NCBI GenBank assembly: GCA_018824145.1 | Contig: JAHJHC010000041.1 | Coordinates: forward strand, 1 to 55,211 | Source: Candidatus Omnitrophota bacterium | GTDB taxonomy: Bacteria; Omnitrophota; Gorgyraeia; Gorgyraeales; Gorgyraeaceae | Length of the DNA: 55,211 nt | Direction of reading: 5' to 3' | Shown here: positions 1-55,211 of the stretch, one piece after another | Layout: each line of letters begins with the position of its first letter | Numbering within the stretch: position 1 is the stretch's first letter | Translations under genes and position numbers: made by a program | The notes under the pieces: model-generated | The model's database searches: none | Seen by the model: the letters and a program-made list of their open reading frames with translations, nothing else | What the model was told of the DNA's origin: nothing

Positions 1-46
1 AGCAGGGAAGGCAGATTTACTCAGCAGTATTAGTCCGGATGTAATT

Positions 47-2700
47 ATGGGTGTAGTTGGAGTTATGGTGTTAGTTGGTGGACTAGTAGTATTAGGTAAT
101 TATGTACGCAACTATTACATCAGATCCGATCTTGCAAAAGCCAGAAGCCTGACCAAAGAAGCACATGAAAGTATCACAAAATCCCAAGGTGCTTCTGACA
201 ATAGAGCCGCCAGGAAGGGATATATTAAATATGCGATGCGGTTATATGAAGAAGCAATTGATTATTATAGACATGCATTTGAGTTAGCCTCAAAAGGCCA
301 GAGAGATAAGATAAGGGCAGAATTAAATCATATCGGAGATGATTTATTCTATAAATACGACCTTAAAGACCTGTATGCGTGGTTCAGGAGCCATCCTGCT
401 AATCCTGTATCGCCAATCAAAGCCCGGCCTTCTTTAATAAGTTCAGCATCAGGGAGGACGTTGAAAGGCGTATCTTTACCAAGGTTACCAGGTAAATCCG
501 TTATTATGTGGATAGTAGGAAGTTCAATGCTATGTGGAGTTCTTAGTTTGGTCACAAGGGTGTATGAGCAAGTTCAGGGTATAAGTACCCCGCTGCCTGG
601 TTACGTTGAGGGCATTGTTGGTGTTGGCAGTGAGGTTGGCAGGGTTATCGATATCAGTTTTTCTTCTGTAGTTTTGTTTATTTTAATAATTGTCCCAACT
701 TTCATTTTTGTTATCCTTTTATTGACTGCAAGTCAAAGGTTTAACTTTGCAAAAAAGATATTTACAAAAGCCGGCAAGATAGCAGGTGTGGAAAGGATTA
801 TAGGAACGCCGGATCCAAATGTGCTCTCAAATCCTGATTTGTTTCAAGAAGCACTTGACCGAGGAGAATATCCCTTTATACGCGGATTGCCCTTTTTGCC
901 GCTTTTTATAAAGGAGAAGTTATTCGAGTATGTTTCCGACAGCCTTAATATAGGTACTTTCGTACAGGGACAAATAAGTATAGCTGCCAATAAAGGCATC
1001 TTTTTCATTAAATGTGTACTTGGAGTGCTTATTTTAGGAGGAGGGGCAGGCCTTCTAGTTACTCTAGCAACATTCAGCCCGGAATTTATTCAAGATGCTG
1101 CTTCAAAACCTCTCCTTTGGATTGGAGGAATGACAGCTTTGACGGTATTGAGCATGATCAGTGCTTTGATAAATGGCTTATATAGTATGGCGAATAGAAG
1201 AACCCCGGCAGGTGTATCATTAAAAGCGAGAAAGCCGTATGATTTGGCACAGATCGCAGCCGAAAAACAAAGATTAGCAAATAAAGCATCCCCTAAGGCA
1301 TTGGCTGCAGCAGGAATTTTAGCCGTGATAGGGATAGCAAGCTACATTCTTTCAGACGGGGATGCTACTGATACAATATATGCCATTGTCCTGAGTTTTC
1401 TTCCGGTTTCAGTTATTTTATACTCATCTGTGTTTGGTAAATTTATGAAGCACAAGGAGAATATCTCTGGCATTATGAAATTTATAGGATTTATTCTTCC
1501 GATTGGGAAAAAACATGTAGACTCAGCTTTTGATATTCAAACAATAGCAGGCCCTGGTCGTTACGATACAGGACACGGCCAGGCAATTCAGAAAGGATTA
1601 AATCGTGTATGGATTCCTTTTAGCGTGGGTACAGTAACGGCGGTGGGAGGATTGCTTATAAAGGTTTTAATTGATACCCCGGATAAACTTAGTAAGGCAC
1701 TTTTGGGGGTATCAAATGGATTAATATGGTCTGGTGTGTTAATAGGGATCTTTTTGTTAATGGGGGGATTCTATGCTTGGCTTGGACAGAAGAATTTTGA
1801 GCTTGAAAGTCTGACTGACAGAGCAAAATATACAGGTTCCGATACTAAGCAGACTATTGTGCCTCTTCACAGAAGTCAAAGGATTGTTTTAGTTTTCGTA
1901 GGTATTGTGACAGCCGTTAGTATGGCGCTGGTTGCCATGGAACAGCTTACTGTGAGAGAAGCCATGTTTATTATTGTACCCTTTGGAGTATTGGGTCTTT
2001 TATCCATCATAGGATTGGGTATAGGCGTACTCTTTTATAGAGGTAGCGGTTTTCTTACGCAGCGGCGGGCCTTAATCAATGCCAGGAAGATAGGAGGCTC
2101 CATTTTCGCGAGGACACATTTTACTTTTGCACTTATTGGTATTCTAGTTGTGGCAGGCCTTACGGCTTCAGGTTATATAATGGGATGGTGGGGCAGATCC
2201 AGCAGTGGTATTGCTGATGTTTTTTCAAAGGATATTAGCGGATGGGGATGGTTAGGATTGGGATTAATAGGAGCGTTAGCAATCGGGTTATTTTTCAAGG
2301 TTATTTGTGAGAGGATTAGTAGAAGTAGTACTTTAGGTAAGATAACAGTCGGATTAGCAGCTGCGGCAGGGGCTATTGTGTTATGGGGCCCTAAAGCAGC
2401 AGAGAAGATTTCAGGCATAGTTTCTTCTATTGGCAGCGGTGGTGCGTTGGAAGCTGTAGCCCCTACACTAAATCAGGCAGACTCAATAGGAATAGCTATT
2501 GTGGCAGTACTTGTATTGTTGACTGTTGTAATGGTTTTTACGGTAGGAAGACGTAGCGGAGTTGGGTGCCTTATCGTACTTATTGCAATAACAGCTGTAG
2601 GTGCAGCGGTTGCTGCTCCATACTTAAGTGAGCTGTTAGATAAGGTGTTAGGTCCTGGCGGGCTTAGCATGATGCTGGGTCCCCTTGGCCTTGGTTTGGT
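47..2700 (+). other. N-terminal polytopic membrane region of the giant ORF (about 17 hydrophobic helix-length segments by eye)
   Basis: Successive 18-26-aa hydrophobic stretches separated by short polar or basic loops, e.g. [77 protein letters not shown]. Confidence 0.7.
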
Positions 2701-5700
2701 GGGTGCGGTAGTGGGCAGTAGTAGAGATTATTATAATGTTTTAGGAGTAGATAGGACTGCATCCAATAAGGAAATTAAGAGAGCCTATCGTAGAATAGCC
2801 AGAAGAACGCACCCTGATGTAAATCCAGGGAATCCGCAAGCAGAGGCGCGCTTTAGGGAAGCCAATGAAGCTTATGAAGTGTTGGGGGATGAAGAAAATA
2901 GAACACTATATGATAGATTAGGTCATGGTAGCTACTCCTCGACTCGCCGGAATCAATCAACCTCTTGGATGGGATGGCAGCCTCATTCCTCAGCAACACG
3001 AGGAAGTCAGCCAGGTTTTGATACAGGAGCTGCAGCTATGTATACCGTCGATCAACAAATGATGGATGAATCTAGGGATAGAGTTCGTCAACAGATGCGT
3101 GCAGCTATGGCTGGATTCAGTCAACAGATGTATGAAGCTACGGCTAGATTCGATCAACAGAAGGCTGCAGCTATGACGTATAGTTCAATGTGGAAATTTT
3201 TAGGAGGTGCTGGCAGTAGCGCTAATCATACCTCTCTTGAAAGTTTGGTTAAGAGATTATGGACATCTTGTACTGCCACTGGTTCAGGATACCGCGGCGT
3301 TGATCAAGAACTTATTTCAGGACTAGTCGGATACATAGATCTCCCGGAAGTACAGGAGGTATTAATGGCTGCATTCTTTCATGATATTCAACGCAGCATT
3401 AATCTTATATCTCGACTTGAAGTAGAGATGATTGCTTACATCTTTGATCTGGTTTCTGAAGTTAAAGATGACGATGTTTTAGATAATGTTGGCTCGATCT
3501 TCAGTGGACTGGGACCAGACTTGGCTTGGAGTATCTTTGTTTGCCAAGACGGAGAAGGACAAAGGATTATTTCAGATAGAAGTCTGGGAATAATATTTAA
3601 GAGGATGGAAGTCGCTTCTTTAGGAGAAGTGTTAAGAAGGGTTGATAGCAGCCTTGAAGCATATTCATTGGATTATTCTTTAGGGGAACAATTAACAAGG
3701 CGTGACATAGATCTTGTAGCAGAATTATTGAGTATTAAGCAAATTGCCCCTAAGTTAGTTGTGGATATCCTTGATTATTTTGACTCCAGAGGCGATTCGA
3801 TATGGTCAACGCAGGTTTTGGAGAGCATGGAATCTAGGCGCATCGCTGAGATAATGAATGCCTACCTTAGAAAGGTTTTCGGGAACACAATGAGATTATC
3901 AGACAGAGAACAAACCAGATGTGCAGGGATTCTAGGTAAATTACCTGGGGCTTTACTTTTCGATGTTCTCCCATTACTGGAAAGACGATTTTCTTGCACC
4001 ATGGCACCCGGTGAACCCGCCGAAAAAACTCCTCAACCTTCTCATTCATTCGCTGCAGGTTTGTTTGGACTAGGCGCAATTTTAAATAATGCCCAGGAGG
4101 CCCTGACAGGAGTTAATTCTAGTTCTATTTTATCAGGACTGACGCAACATGTGCCAGGCTTAGGCCCTTCCTCCATTAACTGGCAGACTCTAGCGGTGGG
4201 CGTGTTGATAGGTGGGGTGGTGGCGTTGTTGGTATTACTAGCTATTCAGGTGCGTCGGATTTATCAACGCAAGGCCGATAGGGAAGCAAGAGTTAATGAT
4301 ACGGAACAAGTCAGGGAGGTTATTGTCTACACCGCATCATCGGATGTGGAGTATTGCCTGTTTAGGGGGCCTACGCAGTTTCCTGTAGAAGGGCAGATAT
4401 TTGGAACTACACACTCTGTCAATCCAGATGAGCCCTTGCATCGAACACTTTATGCTTTGGGTGATATAGGTAGAAGCAGAGACGAAGGTTATTCATACAG
4501 TCAGATGAGGAGAGTTGACTCTAGCGGAGATAGTAGAACTTATTATTCTACAACTTCTAAAGATAGAGAGGAAGTTAGGGCTTTAGTATGTTCAGAGCCT
4601 GGACTTCTTGCTGAATTATTACGCCGTGAAGCAGCGGATCCAGACTACTGGGGTAAATGGAGGAGTGACTGGAGGATTACTATCCGCGATGTGATTGATG
4701 TCGTTGTTCGCCATGCAGAGATGGAAGATGAGCTTATTGAGGCATTACAGGGGTTAGGATTTAAGGATTGGCGGGAGTATATAAAACACTGGAGGAGCGA
4801 AGATGGCCGCCCTGATTCAGAAGGACTTTTTAGAGAGATAGCGAGATCCACTCATAGGTTTTTTATGGATTTTACTGATGGTGAAAACCCGGCATGTCCG
4901 GATTCGGTTATAAGAGAAGATGAAGGGACCGGATCTATATGTTTGCAATTTGGCGATGATGTTATTTCTCTTGTTGAAGCAGGTGTTTCTGTAGAGAAGA
5001 TGGAGTCGGATGGTGAGGTATATTATGTGGAACGTAAAATATCACCGACGAATATAGGAGGATTCTTTATCGTTATTCTCGGAGGTCTTTTAGCAGGCAT
5101 TGAAAATGATGTGAATGATGCACTTGATAGGCTGGATAATGCTTTGAAAAGGTATGAAGAACTTACGAAACATAAAGGATTTTCTTTCCAGTGGTACACT
5201 GCCGAAGGAGAGCCATGTAAAGAAACGAGATGGATAAAAGGAGAGGAAAAAGAAGGTTTCTGGGTATCGACCGTAGATTCAGGACTTTATGCAGCATTTG
5301 CAATACAAGCAATGGGACTCTTGAGGGAGATATCTTCAAGCTACCCTGGATATAGGGACAGGATAGATGGAATAGTACAACGGCTTGATAGGACAGTGCA
5401 GGAGATGCGATGGGATATATTGTATGATGGAAAGGATAATGGGGATAATAAAGCGTTTTTTACAGGAGGATTGCTTACTGGAGAAGGAGAATTTTTAATT
5501 CCAGAGAATGCTCATTACGATATGATTAGCGAGGTTTTGTTGGCCATTATAGTTGGTATACTTACTGGATATGTGCCAGAGGAATGCTTTACTCATCTTT
5601 GCAGATGGGTGGACCCGGAGAAAGTGCCTCTGCCAGAAGATTCTCATATTGGTACGTGGGATGGTACTACGTTTGCTTGGGCATTGTCGTATTTATTGAT

Positions 5701-8700
5701 AGATATATTAAAGACCCATCCATTAATGCAACAATCATTAAAACAGCTTGTTGTACTGCAGGATAGAGATGCGAGAGAAATGGGAGAACCTCTTGCGCGG
5801 TCTGAAAGTTGTTATTTGGTGCATGATGATAATGGTAGAGCTATTGAGAGGTATGGGGCTATAGGAAGTAGGCGTATAGCTGCAAATAATAGAGATTCAG
5901 AACTCTTGGCAGAAGGATTGCCAGCGTCGGCCTATTCAGCTGGGTTAACATTAGTAACGAGTCCTGTGTTTAAGGAAATAGCATATAAAGTCTACCTGGA
6001 TTTTATTTGGTATGTAGCACAGGGCAACTATGATCCGAAATATGGTTTCGGAGATTCAATGGATTCAGACAGACGTTTAGCTAATCATCAGGCATGGCTT
6101 TTTATGGCGTTATTGCCGTATATTCTTGAAAATAGGAAAATAATTGATGATGCTTTTCTTAGTCACCCGTGGAATCGTGAAGGAGCAATTGCCCAGGGAG
6201 ATTTTGTAGTAGGCTTATTAAATGGCGATACTGACGGAAGGGCAAGGCTTGTAATGGATGCGATGAAAGAGTGTGGAGTTATAACAGCCGAAGGGCGCTA
6301 CACAGTACCTCAAGGTGGAGAGATCAGGGCTGTTCAGGGCGAACTTCAAAAGGCGCTTGTTAGTAAAGGGATAGAAGACTTAGATGCTGGAGAGGTAATA
6401 GCCTTTGTGTTAAAGAGAACTCAAGAGAAAAAAGGTAGGCTTGATGGGGAAGAAGGTTTACTTTATAGAGACCCTCGAGAATTGCCGTTATTGCTAGGTA
6501 GAAATGAGGATGGAAGTATTATGAGGGAATGGGGAGAGGTCAGACAACCCGGAGGTGTAGCTGAAACCTTAGCAGCTGTTAGTGGTTTCAGTACCTTAAG
6601 CCAGTTGCCGAATTTTCTTGGAGGAGCTCAGGATTTTCCTGACATTTCATCTAGCTGGCCGACTCTCCAGGGTTTCTTTGAACAGGCATCTGACTTGGTG
6701 AGGTTGAATCAGGAAGGGGTATTGGCAATACTAGCAGTGTTGCTGGCGGTTGTTATAGTAACAGGCATAGTAATAGCAGCATTAATTCTAATAACTCGGG
6801 TCCTTCATACTTATAGGACCCGGGAGACTGAAACCCAGTCGGTTTCACCTGAAGAAAGGATTCCTTCTGGTGTATCTCTTGAGTTAAGGGACGGATTTTT
6901 AAGATTTTTAAGAGAGACATTTATTGAAGGTGTACATGTAACAGCTGATCGTATATGGCAGGAAATGCCTGAAGATCTTAGAGGGAGTATTCCAGAAGAA
7001 ATGATGCTGGTTATTTTGCAAGACGTTTCTCGCTCAGGTGATATTTTAAGATTGACTATTGAGGGAGTAGAAGTTTATCTTTTGATGGACCTGGAGCGTG
7101 TTACAAGTGAAAGCTCGATCATTAAGAGAATATTGGGAACGCCTTTTTATACTGGCACAGGCGGAGGTATGGCTGATATTCTGAGAAGCGGCCACTGGAC
7201 ATTTTTACCTCTAAATGTACGCGGTCGTTATCTAAGAGAGTTATATGCAGGCCTCACGTTAAAGGAACAGGCAGTTGTAGACTTATTTATTGACGCATAT
7301 GTAAGTATGGCAAGGACATTGCCTGAGGGATTAAGGGACCAAGTGCCAGAAGAGTTAAGAGAAAGTTATACTGATGACTTTCTCGATGATTTTCTTTCAG
7401 AGGAAAATCTGGAAAGGCTATGGCAAAAGAGGTGCCGTATCTTATCAGAAGAGGATTATAGTCAAGCACCAATGGATAAAGAAAAGTTCAAACAAAGTTT
7501 TGCTGCTTTAATAGAAGATACAGATAAAGTTAAGACGTTGCTTTCCGCATTAAATAAGGGATTTGAGTCTCTGCGCCAGGACATGCCCAATGTAAAGACC
7601 TATAGAGAAAGGGATGGGTTGGTCCATGGTATAGAAGAGTCAATGTATGCGGCGATTTCTGATTTAGTGGATATACAGTATCCATCAGGTTCCCCGCGGC
7701 CTGATTCGTTACGTATACCTAATAGGGAAGATGATTTTTACGGCAGGATGTGTCGTTTCTATGCAGAGATATTTGCCATGGCTTACGAGCCTACTTATGT
7801 AGCTAAGCCGACTTTTGCTTTATACTGTGTAGCAGAAAGGCTGAGGCAGGAGATATTTGGTTTGGAAGATTTTTTTGAGATGGAAAAATACAGGGCGAAT
7901 TCGGCAGCGTTGGAAATATTCTCTGCATTTCATGATGAGTTAAAACCGTTCTCAGGATGGGATATTCCTGAAGATGTTCAGAGCTCTCCTTTAGGTGCGT
8001 ATAGAGAAAAACTTCCAGTAGTGCAAAAGCTCTGGGATAGATACGGAGCAGATTTGACTCTGAAACAGCCTGATTATTATATACGCAGGTTGGTGTGGAT
8101 GCATAGAAAATTGGAGAGGTTGTCTTTGCTTTGTGCAATAGCAAATGCTATGGATTTCGGTGACCCTAAGTTCCAGCAAGAGGCGCAAGAAGCAGGGTTT
8201 GATGAAAAGGCATGGATGGTAGATAAGATAGAGGAGGGGCTTGAAAAAGGCTTTTACGAGAGCGACATTGATGAATTTTTTGAGATCGTAGGCGCTGCCA
8301 AATTGGAATTTGAAAGAGTAAAAGAAAATAATGGTTGGTCTGATGATGATGAGAGGATTGATGACAGCAAACGGCCCAAGATAATCATATTGACTGACAA
8401 TGCAGGCGAGACAGTCTTGGTCATGTTACTGGTTGGATTTTTATTAGCACTTGGTTTTAATGTTGTTATTGCCAGCCGCGATGTACCTGTAATAAATGAT
8501 ATGACTCGAGAGGATAGCAAATCATTACTCGAAGAATTCAGAGAAAGAGGATATTTTAAGAAATACGGCGAAGAGCGGCTTAAGGTGATTTCGTCCGGTG
8601 CAGCTATGTTTGCCACTCCACCTGCTGACTTAAGCACAGAGTTTTTAAGAGAATATAATGATGAAAATACTGTCTGTGTCTTTGCCATGGGACAGGGTAA

Positions 8701-11700
8701 TATGGAAAGTCTATGGCAGGGCGAGTGGCGTGAAAAAGCATGTATACATTGTTTGACACTAAAAGACTCGTTAAAAGTATGGGGCCTTCAAAACATCCCT
8801 TCTCACTCACCATTGCTGCTGGTTAATCTGCCTATACGACCAGAAGATATAATAATGGCAGATAAAGAGGTTTCAGGTGAGACAGTTTGTCTGAAAGACC
8901 GGCCAGACCTTATAGCAGTTTTAAGAGCAAAAGGTGTAACTATTATGGGTGACGAAAATATTTATATTTATCCTGAAGAATTCCAGGGACCTTTAGTAGA
9001 AGGCATAGCAGATTGTTTTGAATCAAAAGGGATTGTTTTAGATGCCTCGACTGGCCTGATTTATTTAGGCCGATGTGCTATAGGAAAAGATACGCATATA
9101 GACGGAAGAGGTGGTGTAGTCATTAGACGAGGGACAGCAGTTGGCAGAGCTTGCCGTGTTGCAAATGCAGTACTGATTAATGCCGAGATTGGAGATGGAG
9201 AAAAAGTTCGAAGAAGAGTGATTATAGGTAGAGGCCCAGATGAAAAGCGTTTTCGTCGTGGACGATCCGGAGAAGTTATGTCCACTATGGGTCTTGCGAC
9301 AATAGGCCTGCAGCCACTTTCTGTCAATAAAACCCTTTATAATAAACTCGTAGCTAACGGCGTTAGGATAGAGGGGGAACTCAGCACTATTTATATTGCT
9401 GATGGAGTTGAAATAGCGCCGGGTACAGTAATACATTCACACGTTGTCTTATTAGGCCAGACTGTAGTTGGACGAAATGTGGTGCTTAATCCGCTTGTGT
9501 ACTTAGTTGATACACAGGTAGAGGAAGAATGTAAGTTATCAAGGGTTACGGCAGCAAATTGCAGATTCTATCCAAGAGTTAACATTGATGATATTCCGTT
9601 ATTGCGGGACGAGCAGGTTTATCCTTATGGGAGTGTCCCTGAAGGAAGAGAGATCATTGGTTTTGTTGTTGATCCTGCGTTAGAGAAAGGTGAAAAAGGC
9701 ATAATGGGGGTAAGATGTAGAGACCGGGCTGCTCTTTCACGTTTTAGTCTAATTAGTAGGAGGGCCAGGCATTTATCTTTTGGTGAGATTAAAAGAGCAG
9801 GTGAAGAAGCGAAGGTAATCGATATGTTATTAGAGCAGGCAAGGTTGGGTGTTTATGTGGCCAGTGACTTGTTGTTAAGGTTGAATAAAGATAGGCAATT
9901 TACTGATGAGTTTGGCGATAGAATTATGGAAACGATTGAAATGGTCGTTAAAGACCCGATGTTAGATGACTTTACTTTACATCAGGTTAAGGCATTTATT
10001 GGACAGATTATCTGGGTCTATGCAAAGTCACCCTTTCAACTGATAAAGAGAGAAGAAGATGAAAAGGTAATAGAGGTTGCAGAGGTTTTAATAGGTACTC
10101 TAGATAAAACTCAGGATGCCGGAAAGAGGTTAGAGCTAGCCATAAAGATATCTGCATTGTCCAATATCAGTATATTTGACAGGTTTATACCAGAGGATGC
10201 GGATGATGAACTGAGTTTTGCAGTAAGAAAATTCAGCTCAGTTGTTGCTTCTATACGTGAGGGCAAAATTACGGATGAACTATTAAATTTAATTGCAAGT
10301 AAGGCGTACATAGCCGTGGATGAGGCAGAGGATATCGTCGAGCGATTACTGGTAGTGCCAGAAGGGGAGAGACAAAATAAGACCGTAATCTTCAATATAA
10401 ATAATGCCGGAGAGGTCATCTATAATATGGTTTTAGTACGGGAGGTCTTAAGACTCGGCTACAAGGTAGTTATTTCAGCTAACGAGGGGCCAATCGACGA
10501 TAATTACGATGTAAGAGATTTGAGCGAATTACTCCAGCATCCGAAAGTAAGAGAAGAGAACTTTTTAGGAGAGTTTCTAACTGATGGCAGAATAAGGATG
10601 GTTTCTAACGGGTCAGTATCTCCAGGTCTGGATTTGAGTGATCTAAGCAGGGAGTTTCACGGGATAGCTACTGATAAAGATACTATAATGATGATATCTG
10701 TGGGCTATTCCTTGGCAAGAGATGCTCTCACAGAAAGCTTACCTTTGGATGCAGCATATCTATGTTGGGCAAAAGATCTTAAAGACCCCAGTGTTTTTCA
10801 AAGAGCAGGTCTAGAAATTAAGAGGGGCTGGGCAATGGCCAGTTTTGTAGGTAAAGGTGGACAGACTGCCCTGAGTAGAAAGTTGTCTTTGGAGATAAGG
10901 CATCTTGTCTCTCAGGTGTTCGGGCTTATTGGCTTATCAAGATTAGTGCGAGAAATAGCTGAAGGCCATAGTATTGAAAGCGTTGCAGGATTAGATTTAA
11001 AAGATAGCTTGGTCAAAGCGCTAACCTTTTTCGCTAAATCAGGAGTATATAGCCAGGAAGAGATAAGCAGCTTTTTAACGCCAAAACTTATTTTTATAGA
11101 AGGAGATGAAGCTATTGATGTTGCCTATAGAAGACAATTAGAGCAAAGAAAAGAACTTCTATTTAGAATTAGAGATTGGCATGCTGAGTTCAATAAGCTT
11201 ATAAATGGCTTAATTAGCATAGAAACATATCTAAATGGGTTGGCTCAGGACAGAAAGAAACCAGATCCTGAGACAGTAATCGCAGTTATCCAGAGAAGGT
11301 TAGGTTTGTCTGGATCTGAAGTCGCGGCCTTACAAAAACGTATTACACCTTCATTGCACAAAAGAAGATATGATGTTCTTCTTTATGAGATCTTAATATT
11401 TGTCTTCTCTAACAGATATCCACGTATGACAACAATAGTAAATTTGAGAGAAGTAATAGAGGAATTCAGGGTCTACGAGATTCCTTTGGCAGTTGCTCTA
11501 CCTTATCTCAGCCGCACGGTTTCTGCATTGGCCGTATCTGAAAGTGAGTTTGAGAGTATCTTACAAGAAGAAGATTATTTTGATAAAGTTTTTGCTGGAA
11601 AGCTCGACGCTGCGATATCTGGTGATAGTAGGGTGTCTTTACAGGAGAGGTTAGTATCGGCTAAAAGTTATGTTAGAAACCATATTGTTACTGATAGAAG

Positions 11701-14700
11701 CAGGAGTCCAAGAGAATATCATTTTGCAGTAAGGATGCTTTTTGTCGGCCTTCTTGGAGTTAAGAAAGCCCCTGTAGGGATAAAAGGAGTAGATAAAACT
11801 TTAGCTGATTTAATTACACCTGATGAGGTTAGTTGCTATTCGTTGGAAGAGCTCGGCGGTATTTTAGGTCTTGCCTTTAGGTCAGGTGCAAGTGTGACAA
11901 AATTAGAAGAGCGCATGGGGCTACCCCAGTATACAAAACTTACTCAGGGAATCGTAGCATTAGTCGATGATGTAAAATGGCTGGTAGTAGATCGTGTAAA
12001 GACGTTAACCGAAAAAGGCAGGCCAGCAATAGAGGCGTTTTTAAAAGATACGGCAGTACCAGTATATGGCCGTGCCATGTTTTTATTTGGCATTTTTAGA
12101 TTAGCGTCAGGTGAAGGATCAAGGTTGAGTGCCGAAAATTGGACTGATTGGGTTGAAAGTGGGATACTGGAAGATTGGGAATACGATTGTTTAAATGAAG
12201 GTTCAGAGATTTTAGCAGGAAGTGAGCGAGGTGATTTTAGTATAGACTCCTCTACTAGTTGGCACGCCTTTATGGCTAATGAGCAATATCCTGCTGAATA
12301 TAAGATAGTCTTATTGGAATGTGTAATTAAAGAAGCTGAAGGGAAAGAAGATACTCTTTTACATTTGGAAGCGCTCTGCACCATGTTAAAGATATATACG
12401 GATTCCCAAAATACAGTTAGTTTAGAACGGGTCAGCCAAGAGATTATTAGCCTTGTCTATGGATTGGATATAGAGAGGGTGCGCTCTTTATTACCCGGAA
12501 TGAGCGATGTTACAAGAAACAACACTATTTTAATAATAGAAAACCGCATGAGATTTTATGAACTTATGTTTAACCGGATGGGTAAGTGGCGTAGAAAAAT
12601 GCCGGTTTTAGCCGAATTCTTAAGACATGCCTTGTTACTAAGAGAAGCATATTTAAGCTTAGGTGGAGCAGGAATAGAAAAAGTTGATGGGGTAGTTGAT
12701 AGAGTAACAGAGGTACTTATAGAGCTGGATGAGACAAATTTAAAAGTTCTTTTTCAGCAAGATACATTTAAAGGAGAACCTGGGATAAAGATTATGCTGC
12801 TTTCGATACTTAGAGAAATAGACCTGGGCTTTCTCAATGGAGTGTTGATTAGCAGTACCCTGACAGGTGATATTAGGATTCCTCTTTTAACTGACCCGAG
12901 CCCAGAAGTTCGGGAGTTAGTTACAGAGATTCTTAGCCAGACAGATAGAGGTAGGCAAGCACTAGAGTCTATTGGGCAGGCTGAGGCTCCTAATTTCGAT
13001 GATGATGATGGGGCTATTGTTGAAGATAGAGCAGCAGGGGTCATGATGGGCGTGGGTGCCATTGGAGGAGTGCAGGATTTTCTTAGCCGGGGTGTGAAGG
13101 ATTTTATTGTGCAGGGACAGGACGTTTTTCCGGATATTTTATCTTTCAACTGGTGGATGTGGGTTGTTGGTTTTGGTGCGTTGTTTGTTGGATTTTTGAT
13201 TTTAAGGCCTTATTTACAGCAGCATAATTATAAGCTAGTCCCGGCAATTAGAGATTATCTTAGGGATATGATGGGGCAAAGACTACGTCTTGCTGGAATA
13301 TGGGGTGACGGAATAAAAACTATAAAGGCTGTTTTTATTGGGCCTGAAAAGAAAACGGTTTCTTCTACTGGTTTAGTAGGGATTACAGTGGCAGCAGTCT
13401 TATTAACCGCAGGCCTTGCCGGGCCTGTAGCGGTCGGGGCTTTAGGTCTTTTGGTGGCATTAGGCGTAGTTTCTGTAATATATTCACGCGCTCCGCCAAT
13501 TAGAAGATTCGCTTTGATTGGAATACCTCTCGTCTTTTTAGTCTTACCATTGTTTGCCGCACAGCCTGTCCTATCAGCACCATTATCTGATATTCCCTCT
13601 TCTTTGACCCAGATATCCTCATTGATGAATTTTGATTGGCCATCCTGGGGCAATAGGCTATTGAAAATAACATTGAAATTTTCCATAGTACTTATTGCAT
13701 TGCGCATCTATTGGGTTGTAGCACAACATTCGTTAGCTGTTTTACAGCGTTCGTCAAAGGTTGAAATACCTAAGCCACGGTATAGAGCAGATATTACAGT
13801 TACTGGCACACCCGGTTTCGAACATATAGATCCATTTGACGCAATGGTGCCGCTACCTCCTTCCTTTCCCGGGGAGAGCAGGTGGAGGGTGGAGGGAGAT
13901 GTACAAGAATTGTTGAATGAGACTGGGATACGGCTCGCTGGCGGACGACGAATAGTCTGGGGAATAGAGGTTAAAGCTCTTGTTGATCTGGCATTTAAGA
14001 GAAAGGGATTAGAGGCTCATCGAATCCGTATCAGGGGGTGGCAGGGAATTGGGCTTGTAATTGTGGTTATTAGGGGGTTATTGTTGGTTGGTGTTGGTGT
14101 GTTATTAGCTCTCGGAATCAAATGGGGATTTACCCAGATTGACCAGCTGTTACCTCTTGCCGGACAAGCAGGGATAAACACTCTGACTTTGGTGTCGCTA
14201 GGCAGTACAGTGTTGACGGCCTTACCCCTTGGAGTGGCAATGATGGCGGCTGAAGATGTAGAAAATACACGCCTGAAGGCACGAGCGGGAACAAGTAGAG
14301 GAGGAGCACCAGATAAGCATTCCAGCGGGCAGATGGCATGGGTAAAGGAATGGCTGGAAACACATGGAGTTGAGGTAACGCCGAATAAATGGTTAAAGAC
14401 CGAAGAAGATATTACTCTACTTGGGTTACTTGGAGTAGTCGCGGGCGTAGGGATTATTTTCGTGGCTAGTAATCTTTTCTCACTCGGCTTTTTAAGCGGA
14501 ATAACTGCTTTAGGCTTGCCATTGGCTTTAGTGATAGGAAGTATTTTGTATTTTCCATTTTCACGCTTCATAGCGTTTATAGGCGGTCACTTTTTTGACG
14601 GCTGGAGACATGGGTTAAAGAATATGGGTGCGGCAGCCAATATTAGTGCAGTGGGAGTAGCTATAGGATTTATTGTTAATGGTTTAATTTTAGGTGGAGT

Positions 14701-17700
14701 TGGCTTTATAGGTGCTCAATTTGTACCTGGTATTTTAGTTAGCGTACTTACCTCTCCTTTAGTAGCGCTCATATCAATTCCAGTGATTTTGGTCTTTTAT
14801 GTTTCTCTGCTAGTAACCCACCACAAGATGAATTACAGGGCCCTTTCTTTAGCTGAAAATTTAGCTAAAAAAAGAGATGCGCTTTTGGAAAAGCTTTTAG
14901 TCAAATATGACTTTCCAAAAATGGAGCAGGATACAAGGGTGGAGTTTAGGTCGGCTGAAAAAACGGCGGGTGAAATGAGCGAAAAAGAACTCGCCATCAA
15001 AAAAGAGATTGACTTAGCGATTGGAAAAGAGAGGCCATCGGTTCAAGATAGAAAAACCGCATGGTCAAATGTATTGGGAGAACAATTTGAAGATATAGTT
15101 CCTCTTAGCCTCTGCCAAAGGCTGGTTAATTGCTATTTTTCTGAGGATGAGAGGAACAATTATTTCGATGCCGGCGCATTAAGAGTAATTCAAAGAGAGA
15201 TACCGATATTTAGCATTGATTTTATTGCCATTCTCATCGCGAATTCGGGAAATCCTATCCAGGTATTGTTAAGCCTAAAAGACATGCTTGATGCATTAGA
15301 TAAGCAATCAGGGGTATTGGAAACTTATGTAAAGAGGATGGATTTAAGAGATATCTATAGGGACGCTAGCAGAGTTTTCTGGTCGGCACATGATAGGGGG
15401 AGTCAGATAGGAGATGAAGACGCATTAGACTTACTCCGTAAGAGGCGACCAACTCATCCGGCATTGATCAACTGGGCAAAATTAGTTTTGTATCGGGTAA
15501 GTGGTTCTGGTAAGAGAGGACAGGCCTTGATCGCGAACGCATTACTTTTGGGTGGCGTAGTAATAGGATTAGGCATGGCTGCGTATCTTACAGGGGTTGA
15601 TACGAATAGCCTGGTGCATATCGTCCAGGTAAGCAGTAATTTTCTTTTGAGGGCAGCGCCGTATCTGGCGGTAATTAGTAGTATTGGAGTGGCAGTGGTG
15701 GCGGCTGGACTGCAGAGGAAGGGATTAACAGCTGAGGACTATCCAGATATAGGGGTTTTGCAAGAAGGAGGTGTGCCAATAGATGAAGGATCAAATGGCA
15801 GAGGATATGGTAAAGGAACGGATGCATTACCTGGTTTGGAAAGCCATGCTCTTGCACTAATGCTTATAGAGGCACAGCGAGATTTGCAAAGGCAATTATC
15901 TGCTTTGACTAAGAGAGATGTTTTGATATTGAGGTGGATAGCTGAAGGATGGACTTATAAAGAAATAGGGATAAAACTATCCATTAGCCGAGGAACGATA
16001 GCAAACCGTGGGTCTCTAATTTTGCATAAATTGGGAGTTTTGAATCGCGCTGCAGCAGTAATAAAGGCAATAGAAAACGGTATAATGGAAAGACCAGAGA
16101 TTCACTATAATAGAGATAATATTAGAAGACTTATCCCAATGGAAGTAAGGGTACTGCCTTATCTGGCAAGAGGTATGACTAATTTAGAGATATCACAAGA
16201 ACTTGGAATTACGGAAGGGACAGTAAGTACCCGTGTAAGTTCTCTTATACAGAAACTTAAAGGGAGTGATGAGAATGAGTTTCGAGTCAAAATCGTGAAT
16301 AGGATTCAGGTAGCAATCGTCGCTCCTGAAGTGATAAAACTTTATGAGGAACAAGAGGAACAAGACGATGGGCTGCTTCCCTTGGAAATTGAAATTCTTA
16401 AGCTGTTAGTACAAGGCAAGACTAATCCAGAGATAGTAGAAAACTTACATATCACAGAAGGCAGAGTTAGAAAACGTATAACTGCAATTTTAAGAAAGCT
16501 TGGTGTAGGAAATCGTGTAGCAACAGCAATTGAGGCAGTTAAGATGGGATTGGTGGAGAGACCAGAAGAGATTTCCTATTGTGAAATCGGAGCTAAAGAA
16601 CTTACTCCAAGAGAATTAGATGTACTGTCTTGTCTGGCAAAAGGCTTGACCAATCCACAGATAGCGCAAAAACTTGGAATTGGTAGAGATACTCTCCGAA
16701 ATTATATTAGTTTTATCAGAAGTAAGCTAGGGTTGAATAAAAGAGTGTATGTAGCACTGGCTGCTCCGGAAGTGATAGAAAGTCTCCAGAGACCTCAAGG
16801 TAGGACTATCGGGATCCCTATACCTTCAACTGATGAAAGGCCCGGGGCTGTTAGTTTCGCTATTGCCATGGTAGGTGGTATTTTAAATCTAGTTATAAGA
16901 CCCTTCATAGATATGCGGAGAAATGTGATAGATATAGAACGTGAATATAGGGTAAAATCCGTTTTAGCTCAAGACCCTGCAAGCGTTCACTATTACGATG
17001 GCTTGGCAGAGAAAATGGCTTCTTATGGAGAATACTATTCAAGTATGATAAGGAAATGTTTCTTGATAGGGGCCTCAGTTTTTATATTGTTGGTTATTTT
17101 GGTAACACTTTGTGCCAATAGTTTAGCAGGGGTATCTCAACCTGTGCCTTTGCCTGTTTCGCTGTCTGGCTTAGGGTTAGGGTTGCCAGGATTAGTAGGC
17201 GCCATGGCTGTCTTATCTCCGGCTAGTTCATTGGAACCTATAGAACGAGTATCTTTTCTAGAGTTAGTTAATAGATATAGGAGTGCAAGAAAAGAAACGG
17301 TAGCTCTTCCTTCTTTAGAGGGTCTATCGAGAAAGGCAGGAATAGTACTCATTACCCGAAATCAATCCACCAGAAAACACATGATAGATCTCTTAGCTAA
17401 TAGCAAAATAAGTGGGATATCTGTTCTTGGATTATCCCAAGGAGATAATGGTAGCCTGTTTAAAATACGGCAAGCTATTGAGACGTGGATGAAACAAAGC
17501 AGATCTTCTCATCTCAGGATTATTGTTATAGACATGGACGGTACTGAAATGAAGGTATACTTTTTAGAATTTGGCAGGGATACAAATGTCCAATTGCAAA
17601 TTATATCTATGCGGCCTTTAGCTACTATGGCTGCTGGAATAGTATTTGGTGTTATTGGTGTTAAAGGAAAACTTGAGAGAGTAGATCGAAATTTACAAGG

Positions 17701-20700
17701 AATATCAAAAGGAATTCTTGAAATCGGGATTGAATTTATAGATATACTGATTTTACGATTGGTTGCAAAAAACTTATCCTATCCAGAGATAGCAAAAGCA
17801 TTATTTATCGAAAAGATAGAAGTTGGAAACCGTGTGCGTTTAATTGTAGATAAGCTAAAGGCCTCAGACTGCTGTCAAGCAGTGCTTATTGCAGTTAAGA
17901 AAGGGATAATAGAGAGACCAGCAATTGACTATTACAAAGATGGTGTTTGGGATCTTGATAAACCAGAGACAAAAGTGTTAGCTCTTTTGGGAAGAGGTTT
18001 AACCAATCAAGAGATAGCAGACAATTTGGGGGTTCAGGTACAAACTATACGCTTTTATATCTCTGGTATTTTAGGAAAACTTTTTCTGGAGAAGAGATTT
18101 CAAGCAGGACTGGTTGCTTCAGAAGTCTTAACTGTTCTGGGATTGCCTGCGACGTATCCCGATGAACCAGGATATGATGGAGGGAGCGGATTAGCCAATA
18201 GAAATATAAATGCAATGATTATGGCCGTGGGTGGCTCCAATCTGCTCGGCAAGATGCAGCCATTTAGCGAGGGGCTTACTAAACAATGGGTTCATGGGAT
18301 CCCTGACTTGGTAATCGTCTTGGGGGCACTGGCACTCGCTTTTGTGGCAGTTCGCATAGGCGTTTTACTCTGGCAGAGATGGATGCGGAAACGTGCCGGG
18401 CCGGAACACTCATTTATACCTGAATCTCACCTTATGATGCAGCCATCCCGCCTGTCCTCTCTTTGGGCATCTGTGGTTTCTTTGTTTAAAAAAATTAAGC
18501 AAGTAGTCGACGCTCAGCCAGTATACGCTATTTTTGTCAGTATTCTCGCTATTGAAGCAGGACTTGGTATTATTTCTATCCTGTCGGGTAATTTACCGCA
18601 TAACCAGGCTAATGCAATCAGTGATTTTCTCAAACCTGCCTTGCTCGGTGGCGGGATATGGCTATTTGCCTCGACACGAAAAATGAAGCCTAGGCAATAT
18701 ATTATCACAGAGTCAGGTGGGGAAAAAGTTAATGTTATGGACGCCATCTTTGAAGGCCAGTTTACTCCAGAGATGGCTGAAAGACTCAGTGAAGGATTGT
18801 TGCTTCTTCCGATTCGAGAAGTTGAGGAGAGAGACCATACTGATGTTGAATATGCAGAAATCATAAATAGGGCACTCGATAGTGTACAGCGATGGGCAAG
18901 GCAAGGCGACCTTGATGCTGAAATACCAGAAGAGGGGAAAGGGTGGGTTTTTTCATACGAGGTAACAAGTGAATCTGCGAAGAGAGTGCGTCTTCGCGAA
19001 GTGGTGGAAACATTTCACGAGACACTCGGTTGGAGTAGGTCTAAACTGCACTCGTATTTATTAACTGACAAAGATAATCAAAGAGCTTTAAGCGCCAAGA
19101 GGGTGGCAAGGTCAGGGGGAGAAGGAAGAGTATGGGAGTTGAACAGAGAACTTGTCAATGCGCTGGCTGTAAAGGAGAGTAGATTTGTCCCTGTTCAATA
19201 TGCTTTGGATGAGTTAAGAGAGAGAGATCTCTATGTGACTGAAACAGAGTTTTTATCTTTAGTAAAGGAGATTGGATTTGTCTATTTAAAAGATGCTTTG
19301 GTTAGGTTAAGAGAGAACCAGATCAAAGTGACTGCAGAAGAGGTTTTATCTTTAGTAGACATAAAAACGCAAGCAGTAACAGGTGAATGGGGAGTTGATA
19401 TAGTGCATTTTGCTGAGATTGTAAAGAGATTGAAAGAAAAGAGGCAGATTATTGGGCCGGTAGATGAAGGTGGAGATATTATAACAGAAGGGGATATAGA
19501 TGCATTGAAAATTCTTTTTATCTCTCTTTATGCGGAAGACCGTATTTTACTGATTGAAAAGATTAACCGGGCCATAGAAGATGGTAGTATCCCTGATAAT
19601 CTTTTAGGTCCAGGTGGGGGAATAACTGAGTTTTTAGACTGGGTAGTAGACCAATATCCTGAACATCCTGATAAGTTAGGATCTTTAGATCGAGAGATTC
19701 GAGCAGAAGCAAGATACGCATGGTCAGTAGCCTATAAGTTTGGATTGGAGGATATAGATCAAAAAATATATATTCTTACTCATATGATTAAAATAGCCAT
19801 ACTTATAGGCAACACGCCTCAGGTTGAAGCATTGAATCAGAGACTTGAAACGTTACGACGAGAAAAGGAATTGAGAGATAAAGAAGCAATAGTACCTTCA
19901 CTTTTACCATTAGTATCCATGCATAGCGCAAAAAGGGAACCTCGTGAGGATGAAGAACTGTATGAGGAACTGACCTTGGATGAATATGAACCTATTAGTT
20001 TGTTCGCTGGCCTTACGCTGGGTGGATTGACAAACATGTTTGGTACCGATATCTTCAATCGCACTGATTTTAAACTTGATTTTAATTTTGGTTTTGATTC
20101 CGGGTCTATTTTATCAGGACTGACGCAGTATGTGCCACAGCAGTTGGATCTTTCGGCTATCTGGCAGACTGTTAGTGAGTTTAAGAGCAGCTTAACTACT
20201 TTACACTGGGTTGGGATTGGGGTGTTGGGCTTGCTTGGCGTCACTATATTGATGTCTATCATTTCCCAAAAGCTTTCAGCATTCCTTAGACATCCGTCTA
20301 CTATCCGCACTTTATTTCTTACGGGCATTGGCCTTTTGTTATATTCCATGGTTCCTCCTTCAGCCAGAAATTTCTTCGTTGCTATACTGACAGGTTACTA
20401 TGTTCTCACGCTTGGATTGATATACCGCTATACTATCAAAGCGGTTCGTAATATGAATGCAGAGAAGGATGAACTACGTATAAAGATTAAGGTATTAAAT
20501 GAAATATGTGAGAATGTTTCTAAGGATGATAGACTAATAAGGAAATTATTGGGTAGCGTAGAAAATGCATTAAATACGGCATTTTTCTCATATACGGAAG
20601 AAGAAATAAAAGAAACGCTGAAGAAATCTAAACGAGCCATGCGTTTTCTCCCATGGAGTTTATGGCTGGCAATACCTGCAATGCTATTCCTTATCGAGCC

Positions 20701-23700
20701 TATTGTCCCATATATTATTGACTTTAGCGCTTTTCTATATAGTTTTACACTTACCAATATTCAGCCATTTATTGCATCCATAGGCGTTCTTACATTTCTA
20801 TTGTCTTGTGTTGCGATTTTTTATCGAATCGGGAAAATATTATTTGGTCCCGATGCGGCATCAAAGAAATTTGACCGGTGCACGACTGTTTTGAGACGGG
20901 TCAGTCGAGTTACGTTTTTGCTTGTAGTTCCCGCCCTATCTTTAATTACGGCGTTTGTTATATTGATTCTATGGTTTGCTCCAGAATTTCTTACTGTACC
21001 AGTAAGTTCTCTCCTTATGATGTTGCTGGAAAGATTGGCTTTGATAGGTATAAACAGCCCTACCTTGATGTCGCTGGGCAGTACAGTGTTGACTGCCTTA
21101 CCCATAGGAGTGGCAATGGTTGTAGGAGATAGGGCTTTCACTGAAGATACGTCTGGAGCGGATGGTAGTAGAGTGGCGCCTGGCTCGACGGATTCTGCTT
21201 ACGATCCATTAGTGGCTACAGGGTATTTAGCTGCAAAGCTTACTCAAGAAGAGCGACTGGTATTTATTGGACTCCTTCGTGGATGGGTTGATGAACGACT
21301 TAAAGAAGAAATAGGTCTGGAATATACAACGTTGAGCCTCATATTAGGTACCCTCAACAATAAGCTTCTTTGGGAAGGTGGTTCACCACGGGAGAAGCTC
21401 ACCAAAGCAGGTATTTTAGGAATGGTAAAATCACCTTTGGAAACCAAGGAACAAGAAATACTCGAGGGATTCCTGCGTGGATTAAGGTATGAAGAAATAG
21501 CCAGAACGTATTACATAGCACTAAAATCGATAAGTTACTACGCTTCTGGTATAAGAGGGAAAATTCGACTAGAAAGAGAAACTGAATCCGAACATAAAAT
21601 GACAATTTTAAAGCTATTTTTAGCACGCGGGGTAATACCATCCAGGGGCATATATTGCAAGGTCACTGTTGAAATTCATCGCTGGCTCATTGAACATGGG
21701 TTTCTTGTATATCCTTTGAGGCCGGCTAGAGAGCAGCAAGGAAGTGATGTCCTGACTGCTGGGAAGCCACCTTTGAGTGCCATGGAGGCGCTTGTTCTTT
21801 ATTGGACTGTGCATGGGATATTATCCGATGGTGAAATGGCTGCGAGGTATGGAGTGAGTGAGGACAATATAAGTGTTTACCGTGCTACATGTAAGGAAAA
21901 AGTGTTTCCATTTCATCAAGGTTCGTTAAGGAGTAAACTCAGGCAGAATGGTCTACTGGAAGAAGGTGAAGCTGCTCAACGATTATTAGGTTTTAGTCTT
22001 CCTCCAGCGGTCCACAGGCAATTGTATTCGGGTCAATTAAGGATTCTTGAGGTCTTGAATCAGAGTCCACATCTTTCCAGAGAAGCCCTATCTAGATTGA
22101 CGGGGTTAGAACCTAATAGTGTAAGAACATATATATTTGGATTGTGCAAAGTTTTTGGGGTACCAAAGGGGCTTGTGCCTACTAAACGGAGAGATGCCCT
22201 CGTTCCTGCTGTATTTGGATTAGCAGATAGGAATATTTCTTCGACTAGAGATTCTGAAATAAAAGCATCTACAAGAAGAAGAACTGGTGCTAAAGAATAT
22301 GATGATGATTTCATAAGAAGAAAAACAAACGCAATGATTATGGCTTTGGGTGGCTCCAGTGTGCTCAATCAGGTACAGCCATTTGCTGAGGAGGCTACTA
22401 AACAATGGGTTCAGGGAATCCCTAACTTGGCAATCGTATTAGGGGCGCTGGCACTTGCTGTTGGTGTTGTTTGGCTGGTCAAAAATCTCCTCGACGACTA
22501 TACGAATCTTTGGCTGCCAGAGAAGATAGTGACTTTGAACGTAGAGATTCCTGTCGAGGTGGATGGTAAGATGCAATGGGTGGAGAAGAAAAGGAAGTAT
22601 GAATTAGTCAGACAGGTTGAACAAAGTGGATTTGCTGCCCAGGTTTGGGAGGCAAGGGTAGAGGGTACTGAGGAGAGAGTAGCCTTAAAGGTATTTCGAC
22701 CAATTGGCAAAAATGGAAAGATTCATAGGCAAAGTCGCATGTTGGCATTTCAGGATGCTAGGCCAAGCAGGGAAGAGGCTCAGATGGCAGTTTCTATGCG
22801 AAAGATTGCAGGTATTCTTACAAAATATCCTGAAATATACGAGCTTATGCTTGAGGAAGCAAGCGCGATTTATGGAGGAGAAAATAATGACGTAATGGGA
22901 AAACTGCAAGAGTTAAGAGATGGGATTGGGCCATCTCTTGTAACGCAGGCTAATGCTTATGGTTGGTCAGATGCACATAATGCATCATTCCTTGAATTAG
23001 AATGGGAAGATAATGTGAATACTGCACGGTATGGTTATTTTTCAGGCCTGCTTGATGAGGATATGCGTCTTCAAGCTCTCTTTATGCGTGCTTTTTGCAG
23101 GTTGCTTGAGAATATTGGTGCAGAGGGGTATATACCTCAGACTTATATAGGTAAGACTTTATTTGGTACATCTGAGCCAATAGGTATAAAGTATCAATTA
23201 GGCATAACAGCAGCAATGTTGGTTTCTTTAGCTACATTTTTCCTTACAAATTCTTGGCCTGTAACATTATTGCTTTCTGTCACAGTTCTTTTTGTCCTTG
23301 GTCATTCTGTCGGTGGTTCGTTTTTCTCCTGGGATAACATTTTCTGGAGTGGAAAACGAGGAATCGGTTTAAAGACTCTTGACCTTGAGCCAGGACTTCC
23401 GCGCGGTGGACCATTAGGTGGTATCCTTTGGCCAACATTTGTCCCGAGACTCTCTATTGCAGGTTTAGTAGTTTTGGCATCATTTTTTAGTGGGATTCCA
23501 TTTTATGTGGCTGGGTGTTGTGCCTTAGTCTTTTTGATTGTTACTTCGCCTGGATGGTTATTTCCTTTTGAGTTTGGTGCTGTAAGTAAAATGAAGAAGG
23601 CAGGTTTTGGTCCTAATTTAGGGGCGATGGATGTTGATGCTGCAGAGAGACATATCTCGGGTAATTATCAGGTTGCAGGAAATTATGATATTGATGAAGA

Positions 23701-26700
23701 AAAAATAAGCATGCCGCTTAGAGATTATCGTGAACTATTCTGGCACCTTGACCAATATAGAGAAGCACAAGAAGCTAATTCACGACGTCAGATTAATATC
23801 TGGAGTTATGGCTTAGATTTTATCCGTGACCAGGCACGTCGGGAAGCTATACGCGAGTTCAATATACAATACTGGCTGGATGAAGGTAGGATTTCCAGTA
23901 GCATGGCTACTTATCTGCAAAGTTGTCCTGCTCCAATATATTTCTTATATTGGTGTGAGAGTCATATACCTATAGTAGGCCGTGTGGTTGGCAATAGAGA
24001 CTATCGAGCTTCAATGCGTCGTTTATTTACTGACAGCGATTTCTTTAAAGAACGCTGGCATGCTTACCGTCAGGCAAAACTTGATAAGATGCATGCCCAA
24101 GGTAGGCTAGGAAAATCTTTATATAATAGCCTTTACCCAGTACTAGAAGTCAATGAATGGGTTGAATGGCCGAATAACCGCCAGTTTATCTTAAATGTAG
24201 CGCTTAGTTACTGTACTCCAAGCCCTATCCATCACTTTTTAGTTGACAGAACGTATCGGCAGGAGGCAGTGGATAAGTTCACCAGCCAAGTTTCTATTAT
24301 GGTAGGTCCTGTTGTAGGAATAGGGCTTTCGTTATTGATATGGCCGCTACTTCCTTCCAGGGAATTCTTTTGGGCACTGGTGGTTTCAGTTATTGGGAGT
24401 GTCGTTGGAGCAGTAGTTAGTATGAGATTTTCAGATATGAAGTTCTTAACGGAACGTTCTGAAGAGGCTGAAGAAGATTTCAAAGATTGGGTCAAGGAAG
24501 GAGCAGAACAGTATAGGATTACTGAATCTTGGCAGGAGAAATTATTGGGGTTACGGAATGAAAAAGTTATTCGTGATTATATTAAGATATATGGTGTGCA
24601 GTTAGCATCTAAACTTGTCGTCTGGTTATTGCGGATAATTTTAATGGGTAGCATATTTGTAATTACCGGTGAATTCAATGTTCTTTCTGGACTCTGGGCC
24701 TTTGCGATACCTAGTGCTATTTGGAGGACTGTTACTACTTTAATTGTTATACAAGATTATAGTTGGTGGGGCCGTTTGAGGTGTTTTTCTGTTGCTTTAC
24801 TATTTGGTATTCTTCCTATACCTGGATTAACGTATCTTACAATGCCTTTTCAGATGCTGGTTGGTCTTATATTTTTCCCAGAGCGTGACAAGTTGGCCTT
24901 CCTACTTATCTTTGAATGGGAGTCTTTGATCGAAAAAGCCTGGGGTAAAGTGCCTGGTTGGGGCAGGACGACCTTAGCGCTATATTATTGGAACCTATAT
25001 TTGGCCAGGATACCAATTATGTTTATTAAGAAGGTCTTTCGTAGAGATAAAAGTAAAGAAGTTGAATTAACGTATCCTAGTATTATTAGGGCAGATAGCA
25101 ATACACCAATTTTGACCCACCACATCACACCCGGAGAATTATATGTAACTTCTATAGCTACACTTATCCTTGGTCTTGTTCCATTTGTCTTAAAGGCTGC
25201 GTGTGGATGGGATGTCCCTGATATAGTTCCGTACGTAGCGCTGGTTTTGGGATTAGGGTTGTCAGGGTTTTTGGTGAGTTTGGCACGATCTATTCGTCGT
25301 ACACTTGATAATTTACCGAATACTGAGATACGTGCCGGGCCTATTGATATCTTGCTTAAGAAAAAATCAGAACAAGCAGAGCTTATTCCTCAATTCACTC
25401 AATCTGACCTTGTAAGACATGATGCAAAAGACCACATCGCCTACTATAGTCCAAAAGACAAAGCTATCCACATTAACCCTAAAGCACTTGCCCAATACAG
25501 AAACTCCATCCAACACCTAATCTGGATAAAGGAAAGAACCCAGCAGGGATTAAGATTACCTAGAGCTTTAAATGAGATTATATCTTATACATGGATGGTT
25601 TTATGTATTGTGCCGGTAGTGTTATACCATGGTGTATATCTGAGTATTTATTTTTCAATAATAGCAAGAAGAGAGGCACGACGTGAACGTGAACGTGAGG
25701 AAAAATTGATGGGCCGGCTTGATGAAGCTTTTGATGCCCTTTATAGTCACACACCTGTTATTGAAGGAAGGCAAACAAAGAGCGTTAAACATGCGAAAAG
25801 CTCTCTTCGTCGGTTAGTAGATAATAAGTGGAAAGGAGGAGATGCTGATAAGGTGTTAAGTTCTGAGCAACTTAATGAGCTTGAGAGAATGGCTTTTCTA
25901 ATAGAGAGATTTCGTACGTATAACGAGTCAAGATTCTTTAGAGGAAAGACCCCAATTATTTTAAATTTTGAAGAAGCAAGACTATTAGCTTTGATTGCAT
26001 GGTATCCTGAAGAAGATTTGAATATATCAGGCTTAGCTGAGAAGTTCGGTGAACCAAAGGACACAGTGGTGGGAATGGTTCGTGTTCTGAATAGGTATTT
26101 TGGTATTGAGGATTTGGCACGCAGAGTAGAGTTAAAGGAATTAAGAAAAAAATTACGAATGAATCTTGGTATAAGAGGTGAAGCACTAATTATTGGACAT
26201 GGGGTCTTGCCTAGTGAACTACCACAGACAGTAGCGGAAATTGACCCAGGATTCGGCGAATTAGCACGGATCTTCTCGGTGAAGCTCAGAGCACATCGAG
26301 AAGCAGGGATTGATCGGCCTTTTATAGTAATGGTGAAAGGAGCAGGTGGGGTAGGCAAGACGACATTGATTCGTGTAATGAAAGAACGTCTGGAAGAGAC
26401 TGGATTACAAGTCGCTGCACCAGATAAGGTGGCGAGTTGGGATATATTAGGTTACCGACCGTGGCCTAGCTATCAGTACATAGAAGAACAACATAGAGAT
26501 GCTGATGTAATATTATGTGAAGCCACAGATGTGTTACCACCAGCAGGTGATTACGTTGAATTTTTAGATTTGTTTGTTGAAGTTAGATCAGAAAGATCTG
26601 TCCGGAGAAAGAGAATGAGAGCTATGGGAGTTTCTGAACCAGAGACAGAACGGATAGTGAATTCTCGAGTAGCAGCTAATTATGAAGACCATCCGCCCGA

Positions 26701-29700
26701 TGTTGTCATTGTCAACGAGAAACCGGATAAGACATGGTTTAGAGCGGAAGAAATAGACAAGTTGATTGGAGACAATGTAAAATTCATTACGTCTATCCAA
26801 AGCCAGGGTGAAGTATCAGGAATATCTCAAGATACATTCTTACCTTTGGCTCAAAAGCTTCTGAAAGAACCAGCGGATAGAGTAGAAAAATTACAAGCTC
26901 TACTAAATACTGAGTTCCAAACCCTGATCAATCAACTTTCTGAGAGATTAGGCAGTGAACGGGCAATATGGCATATCTTGATGCGTTGGAACCAGACAGC
27001 AAGATTAGAAGGGGCAAAAGAGCTATCTGTTATTTTAGCTGGCAAGTGGTACCAAGAATTGGCAGCTATGGTAGCGGAGATCGAGTCGTTAAAAGCTAAA
27101 AGGATGCAAGTAGAAGGGGGCGATGTCAAAGGTGTTACAGGCTTACGGACTAGAACAGAAGATGAACACCACTTTATGATGTGGTCAGAAGATCCTGACC
27201 GTAATGGCACTAGTCCACATAAGGCAGAAGAATTCAGGTTTGACCCTGGAGATGTGCATATAGGAGATACAAACTATACATTTAGGAAAGAGCGGGGACC
27301 TACCTTTGAAGGTTTTCCAGAAACATCATCTAAAGATCGAAGATACCTTAACCGTTATTTGAAGAATTTGATTAAAGAGGTTAAAGCAGGTAGGCCTGTG
27401 CTTGTAGTTGTTTCTCCCCAGACAGCTGAGCAGATGAGAGAGTGGGCCAAAATTGGCTGGCTTAAACGAAGAGTAGAGCTACTTCTACAGGATGCCATTA
27501 TCGTAGAAAAGGAACTTCACTATGACTCTGTAACTGAATATTACACTGAGGCACAGAAAAGACTTGCCGCGAATAGTGGTCAGTCTGATAAACCTCCTTT
27601 AGTGGTAGGTATTGGTATGGGTACGGTTTGTGACTGGTCGAAAGTCATCGGTCATAAACTCGGAGTCAATGTTCATCTTATTGTGACTGCGACTTCAACG
27701 AATGCACCTTTTACTCCTAATATACTAATACGTGACGGGTCGGGAGATGATTTCCGGCAGTTTAGTTATATGACAGGTGCAGCTGAACAAGTCATTGCTG
27801 ATGCATCTTTAATGAGACTTAACCCGAGAGGTAATATTGCAGGGGCTGGGGATTTATTCAGTGGTTGGGTAGCGTTGCTCGATTGGATGTTAGCGGTTCA
27901 TCTTGGCGTTACTGAGATGACTGAGGAGGAGCGAGCTATATTTGAAGAAGCCCATGTAGTGTTAGAAGATTTGAGCTCTCTTGCTACTATCATTAAGGAT
28001 AATACTCCTAAAGGCATTGAAGAATCAGCGAGACTTGCTATGCGAATATCAGCGCTTATGAGCCGTGCGAGAAATGCAAGGCCAAAGGCTGGAAGCGATC
28101 ACTGCGTTGCCTACAGTATGGAGGTTCAGACACAGGGTAGAAAAATGCTTCATGGAGAGCAGGTTGGCATCTCAACTCTATTAATGCTTGCACTGTATCA
28201 TATTGATAAGGAAAACCTTGAAAGCGGAGATTTTCCCGTAGATCAACTTAACGAGCAATTTTTACAAGAACGAGGCCCATCTGCTATTGATGACCTTAAG
28301 GTATTCTTTGAGAGACTAGAAGAAAGACCTGAACTGTTTCCAAGTCTTGATGAAGCGCGAGACATGGTTCGAGATTTAGGACTTCCTGTATCACTGGGCG
28401 CCCTGGCTTTGGTGGATGGAGAGGAGGGTATGAGTGTTATTGAAGCCGTTGAATCTTTAGTTAAAACCCAGCTTGACGATCGTCGGTTCACTTATCTAAA
28501 CGTCTTTAAGATTACCGAAGAAAAAACTATCAGGGCTGTCGCAATGGTTCTAGGCTTGACACCTGAGGAGGTCTTAGCCAGACAGACAGATGAATTACTA
28601 TCAACCAGTGTACCAGAGGAAATTCCAGCTCCTTATAGAGACATACCTGATGCCTCTGATATTCCAGGATCCATTGATGATATTGCCAATAGAATAATCA
28701 GTGAATGCAGAGAAGGTAACTACGATTCATTGCATCTTGATTGGTCTAAGAAGATGTTCTTTTACCAGGAGTTTATAAAAGAGGCTGCAGCAATAAATAC
28801 TGCCATTAAGAGAATTATAGCATTTCCAGCAGAAGAACAAAGTCAATTTGCTAACTTCTCGGGTTTTCTTGAGGCTGCCATTGCAGCAAGACTTGATATG
28901 ATTAAGCGTTATCAAGCACCATTATCTACCAAAGGAGAGAATGCCGTAAGGTTACTTGAAAAGGCTGTACAGACAGAATCTATGGATCAGTATGTTAATG
29001 CTTATAGCACTCGTACTGAACTGCTCGGAGATGTATTAAAAACAGTTATGCTTCCTCCTGCTATGTGGTTTGTGCCTTTATTGGAAGGGGAAAGGAAGAA
29101 GATATATGAAGATAATATAAGGCAGAAAGAAGTAAAAGTAGCTGAAATAAGAAGAGAACAGAGTAGAGTTGTAGCTACGGATGGATGTTCTAGTCAATGC
29201 GACCACTGTGACATGGCAGCCACCTTTAGGGTTGTTTCTATGCCGTGGATATGGCTTGAACAGGCAAAAGATGAAGTAGGAGCACCAGAGGTTATGACCT
29301 ACAGGAATGACTTTTTTGTAGATTATTACGATATTATTTATGATACAGATGCGAGTGATGTTGTAGATTTATTTAATCCAGAAACTATATTTTCTGCTGT
29401 ATTTGTACCAGGTTCTGTAACGGATAGAGCTTTAGGGAGATTATTAGGGTCAGGAGAGGGGAAGAGAACATTTGTTTTAAGCGTTGCGCCGAGTGCTTGG
29501 ATGCGTAAAGTTGGCGTAGAGAAGTATTGTGAATATGCAGTGGCGATTAGAAATAGAATTACCGAATATAACGATATACAAAGAGGAGATAGGCCTAGAG
29601 TTACTTTCGCTTGTTGGTTGTTTTTATTTCAACGTAAAGACGAACCGGATTTGATTGATACTATAAGAACCTATATCTATCAAGGCATGAAATCTGAGGA

Positions 29701-30556
29701 GATTACCTTAGCATGGTTGGATCGACTGGGTAGATTTAAGCAATTAGAAAGATCTGGTGAGATAGATTCAAATACAGTAGTAAATGAAAATATGCCACCT
29801 GGGATGAACTTTGAAATATGCGATCTTGGACGACGCATGTTTCTTGCTGATGGACAAGTTGCGCAAGGCACAGTGGTTTCTGGAAGGCAGTTTTCGTTCG
29901 AAACTATCGAGGGATTAGGTCCTATAGGAAGAGAACGTATAAACTGCCCTTATTGCAAATCCTTGGATTGCAGAGGTGACACTGAAAAAGGATGCCCAGG
30001 ACGAGAAGAGTTTTTTGCTGCACAGGGTTTATCTCCTACTGGCGGCAGGCCAGCTGTTGTTCAAGCTGCAGGTTTCTTTGGGTTTGGTGGACTAGGTCGA
30101 TTTTTAGGGGAGACGCAAGTGAGTCCCTTGCAGGACTTCTTTACGCAAGGTATACAACCAGCCTTATCATGGCTTGGTTCTCATGAGGGGCTGTGGGTTA
30201 TTGTTGGGATTGGTGCGTTTGTTGTTGCAGGAGGGTTACTGATTTTAGGTTATTTGGCAGTTAGAAGAGGCTATCTAAAAATCAGAAAAATCAGGGACAC
30301 ATCCCAATTTCCTCATGGGGATTTACAACGGGAAAATTGGGCCCCGTCTCTAGTTCTCCCTTGGGTTGGATTCCCTACGGTTGGACTGATGTTGATTACT
30401 GGGATGTCAATTAAAAGTTTACCTCTTTTATTAATTGGGACACTTTTTGCTATCGGCCTTATGATTTTTATGCAGCGCGAAGAGATTAATTCGGGGACAG
30501 GTGACGAGCTTGATGGAATCATAAAAGGACACAAAAAAAATAGAGTGTGCTTGTAA
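47..30556 (+). CDS. Giant multi-domain polytopic membrane protein (>=10,169 aa); probably 5'-truncated by the window edge
   Basis: Single stop-free frame for 30.5 kb in AT-rich DNA. All other-frame and antisense ORFs inside it are short. Several recognisable domain motifs are in frame (J-domain HPD, LuxR HTHs, Walker A, DUF89 DNAGE, CxxxCxxC). The same frame is also open from nt 2 to the ATG at 47, and there is no GGAGG-type RBS before nt 47. Confidence 0.9.
2726..2930 (+). other. DnaJ-type J-domain inside the giant ORF
   Basis: [67 protein letters not shown] aligns almost position-for-position with the canonical J-domain, including the HPD tripeptide. Confidence 0.92.
4121..4250 (+). repeat. 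Junction module type B, copy at 4.1 kb ([10 protein letters not shown] ... W ... TM)
   Basis: [43 protein letters not shown]. The stretch tctattttatcaggactgacgcaacatgtgcca differs at only 2 of 33 nt from 20105-20137. Confidence 0.8.
5056..6180 (+). other. (alpha/alpha)6-barrel glucoamylase-like / DUF3131-GH144-like (beta-1,2-glucanase-type) region
   Basis: The ordered motifs [19 protein letters not shown] ... [26 protein letters not shown] ... [16 protein letters not shown] ... [10 protein letters not shown] ... [11 protein letters not shown] ... YGFGDSMD (6041-6058) ... [14 protein letters not shown] resemble the conserved helix-loop pattern of glucoamylase-like (alpha/alpha)6 domains. By-eye only. 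Confidence 0.45.
7740..8830 (+). other. DUF89/ARMT1-like (damage-control phosphatase family) module, motifs largely intact
   Basis: [17 protein letters not shown] (DNAGE at 8396-8410), VINDMT, and [10 protein letters not shown] (8690-8710) match the DUF89 pattern DNaGE ... ND.T ... KGqgNyE. A helical region of about 200 aa precedes it. Confidence 0.6.
9040..9610 (+). other. Left-handed beta-helix (hexapeptide-repeat, acyltransferase/GlmU-C-like) region
   Basis: Runs with hexad periodicity of small or aliphatic residues: [50 protein letters not shown] and [53 protein letters not shown]. Confidence 0.6.
9745..10840 (+). other. Second, degenerate DUF89-like module
   Basis: Same layout and spacing as the first copy but with altered motifs: [18 protein letters not shown] (NNAGE at 10400-10414), PIDDNYD instead of ND.T, and [11 protein letters not shown] instead of GQGN.E. 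Confidence 0.4.
14168..14258 (+). repeat. Conserved TM element type C, copy 1 ([14 protein letters not shown])
   Basis: [30 protein letters not shown]. The core gtcgctaggcagtacagtgttgacggccttacccc..ggagtggcaatg is nearly identical to 21067-21117. Confidence 0.85.
15905..16790 (+). other. Array of four tandem LuxR/GerE-type helix-turn-helix units
   Basis: Four consecutive ~63-aa units: [52 protein letters not shown]; [43 protein letters not shown]; [52 protein letters not shown]; [45 protein letters not shown]. Each matches L(T/S)xRExxVLxLxaxGxtNxEIAxxLxISxxTVxxHxxxIxxKLgv. Confidence 0.85.
17735..18135 (+). other. Array of two LuxR/GerE-type HTH units
   Basis: [54 protein letters not shown] and [53 protein letters not shown]. 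Confidence 0.7.
18209..18385 (+). repeat. Junction module type A, copy 1 ([10 protein letters not shown]...QPF...KQWV.GIP + TM)
   Basis: [48 protein letters not shown]. About four-fifths of nucleotides are identical to 22328-22477 in a hand alignment over ~150 nt. Confidence 0.85.
20102..20270 (+). repeat. Junction module type B, copy at 20.1 kb
   Basis: [24 protein letters not shown]...[21 protein letters not shown]. The window start ([29 protein letters not shown], nt 2-110) looks like a third, partial copy. Confidence 0.8.
21043..21133 (+). repeat. Conserved TM element type C, copy 2
   Basis: [30 protein letters not shown]. About 5 mismatches in 51 nt versus copy 1 by hand alignment. Confidence 0.85.
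21239..22175 (+). other. Array of about four divergent LuxR/GerE-like HTH units
   Basis: [43 protein letters not shown]; [43 protein letters not shown]; [44 protein letters not shown]; [47 protein letters not shown]. The pattern is retained, but several consensus residues are lost. Confidence 0.5.
22328..22492 (+). repeat. Junction module type A, copy 2
   Basis: [48 protein letters not shown]. Paralogous to 18209-18385 at both protein and nucleotide level. Confidence 0.85.
22590..23020 (+). other. ABC1/UbiB-like atypical-kinase N-lobe motif
   Basis: [31 protein letters not shown] resembles the ABC1/UbiB signature (aaSiaQVh.A.l..G..VAVKVqrP); the Lys is at 22688-22690. The downstream [10 protein letters not shown] resembles rVLtmEwi.G. 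The rest of a kinase fold is not clear. Confidence 0.35.
26320..26730 (+). other. P-loop nucleoside/nucleotide-kinase-like module (Udk/PRK-type layout)
   Basis: Walker A GAGGVGKT at 26339-26362 follows a hydrophobic strand (FIVMVK). [12 protein letters not shown] is a Walker-B-like strand. [20 protein letters not shown] resembles the Udk/PRK 'ifvd.d.d.rl.RRi.Rd' segment. Confidence 0.55.
27225..28510 (+). other. Glycerol-1-phosphate dehydrogenase / glycerol dehydrogenase-like (Fe-ADH/DHQS superfamily) module
   Basis: [10 protein letters not shown] ... [40 protein letters not shown] ... [36 protein letters not shown] ... [11 protein letters not shown] ... [14 protein letters not shown] (28151-28168). 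The order and spacing match the G1PDH/GldA pattern (GGG..D.aK ... vPT.aS.dg ... D...i..aP......aG.GD......DW ... H ... HGe.Vg). Confidence 0.55.
29150..30000 (+). other. Radical-SAM-like module (CxxxCxxC) with a C-terminal Cys cluster
   Basis: [18 protein letters not shown] contains C-x3-C-x2-C at 29186-29209 in a typical strand-loop context. About 250 aa later, [21 protein letters not shown] gives C-x2-C-x4-C-x7-C. No other radical-SAM motif could be verified by eye. Confidence 0.35.
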
Positions 30557-30631
30557 TGCATTGTACATATAGATTCCCGCTTGCTCGGTAATGACTTTTT
30601 CAGCAATCTCTCTTATGGAGCGTGTTCGCAC

Positions 30632-30660
30632 TTGACAAATTGGGGTGTTACTGTTATAAC
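30632..30660 (+). promoter_or_regulatory. Near-consensus sigma70-type promoter for the sugar-utilisation operon
   Basis: TTGACA (30632-30637), an exact 17-nt spacer, then TATAAC (30655-30660). It lies 60 nt upstream of the ATG at 30721, which has a GGAGG RBS at 30707-30711. Confidence 0.55.
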
Positions 30661-30720
30661 TATATAAAAAGATGAGGGTTATTTAGATTTAATCAGAACT
30701 TTAAATGGAGGAAATTTGCG

Positions 30721-32025
30721 ATGGTATATCCTTGTAAAAAGTGGATATTGGTCATCTATCTGTTTATTATGGGACCCATATTGTTCGTTGGGTGTGGTCA
30801 AGATAAAGATAAGGAAATTGGAGCAAAAAAGAAACCTCTTATAACATTCTGGCATTGGTGGACAGATAGGCAATCGATCTTGGAAGAATTTGCTGATCAA
30901 TATGAAGAGGAAACCGGAGTAAAAGTGAAGTTTGTACTCTCTTCTCCAAGTGGGGATCTCTATAAAAATAAATTGCAAGCAGCTGCTTTATCTAGTACCC
31001 TGCCAGATATTATTGGGGTATGGGGTGGAGGAGAATTTTTGGCTAGATATATAAATGCCGGACATATATCTAACCTAACCGACGAAATGGAAGAAGGATG
31101 GAAAGATAGATTTTTTCCAGAAGCAATAAAACGTGGCTCTTACCAAGATGGAAATCAGTGGGGTGTTATACCCGGCACTTATGCTGTGCCGTTGACTGTT
31201 ATGAATATACAAATATTCTATAATAAGAGACTCTTTGAAAAAGCAGGACTTGATCCAATGAATCCACCTGCTACATGGGAAGAGTTTATTGCTGCGGGTA
31301 GAAAATTACGAGCTAAGGGTATAGCCCCTTTTACTGCTGGATTTGGTGATTTAGGACTTGCTGAGTGGTTTCTTAATAGTTATGCCTGGAGTTTTCTTGG
31401 TGAAGATAATGTGCGGGCTACTTGGGTAGGTGAAAGGTCATATGTATCACCAGAATGGGAGGCTGCTTTTGATAAGTTCGTCGAGATGCGAGATAATGAG
31501 ATGTTTATAGAAGGGATAGCAATAATGTCTAACAAACAGTCAGAACAAGCCTTCGCCAATGGTCTGGCTGCCATGGCGATGAACGGATCTTGGGCTGTGA
31601 ATGTATATTACCAGATGAACCCAGACCTCGAATATGATGTTATGTCTTTCCCTCAAGATACAGAGGCTGCGAATCCGGTGCTTTTGTTTGGTGGTACAGG
31701 TATCTGTGCTGCTGTAAATGGTAAATCTTCCCAGAAACTAGAAGCCATAAAATTCTTAAAGTGGTTTACGGATAAGGAGCGACAAATAGAATATGTAGAA
31801 AAGGCCCATACCCTGTCTGCCAATAGAAATGTGATAGACGGACTTTCACCTGTATTGGCAAAGTTTGCCAAGGGCATGGAAAGGATTATACCAGATTTAG
31901 AAGTAGAAGAAAAAAATGAAGTGAGAGAGGTCTTAAGAAAAGGAATTCAATCAATAATTATCGGGGAGAAGACCTCTATCAAAGTTCTCGAAGAAGCACA
32001 GCGTCTAAAAGATAAACTCGAGTGA
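30721..32025 (+). CDS. ABC transporter extracellular solute-binding lipoprotein (family 1, CUT1 sugar type)
   Basis: Signal peptide with lipobox LFVGC (Cys25 at 30793-30795). ITFWHWWTD, PDIIGVWGGGEF and the overall length are typical of sugar SBPs. GGAGG RBS. Confidence 0.9.
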   Translation: MVYPCKKWILVIYLFIMGPILFVGCGQDKDKEIGAKKKPLITFWHWWTDRQSILEEFADQYEEETGVKVKFVLSSPSGDLYKNKLQAAALSSTLPDIIGVWGGGEFLARYINAGHISNLTDEMEEGWKDRFFPEAIKRGSYQDGNQWGVIPGTYAVPLTVMNIQIFYNKRLFEKAGLDPMNPPATWEEFIAAGRKLRAKGIAPFTAGFGDLGLAEWFLNSYAWSFLGEDNVRATWVGERSYVSPEWEAAFDKFVEMRDNEMFIEGIAIMSNKQSEQAFANGLAAMAMNGSWAVNVYYQMNPDLEYDVMSFPQDTEAANPVLLFGGTGICAAVNGKSSQKLEAIKFLKWFTDKERQIEYVEKAHTLSANRNVIDGLSPVLAKFAKGMERIIPDLEVEEKNEVREVLRKGIQSIIIGEKTSIKVLEEAQRLKDKLE

Positions 32026-32924
32026 TGAAAAAGGAAAAAATCAGATATATCAGACATAACTGGAATTCCTATCTCTTTGTGTTACCAGCTCTTAGCATAT
32101 ATTTGATATTCGGCCTTTATCCTTTTTTAAGGACTTTTCAACTTAGTTTCTATAGGTGGGATGGTATTGCTCCGGATATGCAATTTGTTGGTCTAAAGAA
32201 TTATATTGATATTATATTCAATAACCCTATTTGGTGGACTTCAGTACTAAATGCCTCTATTGTTTCCATTATCGCTCTTACATTCCAGAATGGTTTGGCA
32301 TTACTGTTAGCTATCTTGTTATATCGTGGCATTACGAATGGGCGAACGATATACCGGGTTATCTTTTTTATGCCACCTATGTTATCTCTGATTGTCGTTG
32401 GGTATATTTGGCTTTGGATATACGATGGAAATTATGGAATCTTAAATCATATCCTGCGGATTATAGGATTAGGCAATCATGTTCGGGCATGGCTCTCTGA
32501 GGCAAACTCATCTCTTATTTCAGTAGCTGTGGCCCATTGTTGGCGAGGATTCGGGTTTGCATTTATTCTATTTCTAGCGGGATTACAGACAATACCAGAG
32601 GATCTCTATGAAGCAGCTAAGGTGGATGGCGCTGGCACTTGGAACCAATTTCGTTATATAACTTTACCTCTGCTAGTTCCCGTGGCAACTATTGTTTCTG
32701 TATTAACTATATTGGGGACAATGCAGATATTTGACCTAATTATGGCGATGACTCAAGGTGGGCCGGGTTTTCATACAGAGGTCCCTATAACGAGGATTTA
32801 CAAAGAAGCTTTCTCTTACTATCATTTTGGATACGGTACAGCTATGGCAATAGTATTCGGTGGGCTTCTGCTTATTTTGTCAATATTTCAGATGGAGTGT
32901 TCAAGGCGCAGATTACGGAGGTAA
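32025..32924 (+). CDS. ABC sugar transporter permease (MalF/UgpA-like)
   Basis: Six hydrophobic helices and an EAA loop (EAAKVDGAGTWNQFRYITLPLL). The ATG at 32025 overlaps the upstream TGA (TGATG); the ORF track starts at the GTG at 32022. Confidence 0.9.
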   Translation: MKKEKIRYIRHNWNSYLFVLPALSIYLIFGLYPFLRTFQLSFYRWDGIAPDMQFVGLKNYIDIIFNNPIWWTSVLNASIVSIIALTFQNGLALLLAILLYRGITNGRTIYRVIFFMPPMLSLIVVGYIWLWIYDGNYGILNHILRIIGLGNHVRAWLSEANSSLISVAVAHCWRGFGFAFILFLAGLQTIPEDLYEAAKVDGAGTWNQFRYITLPLLVPVATIVSVLTILGTMQIFDLIMAMTQGGPGFHTEVPITRIYKEAFSYYHFGYGTAMAIVFGGLLLILSIFQMECSRRRLRR

Positions 32925-32942
32925 AAAAGAGGATGATTGAAA

Positions 32943-33788
32943 ATGGCTACGAGAAGAATTAATAGCAAGAGAATAGTTGAAAAGTTTATTATTCACTCTT
33001 TTTTATGTTTAGTATCCGTTAGCTGTTTATTTCCTCTTTTGTGGATGCTTTCAACCTCGCTAAAATCTCAAAGTGAAGTATTCTTAAATATGAGCTTAAT
33101 TCCATCTAGTTTTAAATGGAATAATTACATAATTGCTTGGAAACAGGCTAGATTTGGTACTTATTTTTTTAATAGTCTTATATATACAACTACTGCTGTT
33201 ACAGGGGTTCTATTATTTGCTTCGTTAGCAGCTTATGCTTTTGCCAGATTTCAATTTCGAGGAAGAAATCTTTTATTTTATTTATTTCTGGCTTCTATGA
33301 TGATACCAATCCCAGGGGCATTTATACCCCTATATATCCTTCTGATTAGATTACAGTTAGTTGATACACGTATTGGATTAATACTCCCATACATTAATGC
33401 AGGTTTACCATTGGCTATCTTTATCCTGAAAGGATTTTTCGAAGGAGTCCCCCGTGACCTCGAAGATGCTGCGAGAATAGACGGTTGTTCTCGAATGGGT
33501 ATATACTGGCGCATAATGTTACCGTTGGCAACTCCAGCGTTAGCGACAGTAGCAATAATCTCTTCTCTTACAATATGGAATGAGTATCTTTTGGCATTAA
33601 TTGTTGTGCGTAAAGAAGAGCTCTTGCCGATTCAGGTAGGACTTTGGACATTTCAAGGACAACATATAACTAATTATCCATTACTTATGGCTGGTTTGAC
33701 AATCGCAGCTCTTCCACTGATTATAATTTATATGATCATGCAGAAGAATATTATTAAGGGGATTACAGCTGGAGCGCTTAAAGCATAG
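32943..33788 (+). CDS. ABC sugar transporter permease (MalG/UgpE-like)
   Basis: EAA loop EDAARIDGCSRMGIYWRIMLPLATPAL and six TM segments. The ATG at 32943 is preceded by AGAGGA; the ORF track uses the TTG at 32937. Confidence 0.9.
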   Translation: MATRRINSKRIVEKFIIHSFLCLVSVSCLFPLLWMLSTSLKSQSEVFLNMSLIPSSFKWNNYIIAWKQARFGTYFFNSLIYTTTAVTGVLLFASLAAYAFARFQFRGRNLLFYLFLASMMIPIPGAFIPLYILLIRLQLVDTRIGLILPYINAGLPLAIFILKGFFEGVPRDLEDAARIDGCSRMGIYWRIMLPLATPALATVAIISSLTIWNEYLLALIVVRKEELLPIQVGLWTFQGQHITNYPLLMAGLTIAALPLIIIYMIMQKNIIKGITAGALKA

Positions 33789-33860
33789 ATTGCACACAAA
33801 AGAGGTTATTTTTGTTGTAATGTAGAAATAATTCAAAACAAGAAGGAGGGTAATAAAAAA

Positions 33861-35117
33861 ATGAAAGAGTCGTTACGTATTGATAATGATTTTTTATCGG
33901 ACAGAGAAAGAAAGAATCTCTCTATTTTGGAGATGATTAGGAGGAAGGAATCCGTTACCAAGGCCGATATCTCGAAAGTTACAGGCATCAATATAGTGAC
34001 TGTGTCAAACTACATTAGTCATTACATTGAGAAAGGATTAGTGTTAGAGCTCGGTTTGGACGAATCGAGCGGAGGACGTAGGCCGACTTTGATAAAGTTG
34101 AATCCGAAAGCTGGTTTTGTCATTGGAGTTGGGTTGAATATAATGGACATAGTTGGCGTGGCTGTAGATCTAGAATCAAATGTCCTCTATGAGATGAGAC
34201 AAGATAGGTTCAGTGGAGTTACAACCACGACCAGTCCTCTATCGGTTGAAAACGGAGAATCAACTATTTATTCTTTAGTTGAGGTAGTGAGTAAGGTATT
34301 AGAAAATTCGAAACTAGATGTAAAAAAACTAAAAGGGATTGGTGTAGGAGTGCCTGGAATTATTGATGTGCCTGGACAAAAAATCAAATGGCCTAATGAA
34401 AGAGGTGTGAAGGATATCTCGATTTGTATAGCTGTTAAGGATCTTTTTGAAGATAAGTTTGGCGTCCCTACTATTATCGAGAACGATGCTACTATAGCTG
34501 CCTTTGGAGAAAAATGGTTAGGCCTTGACCCTACCATAAAGAATATGTTGTATATGTACGCTGGGGTCGGTTGTGGCATTATGATCAATGGGCAGATATA
34601 TAAAGGTAGCAGTGGGATTGCAGGAGAGGTTAATATCCACAATCCAGAATTTGAATGCCTTCCAGAAAAAGAACAGGAGAAGTTATTTTATCTATTGCGA
34701 TGGGAGTTAGATATGGGTCTTTCTTATAAAGCTAAGCAAGCTATTAAGGAAGGAAAAGAATCAGAGATTCTTGCTTTGGCAGGGGGAAGGTCAGAAATGG
34801 TAACCTTCAGGACAGTAGTTAAGGCAGCAAAAGCAGGAGATAAGCTAGCTATTGACTTGCTAAGAGAAGCAGGGGTAAATCTGGGTATCAAGATAGCATT
34901 TTTTGTGAATTTCTTAAATCCTGAAATGGTTGTTTTAGGTGGAGGAATAGAAGAAGCAGGCACTTTTATAGTAGAGCCTATAAAAGAAACTGTAGCTAAA
35001 TGGGCCTTTGAAGAAGCTTTTCGTATAGTTAAGATTGTTCCTTCCAGATTGGGTAATAAGGCAGTAGCTTTGGGAGGTGCCAGCGGGGTTATTCAAGAAG
35101 TATTTCTAGATGTATAG
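33861..35117 (+). CDS. ROK-family transcriptional regulator (NagC/Mlc/XylR-like)
   Basis: N-terminal winged HTH (LSILEMIRRKESVTKADISKVTGINIVTVSNYISHYIEKGLV) plus a ROK sugar-kinase-like fold (GVGVPGIID ... ENDATIAAFGE ... AGVGCGIMINGQIYKGSSGIAGEV). The CxCGxxGC zinc motif is not evident. RBS GGAGGG. Confidence 0.85.
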   Translation: MKESLRIDNDFLSDRERKNLSILEMIRRKESVTKADISKVTGINIVTVSNYISHYIEKGLVLELGLDESSGGRRPTLIKLNPKAGFVIGVGLNIMDIVGVAVDLESNVLYEMRQDRFSGVTTTTSPLSVENGESTIYSLVEVVSKVLENSKLDVKKLKGIGVGVPGIIDVPGQKIKWPNERGVKDISICIAVKDLFEDKFGVPTIIENDATIAAFGEKWLGLDPTIKNMLYMYAGVGCGIMINGQIYKGSSGIAGEVNIHNPEFECLPEKEQEKLFYLLRWELDMGLSYKAKQAIKEGKESEILALAGGRSEMVTFRTVVKAAKAGDKLAIDLLREAGVNLGIKIAFFVNFLNPEMVVLGGGIEEAGTFIVEPIKETVAKWAFEEAFRIVKIVPSRLGNKAVALGGASGVIQEVFLDV

Positions 35118-35170
35118 CTTAAACTTTCCTGAAAATATCATAACCGTGATGAAATAGGGGAGTTGAAATC

Positions 35171-37315
35171 ATGAAACATTCGATAAATATCATACCTTTT
35201 GGTGCTCATTATTATCGTGTTCCTACTCCTAAGCCTTCAGAATGGGAAAAAGATTTTAAGAATATAAAAAGGTATGGTTTTAATATGATTGAAATTTGGG
35301 TTATGTGGCGATGGAGTAATCCGAAGGCAGGGAAATATTATTTTGAAGATATTGATAGACTTATGGATCTGGCTATCAAATACGATATTAAAGTCAACAT
35401 GAGCCCAAAATATGATTCAGTCCCGGCTTGGATATTTAATCAATTTCCTGAGAGTCGGCTTGAAACTATCTATGGAAGATACGTAGGCCCTGTTGAATTT
35501 GCTGCAAGACAGATTGGCGGTGTAGGAGGTGGTTGCATCAATCATAGAAAGAGTATGGAAATCAGGATGGAGTTCCTTGCAGAAACTGTAAAAAGATATC
35601 GAGGCCACAAGGCATTATATATTTGGAATAGCTGGGGTGAACCGGACCTAGGACATTCTATTCACCGGGTTGTTGGGAAAGACTATAGAAATATTGAGTT
35701 TTTGTTGTGCTATTGTGAGAGTTGCAGGACAGCTTTCAAAGAATGGCTTAAGAAAAAATACAAAGGCCTTAGTGGGTTGAATAAATGTTGGCATAAAAAT
35801 TATCAAAATTGGGAAGAAATTGAAATTCCACGTAGCCGAGATATGTTTGTTTCAATGATTGACTGGAGGATGTTTTTTATCGAAAGGATGGCAGAGGTAA
35901 ATCTTGAGCAGATGCAGCTTATAAGGAAACTAGATAAGAGACATCTAGTTATGTGCCATACTCACGATATGAAGTATTTCGATTTGATGTCAACAGGAGT
36001 CGACCTATGGAGAATGGCTGAGCCTGGCGATGTACATGGTGTGACATTAGTAAATGATCCTTTCGCTTGTGACATTTTACGTTGCTGTGCAAAGCATAAA
36101 CCTGTTTGGAGCGTTGAAATTCATGCTATGCCCGGTATGACCATGGTTTTTCCAAGGGTCCTGAAAGATGGAGAGATCAAACGTACAGTTTTTACTCCTT
36201 TAGCAGCTGGTTTTAGCGGATTTCAATACTGGCAGTATCGACCAGAGACACTTGGTAGGGAGTCTCCAGCATGGGGTTTAACTAAGCTTGATGGTACTTC
36301 TACCCCATGGTTAGAGACTGCCTCTAGATGCTGTAAGTTACTTCAGAAGAATAAAGATAAGGTGTTAAGCCTTAAAAGATTAAAAACAGATATCGCGATA
36401 TTATTCTCACCAGAAAACCAGATATTTTCATGGTGCTCTTATGGCACAGAATATTTTTATCATGACTCTATGGTTGGTTTACATAATGCCCTCTATCAGG
36501 CTAACTTCAATGTCGATATTCTGCATACCCTTGAAATCAATAAAGGAGAGCTTAATAACTATTCAGTATTGTATGTGCCTGTACCGATGTATCTTGATGA
36601 GCAAAGTTTAGCGATTATAAAAGAATGGGTTCGAAACGGCGGGACCCTTATCGGGGAAAGTTATTTCGCTGCGTTGGATACAAAAGACGGTTCTTTCAGA
36701 TACAAAATTCCAGGCGCTGGTTTTATAGAGGTCTTTGGTGTGGAGCAGGGGTTGGTTAGGGCTAGACGGGATTTTTCAGGCGAAAGAGCAACTATCATTA
36801 TGGATAGAGATTTATCCGATATCAAAAAGGGAGAGAAAATTAATGGGATGCTCTGTGAGGAGACGTTTATTTTAAAGGGTGCAAAAGTTTTAGCAATATT
36901 TAAAGAAGGGAAAGAACCTGCTATTACGTTTTCAAATTACGGCAAAGGTAAGGCCATCTTAATAGGTTCATTTATTGGATATGATTACTTTAAATTTAGA
37001 AATGAGACGAATGAAAGATTGATTGTAAGTCTCGCAAAAATTGGAAGTATATGCAAGTTCCCTAAAATAAATGGAAAAAGTAAAGTTCGTTTAGACCTTA
37101 TCTCTAATAATAAAAAAGATGAAGGGTGGGTAATTGTGACAAACCTTGAGAAGAGACGGATAACAACAGGGTTTCACTTACCCATTGCGGGTTTTTCAGA
37201 GATGGAGGATCTCTTTAACGGAAAGAAGGTAAGGCTTACTTCTGAGAAGTATGGCCTGAAAGGAGAGATTTCACTTCTCCCCGAAGAAATCAGGGTATTT
37301 GATTTATTAAAATGA
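35171..37315 (+). CDS. GH42-family beta-galactosidase-like glycoside hydrolase
   Basis: FGAHYYRVPTPKPSEWEKDFKNIKRYGFNMIEIWVMWRWSNPKAGKYYFEDIDRLMDLA (TIM-barrel N-terminus). Cys cluster CYCESCRTAFKEWLKKKYKGLSGLNKCW is typical of GH42. The C-terminal region is trimerisation/beta-sandwich-like. Confidence 0.8.
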   Translation: MKHSINIIPFGAHYYRVPTPKPSEWEKDFKNIKRYGFNMIEIWVMWRWSNPKAGKYYFEDIDRLMDLAIKYDIKVNMSPKYDSVPAWIFNQFPESRLETIYGRYVGPVEFAARQIGGVGGGCINHRKSMEIRMEFLAETVKRYRGHKALYIWNSWGEPDLGHSIHRVVGKDYRNIEFLLCYCESCRTAFKEWLKKKYKGLSGLNKCWHKNYQNWEEIEIPRSRDMFVSMIDWRMFFIERMAEVNLEQMQLIRKLDKRHLVMCHTHDMKYFDLMSTGVDLWRMAEPGDVHGVTLVNDPFACDILRCCAKHKPVWSVEIHAMPGMTMVFPRVLKDGEIKRTVFTPLAAGFSGFQYWQYRPETLGRESPAWGLTKLDGTSTPWLETASRCCKLLQKNKDKVLSLKRLKTDIAILFSPENQIFSWCSYGTEYFYHDSMVGLHNALYQANFNVDILHTLEINKGELNNYSVLYVPVPMYLDEQSLAIIKEWVRNGGTLIGESYFAALDTKDGSFRYKIPGAGFIEVFGVEQGLVRARRDFSGERATIIMDRDLSDIKKGEKINGMLCEETFILKGAKVLAIFKEGKEPAITFSNYGKGKAILIGSFIGYDYFKFRNETNERLIVSLAKIGSICKFPKINGKSKVRLDLISNNKKDEGWVIVTNLEKRRITTGFHLPIAGFSEMEDLFNGKKVRLTSEKYGLKGEISLLPEEIRVFDLLK

Positions 37316-39621
37316 GCAAATTCGGATATTTTGACGATAAGAATAAAGAATATATCATAACAAGGCCCGATACGCCTAGACCCTGGGATAATTTCTTGTG
37401 GAATGATGTCTACTATACTTATATTGATCAACTCGGCAAAGGATATAGTCGGTATCAGACAGATGAAGGTTGGGCTACCCATGTAATTTTCGGTGCTCAC
37501 AACCAGCCCCAAGATAGTCGCCTTATATATTTGCGAGACGATGAGAGTGGTGAATACTGGAATGTAGGCTGGGATCCTGTGCAGAAGAAGTACGATAAGT
37601 ATCTTTGCCGTCATGGCCTTGGTTATACTGTAATTGAAAACACTACCGATAAAATTGAGGTGGAATATCGTATTTTTGTCCCGTTGGGAAATGAACCATT
37701 AGAACTCTGGACTCTTAAAGTGAGGAATTTAGGTAATAATAAGAGAAACATCAGTTTATTTACTTATACAGAACTTTCTTTAGCTGGTTATCGTACTTAT
37801 GGACATTTAATGTTTATGAGCGGTCATTTCTATCCAGAGATCAAAGGTATTATTGCTAGGAAGAGGGCAGAGGGCCTTCCTCACTCAAAATATGCAGGTT
37901 TTATCTCCGGAGATTTTTTGCCTTTTGGTTTTGATGCAAGCCGTCGTACATTTCTGGGTACGTATCGCCGATTAACTAATCCACAGGTTGTCTCTGAGGG
38001 CAGATGTTTAAATAGTATTGGGACAGGAGAACCTATTGTTGGCGTATTGCAGAATAAATTCTCTCTGAAGGGGAAAGAGGAAAATGTCTTTAATTTTATC
38101 GTCGGAGTTACTGATGTAGATAATCCTACAGAAGAAGCAAGGCGCTTGATTGATAGATATCTTGATACTCAGAAGATTGAGGAAGAGTTCAAGATGTTAA
38201 AAGAGGAGCGCAATAAGAAATTTAGTCCTATTTCTATAGACTCTCCGGATGAAGAGTTGAACAGAATTACTAATATCTGGAACAAGCAACAGGTTTCTTA
38301 TGGTGCTACGTGGGTAAGATGGGGAATAAAAGGTTATCGGGATATCCTCCAGCATGCACAAGGAGTTATTACATTTGATCTCGACCGTGCTAAGAAAGAT
38401 ATTTTAGATGCGCTTTGCTATCAATATAGCGATGGGTTTGCTCTTAGAGGATGGGCTCCAGTTGACAAAATGAAATATTCAGATAGTGCACAGTGGATGG
38501 TTTCGACCATTACAGAATATATCAAAGAAAGTGGTGACTTCGGGCTTTTAGAGATAGATGTTCCTTTCTATGATGAAGGGACGGCTTCAGTCCTTGAGCA
38601 TATGGTTCGTGCTCTCAGGAAGTTATACGAAGATAGAGGAGAGAAGGGGCTTTGTTTAATTAGATATGGAGATTGGAATGACTCTTTGACTTCTGTTGGT
38701 AAGGCTGGTAAAGGCACGAGCGTCTGGCTTTCTATGGCCCTTTGCCGTTCAGCAATGCTCCTTAGAGAGTTAGCTAAGAGATTAAATAGAAAGAGTATTG
38801 CAGAAGAGATGGATAAGATTTATAGAGAAGTGAAAGATGCCTTAAATAGAGACGCATGGAATGGAGGATGGTATGTATGTGCTTTTGATGATAATGGTAG
38901 GGCTATTGGTTCAAAAGATTGCGAGGAGGGTAAGATTTTTCTTAACATGCAAAGTTGGGCTATCATGAGTGGGATTGCGACACAAGAGCGGCAAGAGAAA
39001 TGCCTTGCCTCTGTTGAAAAATATCTTGACTCTGGATATGGTTTTTTACTTAATACACCTGTTTATACAAAATATGATCCGCATATAGGCAGGTTGACAA
39101 ACTTAGAACCAGGGATATGTGAGAATGGGACTGTTTACTGTCATGGTAATGCCTTTTTAATGATAGCCTATCTACTTGCTAATAAAGGAGATAAGGCATA
39201 CTCTGTTTATCGTGCAATCCTTCCGGAAAATCCAAATAATCCTTCCAATACAGCTGTGCCTTATGTGTTTCCCAACGGTTACTACGGACCTTCACATAAG
39301 ACCTCTCCAGGAAGAATAGAGTATAGTTGGATAACAGGTTCATGTGGTTGGATCTTTCAAGCAGTAACTGAGTGGATGTTTGGGGTAAGACGTACTTATG
39401 ATGGACTCTTGATTAATCCATGTATTCCTTCTAGTTGGCCCTCTTGTAAGATGGTGAGAAACTATAGAAAGGCAATTTATGATATTAATATTAATAATCC
39501 AGAACGAGTTGAAACTGGAATTAAAAGATTGAAAGTAGATGGTGAGGAGGTTGATCCAGTCAGACCGATTACCCCTTTTGCAGACGGCAAAAATCACCAA
39601 ATAGAAGTAATTATGGGGTAG
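37312..39621 (+). CDS. GH94-family glycoside phosphorylase (cellobiose/chitobiose/cellobionate-phosphorylase-like)
   Basis: The N-terminus MSKFGYFDDKNKEYIITRPDTPRPWDNFLWN is the hallmark GH94 start. The catalytic-region motif RYGDWNDSL lies at 38668-38682. ATGA overlap with the GH42 gene. Confidence 0.85.
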   Translation: MSKFGYFDDKNKEYIITRPDTPRPWDNFLWNDVYYTYIDQLGKGYSRYQTDEGWATHVIFGAHNQPQDSRLIYLRDDESGEYWNVGWDPVQKKYDKYLCRHGLGYTVIENTTDKIEVEYRIFVPLGNEPLELWTLKVRNLGNNKRNISLFTYTELSLAGYRTYGHLMFMSGHFYPEIKGIIARKRAEGLPHSKYAGFISGDFLPFGFDASRRTFLGTYRRLTNPQVVSEGRCLNSIGTGEPIVGVLQNKFSLKGKEENVFNFIVGVTDVDNPTEEARRLIDRYLDTQKIEEEFKMLKEERNKKFSPISIDSPDEELNRITNIWNKQQVSYGATWVRWGIKGYRDILQHAQGVITFDLDRAKKDILDALCYQYSDGFALRGWAPVDKMKYSDSAQWMVSTITEYIKESGDFGLLEIDVPFYDEGTASVLEHMVRALRKLYEDRGEKGLCLIRYGDWNDSLTSVGKAGKGTSVWLSMALCRSAMLLRELAKRLNRKSIAEEMDKIYREVKDALNRDAWNGGWYVCAFDDNGRAIGSKDCEEGKIFLNMQSWAIMSGIATQERQEKCLASVEKYLDSGYGFLLNTPVYTKYDPHIGRLTNLEPGICENGTVYCHGNAFLMIAYLLANKGDKAYSVYRAILPENPNNPSNTAVPYVFPNGYYGPSHKTSPGRIEYSWITGSCGWIFQAVTEWMFGVRRTYDGLLINPCIPSSWPSCKMVRNYRKAIYDININNPERVETGIKRLKVDGEEVDPVRPITPFADGKNHQIEVIMG

Positions 39622-39624
39622 TAA

Positions 39625-40842
39625 ATGGATTATATATTAATTTTTCATTCTAATCTCAATCATGGTCTTTTGTTCCCGCATAAATATAACCTGCTTTGTG
39701 AAGAATCTTATCTTAAATTAATAAATTTTTTCGACTCAAGATATCCTGAGACAAAATGGTGCCTGGAGATGTCGGGGTTTACTTTAGATTACCTATGTAG
39801 CACATATCCAAAAACCCCTGATAGATTGAGGAGAAGTATTAATAGAAATTGTGAGCTAGTCTCAGGGCCTTATGCCCACAGTATCTTGGCAAATTTTCCG
39901 TATTCTCATGGGTTAAATAGCTTGAAGTTTAGCTGCCAGAGTTGGAAGAATTGGGTAGGATGTACACCACGTGTAGGATGGATTCCTGAATGTGGGTGGA
40001 GACAAGATGTGCCAAGGATGTTTGAGGAAGCAGGTTTTGATTTTCTTATCTGTGATTTTGATTCTTATGTTCAGACTAGAGAGAATATATTTATACCTCG
40101 GACCTATGCCAAAAAACCTCAAGTGATTGATAAATACTTAAAGATCGACCCAGATGATAAAGATCTCCATTTTCCTATTAGAGTGAATGAGAGACTTAAA
40201 GGGATAATGCGTAGTGATAGAATTAGTATGAGGGTTCTAAAGTATTTACAGAATGACCTATCTTACAAAGAATTGACTAATTGCCTTGATTATTATTCTA
40301 AAGGTGAAGGATACTTAGTTATATATGCTAATGATGCTGAATATCTTGGTACTACTGGTTGGTTTAATCTTCAGGAGATGGGACCTGATAGGGTTTTCGA
40401 ACCCGCCCCTTATACTTTCGATAGATTAGGCGAGATAATAGATTATCTAGGGAAAAGAGGGAATTTTATCTCAATTTCTGAAGCAGTCCATAGATTTCCA
40501 CCGAGGGATGGGATTATTAAAATTAAAGATGGGCTTAGCTGGCACCATGGCAGATGTTCACAATGGGATGGGACAGAAGATGCGAAGAATCTTAATAAAT
40601 CTTGCTGTGAAATTGGTAAGATGATCGAGGATGCAGAAAAAGAACTTGAGAGTGAGGTGGATAGAGAAAAACTCCTTAAGGCCTGGTGGCATCTCGTTCA
40701 GGCTGAAAGTGCTGATGGTCGTTATCCTCTCCCACCTTTTAGGCCTGGTGAAAACAATGTAAAATACTGTCGCTACCACCTTGATGAAGCAAAAAAAATA
40801 GTAGCAGAACTTGACAAGATAAAAAATAACAGATTAAATTAA
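39625..40842 (+). CDS. GH57-like glycoside hydrolase
   Basis: Pattern resembling the GH57 conserved regions: ILIFHSNLNHG, CELVSGPYAHSILANF, GWIPECGWRQDVPRMFEEAGFDFLI, VIYANDAEYLG, AWWHLVQAESADGRY. By-eye only. Confidence 0.55.
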   Translation: MDYILIFHSNLNHGLLFPHKYNLLCEESYLKLINFFDSRYPETKWCLEMSGFTLDYLCSTYPKTPDRLRRSINRNCELVSGPYAHSILANFPYSHGLNSLKFSCQSWKNWVGCTPRVGWIPECGWRQDVPRMFEEAGFDFLICDFDSYVQTRENIFIPRTYAKKPQVIDKYLKIDPDDKDLHFPIRVNERLKGIMRSDRISMRVLKYLQNDLSYKELTNCLDYYSKGEGYLVIYANDAEYLGTTGWFNLQEMGPDRVFEPAPYTFDRLGEIIDYLGKRGNFISISEAVHRFPPRDGIIKIKDGLSWHHGRCSQWDGTEDAKNLNKSCCEIGKMIEDAEKELESEVDREKLLKAWWHLVQAESADGRYPLPPFRPGENNVKYCRYHLDEAKKIVAELDKIKNNRLN

Positions 40843-40908
40843 TAGTATAATTTGACAAGATAGAAATAAGAGATTTACAAATTTGTATTTTATTGTGAGG
40901 AGAAAGTG

Positions 40909-41706
40909 ATGAAGAAGTTGTTAATAGTAGTAGTGTGTATTGTATTTTTGACAGCAATGGATAGTTTTGCGGAACCATCAAAGGAGCATACATTCGATTT
41001 GGGGATTGAGATATCGCATATTACTTATGATGAGCCAGGAGTGATGGAAGAAGAAGGTATGATGTATGGGCTTCATGGTTCTTATACTTATCGTGCTAAT
41101 AAACATATGTTGCGGGCAGAAGCTAGATTTAGTTACGGACAGGTAGATTATGAAAATTCAGGGACATTGGATAATATAGATGATTATATTATTGAAGTTA
41201 GACAGCTAGGAGGATATGTTTTTGGTTTTTCAAAAGCAACTACTATTATACCCTACCTAGGGGTCGGCTATAGATATTTGAATGATGATTCCGCTGGAAT
41301 GACTACGTCAACAGGTGCAAAGGGCTATGAAAGGGAATCAAATTATTATTATAGTCCAATAGGTATAGAAGTAGTTAATGAAATGAATAACGGATGGTTC
41401 ATAGGAATAACATTAGAATACGACCATTTCTGGAAGGGGAGACAAATAAGTCATATTGGTGATGCCATTGCTGGCGTTGGCAATCTTGAAAATGACCAGA
41501 ATGAGGGGTATGGTTTGAGAGGTTCTGTGGAATTTGAAAAAAAGAGTGAAAAAATGGATTTTCTGGTATCTCCTTTTATAAGATACTGGGATATCGAGCA
41601 GTCAGAAACACAGCCTGTTACATATTCGGGAGTTATTGTTGGATATGGATATGAGCCAGAGAACAGTTCTATAGAATATGGTGTTAAGTTTACGGCACGA
41701 CTTTAA
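40909..41706 (+). CDS. Putative outer-membrane beta-barrel protein
   Basis: Sec signal peptide (MKKLLIVVVCIVFLTAMDSFA/EP), alternating hydrophobic/aromatic beta-strand pattern, Gly/Tyr-rich. GAGGAG RBS before the ATG at 40909 (ORF track: GTG at 40906). Confidence 0.5.
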   Translation: MKKLLIVVVCIVFLTAMDSFAEPSKEHTFDLGIEISHITYDEPGVMEEEGMMYGLHGSYTYRANKHMLRAEARFSYGQVDYENSGTLDNIDDYIIEVRQLGGYVFGFSKATTIIPYLGVGYRYLNDDSAGMTTSTGAKGYERESNYYYSPIGIEVVNEMNNGWFIGITLEYDHFWKGRQISHIGDAIAGVGNLENDQNEGYGLRGSVEFEKKSEKMDFLVSPFIRYWDIEQSETQPVTYSGVIVGYGYEPENSSIEYGVKFTARL

Positions 41707-41717
41707 CGGAGGATCAA

Positions 41718-44591
41718 ATGAAAAAAATTAATTTTAAATCTGGGAAGTCCTATCGAGGGATACCAGTTTTTGATACTTCAATAAAGGATGGAAAATTTTT
41801 TGCTGGAGAAAAATTAAAGAAGTCGACTGGAAATAATTATTTCTCAGTGGATAAGATTTCTTTTAGTGATAATTTGGTAGGTATTGGCCTTAATAAGACA
41901 GGCGATCTTCTTCTCTATAAAAAGGTGCCTTCCGGATTCCTAAGAGAAGTTAAGAAAGGGGAGAGGGTATGGAAATTTAATGAAACAGGAGAGTGTGTGA
42001 TTAAGAAAGCGCATTGTCTGCCGCTACCTTTTTCAACTATGATGGCTACCACCCCTCAGTATTTTTCAGTCTCAGATCAATTCTTACGTGGATTTTCCGG
42101 GATTGACTATACGAAGATGTTTGGTGAATTTGATGGCCCAAATTTTCCCAAAGACCAAGGAAGGGTGGTTTGGATAAGGTTGGAAAACGGAGTTCTATGG
42201 CCTATTAATTATGCGCCAGCAAGAACGATTAGCCCAACAGAGTTTACAGTTACCTTTGGATTAGGTTCTGTATGTTTAGAAAATCGAACGGACTCTGTAG
42301 GACTGAAGGGAAAGATAACAGTATTTGTTCCATTGAATGATACTGTTGAGTTGTGGTTGATAGAACTGACTAATATAGGAAAGCATACAAAGAAGGTCGA
42401 TATAATACCAACTGTACCAATCTTTGGGGGAAGTCGTAGTTATACGGAGTATCATAGAGATGTGGTGAGATTATATAATAAATCTATACACGATAATAAA
42501 ACCTCGACAATTATTATATATCCTGGTTTAGAGTGGATAGAAGGTTGTACAGATCATAGTAGCATCTCTTATTTCATGCATGCCTCGTCTTCTAAAGGGA
42601 AAGGAGGAAATTATTTTTATTCTGATAGAGAAACCTTCCTTGGGCCGCATTACAGATGGGATTGTCCTCTTTCTTTGGCAGCAAAGATAAGGCCGAAATT
42701 TAATGTTTTTGGAAAAGAGGCCGTAGGAGCAATAGAGTTTTCAAATGTTAGGCTTAAACCAGGTCAGACCCTTTCCTGCGGAGTTATCAACGGCATAGCT
42801 CTTCAAAAAGAGAAAGTAAAGGAGTATGTAAAGAAATATAATTACAGTGGGATTTTAGTAGCTAAGGAGAAACTAAATAATTTTTGGCAAAAAAAATCAA
42901 AGAAGAAAACCATAAAGACCGATGATAAAAACTTTGATATTTCTTGGAATAAATGGTGGTTATATCAATTATCCATGCGTTTTTGGTTCGGAAATACCGG
43001 CCATCCCCAATTTGATTATGGCATGGATTTCAGTGGATGGCGTGAAATATGGCAGGATATGATGGGTATGATTTTACTAGATCCAATTGAAGTTGAAAAG
43101 TATCTACTTTATACCCTGTCGGGAATTCGTCTTGATGGGACAAATGCTACGAGGTTTTTTTCCAGAACGAAGAAATTCGGTTCTGATGAAGTAAATGGGT
43201 TATGGTCTGACCATCCTTATTGGACTACGCAGACGGTACTTCTTTATATAGAGCAGTTAGGAGATGTAAAATCTTTGCTTAGAGATGGAATAAAGTATTT
43301 CCGTGATATTTATCTCCATCGAGGAGATGAAAAGGATAAAGATTGGCAGGTCGGAACTATAGGAAACGCAAGGACTAAAGGAGGAAGTGAGGCTACAGGA
43401 TCTATACTTGAGCATTTGTTAGTCCAGCTTTTATCCATGTATTTTGATGTAGGGAGAAACAATCTTCTTAATATTAAACGAGCTGATTGGAACGATAGTG
43501 TTGACCAGACAAGAGGAGAAAGTGTTACTTTCTCTATGGGATTAGTTCAAGATTTAACGGAGTTGGCTGATTATTTAGAGAAGATGCAGAGACTAAAGGG
43601 TGTTAATAAAGTTAAAATCTTTAAAGAGCTTACAATTTTAATTGGTAGTAATAAAATTTCTAAGAAGAAAAAGATTGAAAGGCTTGACAGTTATCTTGAA
43701 ATTGTAGATAAAGATATATCCGGAAAGAAGGTGGAGATTAAACTTTCCGAACTGATGGCAGATTTGAGGAAGAAAGCAGCTATTGTGAAAAAACAGATAA
43801 ACGACATTGCTTGGAATGGTAAATATTACATAGGCTACTTTGATGGAAAAGGCAAACCGATTGATACTGTATTTAGCAATAAAAAAGAAGATTTTATGAT
43901 ATATTTGATGCCACAGGCCTTTTCTATTATATCAGGCGTAGCTGAAAGTAAGAAAATAGATATTGTAATAGATTCTGTTAATAAATATTTGTATGATAGA
44001 AAAGTTGGCGGATATAAATTGAATTATCCACCTTATACACAGTTTGATAAAAGAATAGGGAGGATTACAGGTTTTGCTCCAGGGACTAAGGAAAATAATG
44101 CAGTTTTTAACCACGCTAACTTATTCTGGATGTATGCTATGTTAAGATTAAAAAGGGCAGATGATGCCTTTAAGGTATGGGATGGAATTAATCCTTTAAA
44201 TCATGAGCAGACTGAAGCAATGCTTCCTCCGTGGCTCCCCGAATATTATGTCTCGTCAGATAATGTAAACTTCAGTGGACGGGCTGAATATCCCATGCTG
44301 ACAGGTTCTGCTGTTTGGACAAGGTTATTGTTTGAGCGTTATGTGATGGGTATAAGAGGAGAAAGTGGAGGTTTAAGGATAGATCCGTGTCTTCCATCGC
44401 AATCTAAGTGGAAACACTGCTCAATGACCGTAGATTTTAGAGGAGCTAGATATGAAATTTCTATTAAGAATCCAGGTCATAAGAAGGGAGCGATTGTAAA
44501 AAGGATGGTTGTTGATGGAAAAGAGATACAAGGAGGAGTCATTTCTCCCTTTAAAAGTGGAACTCATACTGTCCATGTTACATTAGGATAG
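41718..44591 (+). CDS. Large GH94-like glycoside phosphorylase/(alpha/alpha)6 glycoside hydrolase
   Basis: KRADWNDSVDQ (ADWND at 43482-43496) and NAVFNHANLFWMYAML resemble the GH94-type catalytic barrel. The N-terminal ~400 aa is beta-rich. GGAGGA RBS. Confidence 0.6.
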   Translation: MKKINFKSGKSYRGIPVFDTSIKDGKFFAGEKLKKSTGNNYFSVDKISFSDNLVGIGLNKTGDLLLYKKVPSGFLREVKKGERVWKFNETGECVIKKAHCLPLPFSTMMATTPQYFSVSDQFLRGFSGIDYTKMFGEFDGPNFPKDQGRVVWIRLENGVLWPINYAPARTISPTEFTVTFGLGSVCLENRTDSVGLKGKITVFVPLNDTVELWLIELTNIGKHTKKVDIIPTVPIFGGSRSYTEYHRDVVRLYNKSIHDNKTSTIIIYPGLEWIEGCTDHSSISYFMHASSSKGKGGNYFYSDRETFLGPHYRWDCPLSLAAKIRPKFNVFGKEAVGAIEFSNVRLKPGQTLSCGVINGIALQKEKVKEYVKKYNYSGILVAKEKLNNFWQKKSKKKTIKTDDKNFDISWNKWWLYQLSMRFWFGNTGHPQFDYGMDFSGWREIWQDMMGMILLDPIEVEKYLLYTLSGIRLDGTNATRFFSRTKKFGSDEVNGLWSDHPYWTTQTVLLYIEQLGDVKSLLRDGIKYFRDIYLHRGDEKDKDWQVGTIGNARTKGGSEATGSILEHLLVQLLSMYFDVGRNNLLNIKRADWNDSVDQTRGESVTFSMGLVQDLTELADYLEKMQRLKGVNKVKIFKELTILIGSNKISKKKKIERLDSYLEIVDKDISGKKVEIKLSELMADLRKKAAIVKKQINDIAWNGKYYIGYFDGKGKPIDTVFSNKKEDFMIYLMPQAFSIISGVAESKKIDIVIDSVNKYLYDRKVGGYKLNYPPYTQFDKRIGRITGFAPGTKENNAVFNHANLFWMYAMLRLKRADDAFKVWDGINPLNHEQTEAMLPPWLPEYYVSSDNVNFSGRAEYPMLTGSAVWTRLLFERYVMGIRGESGGLRIDPCLPSQSKWKHCSMTVDFRGARYEISIKNPGHKKGAIVKRMVVDGKEIQGGVISPFKSGTHTVHVTLG

Positions 44592-44595
44592 GTGT

Positions 44596-45888
44596 ATGGA
44601 GTTATCCAGGAAAGTTTTTGCTAATTATGTTGCTTGGTTTAAAACCCCTTGTTCTTTAGGCGGTAGAGGCCAGTGGCTTCACTGGGATAATAATAGGGAA
44701 CGCTCGTGTAAACACAATCCAGATAAAATTGATCCTACTACCGGATTACGTGATATTGCCTCAGTACATTATCCTCTCATAGGGCCATATGATTCAGTTG
44801 ATCCAAATGTGATTGAATACCACATTATGCTTGCACAAGCTGCTGGAATAGATGGGTTCATAGTAGAGTGGTTTGGAAAAGATGATGCTAGAGATGTGGA
44901 TAAAGCTACTTTGGTATTAAGAGATAAGATAAAAGAGATAAATTCAAATTATGGGACAGATTTCAGGCTGTTGTTAGCCTGGGAGGATAGCTACGCGGGA
45001 GGCAATAAAGAGGAGGCTATTTCTACATTAGAATATGCGTGGAAGAATTATATGAGTGATCAGAGTGTCTATGTGTGGGATGAGAAAAAAAAGGCCCCTA
45101 TTTTATTGGTGTTCCCTTATTTTACGGGCCCAAGAAGGAGTTTTAGACCAGGTGAGCTTTTATCTATAATTGATAGATTGAAAATTTGTCCAGTTTTCTC
45201 TTACCATTTTCCTCAGGTGAATGAAGAAGGAGGGTTTCTTAATGTACGTGGGGTTGAGAGTATTTATGCATGGGTGATTGCCCATTCGTGGGATGGAACG
45301 GAGTGGGGTAAATCAAATCTGGATTTATTTTATGATTTTTTGAAAGGTAATAAAAAAAATATGGAGTTTGCTATAGCAGGTTGTTATCCTGGGTTTGATG
45401 ATGTAGGGGTTGGGGCCTGTTGGATTTGTAATCCTAAAAATAAAAAAGCACACCGTTTCATTAAACGAGATTCCAGGAAATGTAATACATATGATCTTAC
45501 TTGGAAACGTTTTTGGCAATATATAGAATCTTTTGAGTCGGATAAAGATGTGCCTGTACCCTGGATGCAAATTGTAACTTGGAACGACTGGAATGAAGGG
45601 ACTGAGATAGAACCGAGTATTGATCGTATAGGTAGAGAAGGTGTTGATTATGGTTTTGGTTATGGGTATGAGTATTTGAAGAAAACTAAAGAACATGTTC
45701 GTGCTTTTAAGGGAATAAGTGAGACTCCAGATGAAGCTTTATATATTCCTCACTTAATTTATAATGCTCGTATAAAGGCTAAGAAAAATAGGCCTCTGCA
45801 GGATGCAGAGCAGAAATTAACTAATGCTGTAACTTCTTTCTTTTCAGGTAGATACAAAGATGCGTTATCTATCATTCAGACTGTATAG
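44596..45888 (+). CDS. GH99-like (endo-alpha-mannosidase-fold) glycoside hydrolase, no obvious signal peptide
   Basis: VFANYVAWF...WLHWD...DIASVHYPLIGPYDSVDPNVIEYHIMLAQAAGIDGFIVEWFG and IVTWNDWNEGTEIEP parallel the GH99 motifs (FYP.lG.YsS.D..Vi..H......GI.....SW and tSFNEWhEGTqIE). Confidence 0.6.
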   Translation: MELSRKVFANYVAWFKTPCSLGGRGQWLHWDNNRERSCKHNPDKIDPTTGLRDIASVHYPLIGPYDSVDPNVIEYHIMLAQAAGIDGFIVEWFGKDDARDVDKATLVLRDKIKEINSNYGTDFRLLLAWEDSYAGGNKEEAISTLEYAWKNYMSDQSVYVWDEKKKAPILLVFPYFTGPRRSFRPGELLSIIDRLKICPVFSYHFPQVNEEGGFLNVRGVESIYAWVIAHSWDGTEWGKSNLDLFYDFLKGNKKNMEFAIAGCYPGFDDVGVGACWICNPKNKKAHRFIKRDSRKCNTYDLTWKRFWQYIESFESDKDVPVPWMQIVTWNDWNEGTEIEPSIDRIGREGVDYGFGYGYEYLKKTKEHVRAFKGISETPDEALYIPHLIYNARIKAKKNRPLQDAEQKLTNAVTSFFSGRYKDALSIIQTV

Positions 45889-45906
45889 CATGCGTGTCTT
45901 CATAAC

Positions 45907-48513
45907 ATGTATATGATAAAAAGAATAAATCTATTGCTTTTTATATGTCTAATATATGCCAGTTTCCCTGACGGAATATGTGCCTCGGAAAGAGAAAATG
46001 GAAAATATGTGTTTGCACATTATATGGCATGGTACGGAAACAAAGAAACTTCAGGACAATGGTTTAACTGGGCCATCGCCTTAAATTCAATTCCAGAAGA
46101 TAAACATCACTATCCTGATTATGTCGATTGGAGAGGTAGAAAGGATATCGCCTCTTCTCTGTACCCATTAATTGGACCCTATGACTCTACAGATGAAGAT
46201 GTATTAGAATATCATATATTACTTGCGAAGGCAGCAGGTATAGACGGTTTTATGGTAAATTGGTATGGATTTAGTAAAGATCAAGATGTCATCAACCAGA
46301 ATGATATATCTTTTAAAAAACTACTTCGTCTTTCTGAAAAGTTAGATTTTAAGATATGTGTATGTTTCGATGACAAGAGCATGTTTCCTCCTTATAATAA
46401 GCTTAAGACCAGAAAAGAGGTTATAAAAAATACAGAGCTTACCATTAAAAGATTTAATAAAAAATATTCTTCTTATAGATCATACTTTAGAATAAAAGAC
46501 AGGGTGGTGTTTAGTAATTTTAGCCATAGTGAACCTTCTGATTCAGTCGATTCTCCTGGATTTTCCGCCGATGAGTATGCGCTGTTGCTTCAGCCGTACA
46601 ATTATTTTCTTATGCACGATTTCCACTGGTATTTATCCGAAGATTATTTTGGCGTATCAGACGCAATGTTTCCGTGGCTTGAACAAAATTTTCATCAATT
46701 GGAGGATTTTTATAAGAGGTCTAGTGTTGAGCTTGAGAAGGCACGTATTCGATTTATCTCTGGTCTGGTTTCGCCTGGTTTTGATAATACAGGATGTTGG
46801 GGGTGGGGTACTGGCCCTCATATAACATATCGAAATGGATTATCACATTATTCTCTTTATTGGGAACATGTAATTAGACACGACCCTGGGTTTATCCAGA
46901 TAGTTACGTGGAACGACTTTCCTGAAGGGTCGGTGTTGGAACCAACAAAAGAATTTAAAAATACCTATCTTTTTGAGACACTTAAACAAATAGCACGATA
47001 TAAAGATTTCAATCCAGATTACTCAGGCCTCACTATTCCAGCTAGAATATACAATCTTCGTAAACTTGCAAATGGCGCAAAGAAAAATAGGCTCCCTTTC
47101 TGTAGGAACTATACAAAGAAGTTAAAGCGTTCATCGAAGGCATTTTTGGATAAGGATTATACACTAGCTAAGATTTCTCTGGATAGTTTATATACTGAAC
47201 TTGAAAGTATATATTCACGATTATTTTCAGCTGAGATAAATGAACTAATGCGGGGTTTAAAAGATAAAAAGAAGCTTGAGAAAAACAGAATTATCCTATC
47301 AGTATTATATAGCTCAGTTATAGAAGAGTTGATAGATTTCTCGGATGAGAAACTCGAGGAGATTTTATCCGAGAGGACAATCGCCGCATTTATTTTAGAT
47401 ATATTAGAAGAGAAGGATATAGCGTTTTCAGAAGTCGAGCGTATAGTAAAATATCTTTTACGGTATGGTGATAGTGAGATTCTAAAGGATGTAATCTCTT
47501 ATTTATGTTTCAATGATTCTTCATCGGATGAGTTTATGGGAAAGATTGATATGATTTTTGCGGAACGAAAGAGAGACATTAGACCCGCATATTTTAAAGA
47601 CTATCTAGAGAATTGCGACTTGCAATCAGCAGTTCAGTTGATAAGCCGTTTGTCACAAGCAGCAAATAATACTTTCAAAACTGAGCCGTCTTACTCGGAA
47701 GAGTTAAGGGAATTAAAAGTTTTACTTGAATTAAAGACTGTGCAATTGTTAGAGGAGATGAATGCTCTTAAAATGGATACTGTGGATACAGTCGATATGG
47801 TCTGTTCCGTTATTTCGCCTACTAGTCCGAAGTTTTGCAACATAATAGCAAGGGCTTATTATGAAAAAAAAGATATGGAAAAGTTTTTCCAAGTGATGAA
47901 AGAAAATGGAATGGCGATCACGATAAGGGAAGCATTCAGTGAACCGGTTATAGATGGAATAATTGAGCCAGAAGAGTGGAAAGAGGCAGTTTCTATTGAT
48001 GAGTTTTACAGGTGTAGTGATGGAGAAAAAGTTAATCTTAAAATGAAGGCATGGATAGCAAGAGATGCAAGGTATATATATGTGGCAAGTGAATGTTATG
48101 AGCCGTTTATTAAGGAATTGAAGGCAAGCCACGTAATAAGAGATGATAAGAATTTATGGAAAGATGACTGTTTGGAGTTATTCTTTGATACAGGATATAG
48201 TTTAAAATCTTTTAAACAGATCCTCGTGAATACAAAGGGAAACGTGCTTGATCTTATATTGAAAGATGGCATACCTGTATATGATTGGGATGGGGACTAT
48301 AACATTGGAACGTCTGTAACAAAGGAAAAGTGGAGCGTAGAGATAGCTATACCTCTTTCTCTTTTAAAAAATACGCGTATATCGAAAGGTGAGATATGGG
48401 GATTTAATCTTTCCATATCGAGGCATGCAAAAGAAAATGAGCAGTGCCAGTGGGTATCTACTTATGGCCATACACATAAACCATGGCTGTTTGGAGTGAT
48501 AAGGTTTGAGTGA
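45907..48513 (+). CDS. Secreted GH99-like glycoside hydrolase with helical linker and C-terminal CBM9/DOMON-like carbohydrate-binding domain
   Basis: Signal peptide. YVFAHYMAWYG...DIASSLYPLIGPYDSTDEDVLEYHILLAKAAGIDGFMVNWYG and IVTWNDFPEGSVLEP are paralogous to the preceding gene. The C-terminus (EWKEAVSIDEFY...AWIARDARYIYVASECYE...LWKDDCLELFFD...KWSVEIAIPLSLL...GEIWGFNLS) resembles CBM9. Confidence 0.6.
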   Translation: MYMIKRINLLLFICLIYASFPDGICASERENGKYVFAHYMAWYGNKETSGQWFNWAIALNSIPEDKHHYPDYVDWRGRKDIASSLYPLIGPYDSTDEDVLEYHILLAKAAGIDGFMVNWYGFSKDQDVINQNDISFKKLLRLSEKLDFKICVCFDDKSMFPPYNKLKTRKEVIKNTELTIKRFNKKYSSYRSYFRIKDRVVFSNFSHSEPSDSVDSPGFSADEYALLLQPYNYFLMHDFHWYLSEDYFGVSDAMFPWLEQNFHQLEDFYKRSSVELEKARIRFISGLVSPGFDNTGCWGWGTGPHITYRNGLSHYSLYWEHVIRHDPGFIQIVTWNDFPEGSVLEPTKEFKNTYLFETLKQIARYKDFNPDYSGLTIPARIYNLRKLANGAKKNRLPFCRNYTKKLKRSSKAFLDKDYTLAKISLDSLYTELESIYSRLFSAEINELMRGLKDKKKLEKNRIILSVLYSSVIEELIDFSDEKLEEILSERTIAAFILDILEEKDIAFSEVERIVKYLLRYGDSEILKDVISYLCFNDSSSDEFMGKIDMIFAERKRDIRPAYFKDYLENCDLQSAVQLISRLSQAANNTFKTEPSYSEELRELKVLLELKTVQLLEEMNALKMDTVDTVDMVCSVISPTSPKFCNIIARAYYEKKDMEKFFQVMKENGMAITIREAFSEPVIDGIIEPEEWKEAVSIDEFYRCSDGEKVNLKMKAWIARDARYIYVASECYEPFIKELKASHVIRDDKNLWKDDCLELFFDTGYSLKSFKQILVNTKGNVLDLILKDGIPVYDWDGDYNIGTSVTKEKWSVEIAIPLSLLKNTRISKGEIWGFNLSISRHAKENEQCQWVSTYGHTHKPWLFGVIRFE

Positions 48514-48519
48514 TGTAAA

Positions 48520-50340
48520 TTGTTGAGAATAGTCCTTTTTACATGGTTTATCTTGTGTTGTATAGCAGGTGGCATTGCCTTTTCTATGGAGGAACTTAGT
48601 CCATCTGAGATTGAGATGGATTCTCAATCTCGCGCAAATAAAGAAGCTGAATTTATTAAATATCGAAATTTAGGACAATATGATAAAGCGATTGCTATTC
48701 TTGAAGAATTGATCCATTCTTTTCCTTTGGTAGTAGGATATTATATTGATATGGGAGATACTTATCTACAGGGATTAGATAGACCGAAAGAAGCTATTAA
48801 ATATTTCTGGAAAGTTGTTGAATTAAATCCGGATTTGAGTTACATCTATGCGTATATTGCTTTATGTTATGAGCGACTTGGAGAGCTTGAAGAAGCAAAA
48901 AAGTTTTATCAGAAGTCACTTGAATTTTCCACAAATTTATACTGGTTTTCTTTTGCAAAGAGTCACTTATTAGCTATCAAACTTGCTCAAGAAAGTTTTT
49001 TTGTAACAGATTGGTATGTCATAGGCCCTTTCTCTTACGAGTTAGAACGAGGGTTAGATACGGTATATCCTCCAGAGAAGGATGTCAAGTTAGATTCTGT
49101 ATATGAAGGGGATATTGGTTTAGTTACTTGGAGCAAGATCATACCATCAGAAAATTTAGGATATGTAAATCTGAATTCTATGTTTTCACCTAATGATAAT
49201 ACGATTGCCTATGCCCTTACTTATGCATATTCCGCGGAAGATCGAACTATAGAGGTTCGCATTGGGAGTGATGATGGGGTCATGGCTTGGGTAAATGGTA
49301 AGATGGTGTTAAAAAGAGAGGTGTTCCGTACAGCCTCACTTGATCAAAATATTGTCAGGACGAGATTTTCTAAAGGATGGAACATGATTTTGCTTAAGAT
49401 TGCCGAGACAAGTGGAAGTTGGGGTTTCTATTTTAGAATTACAGATATGCAGGGATTCCCTATAGAGGATATCGTGTTTGATACAGAACGTGACGAAGTT
49501 AGAGCAAAAAATGTTATTAAAGATATACATGCCAGGAGAATGTTAGAGCTTGCAGGAATCGGGTTGATTGTTGTTATAGCAGGTGTTTTTATCTCGTGGG
49601 TTTTTGTATATCTTGGCATCCGAATATATCAAAAAATAGAAACCCGTCGTATGCAGCAGAGATTTATGTTGAATGTTTCTCATGAATTAAAAACACCTTT
49701 GACTGCTATGCAGATATCAGTAGAAACCCTGCAGCAGTCACGGATAAAAGATCCTGAAAAAAATAGGCGTTATTTAAATCATATTTCGGGTCAAGTCAGC
49801 ATATTAACACAATTCATAGAAAACATTCTCAGTTTTTCTAAAATTAAGCGCGGTGTGAGAGAATATGATTTAAAAAAACAAGATATTGTAGAAATTGTTA
49901 AAGAAAGTATAGCTTTTTTTTCTACGGCATACATAGAAAAAACTCCAAACATAAAATCGACTTTTGGAACCAGTCCTGTATATGTCAATATCGATAAAGA
50001 TGCGATTATACACGTAGTTCTTAATCTCCTTAATAATGCTCATCATTATTCAGATAAGAATCAACCTATAGACGTCATTGTGCGTTGTGAACCCAAGACT
50101 CGATACGCAGTTATTGAAGTTGTTGATAGAGGTATCGGTATACCTAGAAAAGAGATAAAGAGAATATACGGGGAGTTCTATCGTGGAAAACGAGGGTCAG
50201 GATATTGGTCTAAGGGCAGTGGACTGGGATTAGCATTAACGCGATATCTTGTTAAAGCGCACAAAGGATACATTGAAGTCCAAAGTACCATTAATAAGGG
50301 TAGCCGGTTTATCGTACGATTACCTTTATATGAACAATAA
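48520..50340 (+). CDS. Sensor histidine kinase with periplasmic TPR plus jelly-roll-like sensor region
   Basis: Signal/TM at the N-terminus (TTG start). TPR-like repeats (YDKAIAILEELI..., PKEAIKYFWKVVELNPD, LEEAKKFYQKSLEF). Beta-rich domain WYVIGPF...VRIGSDDGVMAWVNGKMVL...GWNMILLKIA. One TM. HisKA H-box FMLNVSHELKTPLTAM (His at 49681-49683). HATPase N, G1 and G2 boxes (LLNNAHHYS, DRGIGIP, GSGLGLAL). Confidence 0.9.
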   Translation: MLRIVLFTWFILCCIAGGIAFSMEELSPSEIEMDSQSRANKEAEFIKYRNLGQYDKAIAILEELIHSFPLVVGYYIDMGDTYLQGLDRPKEAIKYFWKVVELNPDLSYIYAYIALCYERLGELEEAKKFYQKSLEFSTNLYWFSFAKSHLLAIKLAQESFFVTDWYVIGPFSYELERGLDTVYPPEKDVKLDSVYEGDIGLVTWSKIIPSENLGYVNLNSMFSPNDNTIAYALTYAYSAEDRTIEVRIGSDDGVMAWVNGKMVLKREVFRTASLDQNIVRTRFSKGWNMILLKIAETSGSWGFYFRITDMQGFPIEDIVFDTERDEVRAKNVIKDIHARRMLELAGIGLIVVIAGVFISWVFVYLGIRIYQKIETRRMQQRFMLNVSHELKTPLTAMQISVETLQQSRIKDPEKNRRYLNHISGQVSILTQFIENILSFSKIKRGVREYDLKKQDIVEIVKESIAFFSTAYIEKTPNIKSTFGTSPVYVNIDKDAIIHVVLNLLNNAHHYSDKNQPIDVIVRCEPKTRYAVIEVVDRGIGIPRKEIKRIYGEFYRGKRGSGYWSKGSGLGLALTRYLVKAHKGYIEVQSTINKGSRFIVRLPLYEQ

Positions 50341-50363
50341 ATAACATATCAAGGGGAAAGCCG

Positions 50364-51050
50364 ATGGGAAAAATTTTAGTGATTGAAGATGATCCTGTAA
50401 TTCTTGAAGGTATAGTAGATAACCTGGAACAGGAAGGATATTCTGTTATTACAGCAATGGATGGCAAAACAGGTCTAAATATGGCATTAGACTCATCACT
50501 TGATTGTATTATTCTTGATGTCATGTTACCCAAGATGAATGGCCTTGAAATTTGCAGAGAATTGAGAGAACGCAATGTTAAAAGGCCCATACTTATGTTA
50601 ACTGTAAGATCTGATGAGGTTGATAAGGTGCTTGGATTAGAAATTGGAGCTGATGATTATTTAACAAAACCTTTTAGTATTCACGAACTCATAGCGCGTA
50701 TTCACGCGTTACTTAGAAGAGTAAAACGACAGCAAACTGTGCGTTCTCTGGATACATATTCATTTGGAGACGTCCATATCGATTTTAGGAAATATAGAGT
50801 CAAAAGAGGCTCACGGATATATCGTTTAAAAGCGAGAGAATGTGAGGTTTTGAAGTATATAATTGAACGAAAAGAAGAGGTTGTAAATCGCAGTGATATT
50901 CTGAGAGATGTTTGGAATTATAAATTTGCGCTTTCAAGCCGTAGTATCGATAATTATATTGTTCGTCTGCGAAAAATGATTGAGAAAGACCCTGCTAGAC
51001 CAATACATATCTTAAATGTTAGAGGGGTCGGCTATAAGTTTATAGATTAG
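50364..51050 (+). CDS. OmpR/PhoB-family response regulator
   Basis: Receiver domain (ILVIEDDPV, phospho-acceptor Asp in ILDVMLP at 50517-50519, LTKPF) plus a winged-helix output ending in RGVGYKF. Confidence 0.92.
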   Translation: MGKILVIEDDPVILEGIVDNLEQEGYSVITAMDGKTGLNMALDSSLDCIILDVMLPKMNGLEICRELRERNVKRPILMLTVRSDEVDKVLGLEIGADDYLTKPFSIHELIARIHALLRRVKRQQTVRSLDTYSFGDVHIDFRKYRVKRGSRIYRLKARECEVLKYIIERKEEVVNRSDILRDVWNYKFALSSRSIDNYIVRLRKMIEKDPARPIHILNVRGVGYKFID

Positions 51051-51263
51051 TTTAGTCTGCCAATATAGAGCCTTCCATTTACCTCCTTATCTTCATATTA
51101 AAGATTACATAAGTTTTACACTTCTGTGACAAACAGTGACGAATTATCTGATACACTTTAGAGTGAGAGGTTAAAAAAGCCGTTCTTTTTGTGAAGATAT
51201 AAAAAGAACAGATAATCGATGTGTTTTTTTAAGATCTTGGCAGAGAAAATATGGAGGTGTTTT

Positions 51264-54200
51264 ATGATGAACTTTAAAAGAATTAATAATTTAAAGGTTA
51301 GAGCATTATTTATATGTCTATTATTTATTTTAAACACCTCTGTATATGGTATAGAGATATCTAATAAAACGCACCTCAGGATACCGTTTGCAACTGCAAT
51401 GGATAGTGATGGTGTTCGTGGAGGAGCCCCAGGGTTTATAACAAAATTTCAATATTTAGTCGCAGAACAATGGATTGGGAAGAATAATGCATTGAGCTCA
51501 GAAAATAGGCGGGAGGATTTAGAAGCGGAGTTTGGCGTAGAAGGCGAGATAAAAATATATATTGTCCCGGGTTTTTTGAAAGGCACAAGTCTGCCAGCTT
51601 ATTTGAAAACTAGAGCAGGTATTGTCATTGTGGATGCTGATACTTTTAATCAAGAAGACGGAAAAATATTATTACAACATGAGGTAGAGGAACTTGCAGT
51701 GACAATTAAGTACAGAGACAGAGATTCCGAATTTGCACGTATACCTGATTCAGAAGAACGTAAGCAGGCATTTGCTGAATATTTAGATACAGGTGATCCT
51801 GATGAGATTAGAGCTTTGTTGTTGAGCTTTCACGATCACGATAGTGTAACTCGATTACCTGCAAGGCTCGTGGAACTAATTAGAGATGTAGAAGTGGAGG
51901 AATCACCTATACGACGGGCTGAAGTACCTGACGCAGATAGGCCAGTACGTGGAGCAGGATTTTCTAGACGAGATTTCCTTAGATTTACAACAGAAATGCT
52001 AGCTCTACCAACATTAGAATCAGTTTATCGAACGCTGCATAGAGGCATATCAACAACTGCTGCTGTTGTAGACCTAAGGGCTAGAAGAGTAACCGCGGAG
52101 GGACAAACACTGGAACCTGGATTTGTTGTTTCGCTATATACTGTTATAGAGGAAGGCAGTTGGCCTTACAGTGTTGGCGGTGGCATGAAGGCTTCAGTTA
52201 CACTTTTACCTCAAGAAACAGGTTATGCTACGGCAGTTGTTAATAAAGAAGGAAGCGAGGTAACACTTCTTAATGCAAGAGGAGAAGGAATTACAATTAC
52301 ATTACCGGGTGGTACAAATGTAAATGTAGATCAGCCCATAGCTATTGGTGATTTCAATGGTGATGGTCAGTTCAAGCTTGTAATTATGCGTAACATAGAG
52401 GATGGAGTAGATGTTATAGCTGTAGATATAAATACTGGTACAGTAGAATGGCAACAAGAGATTCCTGGAGTAACGAGTGGTAGAGGAGTGGCGGTAGGGA
52501 ATAATGTTATAGGAGCAGGTCAGCAAATAGTTGCTGTAACAGGAGAGAAAGTAGTACTATTAGATTCGGGTAATGGAAATGTGATCTGGGAAAAGGAGTT
52601 TCTTCTTAGTGATTCAAAGGTACCGCCGGTTTTGGCTGATGTTACAGGCGATGGTTTAGAGAATGTAATAGTTGCAGATATGGAACGTGTTTATGTTTTA
52701 GATAGGTTTGGAGAAATTTTATGGAGTACAGAGTCGTTAGTACACGATCCTATATCAGGGAATAAGATTGAGCATATTTCAGATATTGTGGCTGGAGATA
52801 TTGACGGTGACGGGAAGATAAAGATTGTAGTAGGAACAGGCAATCAATCTACCCCTACTGGCTACGGTGTCGATAGGGATATTTATGTACTTGATGGTCA
52901 GACAGGTGAAGTGTTGCATAGGCATGAGATTTCAGTATTAGTGCCTCTTATTTATGATGTTAAGTTATCGCTTGGCGATGTTATGGGAGATGGGATAGTC
53001 AGGATTGTAGCGACGTATGGTTACGGGATCATTGTTTTAAATCCGGATTTGACAACATTATGGGAGACTTCTGTGGACTGGCGATGGTATCCATCAGCAG
53101 CTGCAATTGCTGACATAGATGATGATGGAATTTGTGAAGTAATAGTTCCTTTTAGTAGAGATGATAAGAAATACCTTGGTGCATGGCGTGGTGATGATGG
53201 TACAGAGATAGAAGAGTTTACGTTAGAGATGGAACAGAATTGGACATTACAGCCTGGGATAAGAGACTTCGATGGGGATGGAAGGATGGAACTTGTTATC
53301 AATGCAGAAACTTCGGGTCCAGGTAACATTTATGCATTTGAGGTAATAATTGGTAGTGCTGGACTTGTTGAATGGGAACAAGATAGGGGAGATGGACGAA
53401 AGACAGGATATTATGGTGAGGCCCCATCCCCAATTTATATAGGCATGCCTACAATAGCGTGGCAATATAAGTATGGAGGAGCGGGATCAGATGAGTTTCA
53501 TAGAGTTATTAGGAGCTCTGCAGGAGGCTATATTATAGCAGGTAACAAGAGTATTAATGATGGAGAAGTAGCAGGTTGGATTGTTAAGTTTGATACAAAT
53601 GGGGTATTTGCAGGCGAATTTACATTTGGTTCTATCGGAAATAATGGCTTTAGAGATATTATAGAAACTGGAGATGGTGGTTTTCTGGCAGCAGGGTGGG
53701 GTTATGACCAGGATGGAAGATTGTACATGCGGGCAGTTAAGTTAAGCTCTGATTTAGAGGTAGAATGGGAGAGTATGTTCGGAGTAGAAGCTGAAAATAT
53801 ATATGCCAAATCTGTTGTTGAGGCTGATGATGGTGGATATGTGTTTGTGGGGACTGCAAACGATTATATTTTTGTAATAAAAATTGATTCTTCAGGAGAA
53901 GTCGTATGGCGTGAGCAGATGCCAAGTGCTCACGATATTTGTTCATATGCCAGTGATATTGCCAGGAGACAGGGTGGCGGATTTATTGTAGTAGGGTCTG
54001 AAGTTGAGGAGACATTTAATTATAGTACAGATATAGTGGTATATAACCTTGATGAATTTGGGCAGGTGGAAGGGGGCGTGCAATATATAAGCACGGCAAC
54101 TCATGAATCGATGAATTGTATTATTCCTACAGCAGATGGTGGATTTATTATGGGTGGCTGGGTAAGATGGCAGCCTGATTGGCCGGAGACAAAAGATGCG

Positions 54201-55025
54201 TTGGTTATTAAGTTTGGACATGATCTTAATGTAGAGTGGAAGAGACAGTTTTATGTACCTACACCACTAATTGGTGTTAATTTTGGTGCAGAAGAAATCA
54301 CCTCAATTATAGAGTTGCCTGATGGTAGATATGTTGTAGTAGGAAGTTATAAAAAGGCCAGGTATCCTCTTACTGGTACACACGATGTTTTCGTTGCTGT
54401 ATTGCGTCCTGATGGGACAGTGGAAGGCATAAGGATACTTACCGAACATGATGATGGTATAAATGATATAGTAAGGGATATAATGTTAGGGACAGATGGA
54501 AGATATGTTATGGTTGGAGCCACGGAGAATAATAGTGCAGGAGGGTTAGATGGATGGGTATTTGGCGATTCAAAAGATATAGGAGCAAGAGTATATTTGC
54601 CAACAGTTTTAAGGCAGGCTCTATCCCAGCCACAGACTGGAGCGCTTACAGCTACATTCATACCGATAGGATCTGAACGATCTCCAATTTCTCTAACAGA
54701 ATTGCACGATACAGTAGTGTTATTTTTAGGTGACGGAGCAATGGCTAATCCAGAGGGATTCAGAGATGCACTGAGTCAACTTCCTGAAAATAATAGAGCA
54801 GTAGTAATAACAGATTCACCGGAAGATTTTCATAGTTTTTGTGTTGATTTTCATTTGTTAGATTTTGATATTTTTATAAGAACACCAGCACAATTAGGTT
54901 TGGCAGATTTTGATTTGGAACAATTCTGGGCTACAATAGTTGGCATTGATCTTCAGTGCATACCTTTAGCTGACGACCTTTGTAGTCAATATAAAGCTTT
55001 GGAAAGAGCAAGAGACGAAGTTTAA
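51264..55025 (+). CDS. Large secreted FG-GAP/VCBS-repeat protein with a second beta-propeller-like repeat domain
   Basis: GGAGG (51253-51257) lies 6 nt before the ATG at 51264 (ORF track: 51219). Signal peptide MMNFKRINNLKVRALFICLLFILNTSVYG. Six or more FG-GAP-like units (GDFNGDGQFKLVI, ADVTGDGLENVIV, GDIDGDGKIKIVV, GDVMGDGIVRIV, ADIDDDGICEVIV, RDFDGDGRMELVI). Then seven units of the type (D/G)GG(Y/F)I..G (SAGGYIIAGN, GDGGFLAAGW, DDGGYVFVGT, QGGGFIVVGS, ADGGFIMGGW, PDGRYVVVGS, TDGRYVMVGA). Confidence 0.7.
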   Translation: MMNFKRINNLKVRALFICLLFILNTSVYGIEISNKTHLRIPFATAMDSDGVRGGAPGFITKFQYLVAEQWIGKNNALSSENRREDLEAEFGVEGEIKIYIVPGFLKGTSLPAYLKTRAGIVIVDADTFNQEDGKILLQHEVEELAVTIKYRDRDSEFARIPDSEERKQAFAEYLDTGDPDEIRALLLSFHDHDSVTRLPARLVELIRDVEVEESPIRRAEVPDADRPVRGAGFSRRDFLRFTTEMLALPTLESVYRTLHRGISTTAAVVDLRARRVTAEGQTLEPGFVVSLYTVIEEGSWPYSVGGGMKASVTLLPQETGYATAVVNKEGSEVTLLNARGEGITITLPGGTNVNVDQPIAIGDFNGDGQFKLVIMRNIEDGVDVIAVDINTGTVEWQQEIPGVTSGRGVAVGNNVIGAGQQIVAVTGEKVVLLDSGNGNVIWEKEFLLSDSKVPPVLADVTGDGLENVIVADMERVYVLDRFGEILWSTESLVHDPISGNKIEHISDIVAGDIDGDGKIKIVVGTGNQSTPTGYGVDRDIYVLDGQTGEVLHRHEISVLVPLIYDVKLSLGDVMGDGIVRIVATYGYGIIVLNPDLTTLWETSVDWRWYPSAAAIADIDDDGICEVIVPFSRDDKKYLGAWRGDDGTEIEEFTLEMEQNWTLQPGIRDFDGDGRMELVINAETSGPGNIYAFEVIIGSAGLVEWEQDRGDGRKTGYYGEAPSPIYIGMPTIAWQYKYGGAGSDEFHRVIRSSAGGYIIAGNKSINDGEVAGWIVKFDTNGVFAGEFTFGSIGNNGFRDIIETGDGGFLAAGWGYDQDGRLYMRAVKLSSDLEVEWESMFGVEAENIYAKSVVEADDGGYVFVGTANDYIFVIKIDSSGEVVWREQMPSAHDICSYASDIARRQGGGFIVVGSEVEETFNYSTDIVVYNLDEFGQVEGGVQYISTATHESMNCIIPTADGGFIMGGWVRWQPDWPETKDALVIKFGHDLNVEWKRQFYVPTPLIGVNFGAEEITSIIELPDGRYVVVGSYKKARYPLTGTHDVFVAVLRPDGTVEGIRILTEHDDGINDIVRDIMLGTDGRYVMVGATENNSAGGLDGWVFGDSKDIGARVYLPTVLRQALSQPQTGALTATFIPIGSERSPISLTELHDTVVLFLGDGAMANPEGFRDALSQLPENNRAVVITDSPEDFHSFCVDFHLLDFDIFIRTPAQLGLADFDLEQFWATIVGIDLQCIPLADDLCSQYKALERARDEV

Positions 55026-55170
55026 TAGTTATAGTAAGACCTTTCTCACTTTCCAGGCACCAAGAGATTTATGTTATAAAATAGTGAAATGTCCGGTTTA
55101 TTAACAAATGAAATGTCCGCTTTCAAAGCGGGATATGGTAATATGCGTAGCTTAACTATGGAGGTTAGTT

Positions 55171-55211
55171 ATGCAGGTATATTATCCAGAATCCGCACTG
55201 GAGCGGGCAAT
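55171..55211 (+). CDS. Start of an unidentified CDS running off the window (MQVYYPESALERA...)
   Basis: The ATG at 55171 is preceded by GGAGG (55160-55164) at 6-nt spacing. Only 13 codons are visible, so the product is unknown. Confidence 0.3.
   Translation, partial: MQVYYPESALERA

Follow-up and report, generated by a model that had tools for sequence, protein, structure and literature searches.

The window analyzed here, which is the entire 55,211-bp NCBI contig, carries on its plus strand one giant open reading frame (ORF) followed by a same-strand cluster of sugar-uptake and glycan-degradation genes (30721..55025, +). From the first ATG of its frame to its only stop codon, at 30554-30556, the giant ORF (47..30556, +) comprises 10,169 codons. 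Across the same span, the other plus-strand frames contain 883-908 stops and the minus-strand frames 296-644, and the longest rival ORFs, on the minus strand, reach 150-203 aa, which confirms an earlier note on this DNA that had described one frame stop-free for 30.5 kb among short competitors. Since out-of-frame stops occur at ~9% per codon, a 30-kb stop-free frame arising by chance is excluded. Base composition by codon position follows GC1 > GC2 > GC3 in 20/20 slices of 1.5 kb, the same pattern as in the downstream genes. An alternative genetic code was ruled out because the frame is devoid of all three stops and the neighboring genes are normal-sized under table 11. DNA tandem repeats are limited to two small ones (115 and 189 nt, ~1% of the ORF), and self-matches of the protein are confined to helix-turn-helix (HTH) arrays, a pair of DUF89 domains, and short transmembrane (TM) cassettes. 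This stretch, more than 30 kb long, is thus a genuine coding gene and not a chance frame. Rfam and tRNA scans gave no matches, and a generic HTH was the sole match in a PADLOC scan, so that a reading of the locus as a defense system is without support.

The start of the gene, previously set at position 47, required correction. The frame is already open from base 2 of the contig, and the ATG at 47 is merely its first ATG, with no Shine–Dalgarno (SD)-like motif before it; a GGAGG-type motif precedes most of the downstream genes. As the window is the whole contig, the gene is probably 5'-truncated by the contig end and continues upstream; its coordinates are better given as 2..30556 (+), for a product of at least 10,169 aa. 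A contig of a sister assembly (GCA_018812485.1, JAHJDO010000137.1) shows 99.99% identity over 20,984 nt and carries a called gene of 9,392 aa that also reaches its contig end, at ~nt 2306 of the window, so that the frame stays open there for at least 28.2 kb. The last 3,171 aa of the giant are 100% identical in this gene, and there is no base difference between the two NCBI assemblies across the last 9.5 kb of the giant, although the two may go back to common sampling sites and assemblers and are hence not fully independent. This contig was the sole orthologous locus found, and the N-terminal 500 aa, when used to scan GTDB genomes and JGI metagenomes, yielded neither a relative nor a 5' extension. 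A Logan contig also breaks within the gene, at nt 30128; with three assemblies breaking in or at the gene, the region is hard to assemble.

The host is the GTDB placeholder JAHJDO01, an uncultivated bacterium from Fennoscandian deep groundwater. Omnitrophota was rejected as the host phylum, because the population is 99.99% identical at the nucleotide level to GCA_018812485.1, a JAHJDO01 genome in GTDB that has been described as a reference for a yet-to-be-defined sister phylum of Omnitrophota and Elusimicrobia (PMC12057145). The earlier pointer to giant ORFs of Omnitrophota was therefore the right lead with respect to the protein, which shares modules with large Omnitrophota proteins, but not with respect to the host phylum.

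The encoded protein is rich in hydrophobic helices. A strict hydropathy rule gave 50 segments (~57 helices) and greedy peak picking gave 63; both counts are approximate and include at least two false positives, for an overall number of ~55-63. The many hydrophobic helices previously seen by eye (60-70 proposed) are confirmed, with a hydropathy count of 50-63. Four large polytopic blocks can be delineated on the plus strand: block 1 (47..2722; aa 1-892) with ~17 hydrophobic helices, block 2 (13136..15715; aa 4364-5223) with ~13-14, block 3 (20186..21127; aa 6714-7027), and block 4 (23192..25666; aa 7716-8540), which encloses a 236-aa dark loop (aa 7842-8077). A further cluster of 3-4 hydrophobic helices lies near the C-terminus (30188..30475, +; aa 10048-10143). 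Some of these elements are reused along the chain: a 16-residue helix segment of block 3 recurs at aa 4709-4736 with 71% identity, and a cassette composed of a juxtamembrane segment and a TM helix is found at 18200..18340 (+; aa 6052-6098) and again at 22319..22459 (+; aa 7425-7471), the two copies sharing 70% identity in the midst of unrelated soluble modules. The loops of block 1 show a regularly alternating K/R bias, and the J-domain described below falls on the K/R-rich side, which the positive-inside rule predicts to be cytoplasmic. Past block 1, both helix parity and the signal of the positive-inside rule become ambiguous, so that a whole-protein topology attempt was interpretable for block 1 only.

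Between the TM blocks lie soluble modules unrelated to each other, as expected from the earlier description of a mosaic, polytopic protein, which our analysis bears out. Directly after block 1, a J-domain (2720..2938, +; aa 892-964) matches Pfam DnaJ (E 6e-25) and PDB DnaJ (E 6e-20) and retains the HPD motif at aa 922. Two DUF89/ARMT1-like damage-control phosphatase domains, 29% identical to each other, are located at 7784..8734 (+; aa 2580-2896; PF01937 E 1e-23 to 8e-35, with NCBIfam matches) and 9890..10705 (+; aa 3282-3553), on either side of a left-handed beta-helix (LbH; hexapeptide, GlmU C-terminal-like) at 9071..9610 (+; aa 3009-3188) that scores under curated cut-offs. The previous identification of these modules, i.e., the J-domain and the two DUF89 domains with an LbH, was therefore correct. 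LuxR/GerE HTHs form an array of four domains (15878..16747, +; aa 5278-5567; Pfam GerE E 1e-57, a self-built HMM, and PDB DevR/GerE/NarL), followed by two more (17726..18100, +; aa 5894-6018; self-built HMM) and a seventh (21434..21583, +; aa 7130-7179). Including a marginal eighth copy at aa 7242-7284, this amounts to seven clear copies plus one or two marginal ones, fewer than the ten or so first suggested. A P-loop NTPase (26297..26716, +; aa ~8751-8890), with a 10-residue Walker motif at aa 8765, scores under the Pfam cut-off, and its GAGGVGKTT sequence is AAA_16/STAND-like, so that the P-loop stands but the kinase label given to it does not. Two other proposals, a GH-like barrel and an ABC1-like motif, found no support in any search.

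For the two most C-terminal soluble modules, relatives could be traced outside of this gene. The first of these (27308..28219, +; aa 9088-9391) was correctly recognized as G1PDH-like at the level of the DHQS/Fe-ADH superfamily, with a match to PDB 4rgq (E 3.6e-15) and 15/19 near-invariant family columns kept, including GxG..D..K, three Asp, and two His. It matches NCBIfam NF002022 with E 1e-23 and 83.9 bits, far under the equivalog cut-off of 413, which together with the retained residues makes it a member of the superfamily and of a related subfamily and not a demonstrated G1PDH. It resembles the archaeal EgsA and bacterial AraM enzymes in its nucleotide-binding GxG..D..K and near-invariant Asp/His residues, and differs from them in its score and in its own subfamily. 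Indeed, its closest relatives, at 43-46% identity, constitute a separate subfamily whose members are fused to Xre HTHs, DIT1/PvcA, B12-radical-SAM, or ROK+SIS, or are embedded in multi-kaa proteins.

The second, which we call module A (28667..30070, +; aa 9541-10008), represents a conserved Pfam-dark family in which the GCSxQCDHC motif (aa 9713-9721) is invariant and a 4-Cys cluster near the C-terminus (aa 9967-9983) is conserved. The CxxxCxxC within the former (nt 29186-29209) is invariant in 7/7 aligned family members and is the one feature behind the earlier radical-SAM-like label, as PF04055 (Radical_SAM) did not match module A at E<=1. Five relatives had no Pfam match either, a family profile found no relative among PDB sequences, and an AF2 model from a 3-sequence MSA was unusable (pLDDT 47). 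Stand-alone members of the family carry Sec-type signal peptides, and such signal peptides are atypical of radical SAM enzymes.

Module A also occurs in four metagenome ORFs that are open across their entire ~21-kb loci (at least 6,900 aa), and proteins of 2-6.5 kaa contain members of its family or of the G1PDH-like subfamily, five of the six named ones being annotated as Candidatus Omnitrophota. These large relatives are themselves mosaics with TM segments. The homology to other giants holds at the module level only, with no colinearity. Relatives of both modules also stand alone as proteins of 400-1,000 aa, and for both modules the small relatives begin with Sec-type signal peptides. At least two modules of the giant are thus related to large Omnitrophota proteins, and their presence in both JAHJDO01 and Omnitrophota points to either exchange or common ancestry across phylum boundaries. 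Module A defines a dark GCSxQCDHC family that recurs in giant genes as well as in a small signal-peptide form, the latter offering a tractable handle for biochemistry.

Most of the protein remains dark. Named families cover ~16% of residues, and about two thirds of the protein is without a detectable relative in Pfam, NCBIfam, PDB, and homolog searches, in line with the previous estimate that over half of the soluble sequence is free of recognizable motifs. Pfam-dark soluble modules extend over 2939..7783 (+; aa 965-2579), a region interspersed with single helices at aa 1382-1400, 1667-1685, 1826-1844, and 2231-2249 and including the supposed GH-like barrel. The largest dark soluble block (10706..13135, +; aa 3554-4363) matched no family, PDB sequence, or word-indexed homolog. 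Within a limit of 8000 candidates, aa 1-1000 and aa 3540-4367 gave no match in word-indexed homolog searches, not even the query itself; this cap probably concealed any weak relatives, so that both results are weak negatives. A permissive Pfam scan (E<=1) of ten dark modules returned HTH and P-loop only, and a single-sequence AF2 model of aa 1686-2223 was unusable (pLDDT 40).

Downstream of the giant, the cluster opens with a solute-binding protein (SBP) gene that begins 164 nt past the giant's stop, with no terminator-like site in between. It encodes an ABC sugar importer consisting of an SBP (SBP_bac_1/8) and two permeases (BPD_transp_1), a ROK regulator, and then, in order, GH42, GH94, GH57, an OMP beta-barrel, GH94, GH99, and GH99/71+CBM9, and continues with a TPR histidine kinase, an OmpR-type regulator, and a 1,268-aa FG-GAP/PQQ beta-propeller protein. 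This neighborhood of SBP, permease, and GH genes is the one published for Omnitrophota giants. The top GTDB match of a GH94 neighbor came from FCPU426 (62%), a single-gene observation that does not amount to a placement.

Taken together, we consider it likely that this locus encodes a genuine, very large, 5'-truncated gene of JAHJDO01 that belongs to the TM-rich mosaic multi-enzyme giants. Its product would be one inner-membrane polypeptide whose ~55-60 helices, most of them grouped into four large polytopic blocks and the others into smaller clusters or standing singly along the chain, hold mutually unrelated soluble modules at the membrane. Facing the cytoplasm would be the J-domain, the P-loop NTPase, the arrays of LuxR HTHs, and the enzymes (NAD(P)-type G1PDH-like and DUF89), although the Sec signal peptides of small relatives suggest that some of these "cytoplasmic-type" modules could be exported. 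Positioned right after the first polytopic block, the J-domain may recruit DnaK/Hsp70 to the chain, in which case the giant is proposed to help chaperone itself during folding and insertion. At the cell envelope, the protein may function along with the co-oriented sugar-uptake and glycan-degradation genes, and the gene may have grown by accretion and shuffling of modules equipped with reusable TM anchor cassettes.

This interpretation has to be weighed against several alternatives. The least credible is an assembly artefact, in which unrelated genes were joined in frame as a chimera or strain variants were collapsed: three assemblies do break inside or at the gene (at window base 1, at ~nt 2306 in the sister, and at nt 30128 in Logan), but the base identity of the two NCBI assemblies over the last 9.5 kb, the long open frame of the sister, and the even GC1/2/3 along the ORF all argue against it, and a stop-free frame of this length could not arise by chance, so that we give this explanation almost no weight. 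It is also very unlikely that several proteins arise by initiation at internal sites on one long transcript and that the open frame is a by-product of gene fusion. A few in-frame SD+ATG combinations would fit such starts, e.g., at aa 8555, where the C-terminal soluble region starts just behind the final TM of block 4, but these are not enriched (13/221, or 5.9%, vs. 21/325, or 6.5%, and 7/80, or 8.8%, in the other frames), and 10,169 stop-free codons need selection on read-through translation. A polyprotein precursor, cut by a cis or trans protease into membrane-anchored enzymes and regulators, would account for the unrelated modules, for TM-bounded stretches that could stand alone, and for the free-standing relatives of module A and the G1PDH-like module. 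Omnitrophota giants often have an N-terminal C39/S8 peptidase by which they might be cleaved, and the N-terminus of this giant is probably missing. Still, Pfam and NCBIfam reveal no protease domain in 10,169 aa, there is no repeated linker or cleavage-site motif beyond the two anchor cassettes, and processing has no experimental evidence in any giant of the class (West-Roberts et al. 2023, bioRxiv 10.1101/2023.11.21.568195), which makes this reading improbable.

Somewhat less improbable, while still unlikely, is a mostly extracytoplasmic surface weapon or adhesin, similar to archaeovorins, whose exported modules act on prey or host envelopes. The signal peptides of the small relatives and the glycan importers and glycoside hydrolases downstream fit this possibility, and most domains of giants are predicted to be extracellular (West-Roberts et al. 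2023). However, the modules that can be identified are of cytoplasmic type (a J-domain, which depends on DnaK and ATP; LuxR HTHs, which bind DNA; a P-loop NTPase; and a dehydrogenase of the NAD(P) type), the topology of block 1 places the J-domain inside, and the giant itself has no lectin, CBM, dockerin, peptidase, or GH domain. This unusual set of J-domain, 7-copy LuxR HTH, and G1PDH-like modules, all of cytoplasmic type, thus bears on the choice between a surface weapon and a membrane-tethered cytoplasmic scaffold. Within the favored reading of a membrane-bound multi-enzyme giant, a more specific and speculative version, which we consider improbable as a whole, is that of an as yet undescribed kind of covalent, self-chaperoning membrane scaffold combining DnaK recruitment, membrane-based HTH tethering, and a bound pathway, encoded by a shuffled gene with modules from a cross-phylum pool. 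If so, the seven LuxR HTHs might tether specific chromosomal DNA or regulate transcription from the membrane, and the DUF89 phosphatases, LbH transferase, G1PDH-like dehydrogenase, and new Cys-motif enzyme might make up a pathway bound to the membrane that possibly serves polyol-phosphate or lipid-headgroup chemistry.

Comparison with known systems helps to delimit this protein. Its J-domain with an intact HPD directly after TM segments is reminiscent of bacterial DjlA and eukaryotic Sec63, but the weak matches to both span the J-domain alone, with nil similarity elsewhere; DjlA is small and Sec63 is a dedicated translocon subunit, whereas here the J-domain is one module in at least 10 kaa. 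NRPS/PKS megasynthases and giant RTX/Ig-like adhesins are also single bacterial ORFs of similar length, but unlike the giant they are not polytopic membrane proteins. Consistent with the earlier note, condensation, adenylation, carrier, KS, and AT domains were absent from all tiles in Pfam and NCBIfam searches, and Ig, cadherin, and RTX repeats from the Pfam tiles. Dockerin-type and tandem-repeat giants (TSP3, NHL, WD, HEAT) share long ORFs, TM or signal-peptide anchoring, and the same lineages and habitats, but the giant has no dockerin, TSP3, lectin, or high-copy repeats, the LuxR HTH (seven copies) being its sole repeated domain.

The closest correspondence is with the Omnitrophota giants described as class 1, "multi-enzyme metabolic cluster" (Nielsen & Lui 2026, bioRxiv 10.64898/2026.06.07.730766), and as the "Archaeovorin" type (West-Roberts et al. 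2023). As in these, an ORF of at least 10 kaa alternates TM helices with unrelated enzyme and regulatory Pfam domains, is mostly dark and a singleton at the whole-protein level, comes from Fennoscandian deep groundwater, is followed by SBP, permease, and GH genes, and is broken at contig ends in short-read assemblies, and the closest large relatives of two of its modules are annotated as Candidatus Omnitrophota. Contrary to the claim that it is unlike the usual bacterial giants, it therefore fits a published class.

Differences from these giants nevertheless exist, beginning with a host in JAHJDO01, an undefined sibling phylum. The on-contig part includes no C39/S8 peptidase, glycosyltransferase, methyltransferase, NUDIX, or GGDEF domain, and no tile of it matched SecA-DEAD (PF07517-type) at E<=0.01. 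A divergent SecA DEAD/preprotein-binding domain occurs in "most" giants and is not universal (West-Roberts et al. 2023), and with a 5' part probably missing, its on-contig absence does not extend to the complete protein. Also published for the class are PilZ genes immediately downstream and, on the upstream side, a type II/IV secretion or pilus cluster; here, the SBP gene and not a PilZ gene comes next, and the upstream side, where both a secretion cluster and SecA-DEAD may lie, is off the contig. The set of a J-domain, seven LuxR HTHs, two DUF89 domains, and a G1PDH-like module is absent from the main text of both preprints. The estimated TM density is above the class average, at ~5.6 helices per 1000 aa (a crude figure) vs. 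~2% of residues reported for the class. Finally, the giant has ~6 distinct Pfams (DnaJ, ARMT1-like x2, Hexapep/LbH, GerE x7, AAA_16, and Fe-ADH/G1PDH-like), with no single repeat dominating, vs. 21-50 in published giants of at least 80 kaa. Proteins of at least 10 kaa have been reported in several phyla neighboring Omnitrophota too (West-Roberts et al. 2023), so that an Omnitrophota host delimits the taxon and not the protein class. Overall, this gene belongs to the known class of TM-rich mosaic "multi-enzyme" giant proteins and opens no new category, and it extends these TM-threaded giants to the deep-branching, unnamed phylum JAHJDO01.

The giant ORF is a real gene: the ORF listing of the window returned a single 10,169-aa ORF at 47..30556 (+ strand), and the longest rivals overlapping it were minus-strand ORFs of 150–203 aa. 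Across bases 1–30556, its frame contains one stop codon (the terminal one), against 908 and 883 in the other plus-strand frames and 296–644 in the minus-strand frames. Out of frame, ~9% of codons are stops, which excludes chance as the source of 10,000 stop-free codons in a row; a genetic-code trick can be rejected, since the frame is free of all three stop codons and its neighbors are of normal length under table 11. GC content by codon position followed GC1 > GC2 > GC3 in every 1.5-kb slice (0.47–0.58, 0.35–0.48, and 0.29–0.38, respectively; 0.47, 0.37, and 0.31 for the pooled downstream genes), hence the entire frame looks coding. Stop counts, ORF listing, and codon-position GC thus bear out the claim of an earlier note that one uninterrupted 30.5-kb frame faces only short competitors. 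G+C is 0.39–0.44 in the giant (1–30556) vs 0.35–0.39 in most downstream genes (32001–52000); because GC3 is similar (~0.33 and 0.31), this gap lies mostly in codon positions 1–2, i.e., in amino acid composition. DNA tandem repeats cover only ~1% of the ORF, and the only two (3061–3175, 33 nt × 3.5; 19169–19357, 93 nt × 2) are short, in frame, with 74–77% matches, and located inside dark modules.

A second assembly also shows the frame open, for at least 28.2 kb. Contig JAHJDO010000137.1 (39,868 bp) of GCA_018812485.1 carries the same locus: 20,984 nt align at 99.99% identity, and the gene called there, 9,392 aa long, reaches the end of this contig. The 3,171 readable C-terminal residues of its product are 100% identical to the giant. 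The two nucleotide differences, at 31027 (SBP gene) and 41256 (OMP gene), leave the giant unaffected. These are the only differences in 21 kb (sister contig positions 9989 and 20218), and both coincide with split genes in the sister assembly (SBP, 102 + 328 aa; OMP beta-barrel, 115 + 142 aa); the last 9.5 kb of the giant are identical between the two. The Logan assembly of SRR2544004, from a Fennoscandian deep-subsurface water biofilm study (PMC5364579), reaches no further than 593 nt upstream of the SBP gene, hence the giant is fragmented there.

The 10,169 aa represent a lower bound, as the gene probably continues upstream of the contig start: the window is a complete NCBI contig of exactly 55,211 bp whose base 2 already lies in the open frame, the ATG at 47 lacks the GGAGG-type motif found at most downstream genes, and ORFs of this kind are systematically cut at contig boundaries in short-read MAGs (Nielsen & Lui, 10.64898/2026.06.07.730766). 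Only 15 codons precede this ATG, and ~1 in 4 non-coding stretches of that length would also be stop-free.

Named families account for ~16% of residues, helices for ~11%, and module A (see below) for ~5%, leaving about two thirds of the giant dark. Family and structure-sequence searches recovered the J-domain, the DUF89 pair, and the left-handed beta-helix proposed from sequence in the earlier note: a J-domain with its HPD motif at aa 892–964 (Pfam E 6e-25; PDB DnaJ E 6e-20), two DUF89/ARMT1-like domains at aa 2580–2896 and 3282–3553 that are 29% identical to each other, and a GlmU-like beta-helix at aa ~3009–3188 scoring under curated cut-offs. The suggested G1PDH-like module was also found, at aa 9088–9391 (PDB 4rgq E 3.6e-15; NCBIfam NF002022 E 1e-23, with 84 bits vs a cut-off of 413). 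Judging from its sequence, this module looks catalytically competent, as it retains 15 of the 19 columns conserved at ≥85% in 82 classical-length relatives, including GxG..D..K, three Asp, and both near-invariant His.

Other assignments held only in part. LuxR/GerE HTHs are present, yet rather than about ten there are seven clear copies, at aa 5278–5567 (four), 5894–6018 (two), and 7130–7179 (one), plus 1–2 marginal ones. The proposed P-loop kinase does have a P-loop (Walker A at aa 8765), but its best matches are of the AAA_16, KAP, STAND, and NB-ARC types and not kinases. The postulated GH-like barrel found no counterpart in aa 965–2579 (Pfam at E ≤ 1, NCBIfam, and PDB; the AF2 model was unusable), nor was any ABC1/UbiB motif found in the giant.

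The site previously called radical-SAM-like belongs to a new conserved, Pfam-dark family. It holds the sole CxxxCxxC of the giant (aa 9714–9721), within module A (aa 9541–10008; nt 28667–30070). An exhaustive HMMER search with aa 8850–10049 returned 946 relatives at E ≤ 1e-3, and module A is 34–40% identical over ~460 aa to relatives that are either stand-alone proteins of 530–560 aa or segments of 2.6–6.5-kaa proteins. In the family alignment, GCSxQCDHC is invariant and a C-terminal CxxCx4CxGx5CxGR cluster is conserved. The CxxxCxxC therefore stands as an invariant family feature, and radical SAM as a candidate assignment for the family: neither module A nor its relatives matched any Pfam family, the family profile had no relatives among PDB sequences, and AF2 on three module A sequences reached a pLDDT of 47. 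Module A relatives include proteins P0001, P0002, P0004, P0008, P0010, and P0151, as well as positions 10001–11300 of metagenome loci L004, L006, L007, and L008, and the module occurs inside giant ORFs of at least four unrelated metagenomes. Stand-alone module A proteins of ~540 aa carry Sec-type signal peptides.

Hydropathy resolved 50 charge-free hydrophobic segments (~57 helices), or 63 greedy peaks; at least two calls are spurious (one within a DUF89 core, one within an HTH). Blocks of clustered helices occupy aa 1–892, 4364–5223, 5599–5870, 6714–7027, 7716–8540, and 10048–10143, and single helices set apart the soluble modules in between. In block 1, K/R counts in 15-residue flanks alternate regularly and place the loop after helix 17 on the positive side. 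From this alternation, the J-domain is predicted to be cytoplasmic, in agreement with its need for DnaK; past block 1, flank counts leave helix parity ambiguous. At their N-termini, the small relatives of both module A and the G1PDH-like module have Sec-type signal peptides. For giants of this type, an extracellular location was predicted for most domains, with TM predictions flagged as unreliable (West-Roberts, 10.1101/2023.11.21.568195). Two juxtamembrane + TM cassettes on the + strand are duplicated at high identity, namely aa 6052–6098 and 7425–7471 (nt 18200–18340 and 22319–22459; 70% identical, 47 aa) and aa 4709–4736 and 7001–7028 (nt 14171–14254 and 21047–21130; 71% identical, 28 aa), while the soluble modules around them show no relationship to one another, a pattern suggesting reuse of membrane anchors during growth of the gene.

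The modules of the giant appear to be drawn from a pool shared with other giants. In BLAST comparisons of the whole giant with large relatives, matches were limited to single modules and colinearity was never seen. Of the six large relatives with names, five carry the annotation Candidatus Omnitrophota bacterium, and the sixth is a partial protein from a Thermoproteota archaeon bin. Two relatives, P0014 (methyltransferase, GNAT, EamA, and TPR domains) and P0015 (radical SAM and HEAT domains), are mosaics too, with ~11 hydrophobic segments each. P0014 (MFC1754598.1), a 3,711-aa partial mosaic including module A, is the archaeon-labeled one; its contig measures 11 kb, and it is possibly a bacterial giant-gene fragment that was assigned to the wrong bin. 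A scan of JGI metagenomes with the module A alignment identified eight loci, four of which had zero stops in the matching frame over the whole fetched ~21 kb; these frames span at least 6,900–7,100 aa and run off both ends, on contigs of 44–128 kb. All four have only module A in common with the giant, and the best of them (L004) encodes ELFV dehydrogenase, URO-D, receiver, methyltransferase, and nucleotidyltransferase domains along with HEAT repeats. The closest G1PDH-like relatives (43–46% identity) are fused to Xre HTHs, DIT1/PvcA, B12-radical-SAM, or ROK + SIS domains. Multidomain G1PDH-like relatives with classical signal peptides include P0003, P0009, P0013, P0022, P0024, P0027, and P0031; in several of these, among them P0003 (two Xre HTHs) and P0009 (B12-binding radical SAM), the signal peptide is mismatched with cytoplasmic-type partners.

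Downstream, 30721–55025 is a dense glycan-utilization cluster, all on one strand, with two GH94 phosphorylases, GH42, GH57, and two GH99-like enzymes (one with CBM9). It also includes an ABC sugar importer, a ROK regulator, and a TPR-histidine kinase/OmpR pair, and ends with a 1,268-aa FG-GAP/PQQ beta-propeller protein. The SBP gene starts 164 nt after the stop codon of the giant, and no terminator-like site was found in this interval, so that co-transcription with this sugar-uptake cluster is possible. SD + ATG sites showed no in-frame enrichment (13 of 221 ATGs vs 21/325 and 7/80 in the other frames), and domain scans including NCBIfam detected no protease domain in the giant sequence present on the contig; the C39/S8 peptidases of Omnitrophota giants sit at the N-terminus (West-Roberts, 10.1101/2023.11.21.568195), a region probably missing here. 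These three results fall short of proving a single polypeptide. Most likely, the giant would be a single inner-membrane polypeptide tethering cytoplasmic-type enzyme and regulator modules, whose built-in J-domain may recruit Hsp70 and which could act together with the neighboring genes for glycan uptake.

The host lies outside Omnitrophota in the strict sense. The sister genome GCA_018812485 is the GTDB reference JAHJDO01, the closest genome to Ca. Piabacter (AAI 43.9%), itself described as "a novel class in an as yet undefined phylum" and placed in a PVC-associated radiation, sibling to Omnitrophota and Elusimicrobia (PMC12057145); in addition, the sole relative of the GH94 neighbor among GTDB representatives is in a candidate division FCPU426 MAG (62% identity). 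That relative is on a 5.9-kb contig (DAOWGI010000084.1) with a 908-aa ORF upstream. No tRNA, rRNA, or Rfam features were found in the window.

NRPS/PKS, RTX/Ig adhesin, and dockerin-type giants were all rejected as the identity of this protein. The earlier view that it is unlike the usual bacterial giants does not hold, as it matches a kind already covered by West-Roberts and by Nielsen & Lui: proteins of ≥10 kaa number in the thousands, concentrated in Omnitrophota and also found in neighboring phyla (10.1101/2023.11.21.568195; 10.64898/2026.06.07.730766), 94% of 916 catalogued giants have TM helices or a signal peptide, ~80% of their sequence clusters are singletons, and one class comprises "multi-enzyme metabolic clusters" (West-Roberts; Nielsen & Lui). 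Still of interest are its set of modules of cytoplasmic type, the sharing of modules across phyla, and the new Cys-motif family. Overall, the giant resembles published ones in size, TM richness, mosaic content, singleton status, habitat, and downstream neighborhood. It differs from them in host phylum, in an available part without SecA-DEAD, peptidase, and PilZ features, in a higher helix density than the published class (an estimated ~5.6 per 1000 aa), and in its J-domain, LuxR array, DUF89, and G1PDH-like modules, which are absent from the main text of both preprints.

Follow-up and report, generated by a model that had tools for sequence, protein, structure and literature searches.

How can a single polypeptide of more than 10,000 residues carry large modules of cytoplasmic type between dozens of hydrophobic segments, and what are the recurring stretches at which module and membrane meet? 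The question is raised by the giant open reading frame (ORF) that occupies the first part of the window, by which we mean the whole stretch of 55,211 nucleotides analysed here. This ORF (nt 2..30556, forward strand) encodes 10,169 aa counted from the first ATG (nt 47), and its N-terminus is probably missing from the window, since the reading frame is open as far as base 2. Some 48-63 hydrophobic segments are interleaved with soluble modules. A Pfam scan of the ORF in ten pieces detected DnaJ, DUF89, LuxR/GerE HTH and P-loop modules, and the soluble set includes two DUF89/ARMT1-like plus LbH modules and at least seven LuxR/GerE HTH domains. Also present are a glycerol-1-phosphate-dehydrogenase-like (G1PDH-like) module of the NAD(P)-dependent type, a C-terminal module of the CxxxCxxC type and, at aa 1411-2170, a GH94-like barrel with a weak match to cyclic glucan synthase (PDB 8RF0, 8RF9; E = 5e-6) that covers only ~60-90 residues of the module. 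The modules that flank the junctions described below span 400-1500 aa and are of cytoplasmic types (DnaJ, LuxR/GerE HTH, DUF89, P-loop, GH94-like and G1PDH-like). Carbohydrate-degradation genes lie near the giant ORF in the window, and one of the neighbouring genes, of GH94 type, has its closest genome match in a MAG of candidate division FCPU426 (62% identity). The sequence occurs in sequencing run SRR2544004.

A preliminary description of this DNA had proposed that at least eight module boundaries share a common grammar. Seven internal junctions (J1-J7), all inside one ORF (nt 47-30556), do lie where it had placed them and contain the residues it had quoted, whereas of the eighth, at the start of the window (J8), no more than a transmembrane (TM) helix with its basic tail is visible. 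The seven share one four-part order: an uncharged, Gly-rich hydrophobic leg comes first, next a loop of 18-53 aa that is poor in K/R, and then a strong TM helix followed by a basic tail. The junctions are given below, together with a pair of shorter elements (E) that was absent from the preliminary description.

J1, 4049..4297 (aa 1335-1417), forward strand: after the DnaJ module; leg at nt 4049-4084, 34-aa loop with a Trp at 4085-4186, TM helix at 4187-4252, basic tail at 4253-4297.
J2, 6563..6841 (aa 2173-2265), forward strand: after the GH94-like module; leg at 6563-6625, 30-aa loop with first residues AQDF at 6626-6715, 27-aa TM helix at 6716-6796, tail RVLHTYRTR at 6797-6841.
J3, 13031..13252 (aa 4329-4402), forward strand: after the DUF89/LbH mega-module; leg at 13031-13072, 27-aa loop QDF...NW at 13073-13153, TM helix at 13154-13207, weak tail PYLQQHNYK at 13208-13252.
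J4, 18206..18415 (aa 6054-6123), forward strand: after a LuxR module; leg at 18206-18250, 18-aa loop at 18251-18304, TM helix at 18305-18370, tail WQRWMRKR at 18371-18415.
J5, 19994..20311 (aa 6650-6755), forward strand: paralogue of J1; leg at 19994-20044, 53-aa loop with a Trp at 20045-20203, TM helix at 20204-20266, tail QKLSAFLRH at 20267-20311.
J6, 22325..22525 (aa 7427-7493), forward strand: after an HTH module, paralogue of J4; leg at 22325-22369, 18-aa loop at 22370-22423, TM helix at 22424-22480, weak tail KNLLDDYTN at 22481-22525.
J7, 30053..30301 (aa 10003-10085), forward strand: begins 3 aa past the end of the C-terminal module's homology to its relatives; leg at 30053-30109, 27-aa loop LQDF...SW at 30110-30190, TM helix at 30191-30256, tail at 30257-30301.
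J8, 50..151, forward strand: window start; TM helix (aa 2-20) and basic tail only, with leg and loop upstream of the window.
E element copy 1, 14168..14257 (aa 4708-4737), forward strand: marginal hydrophobic leg closing a TM block ahead of a soluble module.
E element copy 2, 21044..21133 (aa 7000-7029), forward strand: pair of copy 1, with 85% nucleotide identity.

The legs are 15-22 aa long, carry no charge and have a hydrophobic core of 12-17 aa; a GG followed by small residues is present in six of the seven, GG[SA] being the usual leg end. A Q[DP]F motif stands near the start of the loop in J2 and J3, straight after GG[AV]. J1-J6 are internal, and J7 is trailed by ~85 further residues that include more hydrophobic segments. 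The TM helix of J8 has no K/R in the 15 aa on its N-side and four in the 15 aa on its C-side, and its ungapped match to the TM helix of J7 is borderline (score 44, null maximum 43-44).

Several of these features recur at the junctions beyond chance. Q[DP]F occurs six times in the 10,169 aa, five of them within the 207 loop residues (binomial p = 2e-8, for a motif that was defined post hoc). The longer pattern GG-x(1-14)-Q[DP]F is found five times in the giant ORF, where it is confined to J2, J3, J4, J6 and J7 (mean of 0.11 in 2000 shuffles), and comparison proteins totalling 15,000 aa do not contain it. At 6/7 junctions the 12 aa upstream of the TM helix include a Trp, compared with 9/39 other TMs (Fisher p = 0.003), and Smith-Waterman comparison of the pre-TM segments gave a median score of 28 between junctions versus 20 when junctions were compared with 55 further pre-TM segments from this protein (Mann-Whitney p = 3e-6). 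Charge is distributed unevenly: among the 15 aa on either side of the TM helix, K/R are fewer on the N-side than on the C-side in all eight junctions (4 versus 29 in total; sign test p = 0.004). They make up 9/207 loop residues (4.3%) versus 12.7% for the soluble modules (p = 4e-5), and 26/105 tail residues (25%; p = 5e-4). Directly ahead of the leg, K/R are present in four of seven junctions and show no enrichment (11/105 overall). The grammar claimed in the preliminary description is partly borne out, by the motif, Trp and charge tests, but is incomplete at individual junctions, Q[DP]F being missing in J1 and J5 and the basic cluster weak in J3 and J6.

This shared order does not translate into a single junction family. 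Clear homology is limited to J1/J5 (z = 10.6) and J4/J6 (z = 25); most pairwise z-scores are below 3.5, including those of J1/J7, J2/J3, J2/J7 and J3/J7 (z ~3.2-3.3). The alignment and HMM comparison that the preliminary description had suggested recovered J4, via J6, but leave-one-out HMMs missed every other omitted junction against a local-shuffle background, and hhalign among the pre-TM parts of J4/J6, J1/J5 and J2/J3/J7 returned probabilities of 0.1-2.5%. Outside the protein, the junctions match nothing in Pfam or NCBIfam, their alignment retrieved nothing at E <= 10 from 5.8 billion proteins, and the region from J4 through a soluble module, J5 and a TM block to the E element (aa 6040-7120) had no match among 1.84 billion representatives, in agreement with the earlier remark that no named family is known for the element. 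The sole match of aa 1330-2262 is one distant GT36/GH94-like protein. The C-terminal 610 aa have one relative, a fragment (P0001) that is 34% identical, and a scan with the C-terminal module yielded two metagenome loci and no locus in GTDB genomes. The J-type cassette is absent from P0001 and from another giant ORF, L001, according to the junction HMM. Reading by eye found none past the homologous module of a further relative, L002, a free-standing protein of 556 aa that is homologous to the C-terminal CxxxCxxC module and has a signal-peptide-like N-terminus; going by L002, this module type can be exported elsewhere. No orthologue of the giant ORF was found in any collection searched, and the junction observations, which come from one orphan protein, are a testable lead and not a result.

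How such junctions would sit in the membrane was considered by simple hydrophobicity and charge analysis of the sequence. All eight junction TMs are predicted to be oriented N-out/C-in, because K/R are fewer before than after each helix. The strong TMs of J1, J2 and J3 are consecutive: whatever hydrophobic segments separate them lie inside the DUF89 module or inside the region that matches GH94-type (GT36/cyclic glucan synthase) structures. Consecutive N-out/C-in helices require an extra outward crossing, for which the Gly-rich leg is the sole candidate. With summed dG19 values of +6 to +10 kcal/mol on the Hessa scale, the legs are poor TM candidates alone. Marginally hydrophobic helices can insert with help from a neighbouring TM, and we infer that the weak leg truly spans the membrane, its insertion being aided by the adjoining strong TM. 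AlphaFold2 models of J7 and J1 display the same three-helix pattern (a leg of ~21 aa, a short helix in the loop and a long TM helix), with low pLDDT in the leg (~50-58). Other module-to-membrane transitions of the protein are also paired, with alternating charge bias (aa 5160/5204, 5671/5704, 6161/6198, 7718/7739 and 8084/8107), and the TMs of the independent giant ORF L001 are mostly paired as well.

We propose that the junctions are procoat-like helical-hairpin membrane tethers, combined with recent intragenic copying of short junction pieces, a reading that we regard as evenly poised between right and wrong. M13 procoat inserts as a hairpin in which a short acidic loop connects a signal-peptide leg to a TM anchor, and the junctions likewise comprise two hydrophobic segments, a short K/R-poor loop and a positive flank on the predicted cytoplasmic side. 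The Gly-rich leg, nearer to a signal-peptide h-region than to a TM helix, would carry the chain from cytoplasm to periplasm, and the short, acidic, K/R-poor loop with its GG-x-Q[DP]F and interfacial Trp would be the sole translocated part. The strong TM helix would then return the chain, and the basic/aromatic tail would pin it at the cytoplasmic face. Because the leg would cross outward and the TM helix back, the modules would be kept on one side, and the big cytoplasmic-type modules would be strung on the inner face of the membrane and never exported. What the analysis shows directly, and what this proposal builds on, is the layout, the enrichment of the motif, the charge asymmetry common to all junction TMs and the presence of domains of cytoplasmic type. 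The preliminary description had envisaged a re-entry cassette that lets soluble domains be inserted on alternating sides; a membrane-insertion cassette is retained here, but the alternation is contradicted by the uniform N-out/C-in orientation, by the consecutive J1-J3 helices and by the cytoplasmic type of the modules.

Could the resemblance instead be largely convergent or compositional, with J1/J5 and J4/J6 as the only true paralogues and an eight-fold grammar without function? We consider this possible, though doubtful. A flexible linker followed by a stop-transfer TM tends in any case towards Gly-rich sequence, an interfacial Trp and a basic tail, Trp belts and positive-inside tails being generic to membrane proteins; the sites were picked by eye, and the failure of the leave-one-out HMMs, the non-significant hhalign results between subgroups and the preponderance of z-scores under 3.5 all go in the same direction. 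What convergence explains less well is the restriction of GG-x(1-14)-Q[DP]F to five junctions and its absence from the comparison proteins, as well as the sharing of GGAGGAG..CAGGATTTTC.T by J2 and J3 at the DNA level. Moreover, non-canonical Gly-rich legs occur almost exclusively ahead of junction TMs: when the protein was scanned blindly for hydrophobic 12-mers that are uncharged and Gly-rich but do not form canonical TMs, seven came up, of which five are junction legs and one (aa 6198-6210) resembles the weak second leg of another hairpin. Two extra borderline segments (dG19 3.6-3.9) sit within soluble modules. Convergence also leaves unsolved the orientation problem of consecutive N-out/C-in helices. 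We regard as very unlikely an arrangement in which the junctions are single-pass, modules alternate between the two sides of the membrane, and the Gly-rich element and loop form a juxtamembrane segment on the outer face. No TM intervenes along J1, J2 and J3, no start-transfer segment follows any basic tail, alternation cannot yield an identical charge asymmetry at 8/8 TMs, and the arrangement would place DnaJ, LuxR HTH, DUF89, P-loop and NAD(P)-dehydrogenase-like modules outside the cell, where they would have to work. In favour of single-pass junctions, the legs are so short and polar that they are not predicted as TM helices, the standalone relative of the C-terminal module starts with a signal-peptide-like sequence, and many domains of giant Omnitrophota proteins are predicted to be extracellular in one report (bioRxiv 10.1101/2023.11.21.568195).

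The preliminary description had also compared the junctions to C-terminal sorting signals and suggested that they are processing sites of a polyprotein. In such a scheme, which we think improbable, a sortase-like enzyme, or signal peptidase I acting after GG[SA], would cut the chain at the junctions and free separately anchored proteins. The idea is compatible with hairpin insertion and agrees with the formally tripartite layout, with the h-region-like length of the legs and their GG plus small residues in six of seven cases, and with the opening of the J2 and J3 loops near Q[DP]F right behind GG[AV]; proteolytic cleavage of giant bacterial proteins has been proposed in the literature (bioRxiv 10.1101/2023.11.21.568195). 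The comparison with sorting signals fared poorly, however. No sorting-signal model matched the junctions in NCBIfam/Pfam scans at E <= 10 other than on the TM helix alone (NPXTG, the nearest entry, E = 0.71), the motif stands 18-53 aa upstream of the TM helix and does not adjoin it, six of the seven sites are internal, and Pfam scans of the giant ORF and the 14 downstream genes contained no sortase, exosortase, rhombosortase, rhomboid or peptidase domain. Small residues closing a Gly-rich segment are, furthermore, expected from composition alone. A leader of the C39 double-glycine type was considered and set aside: such leaders are amphipathic, with the consensus LSxxELxxIxGG, and in spite of the GG in six of seven legs the residues upstream of it (for example in J4) look unlike this consensus by eye; Pfam scans detected no C39 domain in the giant ORF or the downstream genes. 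A more specific version, which strikes us as distinctly improbable, is a flavivirus-like bacterial polyprotein, in which the legs would be internal signal peptides cut after GG[SA] by signal peptidase I on the periplasmic side, the products would be N-terminally anchored and face the cytoplasm, and the cassette would spread in giant genes by short-tract recombination.

The copying that forms the second half of our hairpin-tether proposal is visible in the DNA. The preliminary description had called 22320-22500 a copy of the module at 18200-18390, and the two are indeed close paralogues at the protein level (see z-score above), with 81% DNA identity between the J4 patch 18200-18344 and the J6 patch 22319-22463. 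The J5 patch 20094-20137 and the J1 patch 4113-4156 are 86% identical. Where the paired amino acids are identical, their codons also agree more often than expected in J4/J6 (22/29, expected 9.9; p = 6e-6), in J1/J5 (9/11, expected 3.1; p = 3e-4) and in the E elements (15/19, expected 5.5; p = 1e-5), and the flanks of all three pairs are unrelated. The three highest-identity dispersed DNA repeats of the 30-kb gene (D1, D6 and D9) all lie at module/membrane junctions. For these three short patches the sequence points to recent copying or gene conversion within the gene, and the two near-identical junction pairs would exist because short pieces were recently copied or homogenised by intragenic recombination or gene conversion. 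The earlier suggestion that junctions serve as recombination substrates is supported to this extent, for the three patches with an excess of identical codons and unrelated flanks. A larger segmental duplication behind the paired cassettes was rejected, their flanks being dissimilar apart from LuxR domains, as was the idea that RNA structure accounts for the identical codons (folding z-scores of -0.7 to +1.3, no Rfam match).

One might go further and hold that the junctions matter mainly as DNA, as short homologous tracts for the gain, loss or swap of modules, with their protein features secondary. The location of the top three dispersed repeats and the codon excess between unrelated flanks would fit, as would a junction patch of its own in the unrelated giant ORF L001 (46/57 nt identical, 10/12 same codons, ~50 aa before two TMs) and the break of the same sequence within the J7 region in a public assembly. 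Nevertheless, tracts of 44-145 nt with 81-86% identity are poorly suited to efficient homologous recombination, a long DNA partner is missing for J2, J3 and J7, and the charge asymmetry and K/R-poor loops suggest selection at the polypeptide level. We find this account quite unlikely.

Reports of giant bacterial proteins that carry tens to hundreds of TM helices are now numerous, and their topology predictions often put clearly cytoplasmic enzymes outside. Should legs that are weak, Gly-rich and signal-peptide-like be overlooked systematically, scoring them as the first halves of hairpins would give a sensible topology. According to the hairpin-tether reading, a long chain of cytoplasmic modules would be anchored along the membrane's inner face. 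The junctions are also places to seek cleavage, and they hold the only recent DNA-level copying detected in the giant gene, a finding relevant to the growth of such genes.

Compared with known systems, the junctions have motif, TM helix and basic cluster in common with C-terminal sorting signals (LPXTG/sortase, PEP-CTERM/exosortase, GlyGly-CTERM/rhombosortase), from which they differ by their internal location, the distance of the motif from the TM helix, the lack of a model match and the lack of a cognate enzyme in the Pfam-scanned ORF and 14 downstream genes. Comparable in overall architecture are the 'Archaeovorin'-type giants of Omnitrophota, described in two reports as proteins of >10,000 aa with many TM helices amid cytoplasmic-type metabolic and regulatory domains, and with implausible localisations that their authors ascribe possibly to overlooked TM segments (bioRxiv 10.1101/2023.11.21.568195; 10.64898/2026.06.07.730766). 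The giant ORF resembles them in its size of >10,000 aa, numerous TM helices, many enzyme domains and nearby carbohydrate-degradation genes, and is unlike them in having no SecA-DEAD, C39 or S8 Pfam domain in the visible 10,169 aa (the N-terminal part being outside the window); a term search of the same two sources for a recurring junction motif returned none (bioRxiv 10.1101/2023.11.21.568195; 10.64898/2026.06.07.730766). The cyclic beta-1,2-glucan synthase Cgs/NdvB is likewise a very large inner-membrane protein whose cytoplasmic modules, including one of GH94 type, are tethered by TM segments, as proposed for the giant ORF, but it is ~2,800 aa long, has a few canonical TM helices and shows no junction motif that recurs. 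A parallel to the junction itself is the M13/Pf3-type procoat, whose insertion is assisted by YidC/Sec. Unlike procoat, the junction unit is internal, is repeated at least seven times between modules of 400-1500 aa and has no sequence similarity to it. The two nonetheless agree in the order of their elements: the short hydrophobic leg has small residues at its end, the acidic loop that follows (~20-50 aa) is poor in K/R, and a strong TM helix then precedes a basic tail. In the junctions, as in procoat, the loop alone would be translocated.

The giant ORF occupies the forward strand from the first base of the window to nt 30556 and encodes 10,169 aa from its first ATG at nt 47. No stop codon lies upstream of this ATG within the window, so that the gene probably starts beyond it. 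A simple hydrophobicity scan gave ~48-63 hydrophobic segments, between which the following soluble modules are found.

Soluble modules of the giant ORF (forward strand)
DnaJ domain; P-loop (Pfam scan)
Two DUF89/ARMT1-like domains with a left-handed beta-helix (Pfam scan)
At least seven LuxR/GerE helix-turn-helix domains (Pfam scan)
GH94-like region; weak match to cyclic beta-1,2-glucan synthase (GH94-type domain)
Glycerol-1-phosphate-dehydrogenase-like module
28724-30046 (aa 9560-10000), C-terminal CxxxCxxC module, also C-terminal Cys cluster

After the DnaJ domain lie about four tandem Q-Q-M-rich repeats of 33 nt (11 aa; 3031-3175), and a 93-nt (31-aa) unit is duplicated in tandem at 19169-19354 (76% DNA identity). 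The module after junction J6 (22490-23240, aa ~7483-7730) has no Pfam match and contains a protein-kinase-like VALKVF stretch.

The preliminary description had counted at least eight junctions sharing one grammar. The seven internal ones (J1-J7) are present at the positions and with the residues it reported, whereas the one at the window start (J8) shows a TM helix and tail only. Each of J1-J7 is preceded by a soluble module of 400-1550 aa and consists of an uncharged, hydrophobic, Gly-rich 'leg', a loop of 18-53 aa, a strong TM helix, and a tail enriched in K/R, usually with Tyr or Trp.

K/R residues are fewer before than after the helix in all eight junction TMs (4 versus 29), a uniform asymmetry from which the positive-inside rule predicts an outside-to-inside direction for each. 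J1, J2 and J3 are consecutive TMs without any further one in the intervals: two hydrophobic stretches (aa 1667 and 1826) fall within the GH94-like module and another (aa 2790) within the DUF89 module. Such successive out-to-in helices require an outward crossing of the chain in between. The only candidate for this crossing is the leg, an uncharged stretch of 15-22 aa with a hydrophobic core of 12-17 aa, usually ending in GG[SA] and directly preceded by Arg or Lys in four of seven junctions. By these features the leg is borderline as a TM and resembles a typical signal-peptide h-region. The loop is acidic and strongly depleted in K/R (4.3% versus 12.7%, p = 4e-5), as expected for a translocated loop, and the modules flanking the junctions on both sides are of types that work in the cytoplasm. 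AlphaFold2 predicted the same three helices in J7 and J1, the leg at low confidence.

Given the uniform TM orientation, the J1-J3 succession, the cytoplasmic-type modules and the leg and loop properties, each junction is most likely a procoat-like hairpin tether, together holding every module on the cytoplasmic face; we infer that the leg spans the membrane. The Gly-rich leg would carry the chain outward, the acidic, K/R-poor loop would be the translocated part, and the strong TM would return the chain from outside to inside, followed by the K/R-rich tail. The earlier proposal that the junctions place soluble domains on alternating sides is contradicted by the common out-to-in direction of all eight TMs and the lack of a TM between J1, J2 and J3. 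A second proposal, that they are processing sites akin to C-terminal sorting signals, is unsupported: the formal tripartite order is the only feature in common, the junctions differ from sorting signals in every defining property that could be checked, and they had no match to Pfam or NCBIfam models, all sorting-signal models included. Cleavage at the junctions may nevertheless occur.

Elsewhere in the protein the same principle applies: other module-to-membrane transitions use paired hydrophobic segments with alternating charge bias, in places with a second leg that is weak and Gly-rich (aa 5704-5722, 6198-6210 and 871-889). The TMs are mostly paired too in an unrelated giant ORF (filling all 21 kb of metagenome locus L001, contig Ga0247841_10000675). 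A partial junction-like element at 16841-16921 (aa 5599-5625), similar to the J4/J6 leg plus xPF, precedes in turn ~45 soluble residues, a TM of opposite charge bias and the weak leg at aa 5704-5722; this order may represent a reversed hairpin.

The recurring layout is real, and five sites carry a common short signature. In motif tests framed post hoc, after the data had been seen, and with J4 and J6 mutually non-independent, Q[DP]F occurred 6 times in the whole protein versus ~1.2 expected from composition, five of these within the 207 loop residues (p = 2e-8), and GG-x(1-14)-Q[DP]F occurred five times, exclusively in J2, J3, J4, J6 and J7 (shuffle mean 0.11); comparison proteins totalling 15,000 aa had none. 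J2 and J3 also have in common the DNA string GGAGGAG..CAGGATTTTC.T. A Trp lies within 12 aa upstream of the TM in 6/7 junctions versus 9/39 other TMs (p = 0.003), and the pre-TM segments of the junctions are more alike mutually than they are to 55 others of the same protein (p = 3e-6). Nevertheless, a single homologous family is not demonstrable from these sequences. Leave-one-out HMMs failed to lift the junction left out above local-shuffle noise, J4 (found via J6) being the exception, and hhalign among three junction subgroups was non-significant. The only unambiguous pairs were J1/J5 (z = 10.6) and J4/J6 (z = 25), four further pairs reaching z ~3.2-3.3; an ungapped self-scan retained above the null only these two, the aa 4708/7000 pair and the LuxR repeats.

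The aa 4708/7000 pair, absent from the preliminary description, is the E element, each copy of which is a marginal hydrophobic leg ending a TM block directly before a soluble HTH-containing module.

E element copies (forward strand; 20/30 aa identical)
14168-14257 (aa 4708-4737)
21044-21133 (aa 7000-7029)

J4/J6 (145 nt, 81%), the E pair (73 nt, 85%) and J1/J5 (44 nt, 86%) are the three best-identity dispersed DNA repeats in the gene. Identical amino acids use the same codon in 22/29, 15/19 and 9/11 cases, respectively, versus 9.9, 5.5 and 3.1 predicted by codon usage (p = 6e-6 to 3e-4). The flanks of the paired patches are unrelated, and no RNA structure accounting for the codon identity was found. 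The pattern is most simply explained by copying of short tracts or by gene conversion, and the suggestion that the junctions served as recombination substrates is supported for these three patches. The L001 giant has a junction patch of its own, DGS..QPLQNK.LG, at aa 3761-3779 and 6501-6519 (frame-2 translation), ~50 aa upstream of two TMs (46/57 nt identical, 10/12 codons the same), so that, on this single replicate, such copying may be general. The present sequence also occurs in the public Logan assembly of run SRR2544004, on a contig that starts inside the J7 region (window ~30128), carrying identical downstream genes and only the last 142 codons of the giant gene; this break may reflect repeated junction DNA.

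A junction alignment had no match at E <= 10 among 5.8 billion proteins, and a 1,081-aa stretch spanning J4, J5 and the E copy at aa 7000-7029 had no hit whatever among 1.84 billion cluster representatives. Residues 1330-2262 matched one distant GT36-like protein. The C-terminal module, which has no Pfam match, has three distant relatives (31-35% identity).

Relatives of the C-terminal module
P0001, MAG fragment
L002, 3414-5084, standalone 556-aa homologue with a signal-peptide-like N-terminus (MRKKILSFMTKLLITFVLPVFCITPCVFA)
L001, within the giant ORF

These varied contexts suggest that it is a mobile module, as yet uncharacterised. Homology stops at QGLSP[ST]GG, 3 residues ahead of the J7 leg, so the cassette begins exactly at the module boundary; a junction HMM found no cassette in P0001 or L001, and none was seen by eye after the homologous module in L002. 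The signal-peptide-like start of the L002 homologue is unexpected next to a radical-SAM-like Cys motif and conflicts with the view that modules of this type act solely in the cytoplasm.

The giant gene is directly followed by an ordinary carbohydrate-utilisation locus.

Downstream genes
30721-48513, co-oriented (forward strand) glycan cluster: sugar ABC transporter, ROK, GH42, two GH94 phosphorylases, GH57, outer-membrane barrel, two GH99/GH71-like
Two-component system; FG-GAP protein

As the one taxonomic hint, a neighbouring GH94 gene shows 62% identity to a gene of a MAG from candidate division FCPU426. The cluster recalls the link that has been reported between giant genes and carbohydrate degradation.

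Omnitrophota giant proteins that thread the membrane with many TM helices are described in two preprints, which note that metabolic domains are implausibly placed outside the cell and suggest missed TM segments and possible cleavage (bioRxiv 10.1101/2023.11.21.568195, 10.64898/2026.06.07.730766). Term searches of both papers found no recurring junction motif. The hallmark SecA-like and peptidase domains of those giants are absent from the visible part of the present protein, which is nevertheless alike in architecture. The proposed junction hairpins, on the basis of one orphan sequence and simple topology reasoning, would offer a concrete, testable solution to the topology problem of these giant proteins.

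Follow-up and report, generated by a model that had tools for sequence, protein, structure and literature searches.

What a series of DNA-binding domains might do within one giant membrane protein, and on which side of the membrane they lie, are the questions raised by this locus; the LuxR-type helix-turn-helix (HTH) is usually found as one C-terminal copy in a soluble, dimerizing regulator. The window—the whole stretch of DNA analysed, 55,211 nucleotides of a Candidatus Omnitrophota contig—contains a single open reading frame (ORF) that holds every coordinate of the HTH finding, and whose nucleotide positions convert to residues as aa = (nt − 47)/3 + 1. Already open at nt 2, at the 5' end of the contig, the frame may encode a 5'-truncated protein; the gene thus comprises at least 10,169 codons. 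Its principal features are the following:

47..30556, + strand: giant ORF, 10,169 aa, a mosaic of ~50–68 hydrophobic helices and soluble domains
2726..2914, + strand: DnaJ J-domain, aa 894–956; Pfam DnaJ 85.5 bits; served as cytoplasmic marker
7778..8734, + strand: ARMT1/DUF89-like phosphatase domain, aa 2578–2896; Pfam 125.2 bits
26297..26434, + strand: P-loop NTPase motif region, aa 8751–8796; weak Pfam AAA_16 match (19.6 bits), GAGGVGKTT in the sequence

Searches for an orthologue of the protein, and for homologues of its non-HTH parts, found none.

The units were scored one by one with Pfam GerE (PF00196; cut-off 23.5 bits), which model gave 226.6 bits in seven stretches over the giant protein, and with an independent hhalign profile constructed from 48 GerE units of other organisms, the giant protein being left out. 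With the latter, U1–U6 attained probabilities of 97.8–99.2, the maximum among 100 random soluble 75-aa control windows of the same protein being 26.5. When that profile was slid along all 10,169 aa, probabilities of at least 40 occurred at aa 5282, 5354, 5438, 5517, 5902, 5969, 7062, 7127, 7240, 7318, and 8631 only; which positions are those of three arrays (4+2+4) plus one isolated unit, and nothing further:

15890..16099, + strand: U1, aa 5282–5351, A-type, array 1; Pfam GerE 46.1 bits; hhalign 99.2; four-helix unit in AF2
16106..16330, + strand: U2, aa 5354–5428, GerE, array 1, extra residues inserted ahead of helix 4; Pfam 40.8 bits; hhalign 98.4
16358..16573, + strand: U3, aa 5438–5509, GerE, A-type, array 1; Pfam 42.5 bits; hhalign 99.2
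16595..16798, + strand: U4, aa 5517–5584, GerE, array 1; Pfam 53.9 bits; phmmer matches it to the C-terminal domain of DosR (E = 1.8e-8)
17729..17914, + strand: U5, aa 5895–5956, GerE, A-type, array 2; Pfam 23.0 bits, slightly below cut-off; hhalign 97.8
17951..18148, + strand: U6, aa 5969–6034, GerE, array 2; Pfam 38.6 bits; hhalign 98.6
21230..21424, + strand: U7, aa 7062–7126, weak divergent GerE-like, array 3; no Pfam match; hhalign 72.3; four helices in AF2, pLDDT 50–74
21425..21646, + strand: U8, aa 7127–7200, GerE, array 3; Pfam 25.5 bits; hhalign 95.8
21764..21976, + strand: U9, aa 7240–7310, divergent GerE-like, array 3; Pfam 21.8 bits, below cut-off; hhalign 84.1; AF2 tri-helix, pLDDT 76–93, biased by the supplied alignment
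21998..22213, + strand: U10, aa 7318–7389, divergent HTH, array 3; Pfam HTH_24 20.7 bits, no GerE match; hhalign 93.7; AF2 tri-helix, pLDDT 81–95
25937..26128, + strand: U11, aa 8631–8694, weak GerE-like, standing alone upstream of the P-loop domain; no Pfam match; hhalign 71.5, the sole hit outside the arrays

Six units (U1–4, U6, and U8) exceeded the Pfam cut-off; U5 and U9 fell just under it, and the remaining three (U7, U10, and U11) had no GerE hit. Among PDB entries the units matched DosR, DesR, GerE, LiaR, and NarL. The AF2 model of array 1 (pLDDT 87.1; pTM 0.54) contained four four-helix units, which superposed in Foldseek on the DNA-binding domains of DegU, GerE, LiaR, NarL, and DosR at ~1 Å (rmsd 0.8–1.4 Å; target TM-score 0.81–0.90), thus confirming the GerE fold for that array. 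Pfam, the phmmer and PDB matches, AF2/Foldseek, and the hhalign census together identify the units as true HTH domains of LuxR/GerE type, ten to eleven in number, disposed in three arrays plus the isolated U11, just as had been proposed from the sequence; seven are well preserved and four divergent. The giant protein accordingly shares with the LuxR/FixJ/NarL regulators both sequence signature and four-helix fold, but differs from them in having 10–11 internal copies flanked by membrane helices.

Those hydrophobic helices lie at aa 5204 and 5599 around array 1, 5852 (weak) and 6088 around array 2, and 7008 and 7460 around array 3, in keeping with the earlier placement of the arrays in loops between membrane helices of a giant polytopic protein. 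The bracketing elements are:

14171..14254, + strand: LGST helix copy 1, aa 4709–4736; identical to copy 2 at 71% of aa and 79% of nt positions; dN/dS ~0.25
21047..21130, + strand: LGST helix copy 2, aa 7001–7028, directly preceding array 3
15524..15712, + strand: transmembrane (TM) hairpin 5160–5178/5204–5222 before array 1; H = 2.13 and 1.95 in a KD scan; flanking K+R 4/0/1/2
16841..16897, + strand: hydrophobic segment after array 1, aa 5599–5617; H19 = 1.93
18200..18364, + strand: NAMIMA...QPF...KQWV.GIP module plus strong TM helix after array 2, aa 6052–6106; matches the array-3 copy at 70% (aa) and 81% (nt) identity; downstream flank QRWMRKRAG strongly positive
22319..22480, + strand: NAMIMA module plus TM helix after array 3, aa 7425–7478; in AF2 a long helix, a turn, and a TM helix, at low confidence

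Chunked self-BLAST recovered both the duplicated LGST helix and the NAMIMA repeat (aa 6052–6098 versus 7425–7471), as previously described; the degenerate NAMIMA that had been read into the segment after array 1 was, however, missed by an HMM built from both good copies, though that segment is hydrophobic.

The arrays are built from A-B cassettes of two units each: A-B-A-B in array 1, A-B in array 2, and a decayed A-B-A-B in array 3. Self-BLAST gave 41% identity over 102 aa between U1U2 and U5U6 and 35% over 51 aa between U6 and U8. Array 3 and U11 look decayed, which observation we counted against the explanation preferred below. The three good cassettes, whose mutual identity is only 37–41%, are one another's closest relatives, so that the A-B didomain was amplified inside the gene.

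The statement that such domains occur once per protein stands as the norm; but the best 150 representatives found with arrays 1 and 2 all carried 2 to 21 tandem units. Free-standing tandem GerE proteins of uncultured bacteria, in Patescibacteria-like genomes and to our knowledge uncharacterized, have the A-B-A-B register of the giant and resemble it in linker lengths and unit boundaries (P0026, P0052, and P0089; P0012 from Patescibacteria; P0032 from Levybacteria), the four-unit forms being 24–31% identical to it across all four units, and P0009 having seven; unlike the giant, they are soluble, of 150–750 aa, and without hydrophobic helices. Their ordinary chromosomal context (directly upstream of grpE, for example, or between sod and rubrerythrin genes) is that expected of cytoplasmic regulators. 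The giant 'LuxR C-terminal-related' proteins of the Mycobacteriales (Nocardia, Mycolicibacterium, Mycobacterium; 2.8–7.8 kaa) likewise combine several tandem arrays in one polypeptide, with up to 21 units, but have 0–2 hydrophobic helices and high G+C, and homology limited to the GerE units. The membrane-bound one-component transcription factors ToxR, CadC, and TcpP share the idea of a DNA-binding domain at the inner membrane. Theirs, however, is a lone winged helix of the OmpR type, joined through one TM helix to a periplasmic sensor domain; the present protein differs in its many LuxR-type units and polytopic form. A parallel in architecture is provided by the giant mosaic membrane proteins of Omnitrophota, which exceed 10 kaa and combine numerous TM helices with enzyme and regulatory domains of cytoplasmic type (bioRxiv 10.1101/2023.11.21.568195; 10.64898/2026.06.07.730766); neither of those papers mentions GerE/LuxR domains, and no SecA_DEAD-like domain was found in this ORF by Pfam. 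In one Omnitrophota giant-gene fragment (P0159/P0065) a TM helix does come after 5–6 GerE units (in P0159), to which units the similarity to the giant is confined.

What the arrays can do depends on the side of the membrane on which they lie. We tentatively favour, at a probability of roughly 45%, arrays that face the cytoplasm and effect a multivalent, membrane-tethered DNA binding. The hairpin TM5160/5204 carries positive charge on each of its outer ends, so that array 1 would start inside; LGST copy 1 runs from outside to inside, and the same orientation for copy 2 places array 3 inside. Moreover, NAMIMA lies within ~20 residues that are uncharged (save for a single Lys after array 2), and is positive on its N side and acidic on its C side; the TM helix of P0159, for its part, has its K/R-rich flank towards the array. 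We counted both for the inside. Against it, the weakly hydrophobic NAMIMA (13 apolar residues, H13 = 1.4) would have to span the membrane.

The first-pass annotation had made its reading depend on this very point, and here the evidence is divided. A crude dynamic programme combining hydrophobicity with the positive-inside rule, run over a parameter grid, assigned each of the three arrays to the outside under almost every setting (9–29 score units over the all-inside model), with the J-domain control inside in 5/5 settings and the P-loop region in 4/5. That the arrays are periplasmic or at the cell surface, there capturing or taking up DNA from prey or from outside the cell, or binding another ligand, rather than regulating the cell's own transcription, we nevertheless regard as unlikely. 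The strongly positive loop after TM6088 (aa 6107–6160; 8 K/R versus 3 D/E) would indeed put the region before TM6088 outside, unless NAMIMA crosses; and the two Nocardia giants that were scanned, both with a WXG100-like N-terminal domain such as substrates of type VII secretion typically have (P0003, which also has a HATPase domain, and P0022) suggest that GerE arrays may occur in exported giants. We know, however, of no extracytoplasmic LuxR-type HTH. The stand-alone relatives have neither signal peptide nor TM helix, and the topology model must omit TM5204, orients the two homologous LGST helices oppositely, and is made unreliable by placing the ARMT1-type enzyme domain, implausibly, outside as well. 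The domains of Omnitrophota giants are for the most part predicted to be extracellular, though West-Roberts et al. rate such predictions unreliable (bioRxiv 10.1101/2023.11.21.568195).

Rather improbable, in our estimation, is that the units have lost DNA binding and persist as protein–protein modules (like sigma region 4), as helical spacers, or as decaying relics of captured regulator genes. Conservation of the DNA-contacting residues of helix 3 across the units was not found: the base-contact positions vary, which variation counts against DNA binding. For the preferred reading we counted that the R-N of the U4 recognition helix aligns with the K-N of DosR, presumably the base-contacting K182/N183, and that arrays 1 and 3 stand out as basic (pI 9.4) in a protein that is acidic overall (pI 5.9, net charge −112); U6, U7, U9, and U11 are not basic (pI 6.1–6.5). 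In addition, sigma-70 region 4 models also match the units, and array 3 and U11 were taken as subthreshold in Pfam, U8 with its 25.5 bits excepted. On the other side, U1–U4 and U6 score 39–54 bits, on a par with working regulators, and retain the structural signature of the family together with basic charge—the pI of U6 excepted—while three good cassettes have been maintained since an ancient duplication.

Still less probable is a precursor that would be cut by proteolysis in or close to the membrane modules beside the arrays, freeing soluble A-B-A-B regulators to act as ordinary transcription factors. Array 1 can be aligned end to end with free-standing four-unit proteins of 300–350 aa, the highly conserved LGST and NAMIMA brackets could be processing or recognition sites, and it has been proposed before that giant proteins are cut into smaller polypeptides (bioRxiv 10.1101/2023.11.21.568195); but no peptidase domain was detected in the ORF at E ≤ 0.1, nor is there a known cleavage motif, and the reading is inferential throughout. 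Least of all do we credit an assembly or gene-calling artefact fusing separate genes, for although the large protein database searched has no entry for the full-length protein and an independent Logan assembly ends within the ORF, 30.5 kb without a stop at 40% G+C cannot have arisen by chance, GC skew and composition are even across the ORF, its repeats have diverged instead of being collapsed, and the independent contig, starting with a 142-residue ORF fragment, matches at the 3' end with an identical neighbouring gene product.

Tandem GerE arrays are thus not unique, but their threading through a polytopic protein is new and undescribed. If the arrays do face the cytoplasm, each A-B pair would be the covalently linked counterpart of a LuxR-type dimer, reading two adjacent half-sites, and up to ten domains would bind DNA multivalently while anchored at the membrane through the flanking helices. 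In this manner the protein might pin its own regulon, or selected sites of the chromosome, to the membrane, there to be regulated or organized beside the J-domain and the phosphatase-like, NTPase, and dehydrogenase-like modules that are fused in it.

All three arrays of LuxR/GerE-type units lie within a single open reading frame (nt 47-30556, + strand; 10,169 aa), hereafter the giant ORF. Because this frame contains no stop from nt 2 to the ATG at nt 47, and the window is an entire contig of 55,211 bp, the gene may begin farther upstream, so that 10,169 aa is to be taken as a minimum. A Kyte–Doolittle scan returned between 51 and 68 hydrophobic helices, the number varying with the threshold, and the first 890 aa form a cluster of about 17 of them that is followed by a J-domain. 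With more than 10,000 aa in one ORF and many TM helices, the gene resembles the giants of Omnitrophota; its fused domains are as follows.

Domains and repeats of the giant ORF outside the arrays
aa 894-956 (window 2726-2914), + strand: DnaJ J-domain (Pfam)
aa 2578-2896 (window 7778-8734), + strand: ARMT1/DUF89-like domain (Pfam)
aa 3452-3521 (window about 10400-10610), + strand: short internal repeat of the ARMT1 region (self-BLAST)
Between hydrophobic helices of the giant ORF: weak hexapeptide-repeat matches (Pfam)
aa 8751-8796 (window 26297-26434), + strand: weak P-loop match (Pfam)
Window about 27360-27860, + strand: weak Fe-ADH match (Pfam)

A PDB search gave, in addition, a glycerol-dehydrogenase-like match near aa 9180-9270, whereas the soluble segments beside the arrays (aa 5723-5890, 6180-6720, and 7480-8083) produced chance-level matches only in PDB sequence searches, and the Rfam and terminator scans nothing relevant. 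Just past the TM helix following array 3, a stretch with RVALKVFRP (window 22550-22750, about aa 7509-7566) recalls the N-lobe of a protein kinase, its sole support being a chance-level PDB match to casein kinase II (E = 0.18). Two in-frame repeats were also seen: a 33-nt unit present 3.5 times (window 3061-3175, about aa 1005-1043), and a 93-nt unit present twice (window 19169-19357; 31-aa units, aa 6375-6437) inside an acidic loop of 540 aa between arrays 2 and 3.

The first-pass annotation had counted about ten units in arrays of four, two, and about four (U1-U4, U5-U6, and U7-U10), plus an isolated one (U11), and a sliding hhalign census over all 10,169 residues arrived at precisely these 11, with none missed and none extra.

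The only positions matched in the census, with the scores of each unit scanned singly
At aa 5282, + strand: U1, Pfam GerE 46.1 bits
At aa 5354, + strand: U2, Pfam GerE 40.8 bits
At aa 5438, + strand: U3, Pfam GerE 42.5 bits
At aa 5517, + strand: U4, Pfam GerE 53.9 bits
At aa 5902, + strand: U5, Pfam GerE 23.0 bits, just under the cut-off
At aa 5969, + strand: U6, Pfam GerE 38.6 bits
At aa 7062, + strand: U7, no Pfam match; hhalign probability 72.3
At aa 7127, + strand: U8, Pfam GerE 25.5 bits; hhalign probability 95.8
At aa 7240, + strand: U9, Pfam GerE 21.8 bits, under the cut-off; hhalign probability 84.1
At aa 7318, + strand: U10, Pfam HTH_24 20.7 bits, without a GerE match; hhalign probability 93.7
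At aa 8631, + strand: U11, no Pfam match; hhalign probability 71.5

The LuxR/GerE identity assigned at first reading was likewise upheld: U1-U4, U6, and U8 exceeded the gathering cut-off of Pfam GerE (PF00196; 23.5 bits), and over the array region as a whole this model matched seven stretches with 226.6 bits. We also compared the units by hhalign with an independent profile, built with the giant left out from 48 units of the tandem-GerE proteins of other organisms; U1-U6 reached probabilities of 97.8-99.2, and all 11 units surpassed every one of 100 random soluble windows from the giant protein, the best of which attained 26.5. U1-U6 and U8 are thus solid, U9 and U10 probable, and U7 and U11 weak, yet above all the controls. 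A chance or low-complexity similarity was rejected, the E-values descending to 1e-14 per unit, and U4 directly matched the C-terminal domain of DosR (E = 1.8e-8).

The structural predictions that the first reading had proposed bore out the family fold, a four-helix bundle with its HTH in helices 2-3, more fully in array 1 than in array 3. The AlphaFold2 model of array 1 (13-row alignment; pLDDT 87.1, pTM 0.54) contains four four-helix units, which Foldseek superposed on the DNA-binding domains of DegU, GerE, LiaR, NarL, and DosR with an rmsd of 0.8-1.4 A and a target TM-score of 0.81-0.90. The model of array 3 was poorer (pLDDT 62), with U7 low; in U8, U9, and U10 a tri-helical core was modelled with confidence, but with a bias from the alignment to GerE proteins, and Foldseek returned generic HTH regulators, so that the model is only suggestive of a GerE fold in that array.

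The repeating element of the arrays, according to a chunked self-BLAST, is a cassette of two units: U1U2 is 38% identical to U3U4 over 126 aa and 41% identical to U5U6 over 102 aa. Each of the three has its best matches in the other two didomains, at 82-85 bits versus 44-61 bits to the didomains of other organisms, which greater closeness indicates that the cassette was amplified within the giant gene. The odd units are clearly of an A type, in which G-[IL]-x-E-R-P comes after a classical helix 4 (A- versus B-model scores: U1, 63.2/29.6; U3, 59.2/38.2; U5, 36.7/18.2), whereas the even units are less distinct and score nearly equally on both models. The duplication of the membrane modules bracketing the arrays, described at first reading, was confirmed, and both modules are far more conserved between copies than the HTH units lying between them.

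Duplicated bracket modules
aa 4709-4736 and 7001-7028, + strand: LGST helix; 71% protein and 79% DNA identity, dN/dS about 0.25
aa 6052-6098 and 7425-7471, + strand: NAMIMA...QPF...KQWV.GIP+TM module, after arrays 2 and 3; 70% protein and 81% DNA identity, dN/dS about 0.5

When searched with an HMM made from the two good copies, the sequence after array 1 did not yield the degenerate third NAMIMA copy that had been reported there. We did observe another duplicated module, at aa 1355-1405 and 6682-6743 (window 4109-4261 and 20090-20275; 34% identity), that is followed by a strong TM helix, so that the giant gene reuses several short bracket modules beside its membrane helices.

When aa 5250-6449 were used in an exhaustive HMMER search, all 5,612 matches came through the GerE stretches, and for the non-HTH parts no homologue was found in protein searches, GTDB genomes, or JGI metagenomes: a word-indexed protein search returned a single, GerE-based match for aa 4701-7500 and again one for array 1, the sole GTDB match was a weak Gaiellaceae GerE, and the JGI metagenomes yielded nothing for either the whole region or a degenerate NAMIMA pattern. 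The first-pass annotation had taken a GerE HTH to occur normally once per protein, which statement holds as the norm but has many unstudied exceptions, since each of the best 150 representatives of those matches contains from 2 to 21 tandem units. These representatives form three groups. The first comprises soluble proteins of small size, with 2-7 units, low to moderate G+C, and no hydrophobic helices, the members with a named source being from Patescibacteria and Levybacteria. Many of them are 300-350 aa long, share the A-B-A-B register of array 1 at 24-31% identity, and align in that register over four consecutive units, the best stretches spanning query residues from about 35 to 323 in many matches. 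Their genes occupy ordinary chromosomal contexts: two orthologs on related contigs, of seven units (L003, 8001-9911) and five units (L005, 5001-6533), lie directly upstream of grpE, a slot usually held by hrcA, and a third gene, of four units (L006, 5001-5960), lies between the genes for an Fe-SOD and a rubrerythrin, which locations hint at a role in stress regulons.

The second group consists of giants annotated as LuxR C-terminal-related in Nocardia, Mycolicibacterium, and Mycobacterium, of 2.8-7.8 kaa and with several arrays of up to 21 units. Two from Nocardia (P0003 and P0022) and one from Mycolicibacterium (P0002) carry 4-21 tandem units; the two that we scanned, P0003 and P0022, both have an N-terminal WXG100-like domain, which suggests that they are type VII secretion substrates, and one has a HATPase domain. 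No description of such HTH-rich, WXG100-like Mycobacteriales giants was found in the literature searched, and the giant ORF, whose 5' end is open at the contig edge, differs from them in having no WXG100-like N-terminus. The third group is a Candidatus Omnitrophota fragment (P0159; 3,609 aa) that fills a 10.8-kb contig and contains 5-6 GerE units, after which come a TM helix and, beyond it, enzyme domains; its architecture is the closest to that of the window.

The side of the membrane on which the arrays lie decides their function, and the first-pass annotation had counted an extracytoplasmic placement against its proposal. A crude dynamic programme, in which Kyte–Doolittle peaks were optional helices and K+R were counted in short loops and flanks, placed arrays 1-3 outside in nearly every setting, with the all-outside solution exceeding the all-inside one by 9-29 units across the parameter grid; the main driver was a very positive loop (QRWMRKRAG...FKKIK) after the hydrophobic helix that starts at aa 6088. 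As controls, the J-domain came out inside, correctly, in all five settings and the P-loop/Fe-ADH region in four of the five. The same programme, however, implausibly located the ARMT1 enzyme domain outside in four of five settings, had to skip the helix starting at aa 5204 (H = 1.95), and oriented the two homologous LGST helices oppositely. The other evidence points inside. The first LGST copy runs OUT-to-IN, and if the second keeps that orientation, array 3 is inside and the NAMIMA segment would have to cross the membrane as a hairpin with the strong helix that follows. This segment lies within about 20 uncharged residues (with one Lys in the array-2 copy), between a positive N side and an acidic C side, as a marginal helix running IN-to-OUT would, even though its apolar part counts just 13 residues (H13 = 1.4). 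Furthermore, a hairpin of the helices starting at aa 5160 and 5204 would put the start of array 1 inside, the TM helix of P0159 has its positive flank toward the GerE array, and the stand-alone relatives are evidently cytoplasmic. We consider the arrays to be probably cytoplasmic, and their exposure on the outer side to be unlikely.

That the units are a non-DNA scaffold or a relic seems more doubtful to us. The usual LuxR/GerE architecture is a single C-terminal copy on a soluble regulator, whereas the giant protein has 10-11 internal copies between hydrophobic helices; a release of these arrays by proteolysis as soluble regulators, which form their small relatives have, is improbable. An assembly artefact can be dismissed, the G+C (about 40%) and the GC skew of the giant ORF both being uniform from end to end, and an independent Logan assembly (SRR2544004) containing the neighboring gene with an identical product on a contig that opens at its 5' end with a 142-residue ORF fragment.

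Our preferred reading, with a probability of some 0.45, is that the arrays face the cytoplasm and bind DNA multivalently while tethered to the membrane, with a regulatory or organizational role. In LuxR-type regulators such as GerE, NarL, and DosR, two domains dimerize via helix 4 and read two half-sites; by analogy, an A-B didomain would be the covalent counterpart of that dimer, A-B-A-B might read four half-sites, and three arrays anchored by membrane helices could bind DNA at the membrane with high avidity. Indirect signs of sequence-specific binding through helix 3 are the basic character of arrays 1 and 3 (pI 9.4) within a strongly acidic protein (pI 5.9, net charge -112), and the R-N of U4 at the place of K-N in DosR, its base contacts K182/N183; the family pattern [ST]-x-x-[TS]-[VIL]-x-x-[RYH] is retained by the units, with variable base-contact positions. 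A more speculative proposal, which we hold to be rather improbable, is a new device coupling membrane and DNA, in which up to 10 HTH domains, held by the LGST and NAMIMA modules, would fasten DNA to the membrane: the cell's own chromosome on the cytoplasmic face, or foreign or prey DNA on the surface. The cytoplasmic version would be a membrane-anchored nucleoid organizer or regulator; the external one, holding DNA at the cell surface for capture, is conceivable by analogy with the GerE arrays of the Nocardia giants, whose WXG100-like domain is typical of secretion substrates.

In membrane-bound transcription factors of the ToxR/CadC type, an OmpR-type winged HTH is present once, together with one TM helix and a sensor in the periplasm, whereas the giant protein is polytopic and its units belong to the GerE type. 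No account of GerE/LuxR HTH domains in tandem or in multiple copies turned up in the literature searched. Giant Omnitrophota genes have been described as encoding polytopic mosaics that combine metabolic with regulatory domains, most carrying a divergent SecA_DEAD helicase domain, and the papers concerned make no mention of GerE or LuxR (West-Roberts et al., 2023, bioRxiv 10.1101/2023.11.21.568195; 2026 preprint, 10.64898/2026.06.07.730766). The giant ORF shares their size and many TM helices, but no SecA family was detected by Pfam in the whole of it at E <= 0.1. GerE domains and giant polytopic mosaics are known already, and tandem GerE arrays, though present in databases, appear to be unstudied; what is new is that a single polypeptide of 10 kaa or more has three such arrays threaded between membrane brackets that are themselves conserved.

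Downstream of the giant ORF, 14 genes (30721-55025), all on the same strand, constitute a sugar-utilization locus unrelated to it.

Gene content of the downstream locus
Window 30721-55025, same strand: sugar ABC transporter, ROK, GH42, two GH94, GH57, outer-membrane beta-barrel, two GH99
Window 30721-55025, same strand: TPR histidine kinase with an OmpR-type response regulator; FG-GAP protein of 1,268 aa

The beta-barrel indicates a diderm bacterium, and the low identities of the neighboring GH94 (62% to its best match; 41-44% to named matches, from mixed phyla) a deeply novel organism.

Tandem GerE arrays of 2-21 units thus recur in small proteins from Patescibacteria-like bacteria, in giant Mycobacteriales proteins, and in Omnitrophota giant genes. 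If the arrays were extracytoplasmic, the assumption that the GerE fold acts only on the cell's own DNA would be overturned. If the arrays bind DNA, a multivalent LuxR-type binder would be built into a polytopic protein, joining membrane, chromosome, and fused enzymes in one polypeptide, and would offer a concrete, testable handle on the role of giant mosaic genes in uncultured bacteria.

Follow-up and report, generated by a model that had tools for sequence, protein, structure and literature searches.

The locus studied here raises the question of whether three enzyme-type domains, lodged together in one soluble loop of a giant membrane protein, constitute a biochemical pathway or were acquired separately. 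A first-pass annotation of the window (the entire stretch of 55,211 nucleotides that was analysed) had favored the former, with a kinase, a dehydrogenase and a radical enzyme coupled in the synthesis or modification of a lipid or another envelope component. We consider it probable instead, at roughly 60%, that the diverged enzyme-type domains of this ~1,500-residue loop were recruited independently of one another, as a mosaic, and do not form a conserved pathway cassette. The giant ORF and its parts described below lie on the forward (+) strand, and nucleotide positions are those of the window.

The host protein is encoded by an open reading frame that spans positions 47..30556 and specifies at least 10,169 residues; bases 2-46 contain no in-frame stop, and hence the gene may extend further upstream. 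Pfam matches and a hydropathy scan, which detected 74 transmembrane (TM)-like segments in the 10,169 residues, identify the product as a giant polytopic membrane protein. The same scan found no TM-like segment at all between residues 8540 and 10048 (25664..30190). As 3-4 further TM-like segments follow at residues 10049-10145, this soluble stretch is a late loop and not the true C-terminus. It opens with a 14-residue segment immediately behind the TM helix at residues 8521-8539. At its other end, behind the Cys-rich module described below, hydropathy and reading of the sequence point to a hydrophobic hairpin (30053..30247), made up of a weak 19-residue segment (residues 10003-10021) and the TM segment at residues 10049-10067, followed by a segment of 11 residues. 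Elsewhere in the protein, Pfam searches recovered DnaJ, an ARMT1-like domain and arrays of GerE/sigma70_r4 helix-turn-helix (HTH) domains, with 8 GerE HTH units. By charge bias and domain type, the R/K-rich flank right behind the helix at residues 8521-8539, a basic cluster beyond the hairpin and these cytoplasm-type domains suggest that the loop faces the cytoplasm.

The metagenomic origin of the sequence, together with a frame whose 5' end runs off the contig edge, raises the possibility that misassembly or fused gene calls created the giant ORF or joined its modules. This is barely credible, given that the frame is open throughout 30.5 kb, that every domain match falls in this one frame, and that the same DNA was found in two independent assemblies, an NCBI MAG contig (GCA_018812485.1) and the Logan assembly of SRR2544004, which agree at 99.98-99.99% identity over the covered parts. 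Of the window, the matching NCBI contig represents everything from 27312 on, including nearly the whole dehydrogenase domain, the boundary between it and the Cys-rich module, and the remainder of the gene.

The loop had been described as beginning with an HTH-like unit. The putative segment in question, 27 residues picked out by reading of the sequence (residues 8660-8686; 26024..26104), is predicted as helices in a structural model, with low confidence (pLDDT ~55-60). Compared to the internal GerE repeats, it gave a best E of ~7-9, and to one repeat only, while an HMM built from the 8 repeats did not match it; the proposal thus finds no statistical support.

Downstream of this segment is a candidate small P-loop NTPase or kinase-like domain (residues ~8755-8905; 26309..26761), delineated by motifs and sub-threshold HMM matches. 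Its Walker A motif, GAGGVGKT, lies exactly at 26339-26362, as first reported, and is preceded by a strand, FIVMV; it is followed by a Walker-B-like VILCEA (26507-26524), a 21-residue Arg-rich segment (26567-26629) and DVVIVN (26699-26716). The bare Walker A pattern also arose in 29% of the sequences obtained by shuffling the whole protein with its composition preserved. Pfam AAA_16 matched with an E of 1.7e-4 (22.6 bits, the cut-off being 32.6), and kinase models matched at E 0.04-0.15, also sub-threshold. The weak NCBIfam matches at the Walker A are mostly to small-molecule kinases, including uridine kinase (E 0.099), phosphoribulokinase (0.15) and PanK (0.095). The HMM matches span only ~35-50 residues around the Walker A, and those to uridine kinase, phosphoribulokinase and PanK ~30-35 each; beyond it the domain showed no family-level HMM match, with Pfam PRK unreported, and the sole PDB matches were to the P-loop of FtsY, at E>0.2. 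In the low-confidence model (pLDDT <50) a strand, the P-loop and a helix are followed by further strands at VILCE and VVIV, a β-α pattern that would be compatible with the P-loop NTPase fold.

As these matches are sub-threshold and confined to the vicinity of the Walker A, the Walker A itself stands, but the earlier assignment to the Udk/PRK type amounts to a by-eye reading of motif order. That order does recall Udk/PRK-type and other small P-loop kinases (PRK05480 uridine kinase, PRK07429 phosphoribulokinase), in which the Walker A likewise lies behind a hydrophobic strand and with which the domain appears to share an hhhhE(A/G) Walker-B-like strand, a D-h-F-V-E-x6-RR-x-R Arg-rich segment and, in kinase-like order, a final hhhhN strand. 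It differs from them in being short, at ~150 residues, and in aligning with them only in the Walker A region. It may be a small P-loop NTPase with a motif order resembling that of nucleoside/nucleotide kinases. A long helical and low-complexity linker (residues ~8900-9084; 26745..27298), predicted as long helices with low confidence and lacking any family match in Pfam or NCBIfam, connects it to the dehydrogenase module.

The dehydrogenase-like character claimed for the next module (residues ~9085-9485; 27299..28501) is borne out by NCBIfam and PDB searches and by alignment. The NCBIfam model for glycerol-1-phosphate dehydrogenase (G1PDH), NF002022, matched with an E of 3.2e-23 and 82.3 bits over profile positions 24-287 of 350, and the GldA model NF006941 with an E of 4.8e-11 and 42.1 bits, about half of the G1PDH score. 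In the PDB, G1PDHs take the first three places (E 2e-16 to 3e-12), with the M. jannaschii structure 4rgq/4rfl best (E 2e-16) and GldA behind them at 7e-9; in bits, 4rgq scored 63 and 5fb3 49.5, followed by GldA 1kq3 at 38. By its sequence, then, the module is a strongly diverged member of the G1PDH/GldA group, in which G1PDH (EgsA/AraM; NF002022, PF13685; 4RGQ/4RFL, 5FB3) is the best-scoring family in both HMM and PDB searches; within the GldA/Fe-ADH/DHQS-like superfamily, its ancestry lies with the EgsA/AraM-type G1PDHs. Some features are also in common with GldA (NF006941; 1KQ3): the N-terminal half aligns with it without the gap needed against the M. jannaschii G1PDH, the metal triad is the same, and there is a GldA-like T-x-x-S-T-(D/N)-A-P motif, which reads TIASTDAP in T. 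maritima GldA and has Asn in place of the Asp of STDAP in the window. Unlike GldA, the C-terminal helical half bears G1PDH-type signatures. The 80 metagenomic G1PDH relatives that we collected are all ordinary standalone ORFs (80/80; 301-544 residues from stop to stop) with at most 32% identity to this domain, whereas the domain in the window is embedded in a 10-kaa membrane protein. For the segment comprising the P-loop and dehydrogenase modules, no close relative turned up in GTDB genomes or JGI metagenomes.

To assess the active site, the domain was aligned with 77 reference sequences (P0001 and 76 metagenomic G1PDH sequences) and with 4RGQ. The motifs named in the first-pass annotation (GAGD, SDH, LHGE, and GMG for GGG) are all present. 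The three metal ligands, D9269 (27851-27853) in AGAGD (27839-27853), H9352 (28100-28102) in the GSDH of RPKAGSDH (28079-28102) and H9369 (28151-28153) in LHGEQVG (28148-28168), fall in columns showing 100% invariance across the references and match their counterparts in 4RGQ. Altogether 26 of the 37 reference-invariant columns are kept, these three included; the D-x2-K behind the glycine loop, P-x-R, R-x-T-x-L and LHGEQVG are likewise retained, as are LLDWMLA (27875-27895) and RPKAGSDH, which correspond to the C-terminal LDWxLA and RPxSGSEHxxSH of G1PDH. In contrast to G1PDH, the dinucleotide loop is altered. A 12-residue segment (27608-27643) contains GIGMG, with GMG (M9191) replacing GGG, and in TATSTNAP (27686-27709) the S-x-D-G of the references is S-T-N-A (N9219, A9220); the reference columns at these three residues are 100% G, D and G. 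Within RPxSGSEHxxSH, Ser448 is replaced by Ala, Glu by Asp and the second His by Tyr. The AlphaFold model, with a mean pLDDT of 36.5, was too poor for use.

These replacements invite the possibility that the dehydrogenase, and perhaps also the P-loop and Cys-rich modules, are catalytically dead and were kept for ligand binding, regulation or structure. The changes GGG to GMG, S(H/N)DG to STNA and SGSEHxFSH to AGSDHCVAY affect positions invariant in the 77 references, and the scores are far below every curated cut-off (82.3 bits against 413 for NF002022, 42.1 against 336 for NF006941, 24.0 against 28 for PF13685 (Fe-ADH_2) and 25.3 against 31.3 for PF00465), in keeping with the high divergence of giant-protein domains in the literature. 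Nevertheless, with all three metal ligands and most of the invariant columns kept, and with the Cys-rich module conserving its own cluster residues as described below, the pattern resembles selection on an active site and not on the fold alone, and we regard the reading as dead enzymes as rather doubtful. In the dehydrogenase, binding of a divalent metal and of a small polyol or ketose (phosphate) has most likely been preserved; turnover of NAD(P)H is uncertain.

The last module (residues 9542-10009; 28670..30073), delimited by searches, the extent of BLAST matches and alignments, belongs to a radical-SAM-like family of ~460 residues that is without annotation and has no match in Pfam, NCBIfam or the PDB. 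It comprises a helical N-terminal subdomain (~28670-29110) followed by CSSQCDHC (29186-29209), NDFFVDYYD (29306-29332), APSAWMR (29486-29506), a C-terminal segment of 20 residues (29945-30004) and GLSPTGG (30026-30046). The CxxxCxxC that had drawn attention to this region is hence real; it is the sole occurrence in the giant protein, and when the whole sequence was shuffled with its composition preserved, just 0.2% of the shuffled versions had such a pattern. An exhaustive search of 1.84 billion representatives yielded 34 relatives (clusters at 50% identity), 8 of them at E<1e-30, mostly from Omnitrophota and either proteins in their own right or embedded in other giant ORFs. In GTDB the module was found at 17 loci, spanning 17 species and again mostly in Omnitrophota, 11 of which have it in an ORF that is open across the whole locus, such that at least 11 other giant ORFs contain it. 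Most of these have a TM helix 290-350 residues behind the CxxxCxxC. The family is always tethered to the membrane and recurs as a building block in giant proteins of the Omnitrophota type.

Across the family the pattern is GCSxQCDHC ... DYYD ... GS ... GR ... C-terminal CxxCx4Cx7C ... GLSxTGG. In the alignment of the close subfamily G-C-x3-C-D-H-C, PWxW, DYxD, GS and GR are invariant, including the three cluster cysteines with the accompanying D and H, and the three motif cysteines are invariant in 13/13 and 15/15 aligned family members; this is the conservation that speaks against a dead module. In the other direction, the copy in the window has Val at a near-invariant Gly of the family (SAVF versus TSGF). 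The C-terminal Cys motif has the spacing Cx2Cx4Cx7C; three of its cysteines are nearly invariant among close-subfamily members, and distant members lack the cluster. It recalls the auxiliary-cluster motifs of SPASM/twitch domains and might hold an auxiliary cluster or a metal, though the SPASM motif proper, Cx2Cx5Cx3C, is not found in the module of the window.

Whether this family is truly a branch of the radical SAM superfamily, as the first reading implied, was approached from both its close and its distant members. No direct match to PF04055 was obtained: the window module and its 12 closest relatives showed no match to Radical_SAM, SPASM or Fer4 at E<=10, and a close-subfamily profile retrieved nothing from the PDB at the same threshold. 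Any connection would be a transitive one. Distant members, whose similarity to the window module has E-values between 2e-10 and 4e-4, carry CxxxCx[YFWH]C preceded by a β-strand-like hNhT(K/W)G. Nine of ten match PF04055 with E-values from 2e-5 to 0.79, none reaching the cut-off of 29.5 bits, in alignments that start at profile position 1-3 and in some cases reach 112-149, and radical SAM families make up 17 of their 20 weak NCBIfam matches. When a broad profile was compared to the PDB, 4 of the 5 best matches were the radical SAM enzymes YydG (CNASCDHC) and QueE at E ~0.08-0.1, with alignments covering β1, the cluster loop, α1 and β2. Relative to radical SAM proteins (PF04055; YydG 8AI3, QueE 5TGS), the module in the window likewise has CxxxCx(H/aromatic)C behind a hydrophobic strand, with the same C-D-H-C ending as YydG, and its low-confidence model suggests a β/α periodicity, with four β-α units predicted behind the Cys motif. 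On the other hand, the family differs from them in possessing an additional helical N-terminal domain of ~140 residues, in lacking the GGE motif, in place of which the aligned site has (N/S/G)D-x-(F/L) followed by (R/K)DYYD (NDFFVDYYD in the window), and in its constant membrane tethering, with signal-peptide-like N-termini in standalone members.

These differences leave room for a quite distinct reading, in which the module is not a radical SAM domain, but an extracytoplasmic or a metal- or disulfide-stabilised Cys-rich domain with coincidental Cys spacing. The N-terminal segments of the standalone members are Sec-signal-like without a twin-arginine motif, which predicts a periplasmic domain and is a poor fit with an Fe-S/SAM enzyme. 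The failure of all 13 close members to match Radical_SAM or SPASM and the missing GGE point the same way, as does hhalign against two genuine radical SAM sequences, in which only 25-29 columns around the Cys motif aligned, at ~25% probability. The AlphaFold model, obtained from a 5-sequence alignment (mean pLDDT 51.7, ~25 around the Cys motif), was too poor for use, and a Foldseek search with it gave no match at E<=0.001. We grant this reading an appreciable, if minor, likelihood; it has to account for the canonical motif of the distant members behind the hNhT(K/W)G strand, their PF04055 matches, their almost exclusively radical SAM matches in NCBIfam, and the ranking of YydG and QueE. Furthermore, the module shares its TM-free stretch with NAD- and ATP-type domains in the window and with HAD and HEAT domains in the relative P0019. 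The Cys-rich module may therefore be linked, transitively and not conclusively, to the radical SAM superfamily, of which it would most likely be a far-diverged domain, with its three cysteines predicted to hold a [4Fe-4S] cluster.

Contextual information bears directly on the question posed at the outset. Radical SAM enzymes remodel archaeal and bacterial membrane-spanning lipids, and it is conceivable that the kinase-, G1PDH- and radical-SAM-like domains act in sequence at the membrane to make or modify a glycerol- or polyol-phosphate component of the lipids or envelope, e.g. a G1P-type backbone. In favor of this, the dehydrogenase is closest to G1PDH, with its metal ligands and G1PDH-type C-terminal signatures kept, and the three modules occupy one TM-free stretch attached to membrane helices. 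However, neither among the 34 relatives of the Cys-rich family nor at its 17 GTDB loci do they ever occur together, and no dehydrogenase or P-loop homologue was found within 10 kb of these other copies. No conserved orthologue of the cassette was recovered from GTDB genomes or JGI metagenomes either. The genes 3' of the giant ORF code for sugar uptake and for glycoside hydrolases or phosphorylases, i.e. sugar catabolism, with no lipid-synthesis function among them. Moreover, the dinucleotide loop is changed at invariant positions, profiles of the Cys-rich module retrieved no lipid radical SAM structure from the PDB at E<=10, and the kinase assignment is unproven. Given the absence of co-occurrence and the sugar-catabolism genes downstream, a coupled pathway, or lipid synthesis by the cassette, is not supported, and we consider it unlikely. 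More specific still, and highly unlikely in our estimate, is a membrane-tethered unit in which the G1PDH-derived domain makes a backbone of G1P type, with archaeal stereochemistry, or a related polyol-phosphate one, and the neighbouring radical-SAM-like domain remodels the lipid or envelope polymer so formed in place; were this true, a giant protein would allow a PVC-related bacterium to produce membrane components of the archaeal type.

A mosaic of separately recruited domains would resemble what is known from the giant proteins of Omnitrophota. TM-anchored giants tiled with diverged metabolic and regulatory domains have been described from Omnitrophota and neighbouring PVC phyla as 'Archaeovorins' (West-Roberts et al. 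2023, bioRxiv 10.1101/2023.11.21.568195), and a 'multi-enzyme metabolic cluster' class of giant proteins has also been recognized (bioRxiv 10.64898/2026.06.07.730766). In their main texts, neither of the two papers speaks of a domain of the G1PDH or Fe-ADH type; the G1PDH-lineage dehydrogenase is an addition to the giant-protein domain repertoire, from a family that matters for the archaeal/bacterial lipid divide. The Cys-rich family, newly exposed here and invisible to sequence searches of Pfam, NCBIfam and the PDB, is common to the giant ORFs of Omnitrophota and the protein in the window, and its function could illuminate the role of giant proteins in general. In contrast to most 'Archaeovorins', which contain SecA_DEAD or SecA preprotein-binding domains, no SecA family is among the Pfam matches of the whole protein, and the S[SA]SP[LVMI] punctuation motif of some Omnitrophota giants is absent. 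The matching assembly GCA_018812485.1 is assigned to the GTDB placeholder lineage JAHJDO01, of undefined phylum (PMC12057145), and represents an uncultivated bacterium that is close to the PVC superphylum, in a lineage separate from Omnitrophota. If the domain calls hold, this placement would extend TM-anchored, enzyme-tiled giants to a phylum-level lineage outside Omnitrophota, in a protein that, like the 'Archaeovorins', exceeds 10,000 residues, spans the membrane with dozens of helices and is a mosaic of diverged domains.

The window is dominated by a giant ORF on the plus strand (positions 47..30556), listed at 10,169 aa, whose product contains 74 TM-like segments in a Kyte-Doolittle scan of the whole protein. 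Bases 2-46, upstream of the ATG at 47, hold no in-frame stop and the window begins at the contig edge; the gene may thus extend beyond this edge and exceed 10,169 codons. The same region is found in GCA_018812485.1 (contig JAHJDO010000137.1) and in the Logan assembly of SRR2544004, and misassembly is unlikely because these two assemblies carry the same DNA at 99.98-99.99% identity. The genome GCA_018812485.1 has been treated as placeholder lineage JAHJDO01, within a phylum that is undefined and close to the PVC group (PMC12057145). Domains recognized in the giant protein, all encoded on the plus strand, include a DnaJ J-domain (residues 894-956, window 2726-2914; Pfam, E 3e-24), an ARMT1-like damage-control phosphatase domain (residues 2579-2896, window 7781-8734; Pfam, E 7e-36), and eight GerE/LuxR-type HTH units together with sigma-70 region 4 matches (residues 5281-6026 and 7058-7185, window 15887-18124 and 21218-21601). 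Two short internal repeat pairs of ~70% identity, both adjoining TM segments (residues 4709-4736 versus 7001-7028, window 14171-14254 and 21047-21130; residues 6052-6098 versus 7425-7471, window 18200-18340 and 22319-22459), suggest segmental duplication inside the giant gene. GC skew is positive in all 2-kb bins across the whole window (+0.11 to +0.39), and its plausible genes lie on the plus strand only; minus-strand ORFs of 150-203 aa within the giant gene (e.g. 25747-26358) look like chance ORFs.

The first-pass annotation described a soluble stretch near the C-terminus of this protein. Hydropathy confirms a TM-free stretch at residues 8540-10048 (window 25664-30190, plus strand), but it is a late loop rather than a free C-terminus, as it is followed by 3-4 further TM-like segments in residues 10049-10145. 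A TM segment (8521-8539) directly precedes the 14-residue segment that opens the stretch, and at its end a weak hydrophobic segment (10003-10021) and a TM segment (10049-10067) are followed by an 11-residue segment. By the positive-inside rule we infer that these elements form a hairpin, with the loop oriented toward the cytoplasm.

The most useful by-product of the analysis of this loop is a family of membrane-tethered, radical-SAM-like domains that has no name, turns up repeatedly in giant ORFs, and is represented in the window by a Cys-rich module. Its signature CSSQCDHC (29186-29209, plus strand) is the sole CxxxCxxC motif of the giant protein, and such a motif is unlikely to arise by composition (0.2% of shuffles). 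BLAST extents define a homologous unit of ~460 aa (residues 9542-10009), and when residues ~9637-10048 were searched exhaustively with HMMER against 1.84 billion representatives, 34 relatives were recovered, eight of them with E<1e-30. These are of two kinds: proteins of 350-560 aa with a signal-peptide-like N-terminus, and internal modules in proteins of 2,600-6,500 aa. An alignment of the close subfamily (13 sequences) shows invariant G-C-x3-C-D-H-C, P-W-x-W, D-Y-x-D, G-S and G-R motifs; three cysteines in a cluster near the C-terminus (CxxC...C-x-G-R) are near-invariant, as is the GG in the conserved motif GLSxTGG. A GTDB-wide scan with conserved peptides of the family identified 17 loci carrying the module, labeled mostly as Omnitrophota or "Planctomycetia" MAGs, and in 11 of these the module lies inside an ORF, as long as 7,100 aa, that runs uninterrupted from one end of the retrieved locus to the other. 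In most, a TM helix lies 290-350 aa beyond the Cys motif, and the window protein is alike in this respect.

The standalone members of the family are monocistronic, with uninformative neighbors. Several of them (P0002, P0003, P0008, P0011, L008 and L009) show a Sec-signal-like hydrophobic N-terminus with no twin-arginine motif, followed by a conserved LSP[AF][IL]xIN, and end in GLSxxGG and a short tail. A pentapeptide, S[SA]SP[LVMI], often flanks the module in the giant proteins of the family, where it occurs in 4-15 copies per protein against an expectation of at most 0.14 from shuffling (L007, L012, L015, P0005, P0007, P0010 and P0004); it may serve as a linker, or as "punctuation" for processing. 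The window giant protein has no copy of it.

Is the Cys-rich module a radical SAM domain? We favor this reading at roughly 60-70%, and the case is carried by the distant members of the family. Nine of these (P0015, P0016, P0018, P0024, P0028, P0029, P0032, P0033 and P0035) display a canonical CxxxCx(Y/F/W/H)C after an hNhT(K/W)G motif, and the distant members are linked to the window module at E-values of 2e-10 to 4e-4. Nine of ten distant members tested matched the Pfam Radical_SAM profile from position 1-3, all under the 29.5-bit cut-off (best E 2e-5, 25 bits), with four alignments extending to positions 112-149. Their weak NCBIfam matches point the same way, 17 of 20 being to radical SAM families, among which peptide maturases are frequent. 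When the broader family profile was compared with the PDB, four of the five best sequences were the radical SAM enzymes YydG (CNASCDHC) and QueE (E ~0.08-0.1), and the YydG alignment spans β1, the cluster loop, α1 and β2; the top rank went to a SorC-family regulator (E 0.079).

Several features speak against the radical SAM assignment. In place of the GGE motif the family has (N/S/G)D-x-(F/L)(R/K)DYYD, the window copy has a valine where a glycine is near-invariant in the family, and when the family profile was compared by hhalign with two true radical SAM sequences, only 25-29 motif columns aligned, at ~25% probability. Furthermore, the N-termini of the standalone members are of the Sec type and lack a twin-arginine motif, which would place an Fe-S/SAM enzyme in the periplasm, a poor fit for this class. 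The module and its 12 closest relatives produced no match in Pfam, NCBIfam or the PDB even at E<=10. AlphaFold modeling with five sequences gave an unusable model (mean pLDDT 51.7), in which a conserved helical N-subdomain ahead of the core is the sole confidently modeled part, and Foldseek with this model returned only noise (zero matches at E<=0.001). The AlphaFold alignments were poor because word-index searches yielded too few homologs, the search with the module profile retrieving four proteins only.

The dehydrogenase module (residues ~9085-9485) is, judged from its sequence, a member of the G1PDH/GldA group that is nearest to G1PDH and has an atypical cofactor site. Its first-ranked NCBIfam match is the NAD(P)-dependent G1PDH family NF002022 (E 3.2e-23, 82.3 bits, profile positions 24-287 of 350), followed by glycerol dehydrogenase (E 4.8e-11, 42 bits), although its 82 bits fall widely short of the NF002022 cut-off of 413 bits; matches to Pfam Fe-ADH and Fe-ADH_2 were slightly under threshold. 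The best PDB match is the Methanocaldococcus jannaschii G1PDH (4RGQ/4RFL, E 2e-16), with further matches to G1PDH 5FB3 (E 3e-12) and the Thermotoga maritima GldA 1KQ3 (E 7e-9). DHQS, which gave no matches, and generic Fe-ADH, which scored only 25 bits, were rejected as the closest family. A word-index search with the dehydrogenase alone retrieved a single match, the standalone G1PDH P0001. All 80 metagenomic relatives retrieved are standalone ORFs of 301-544 aa from stop to stop, with identity of at most 32%.

Alignment with P0001 and 76 metagenomic G1PDH sequences bears out all the earlier statements on the motifs of this module. It retains 26 of the 37 columns invariant in the references, among them the metal triad (D9269, H9352 and H9369), and keeps the D-x2-K, LDW, RP-x2-GS(D/E)H, LHGEQVG and R-x-T-x-L signatures. 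The dinucleotide site is altered, with GGG changed to GMG and S(H/N)DG to STNA, and the SGSEHxFSH of the references reads AGSDHCVAY. Residue roles beyond the metal triad are putative assignments based on the alignment. The N-terminal half of the module resembles GldA (TATSTNAP against TIASTDAP in GldA, ungapped), whereas the C-terminal half resembles G1PDH. An AlphaFold model of the HTH-like, P-loop and dehydrogenase segments, based on two sequences, has a mean pLDDT of 36.5 and is unusable as a check of dehydrogenase activity.

The Walker A motif lies exactly where the first-pass annotation had placed it (26339-26362, plus strand). In a protein of this length, 29% of shuffles contain such a pattern by chance; the context of the motif is typical, between a FIVMV strand and a helix, and later motifs follow in kinase-like order (VILCEA, an Arg-rich 21-residue segment and DVVIVN). 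The proposed Udk/PRK type could not be confirmed, since HMM and PDB matches of the domain were all sub-threshold and limited to the Walker A region, and no relative of the P-loop domain or the linker was found among all retrieved proteins and giant ORFs. A STAND/LAL-type ATPase was rejected, as the AAA_16 match covers Walker A only and the domain is ~150 aa. At most, the region can be read as a P-loop NTPase domain that may be a small kinase. The HTH-like unit reported ahead of it (26024-26104, plus strand) is unsupported: it matched one internal GerE repeat at E ~7-9, and an HMM built from the eight internal GerE units gave no match.

While the domain identities proposed for this cassette broadly hold, the coupled lipid or polyol-phosphate pathway suggested for it finds no support. 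Among the 35 retrieved proteins the dehydrogenase was matched by the standalone P0001 alone and the P-loop by none, and residues 8540-9540 had no match within 10 kb of the Cys-rich module in the GTDB loci. Close relatives of the cassette were absent from both the GTDB scan and a JGI metagenome scan, a word-index search with the whole cassette returned nothing, and no internal paralog was found in the giant protein. The recognizable domains that reside with the Cys-rich module in other proteins are different: HAD and HEAT in P0019, ATP-grasp elsewhere in P0007, a genuine Radical_SAM domain and HEAT elsewhere in P0009, and HTH arrays ahead of the module in P0016 (four HTH_8, HTH_30 and HTH_1) and P0018 (sigma70_r4_2). 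The separate PF04055 domain of P0009 occupies residues 1409-1556 (E 5e-12), and the giant ORF of locus L022 has CPLQCRHC followed by SGGD at residue ~4055, a putative radical SAM-type domain by motif alone; the two domain types thus coexist in the same giants. Nothing found indicates that the three modules work together.

Downstream of the giant gene, all genes (window 30721-55025) are on the plus strand. Their products include a sugar ABC transporter, a ROK regulator/kinase, GH42, two GH94 phosphorylases and GH57, along with an OMP β-barrel, two GH99-like proteins (one with GH71 and CBM9), a two-component system of a TPR-HisKA kinase and an OmpR-type regulator, and a 1,268-aa FG-GAP/PQQ propeller protein.

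TM-rich giant proteins covered by strongly diverged domains of metabolism and regulation, Radical_SAM being among the common ones, have been described in Omnitrophota and neighboring PVC phyla, and localization predictions for them are unreliable according to both preprints (bioRxiv 10.1101/2023.11.21.568195; 10.64898/2026.06.07.730766). The Cys-rich module is common to the window protein and Omnitrophota giant ORFs. The window protein differs from the Omnitrophota giants in belonging to a separate lineage, in having no detectable SecA_DEAD domain, and in its G1PDH-type domain, which is unmentioned in the main text of either preprint. It otherwise fits this kind of TM-rich giant tiled with diverged domains.
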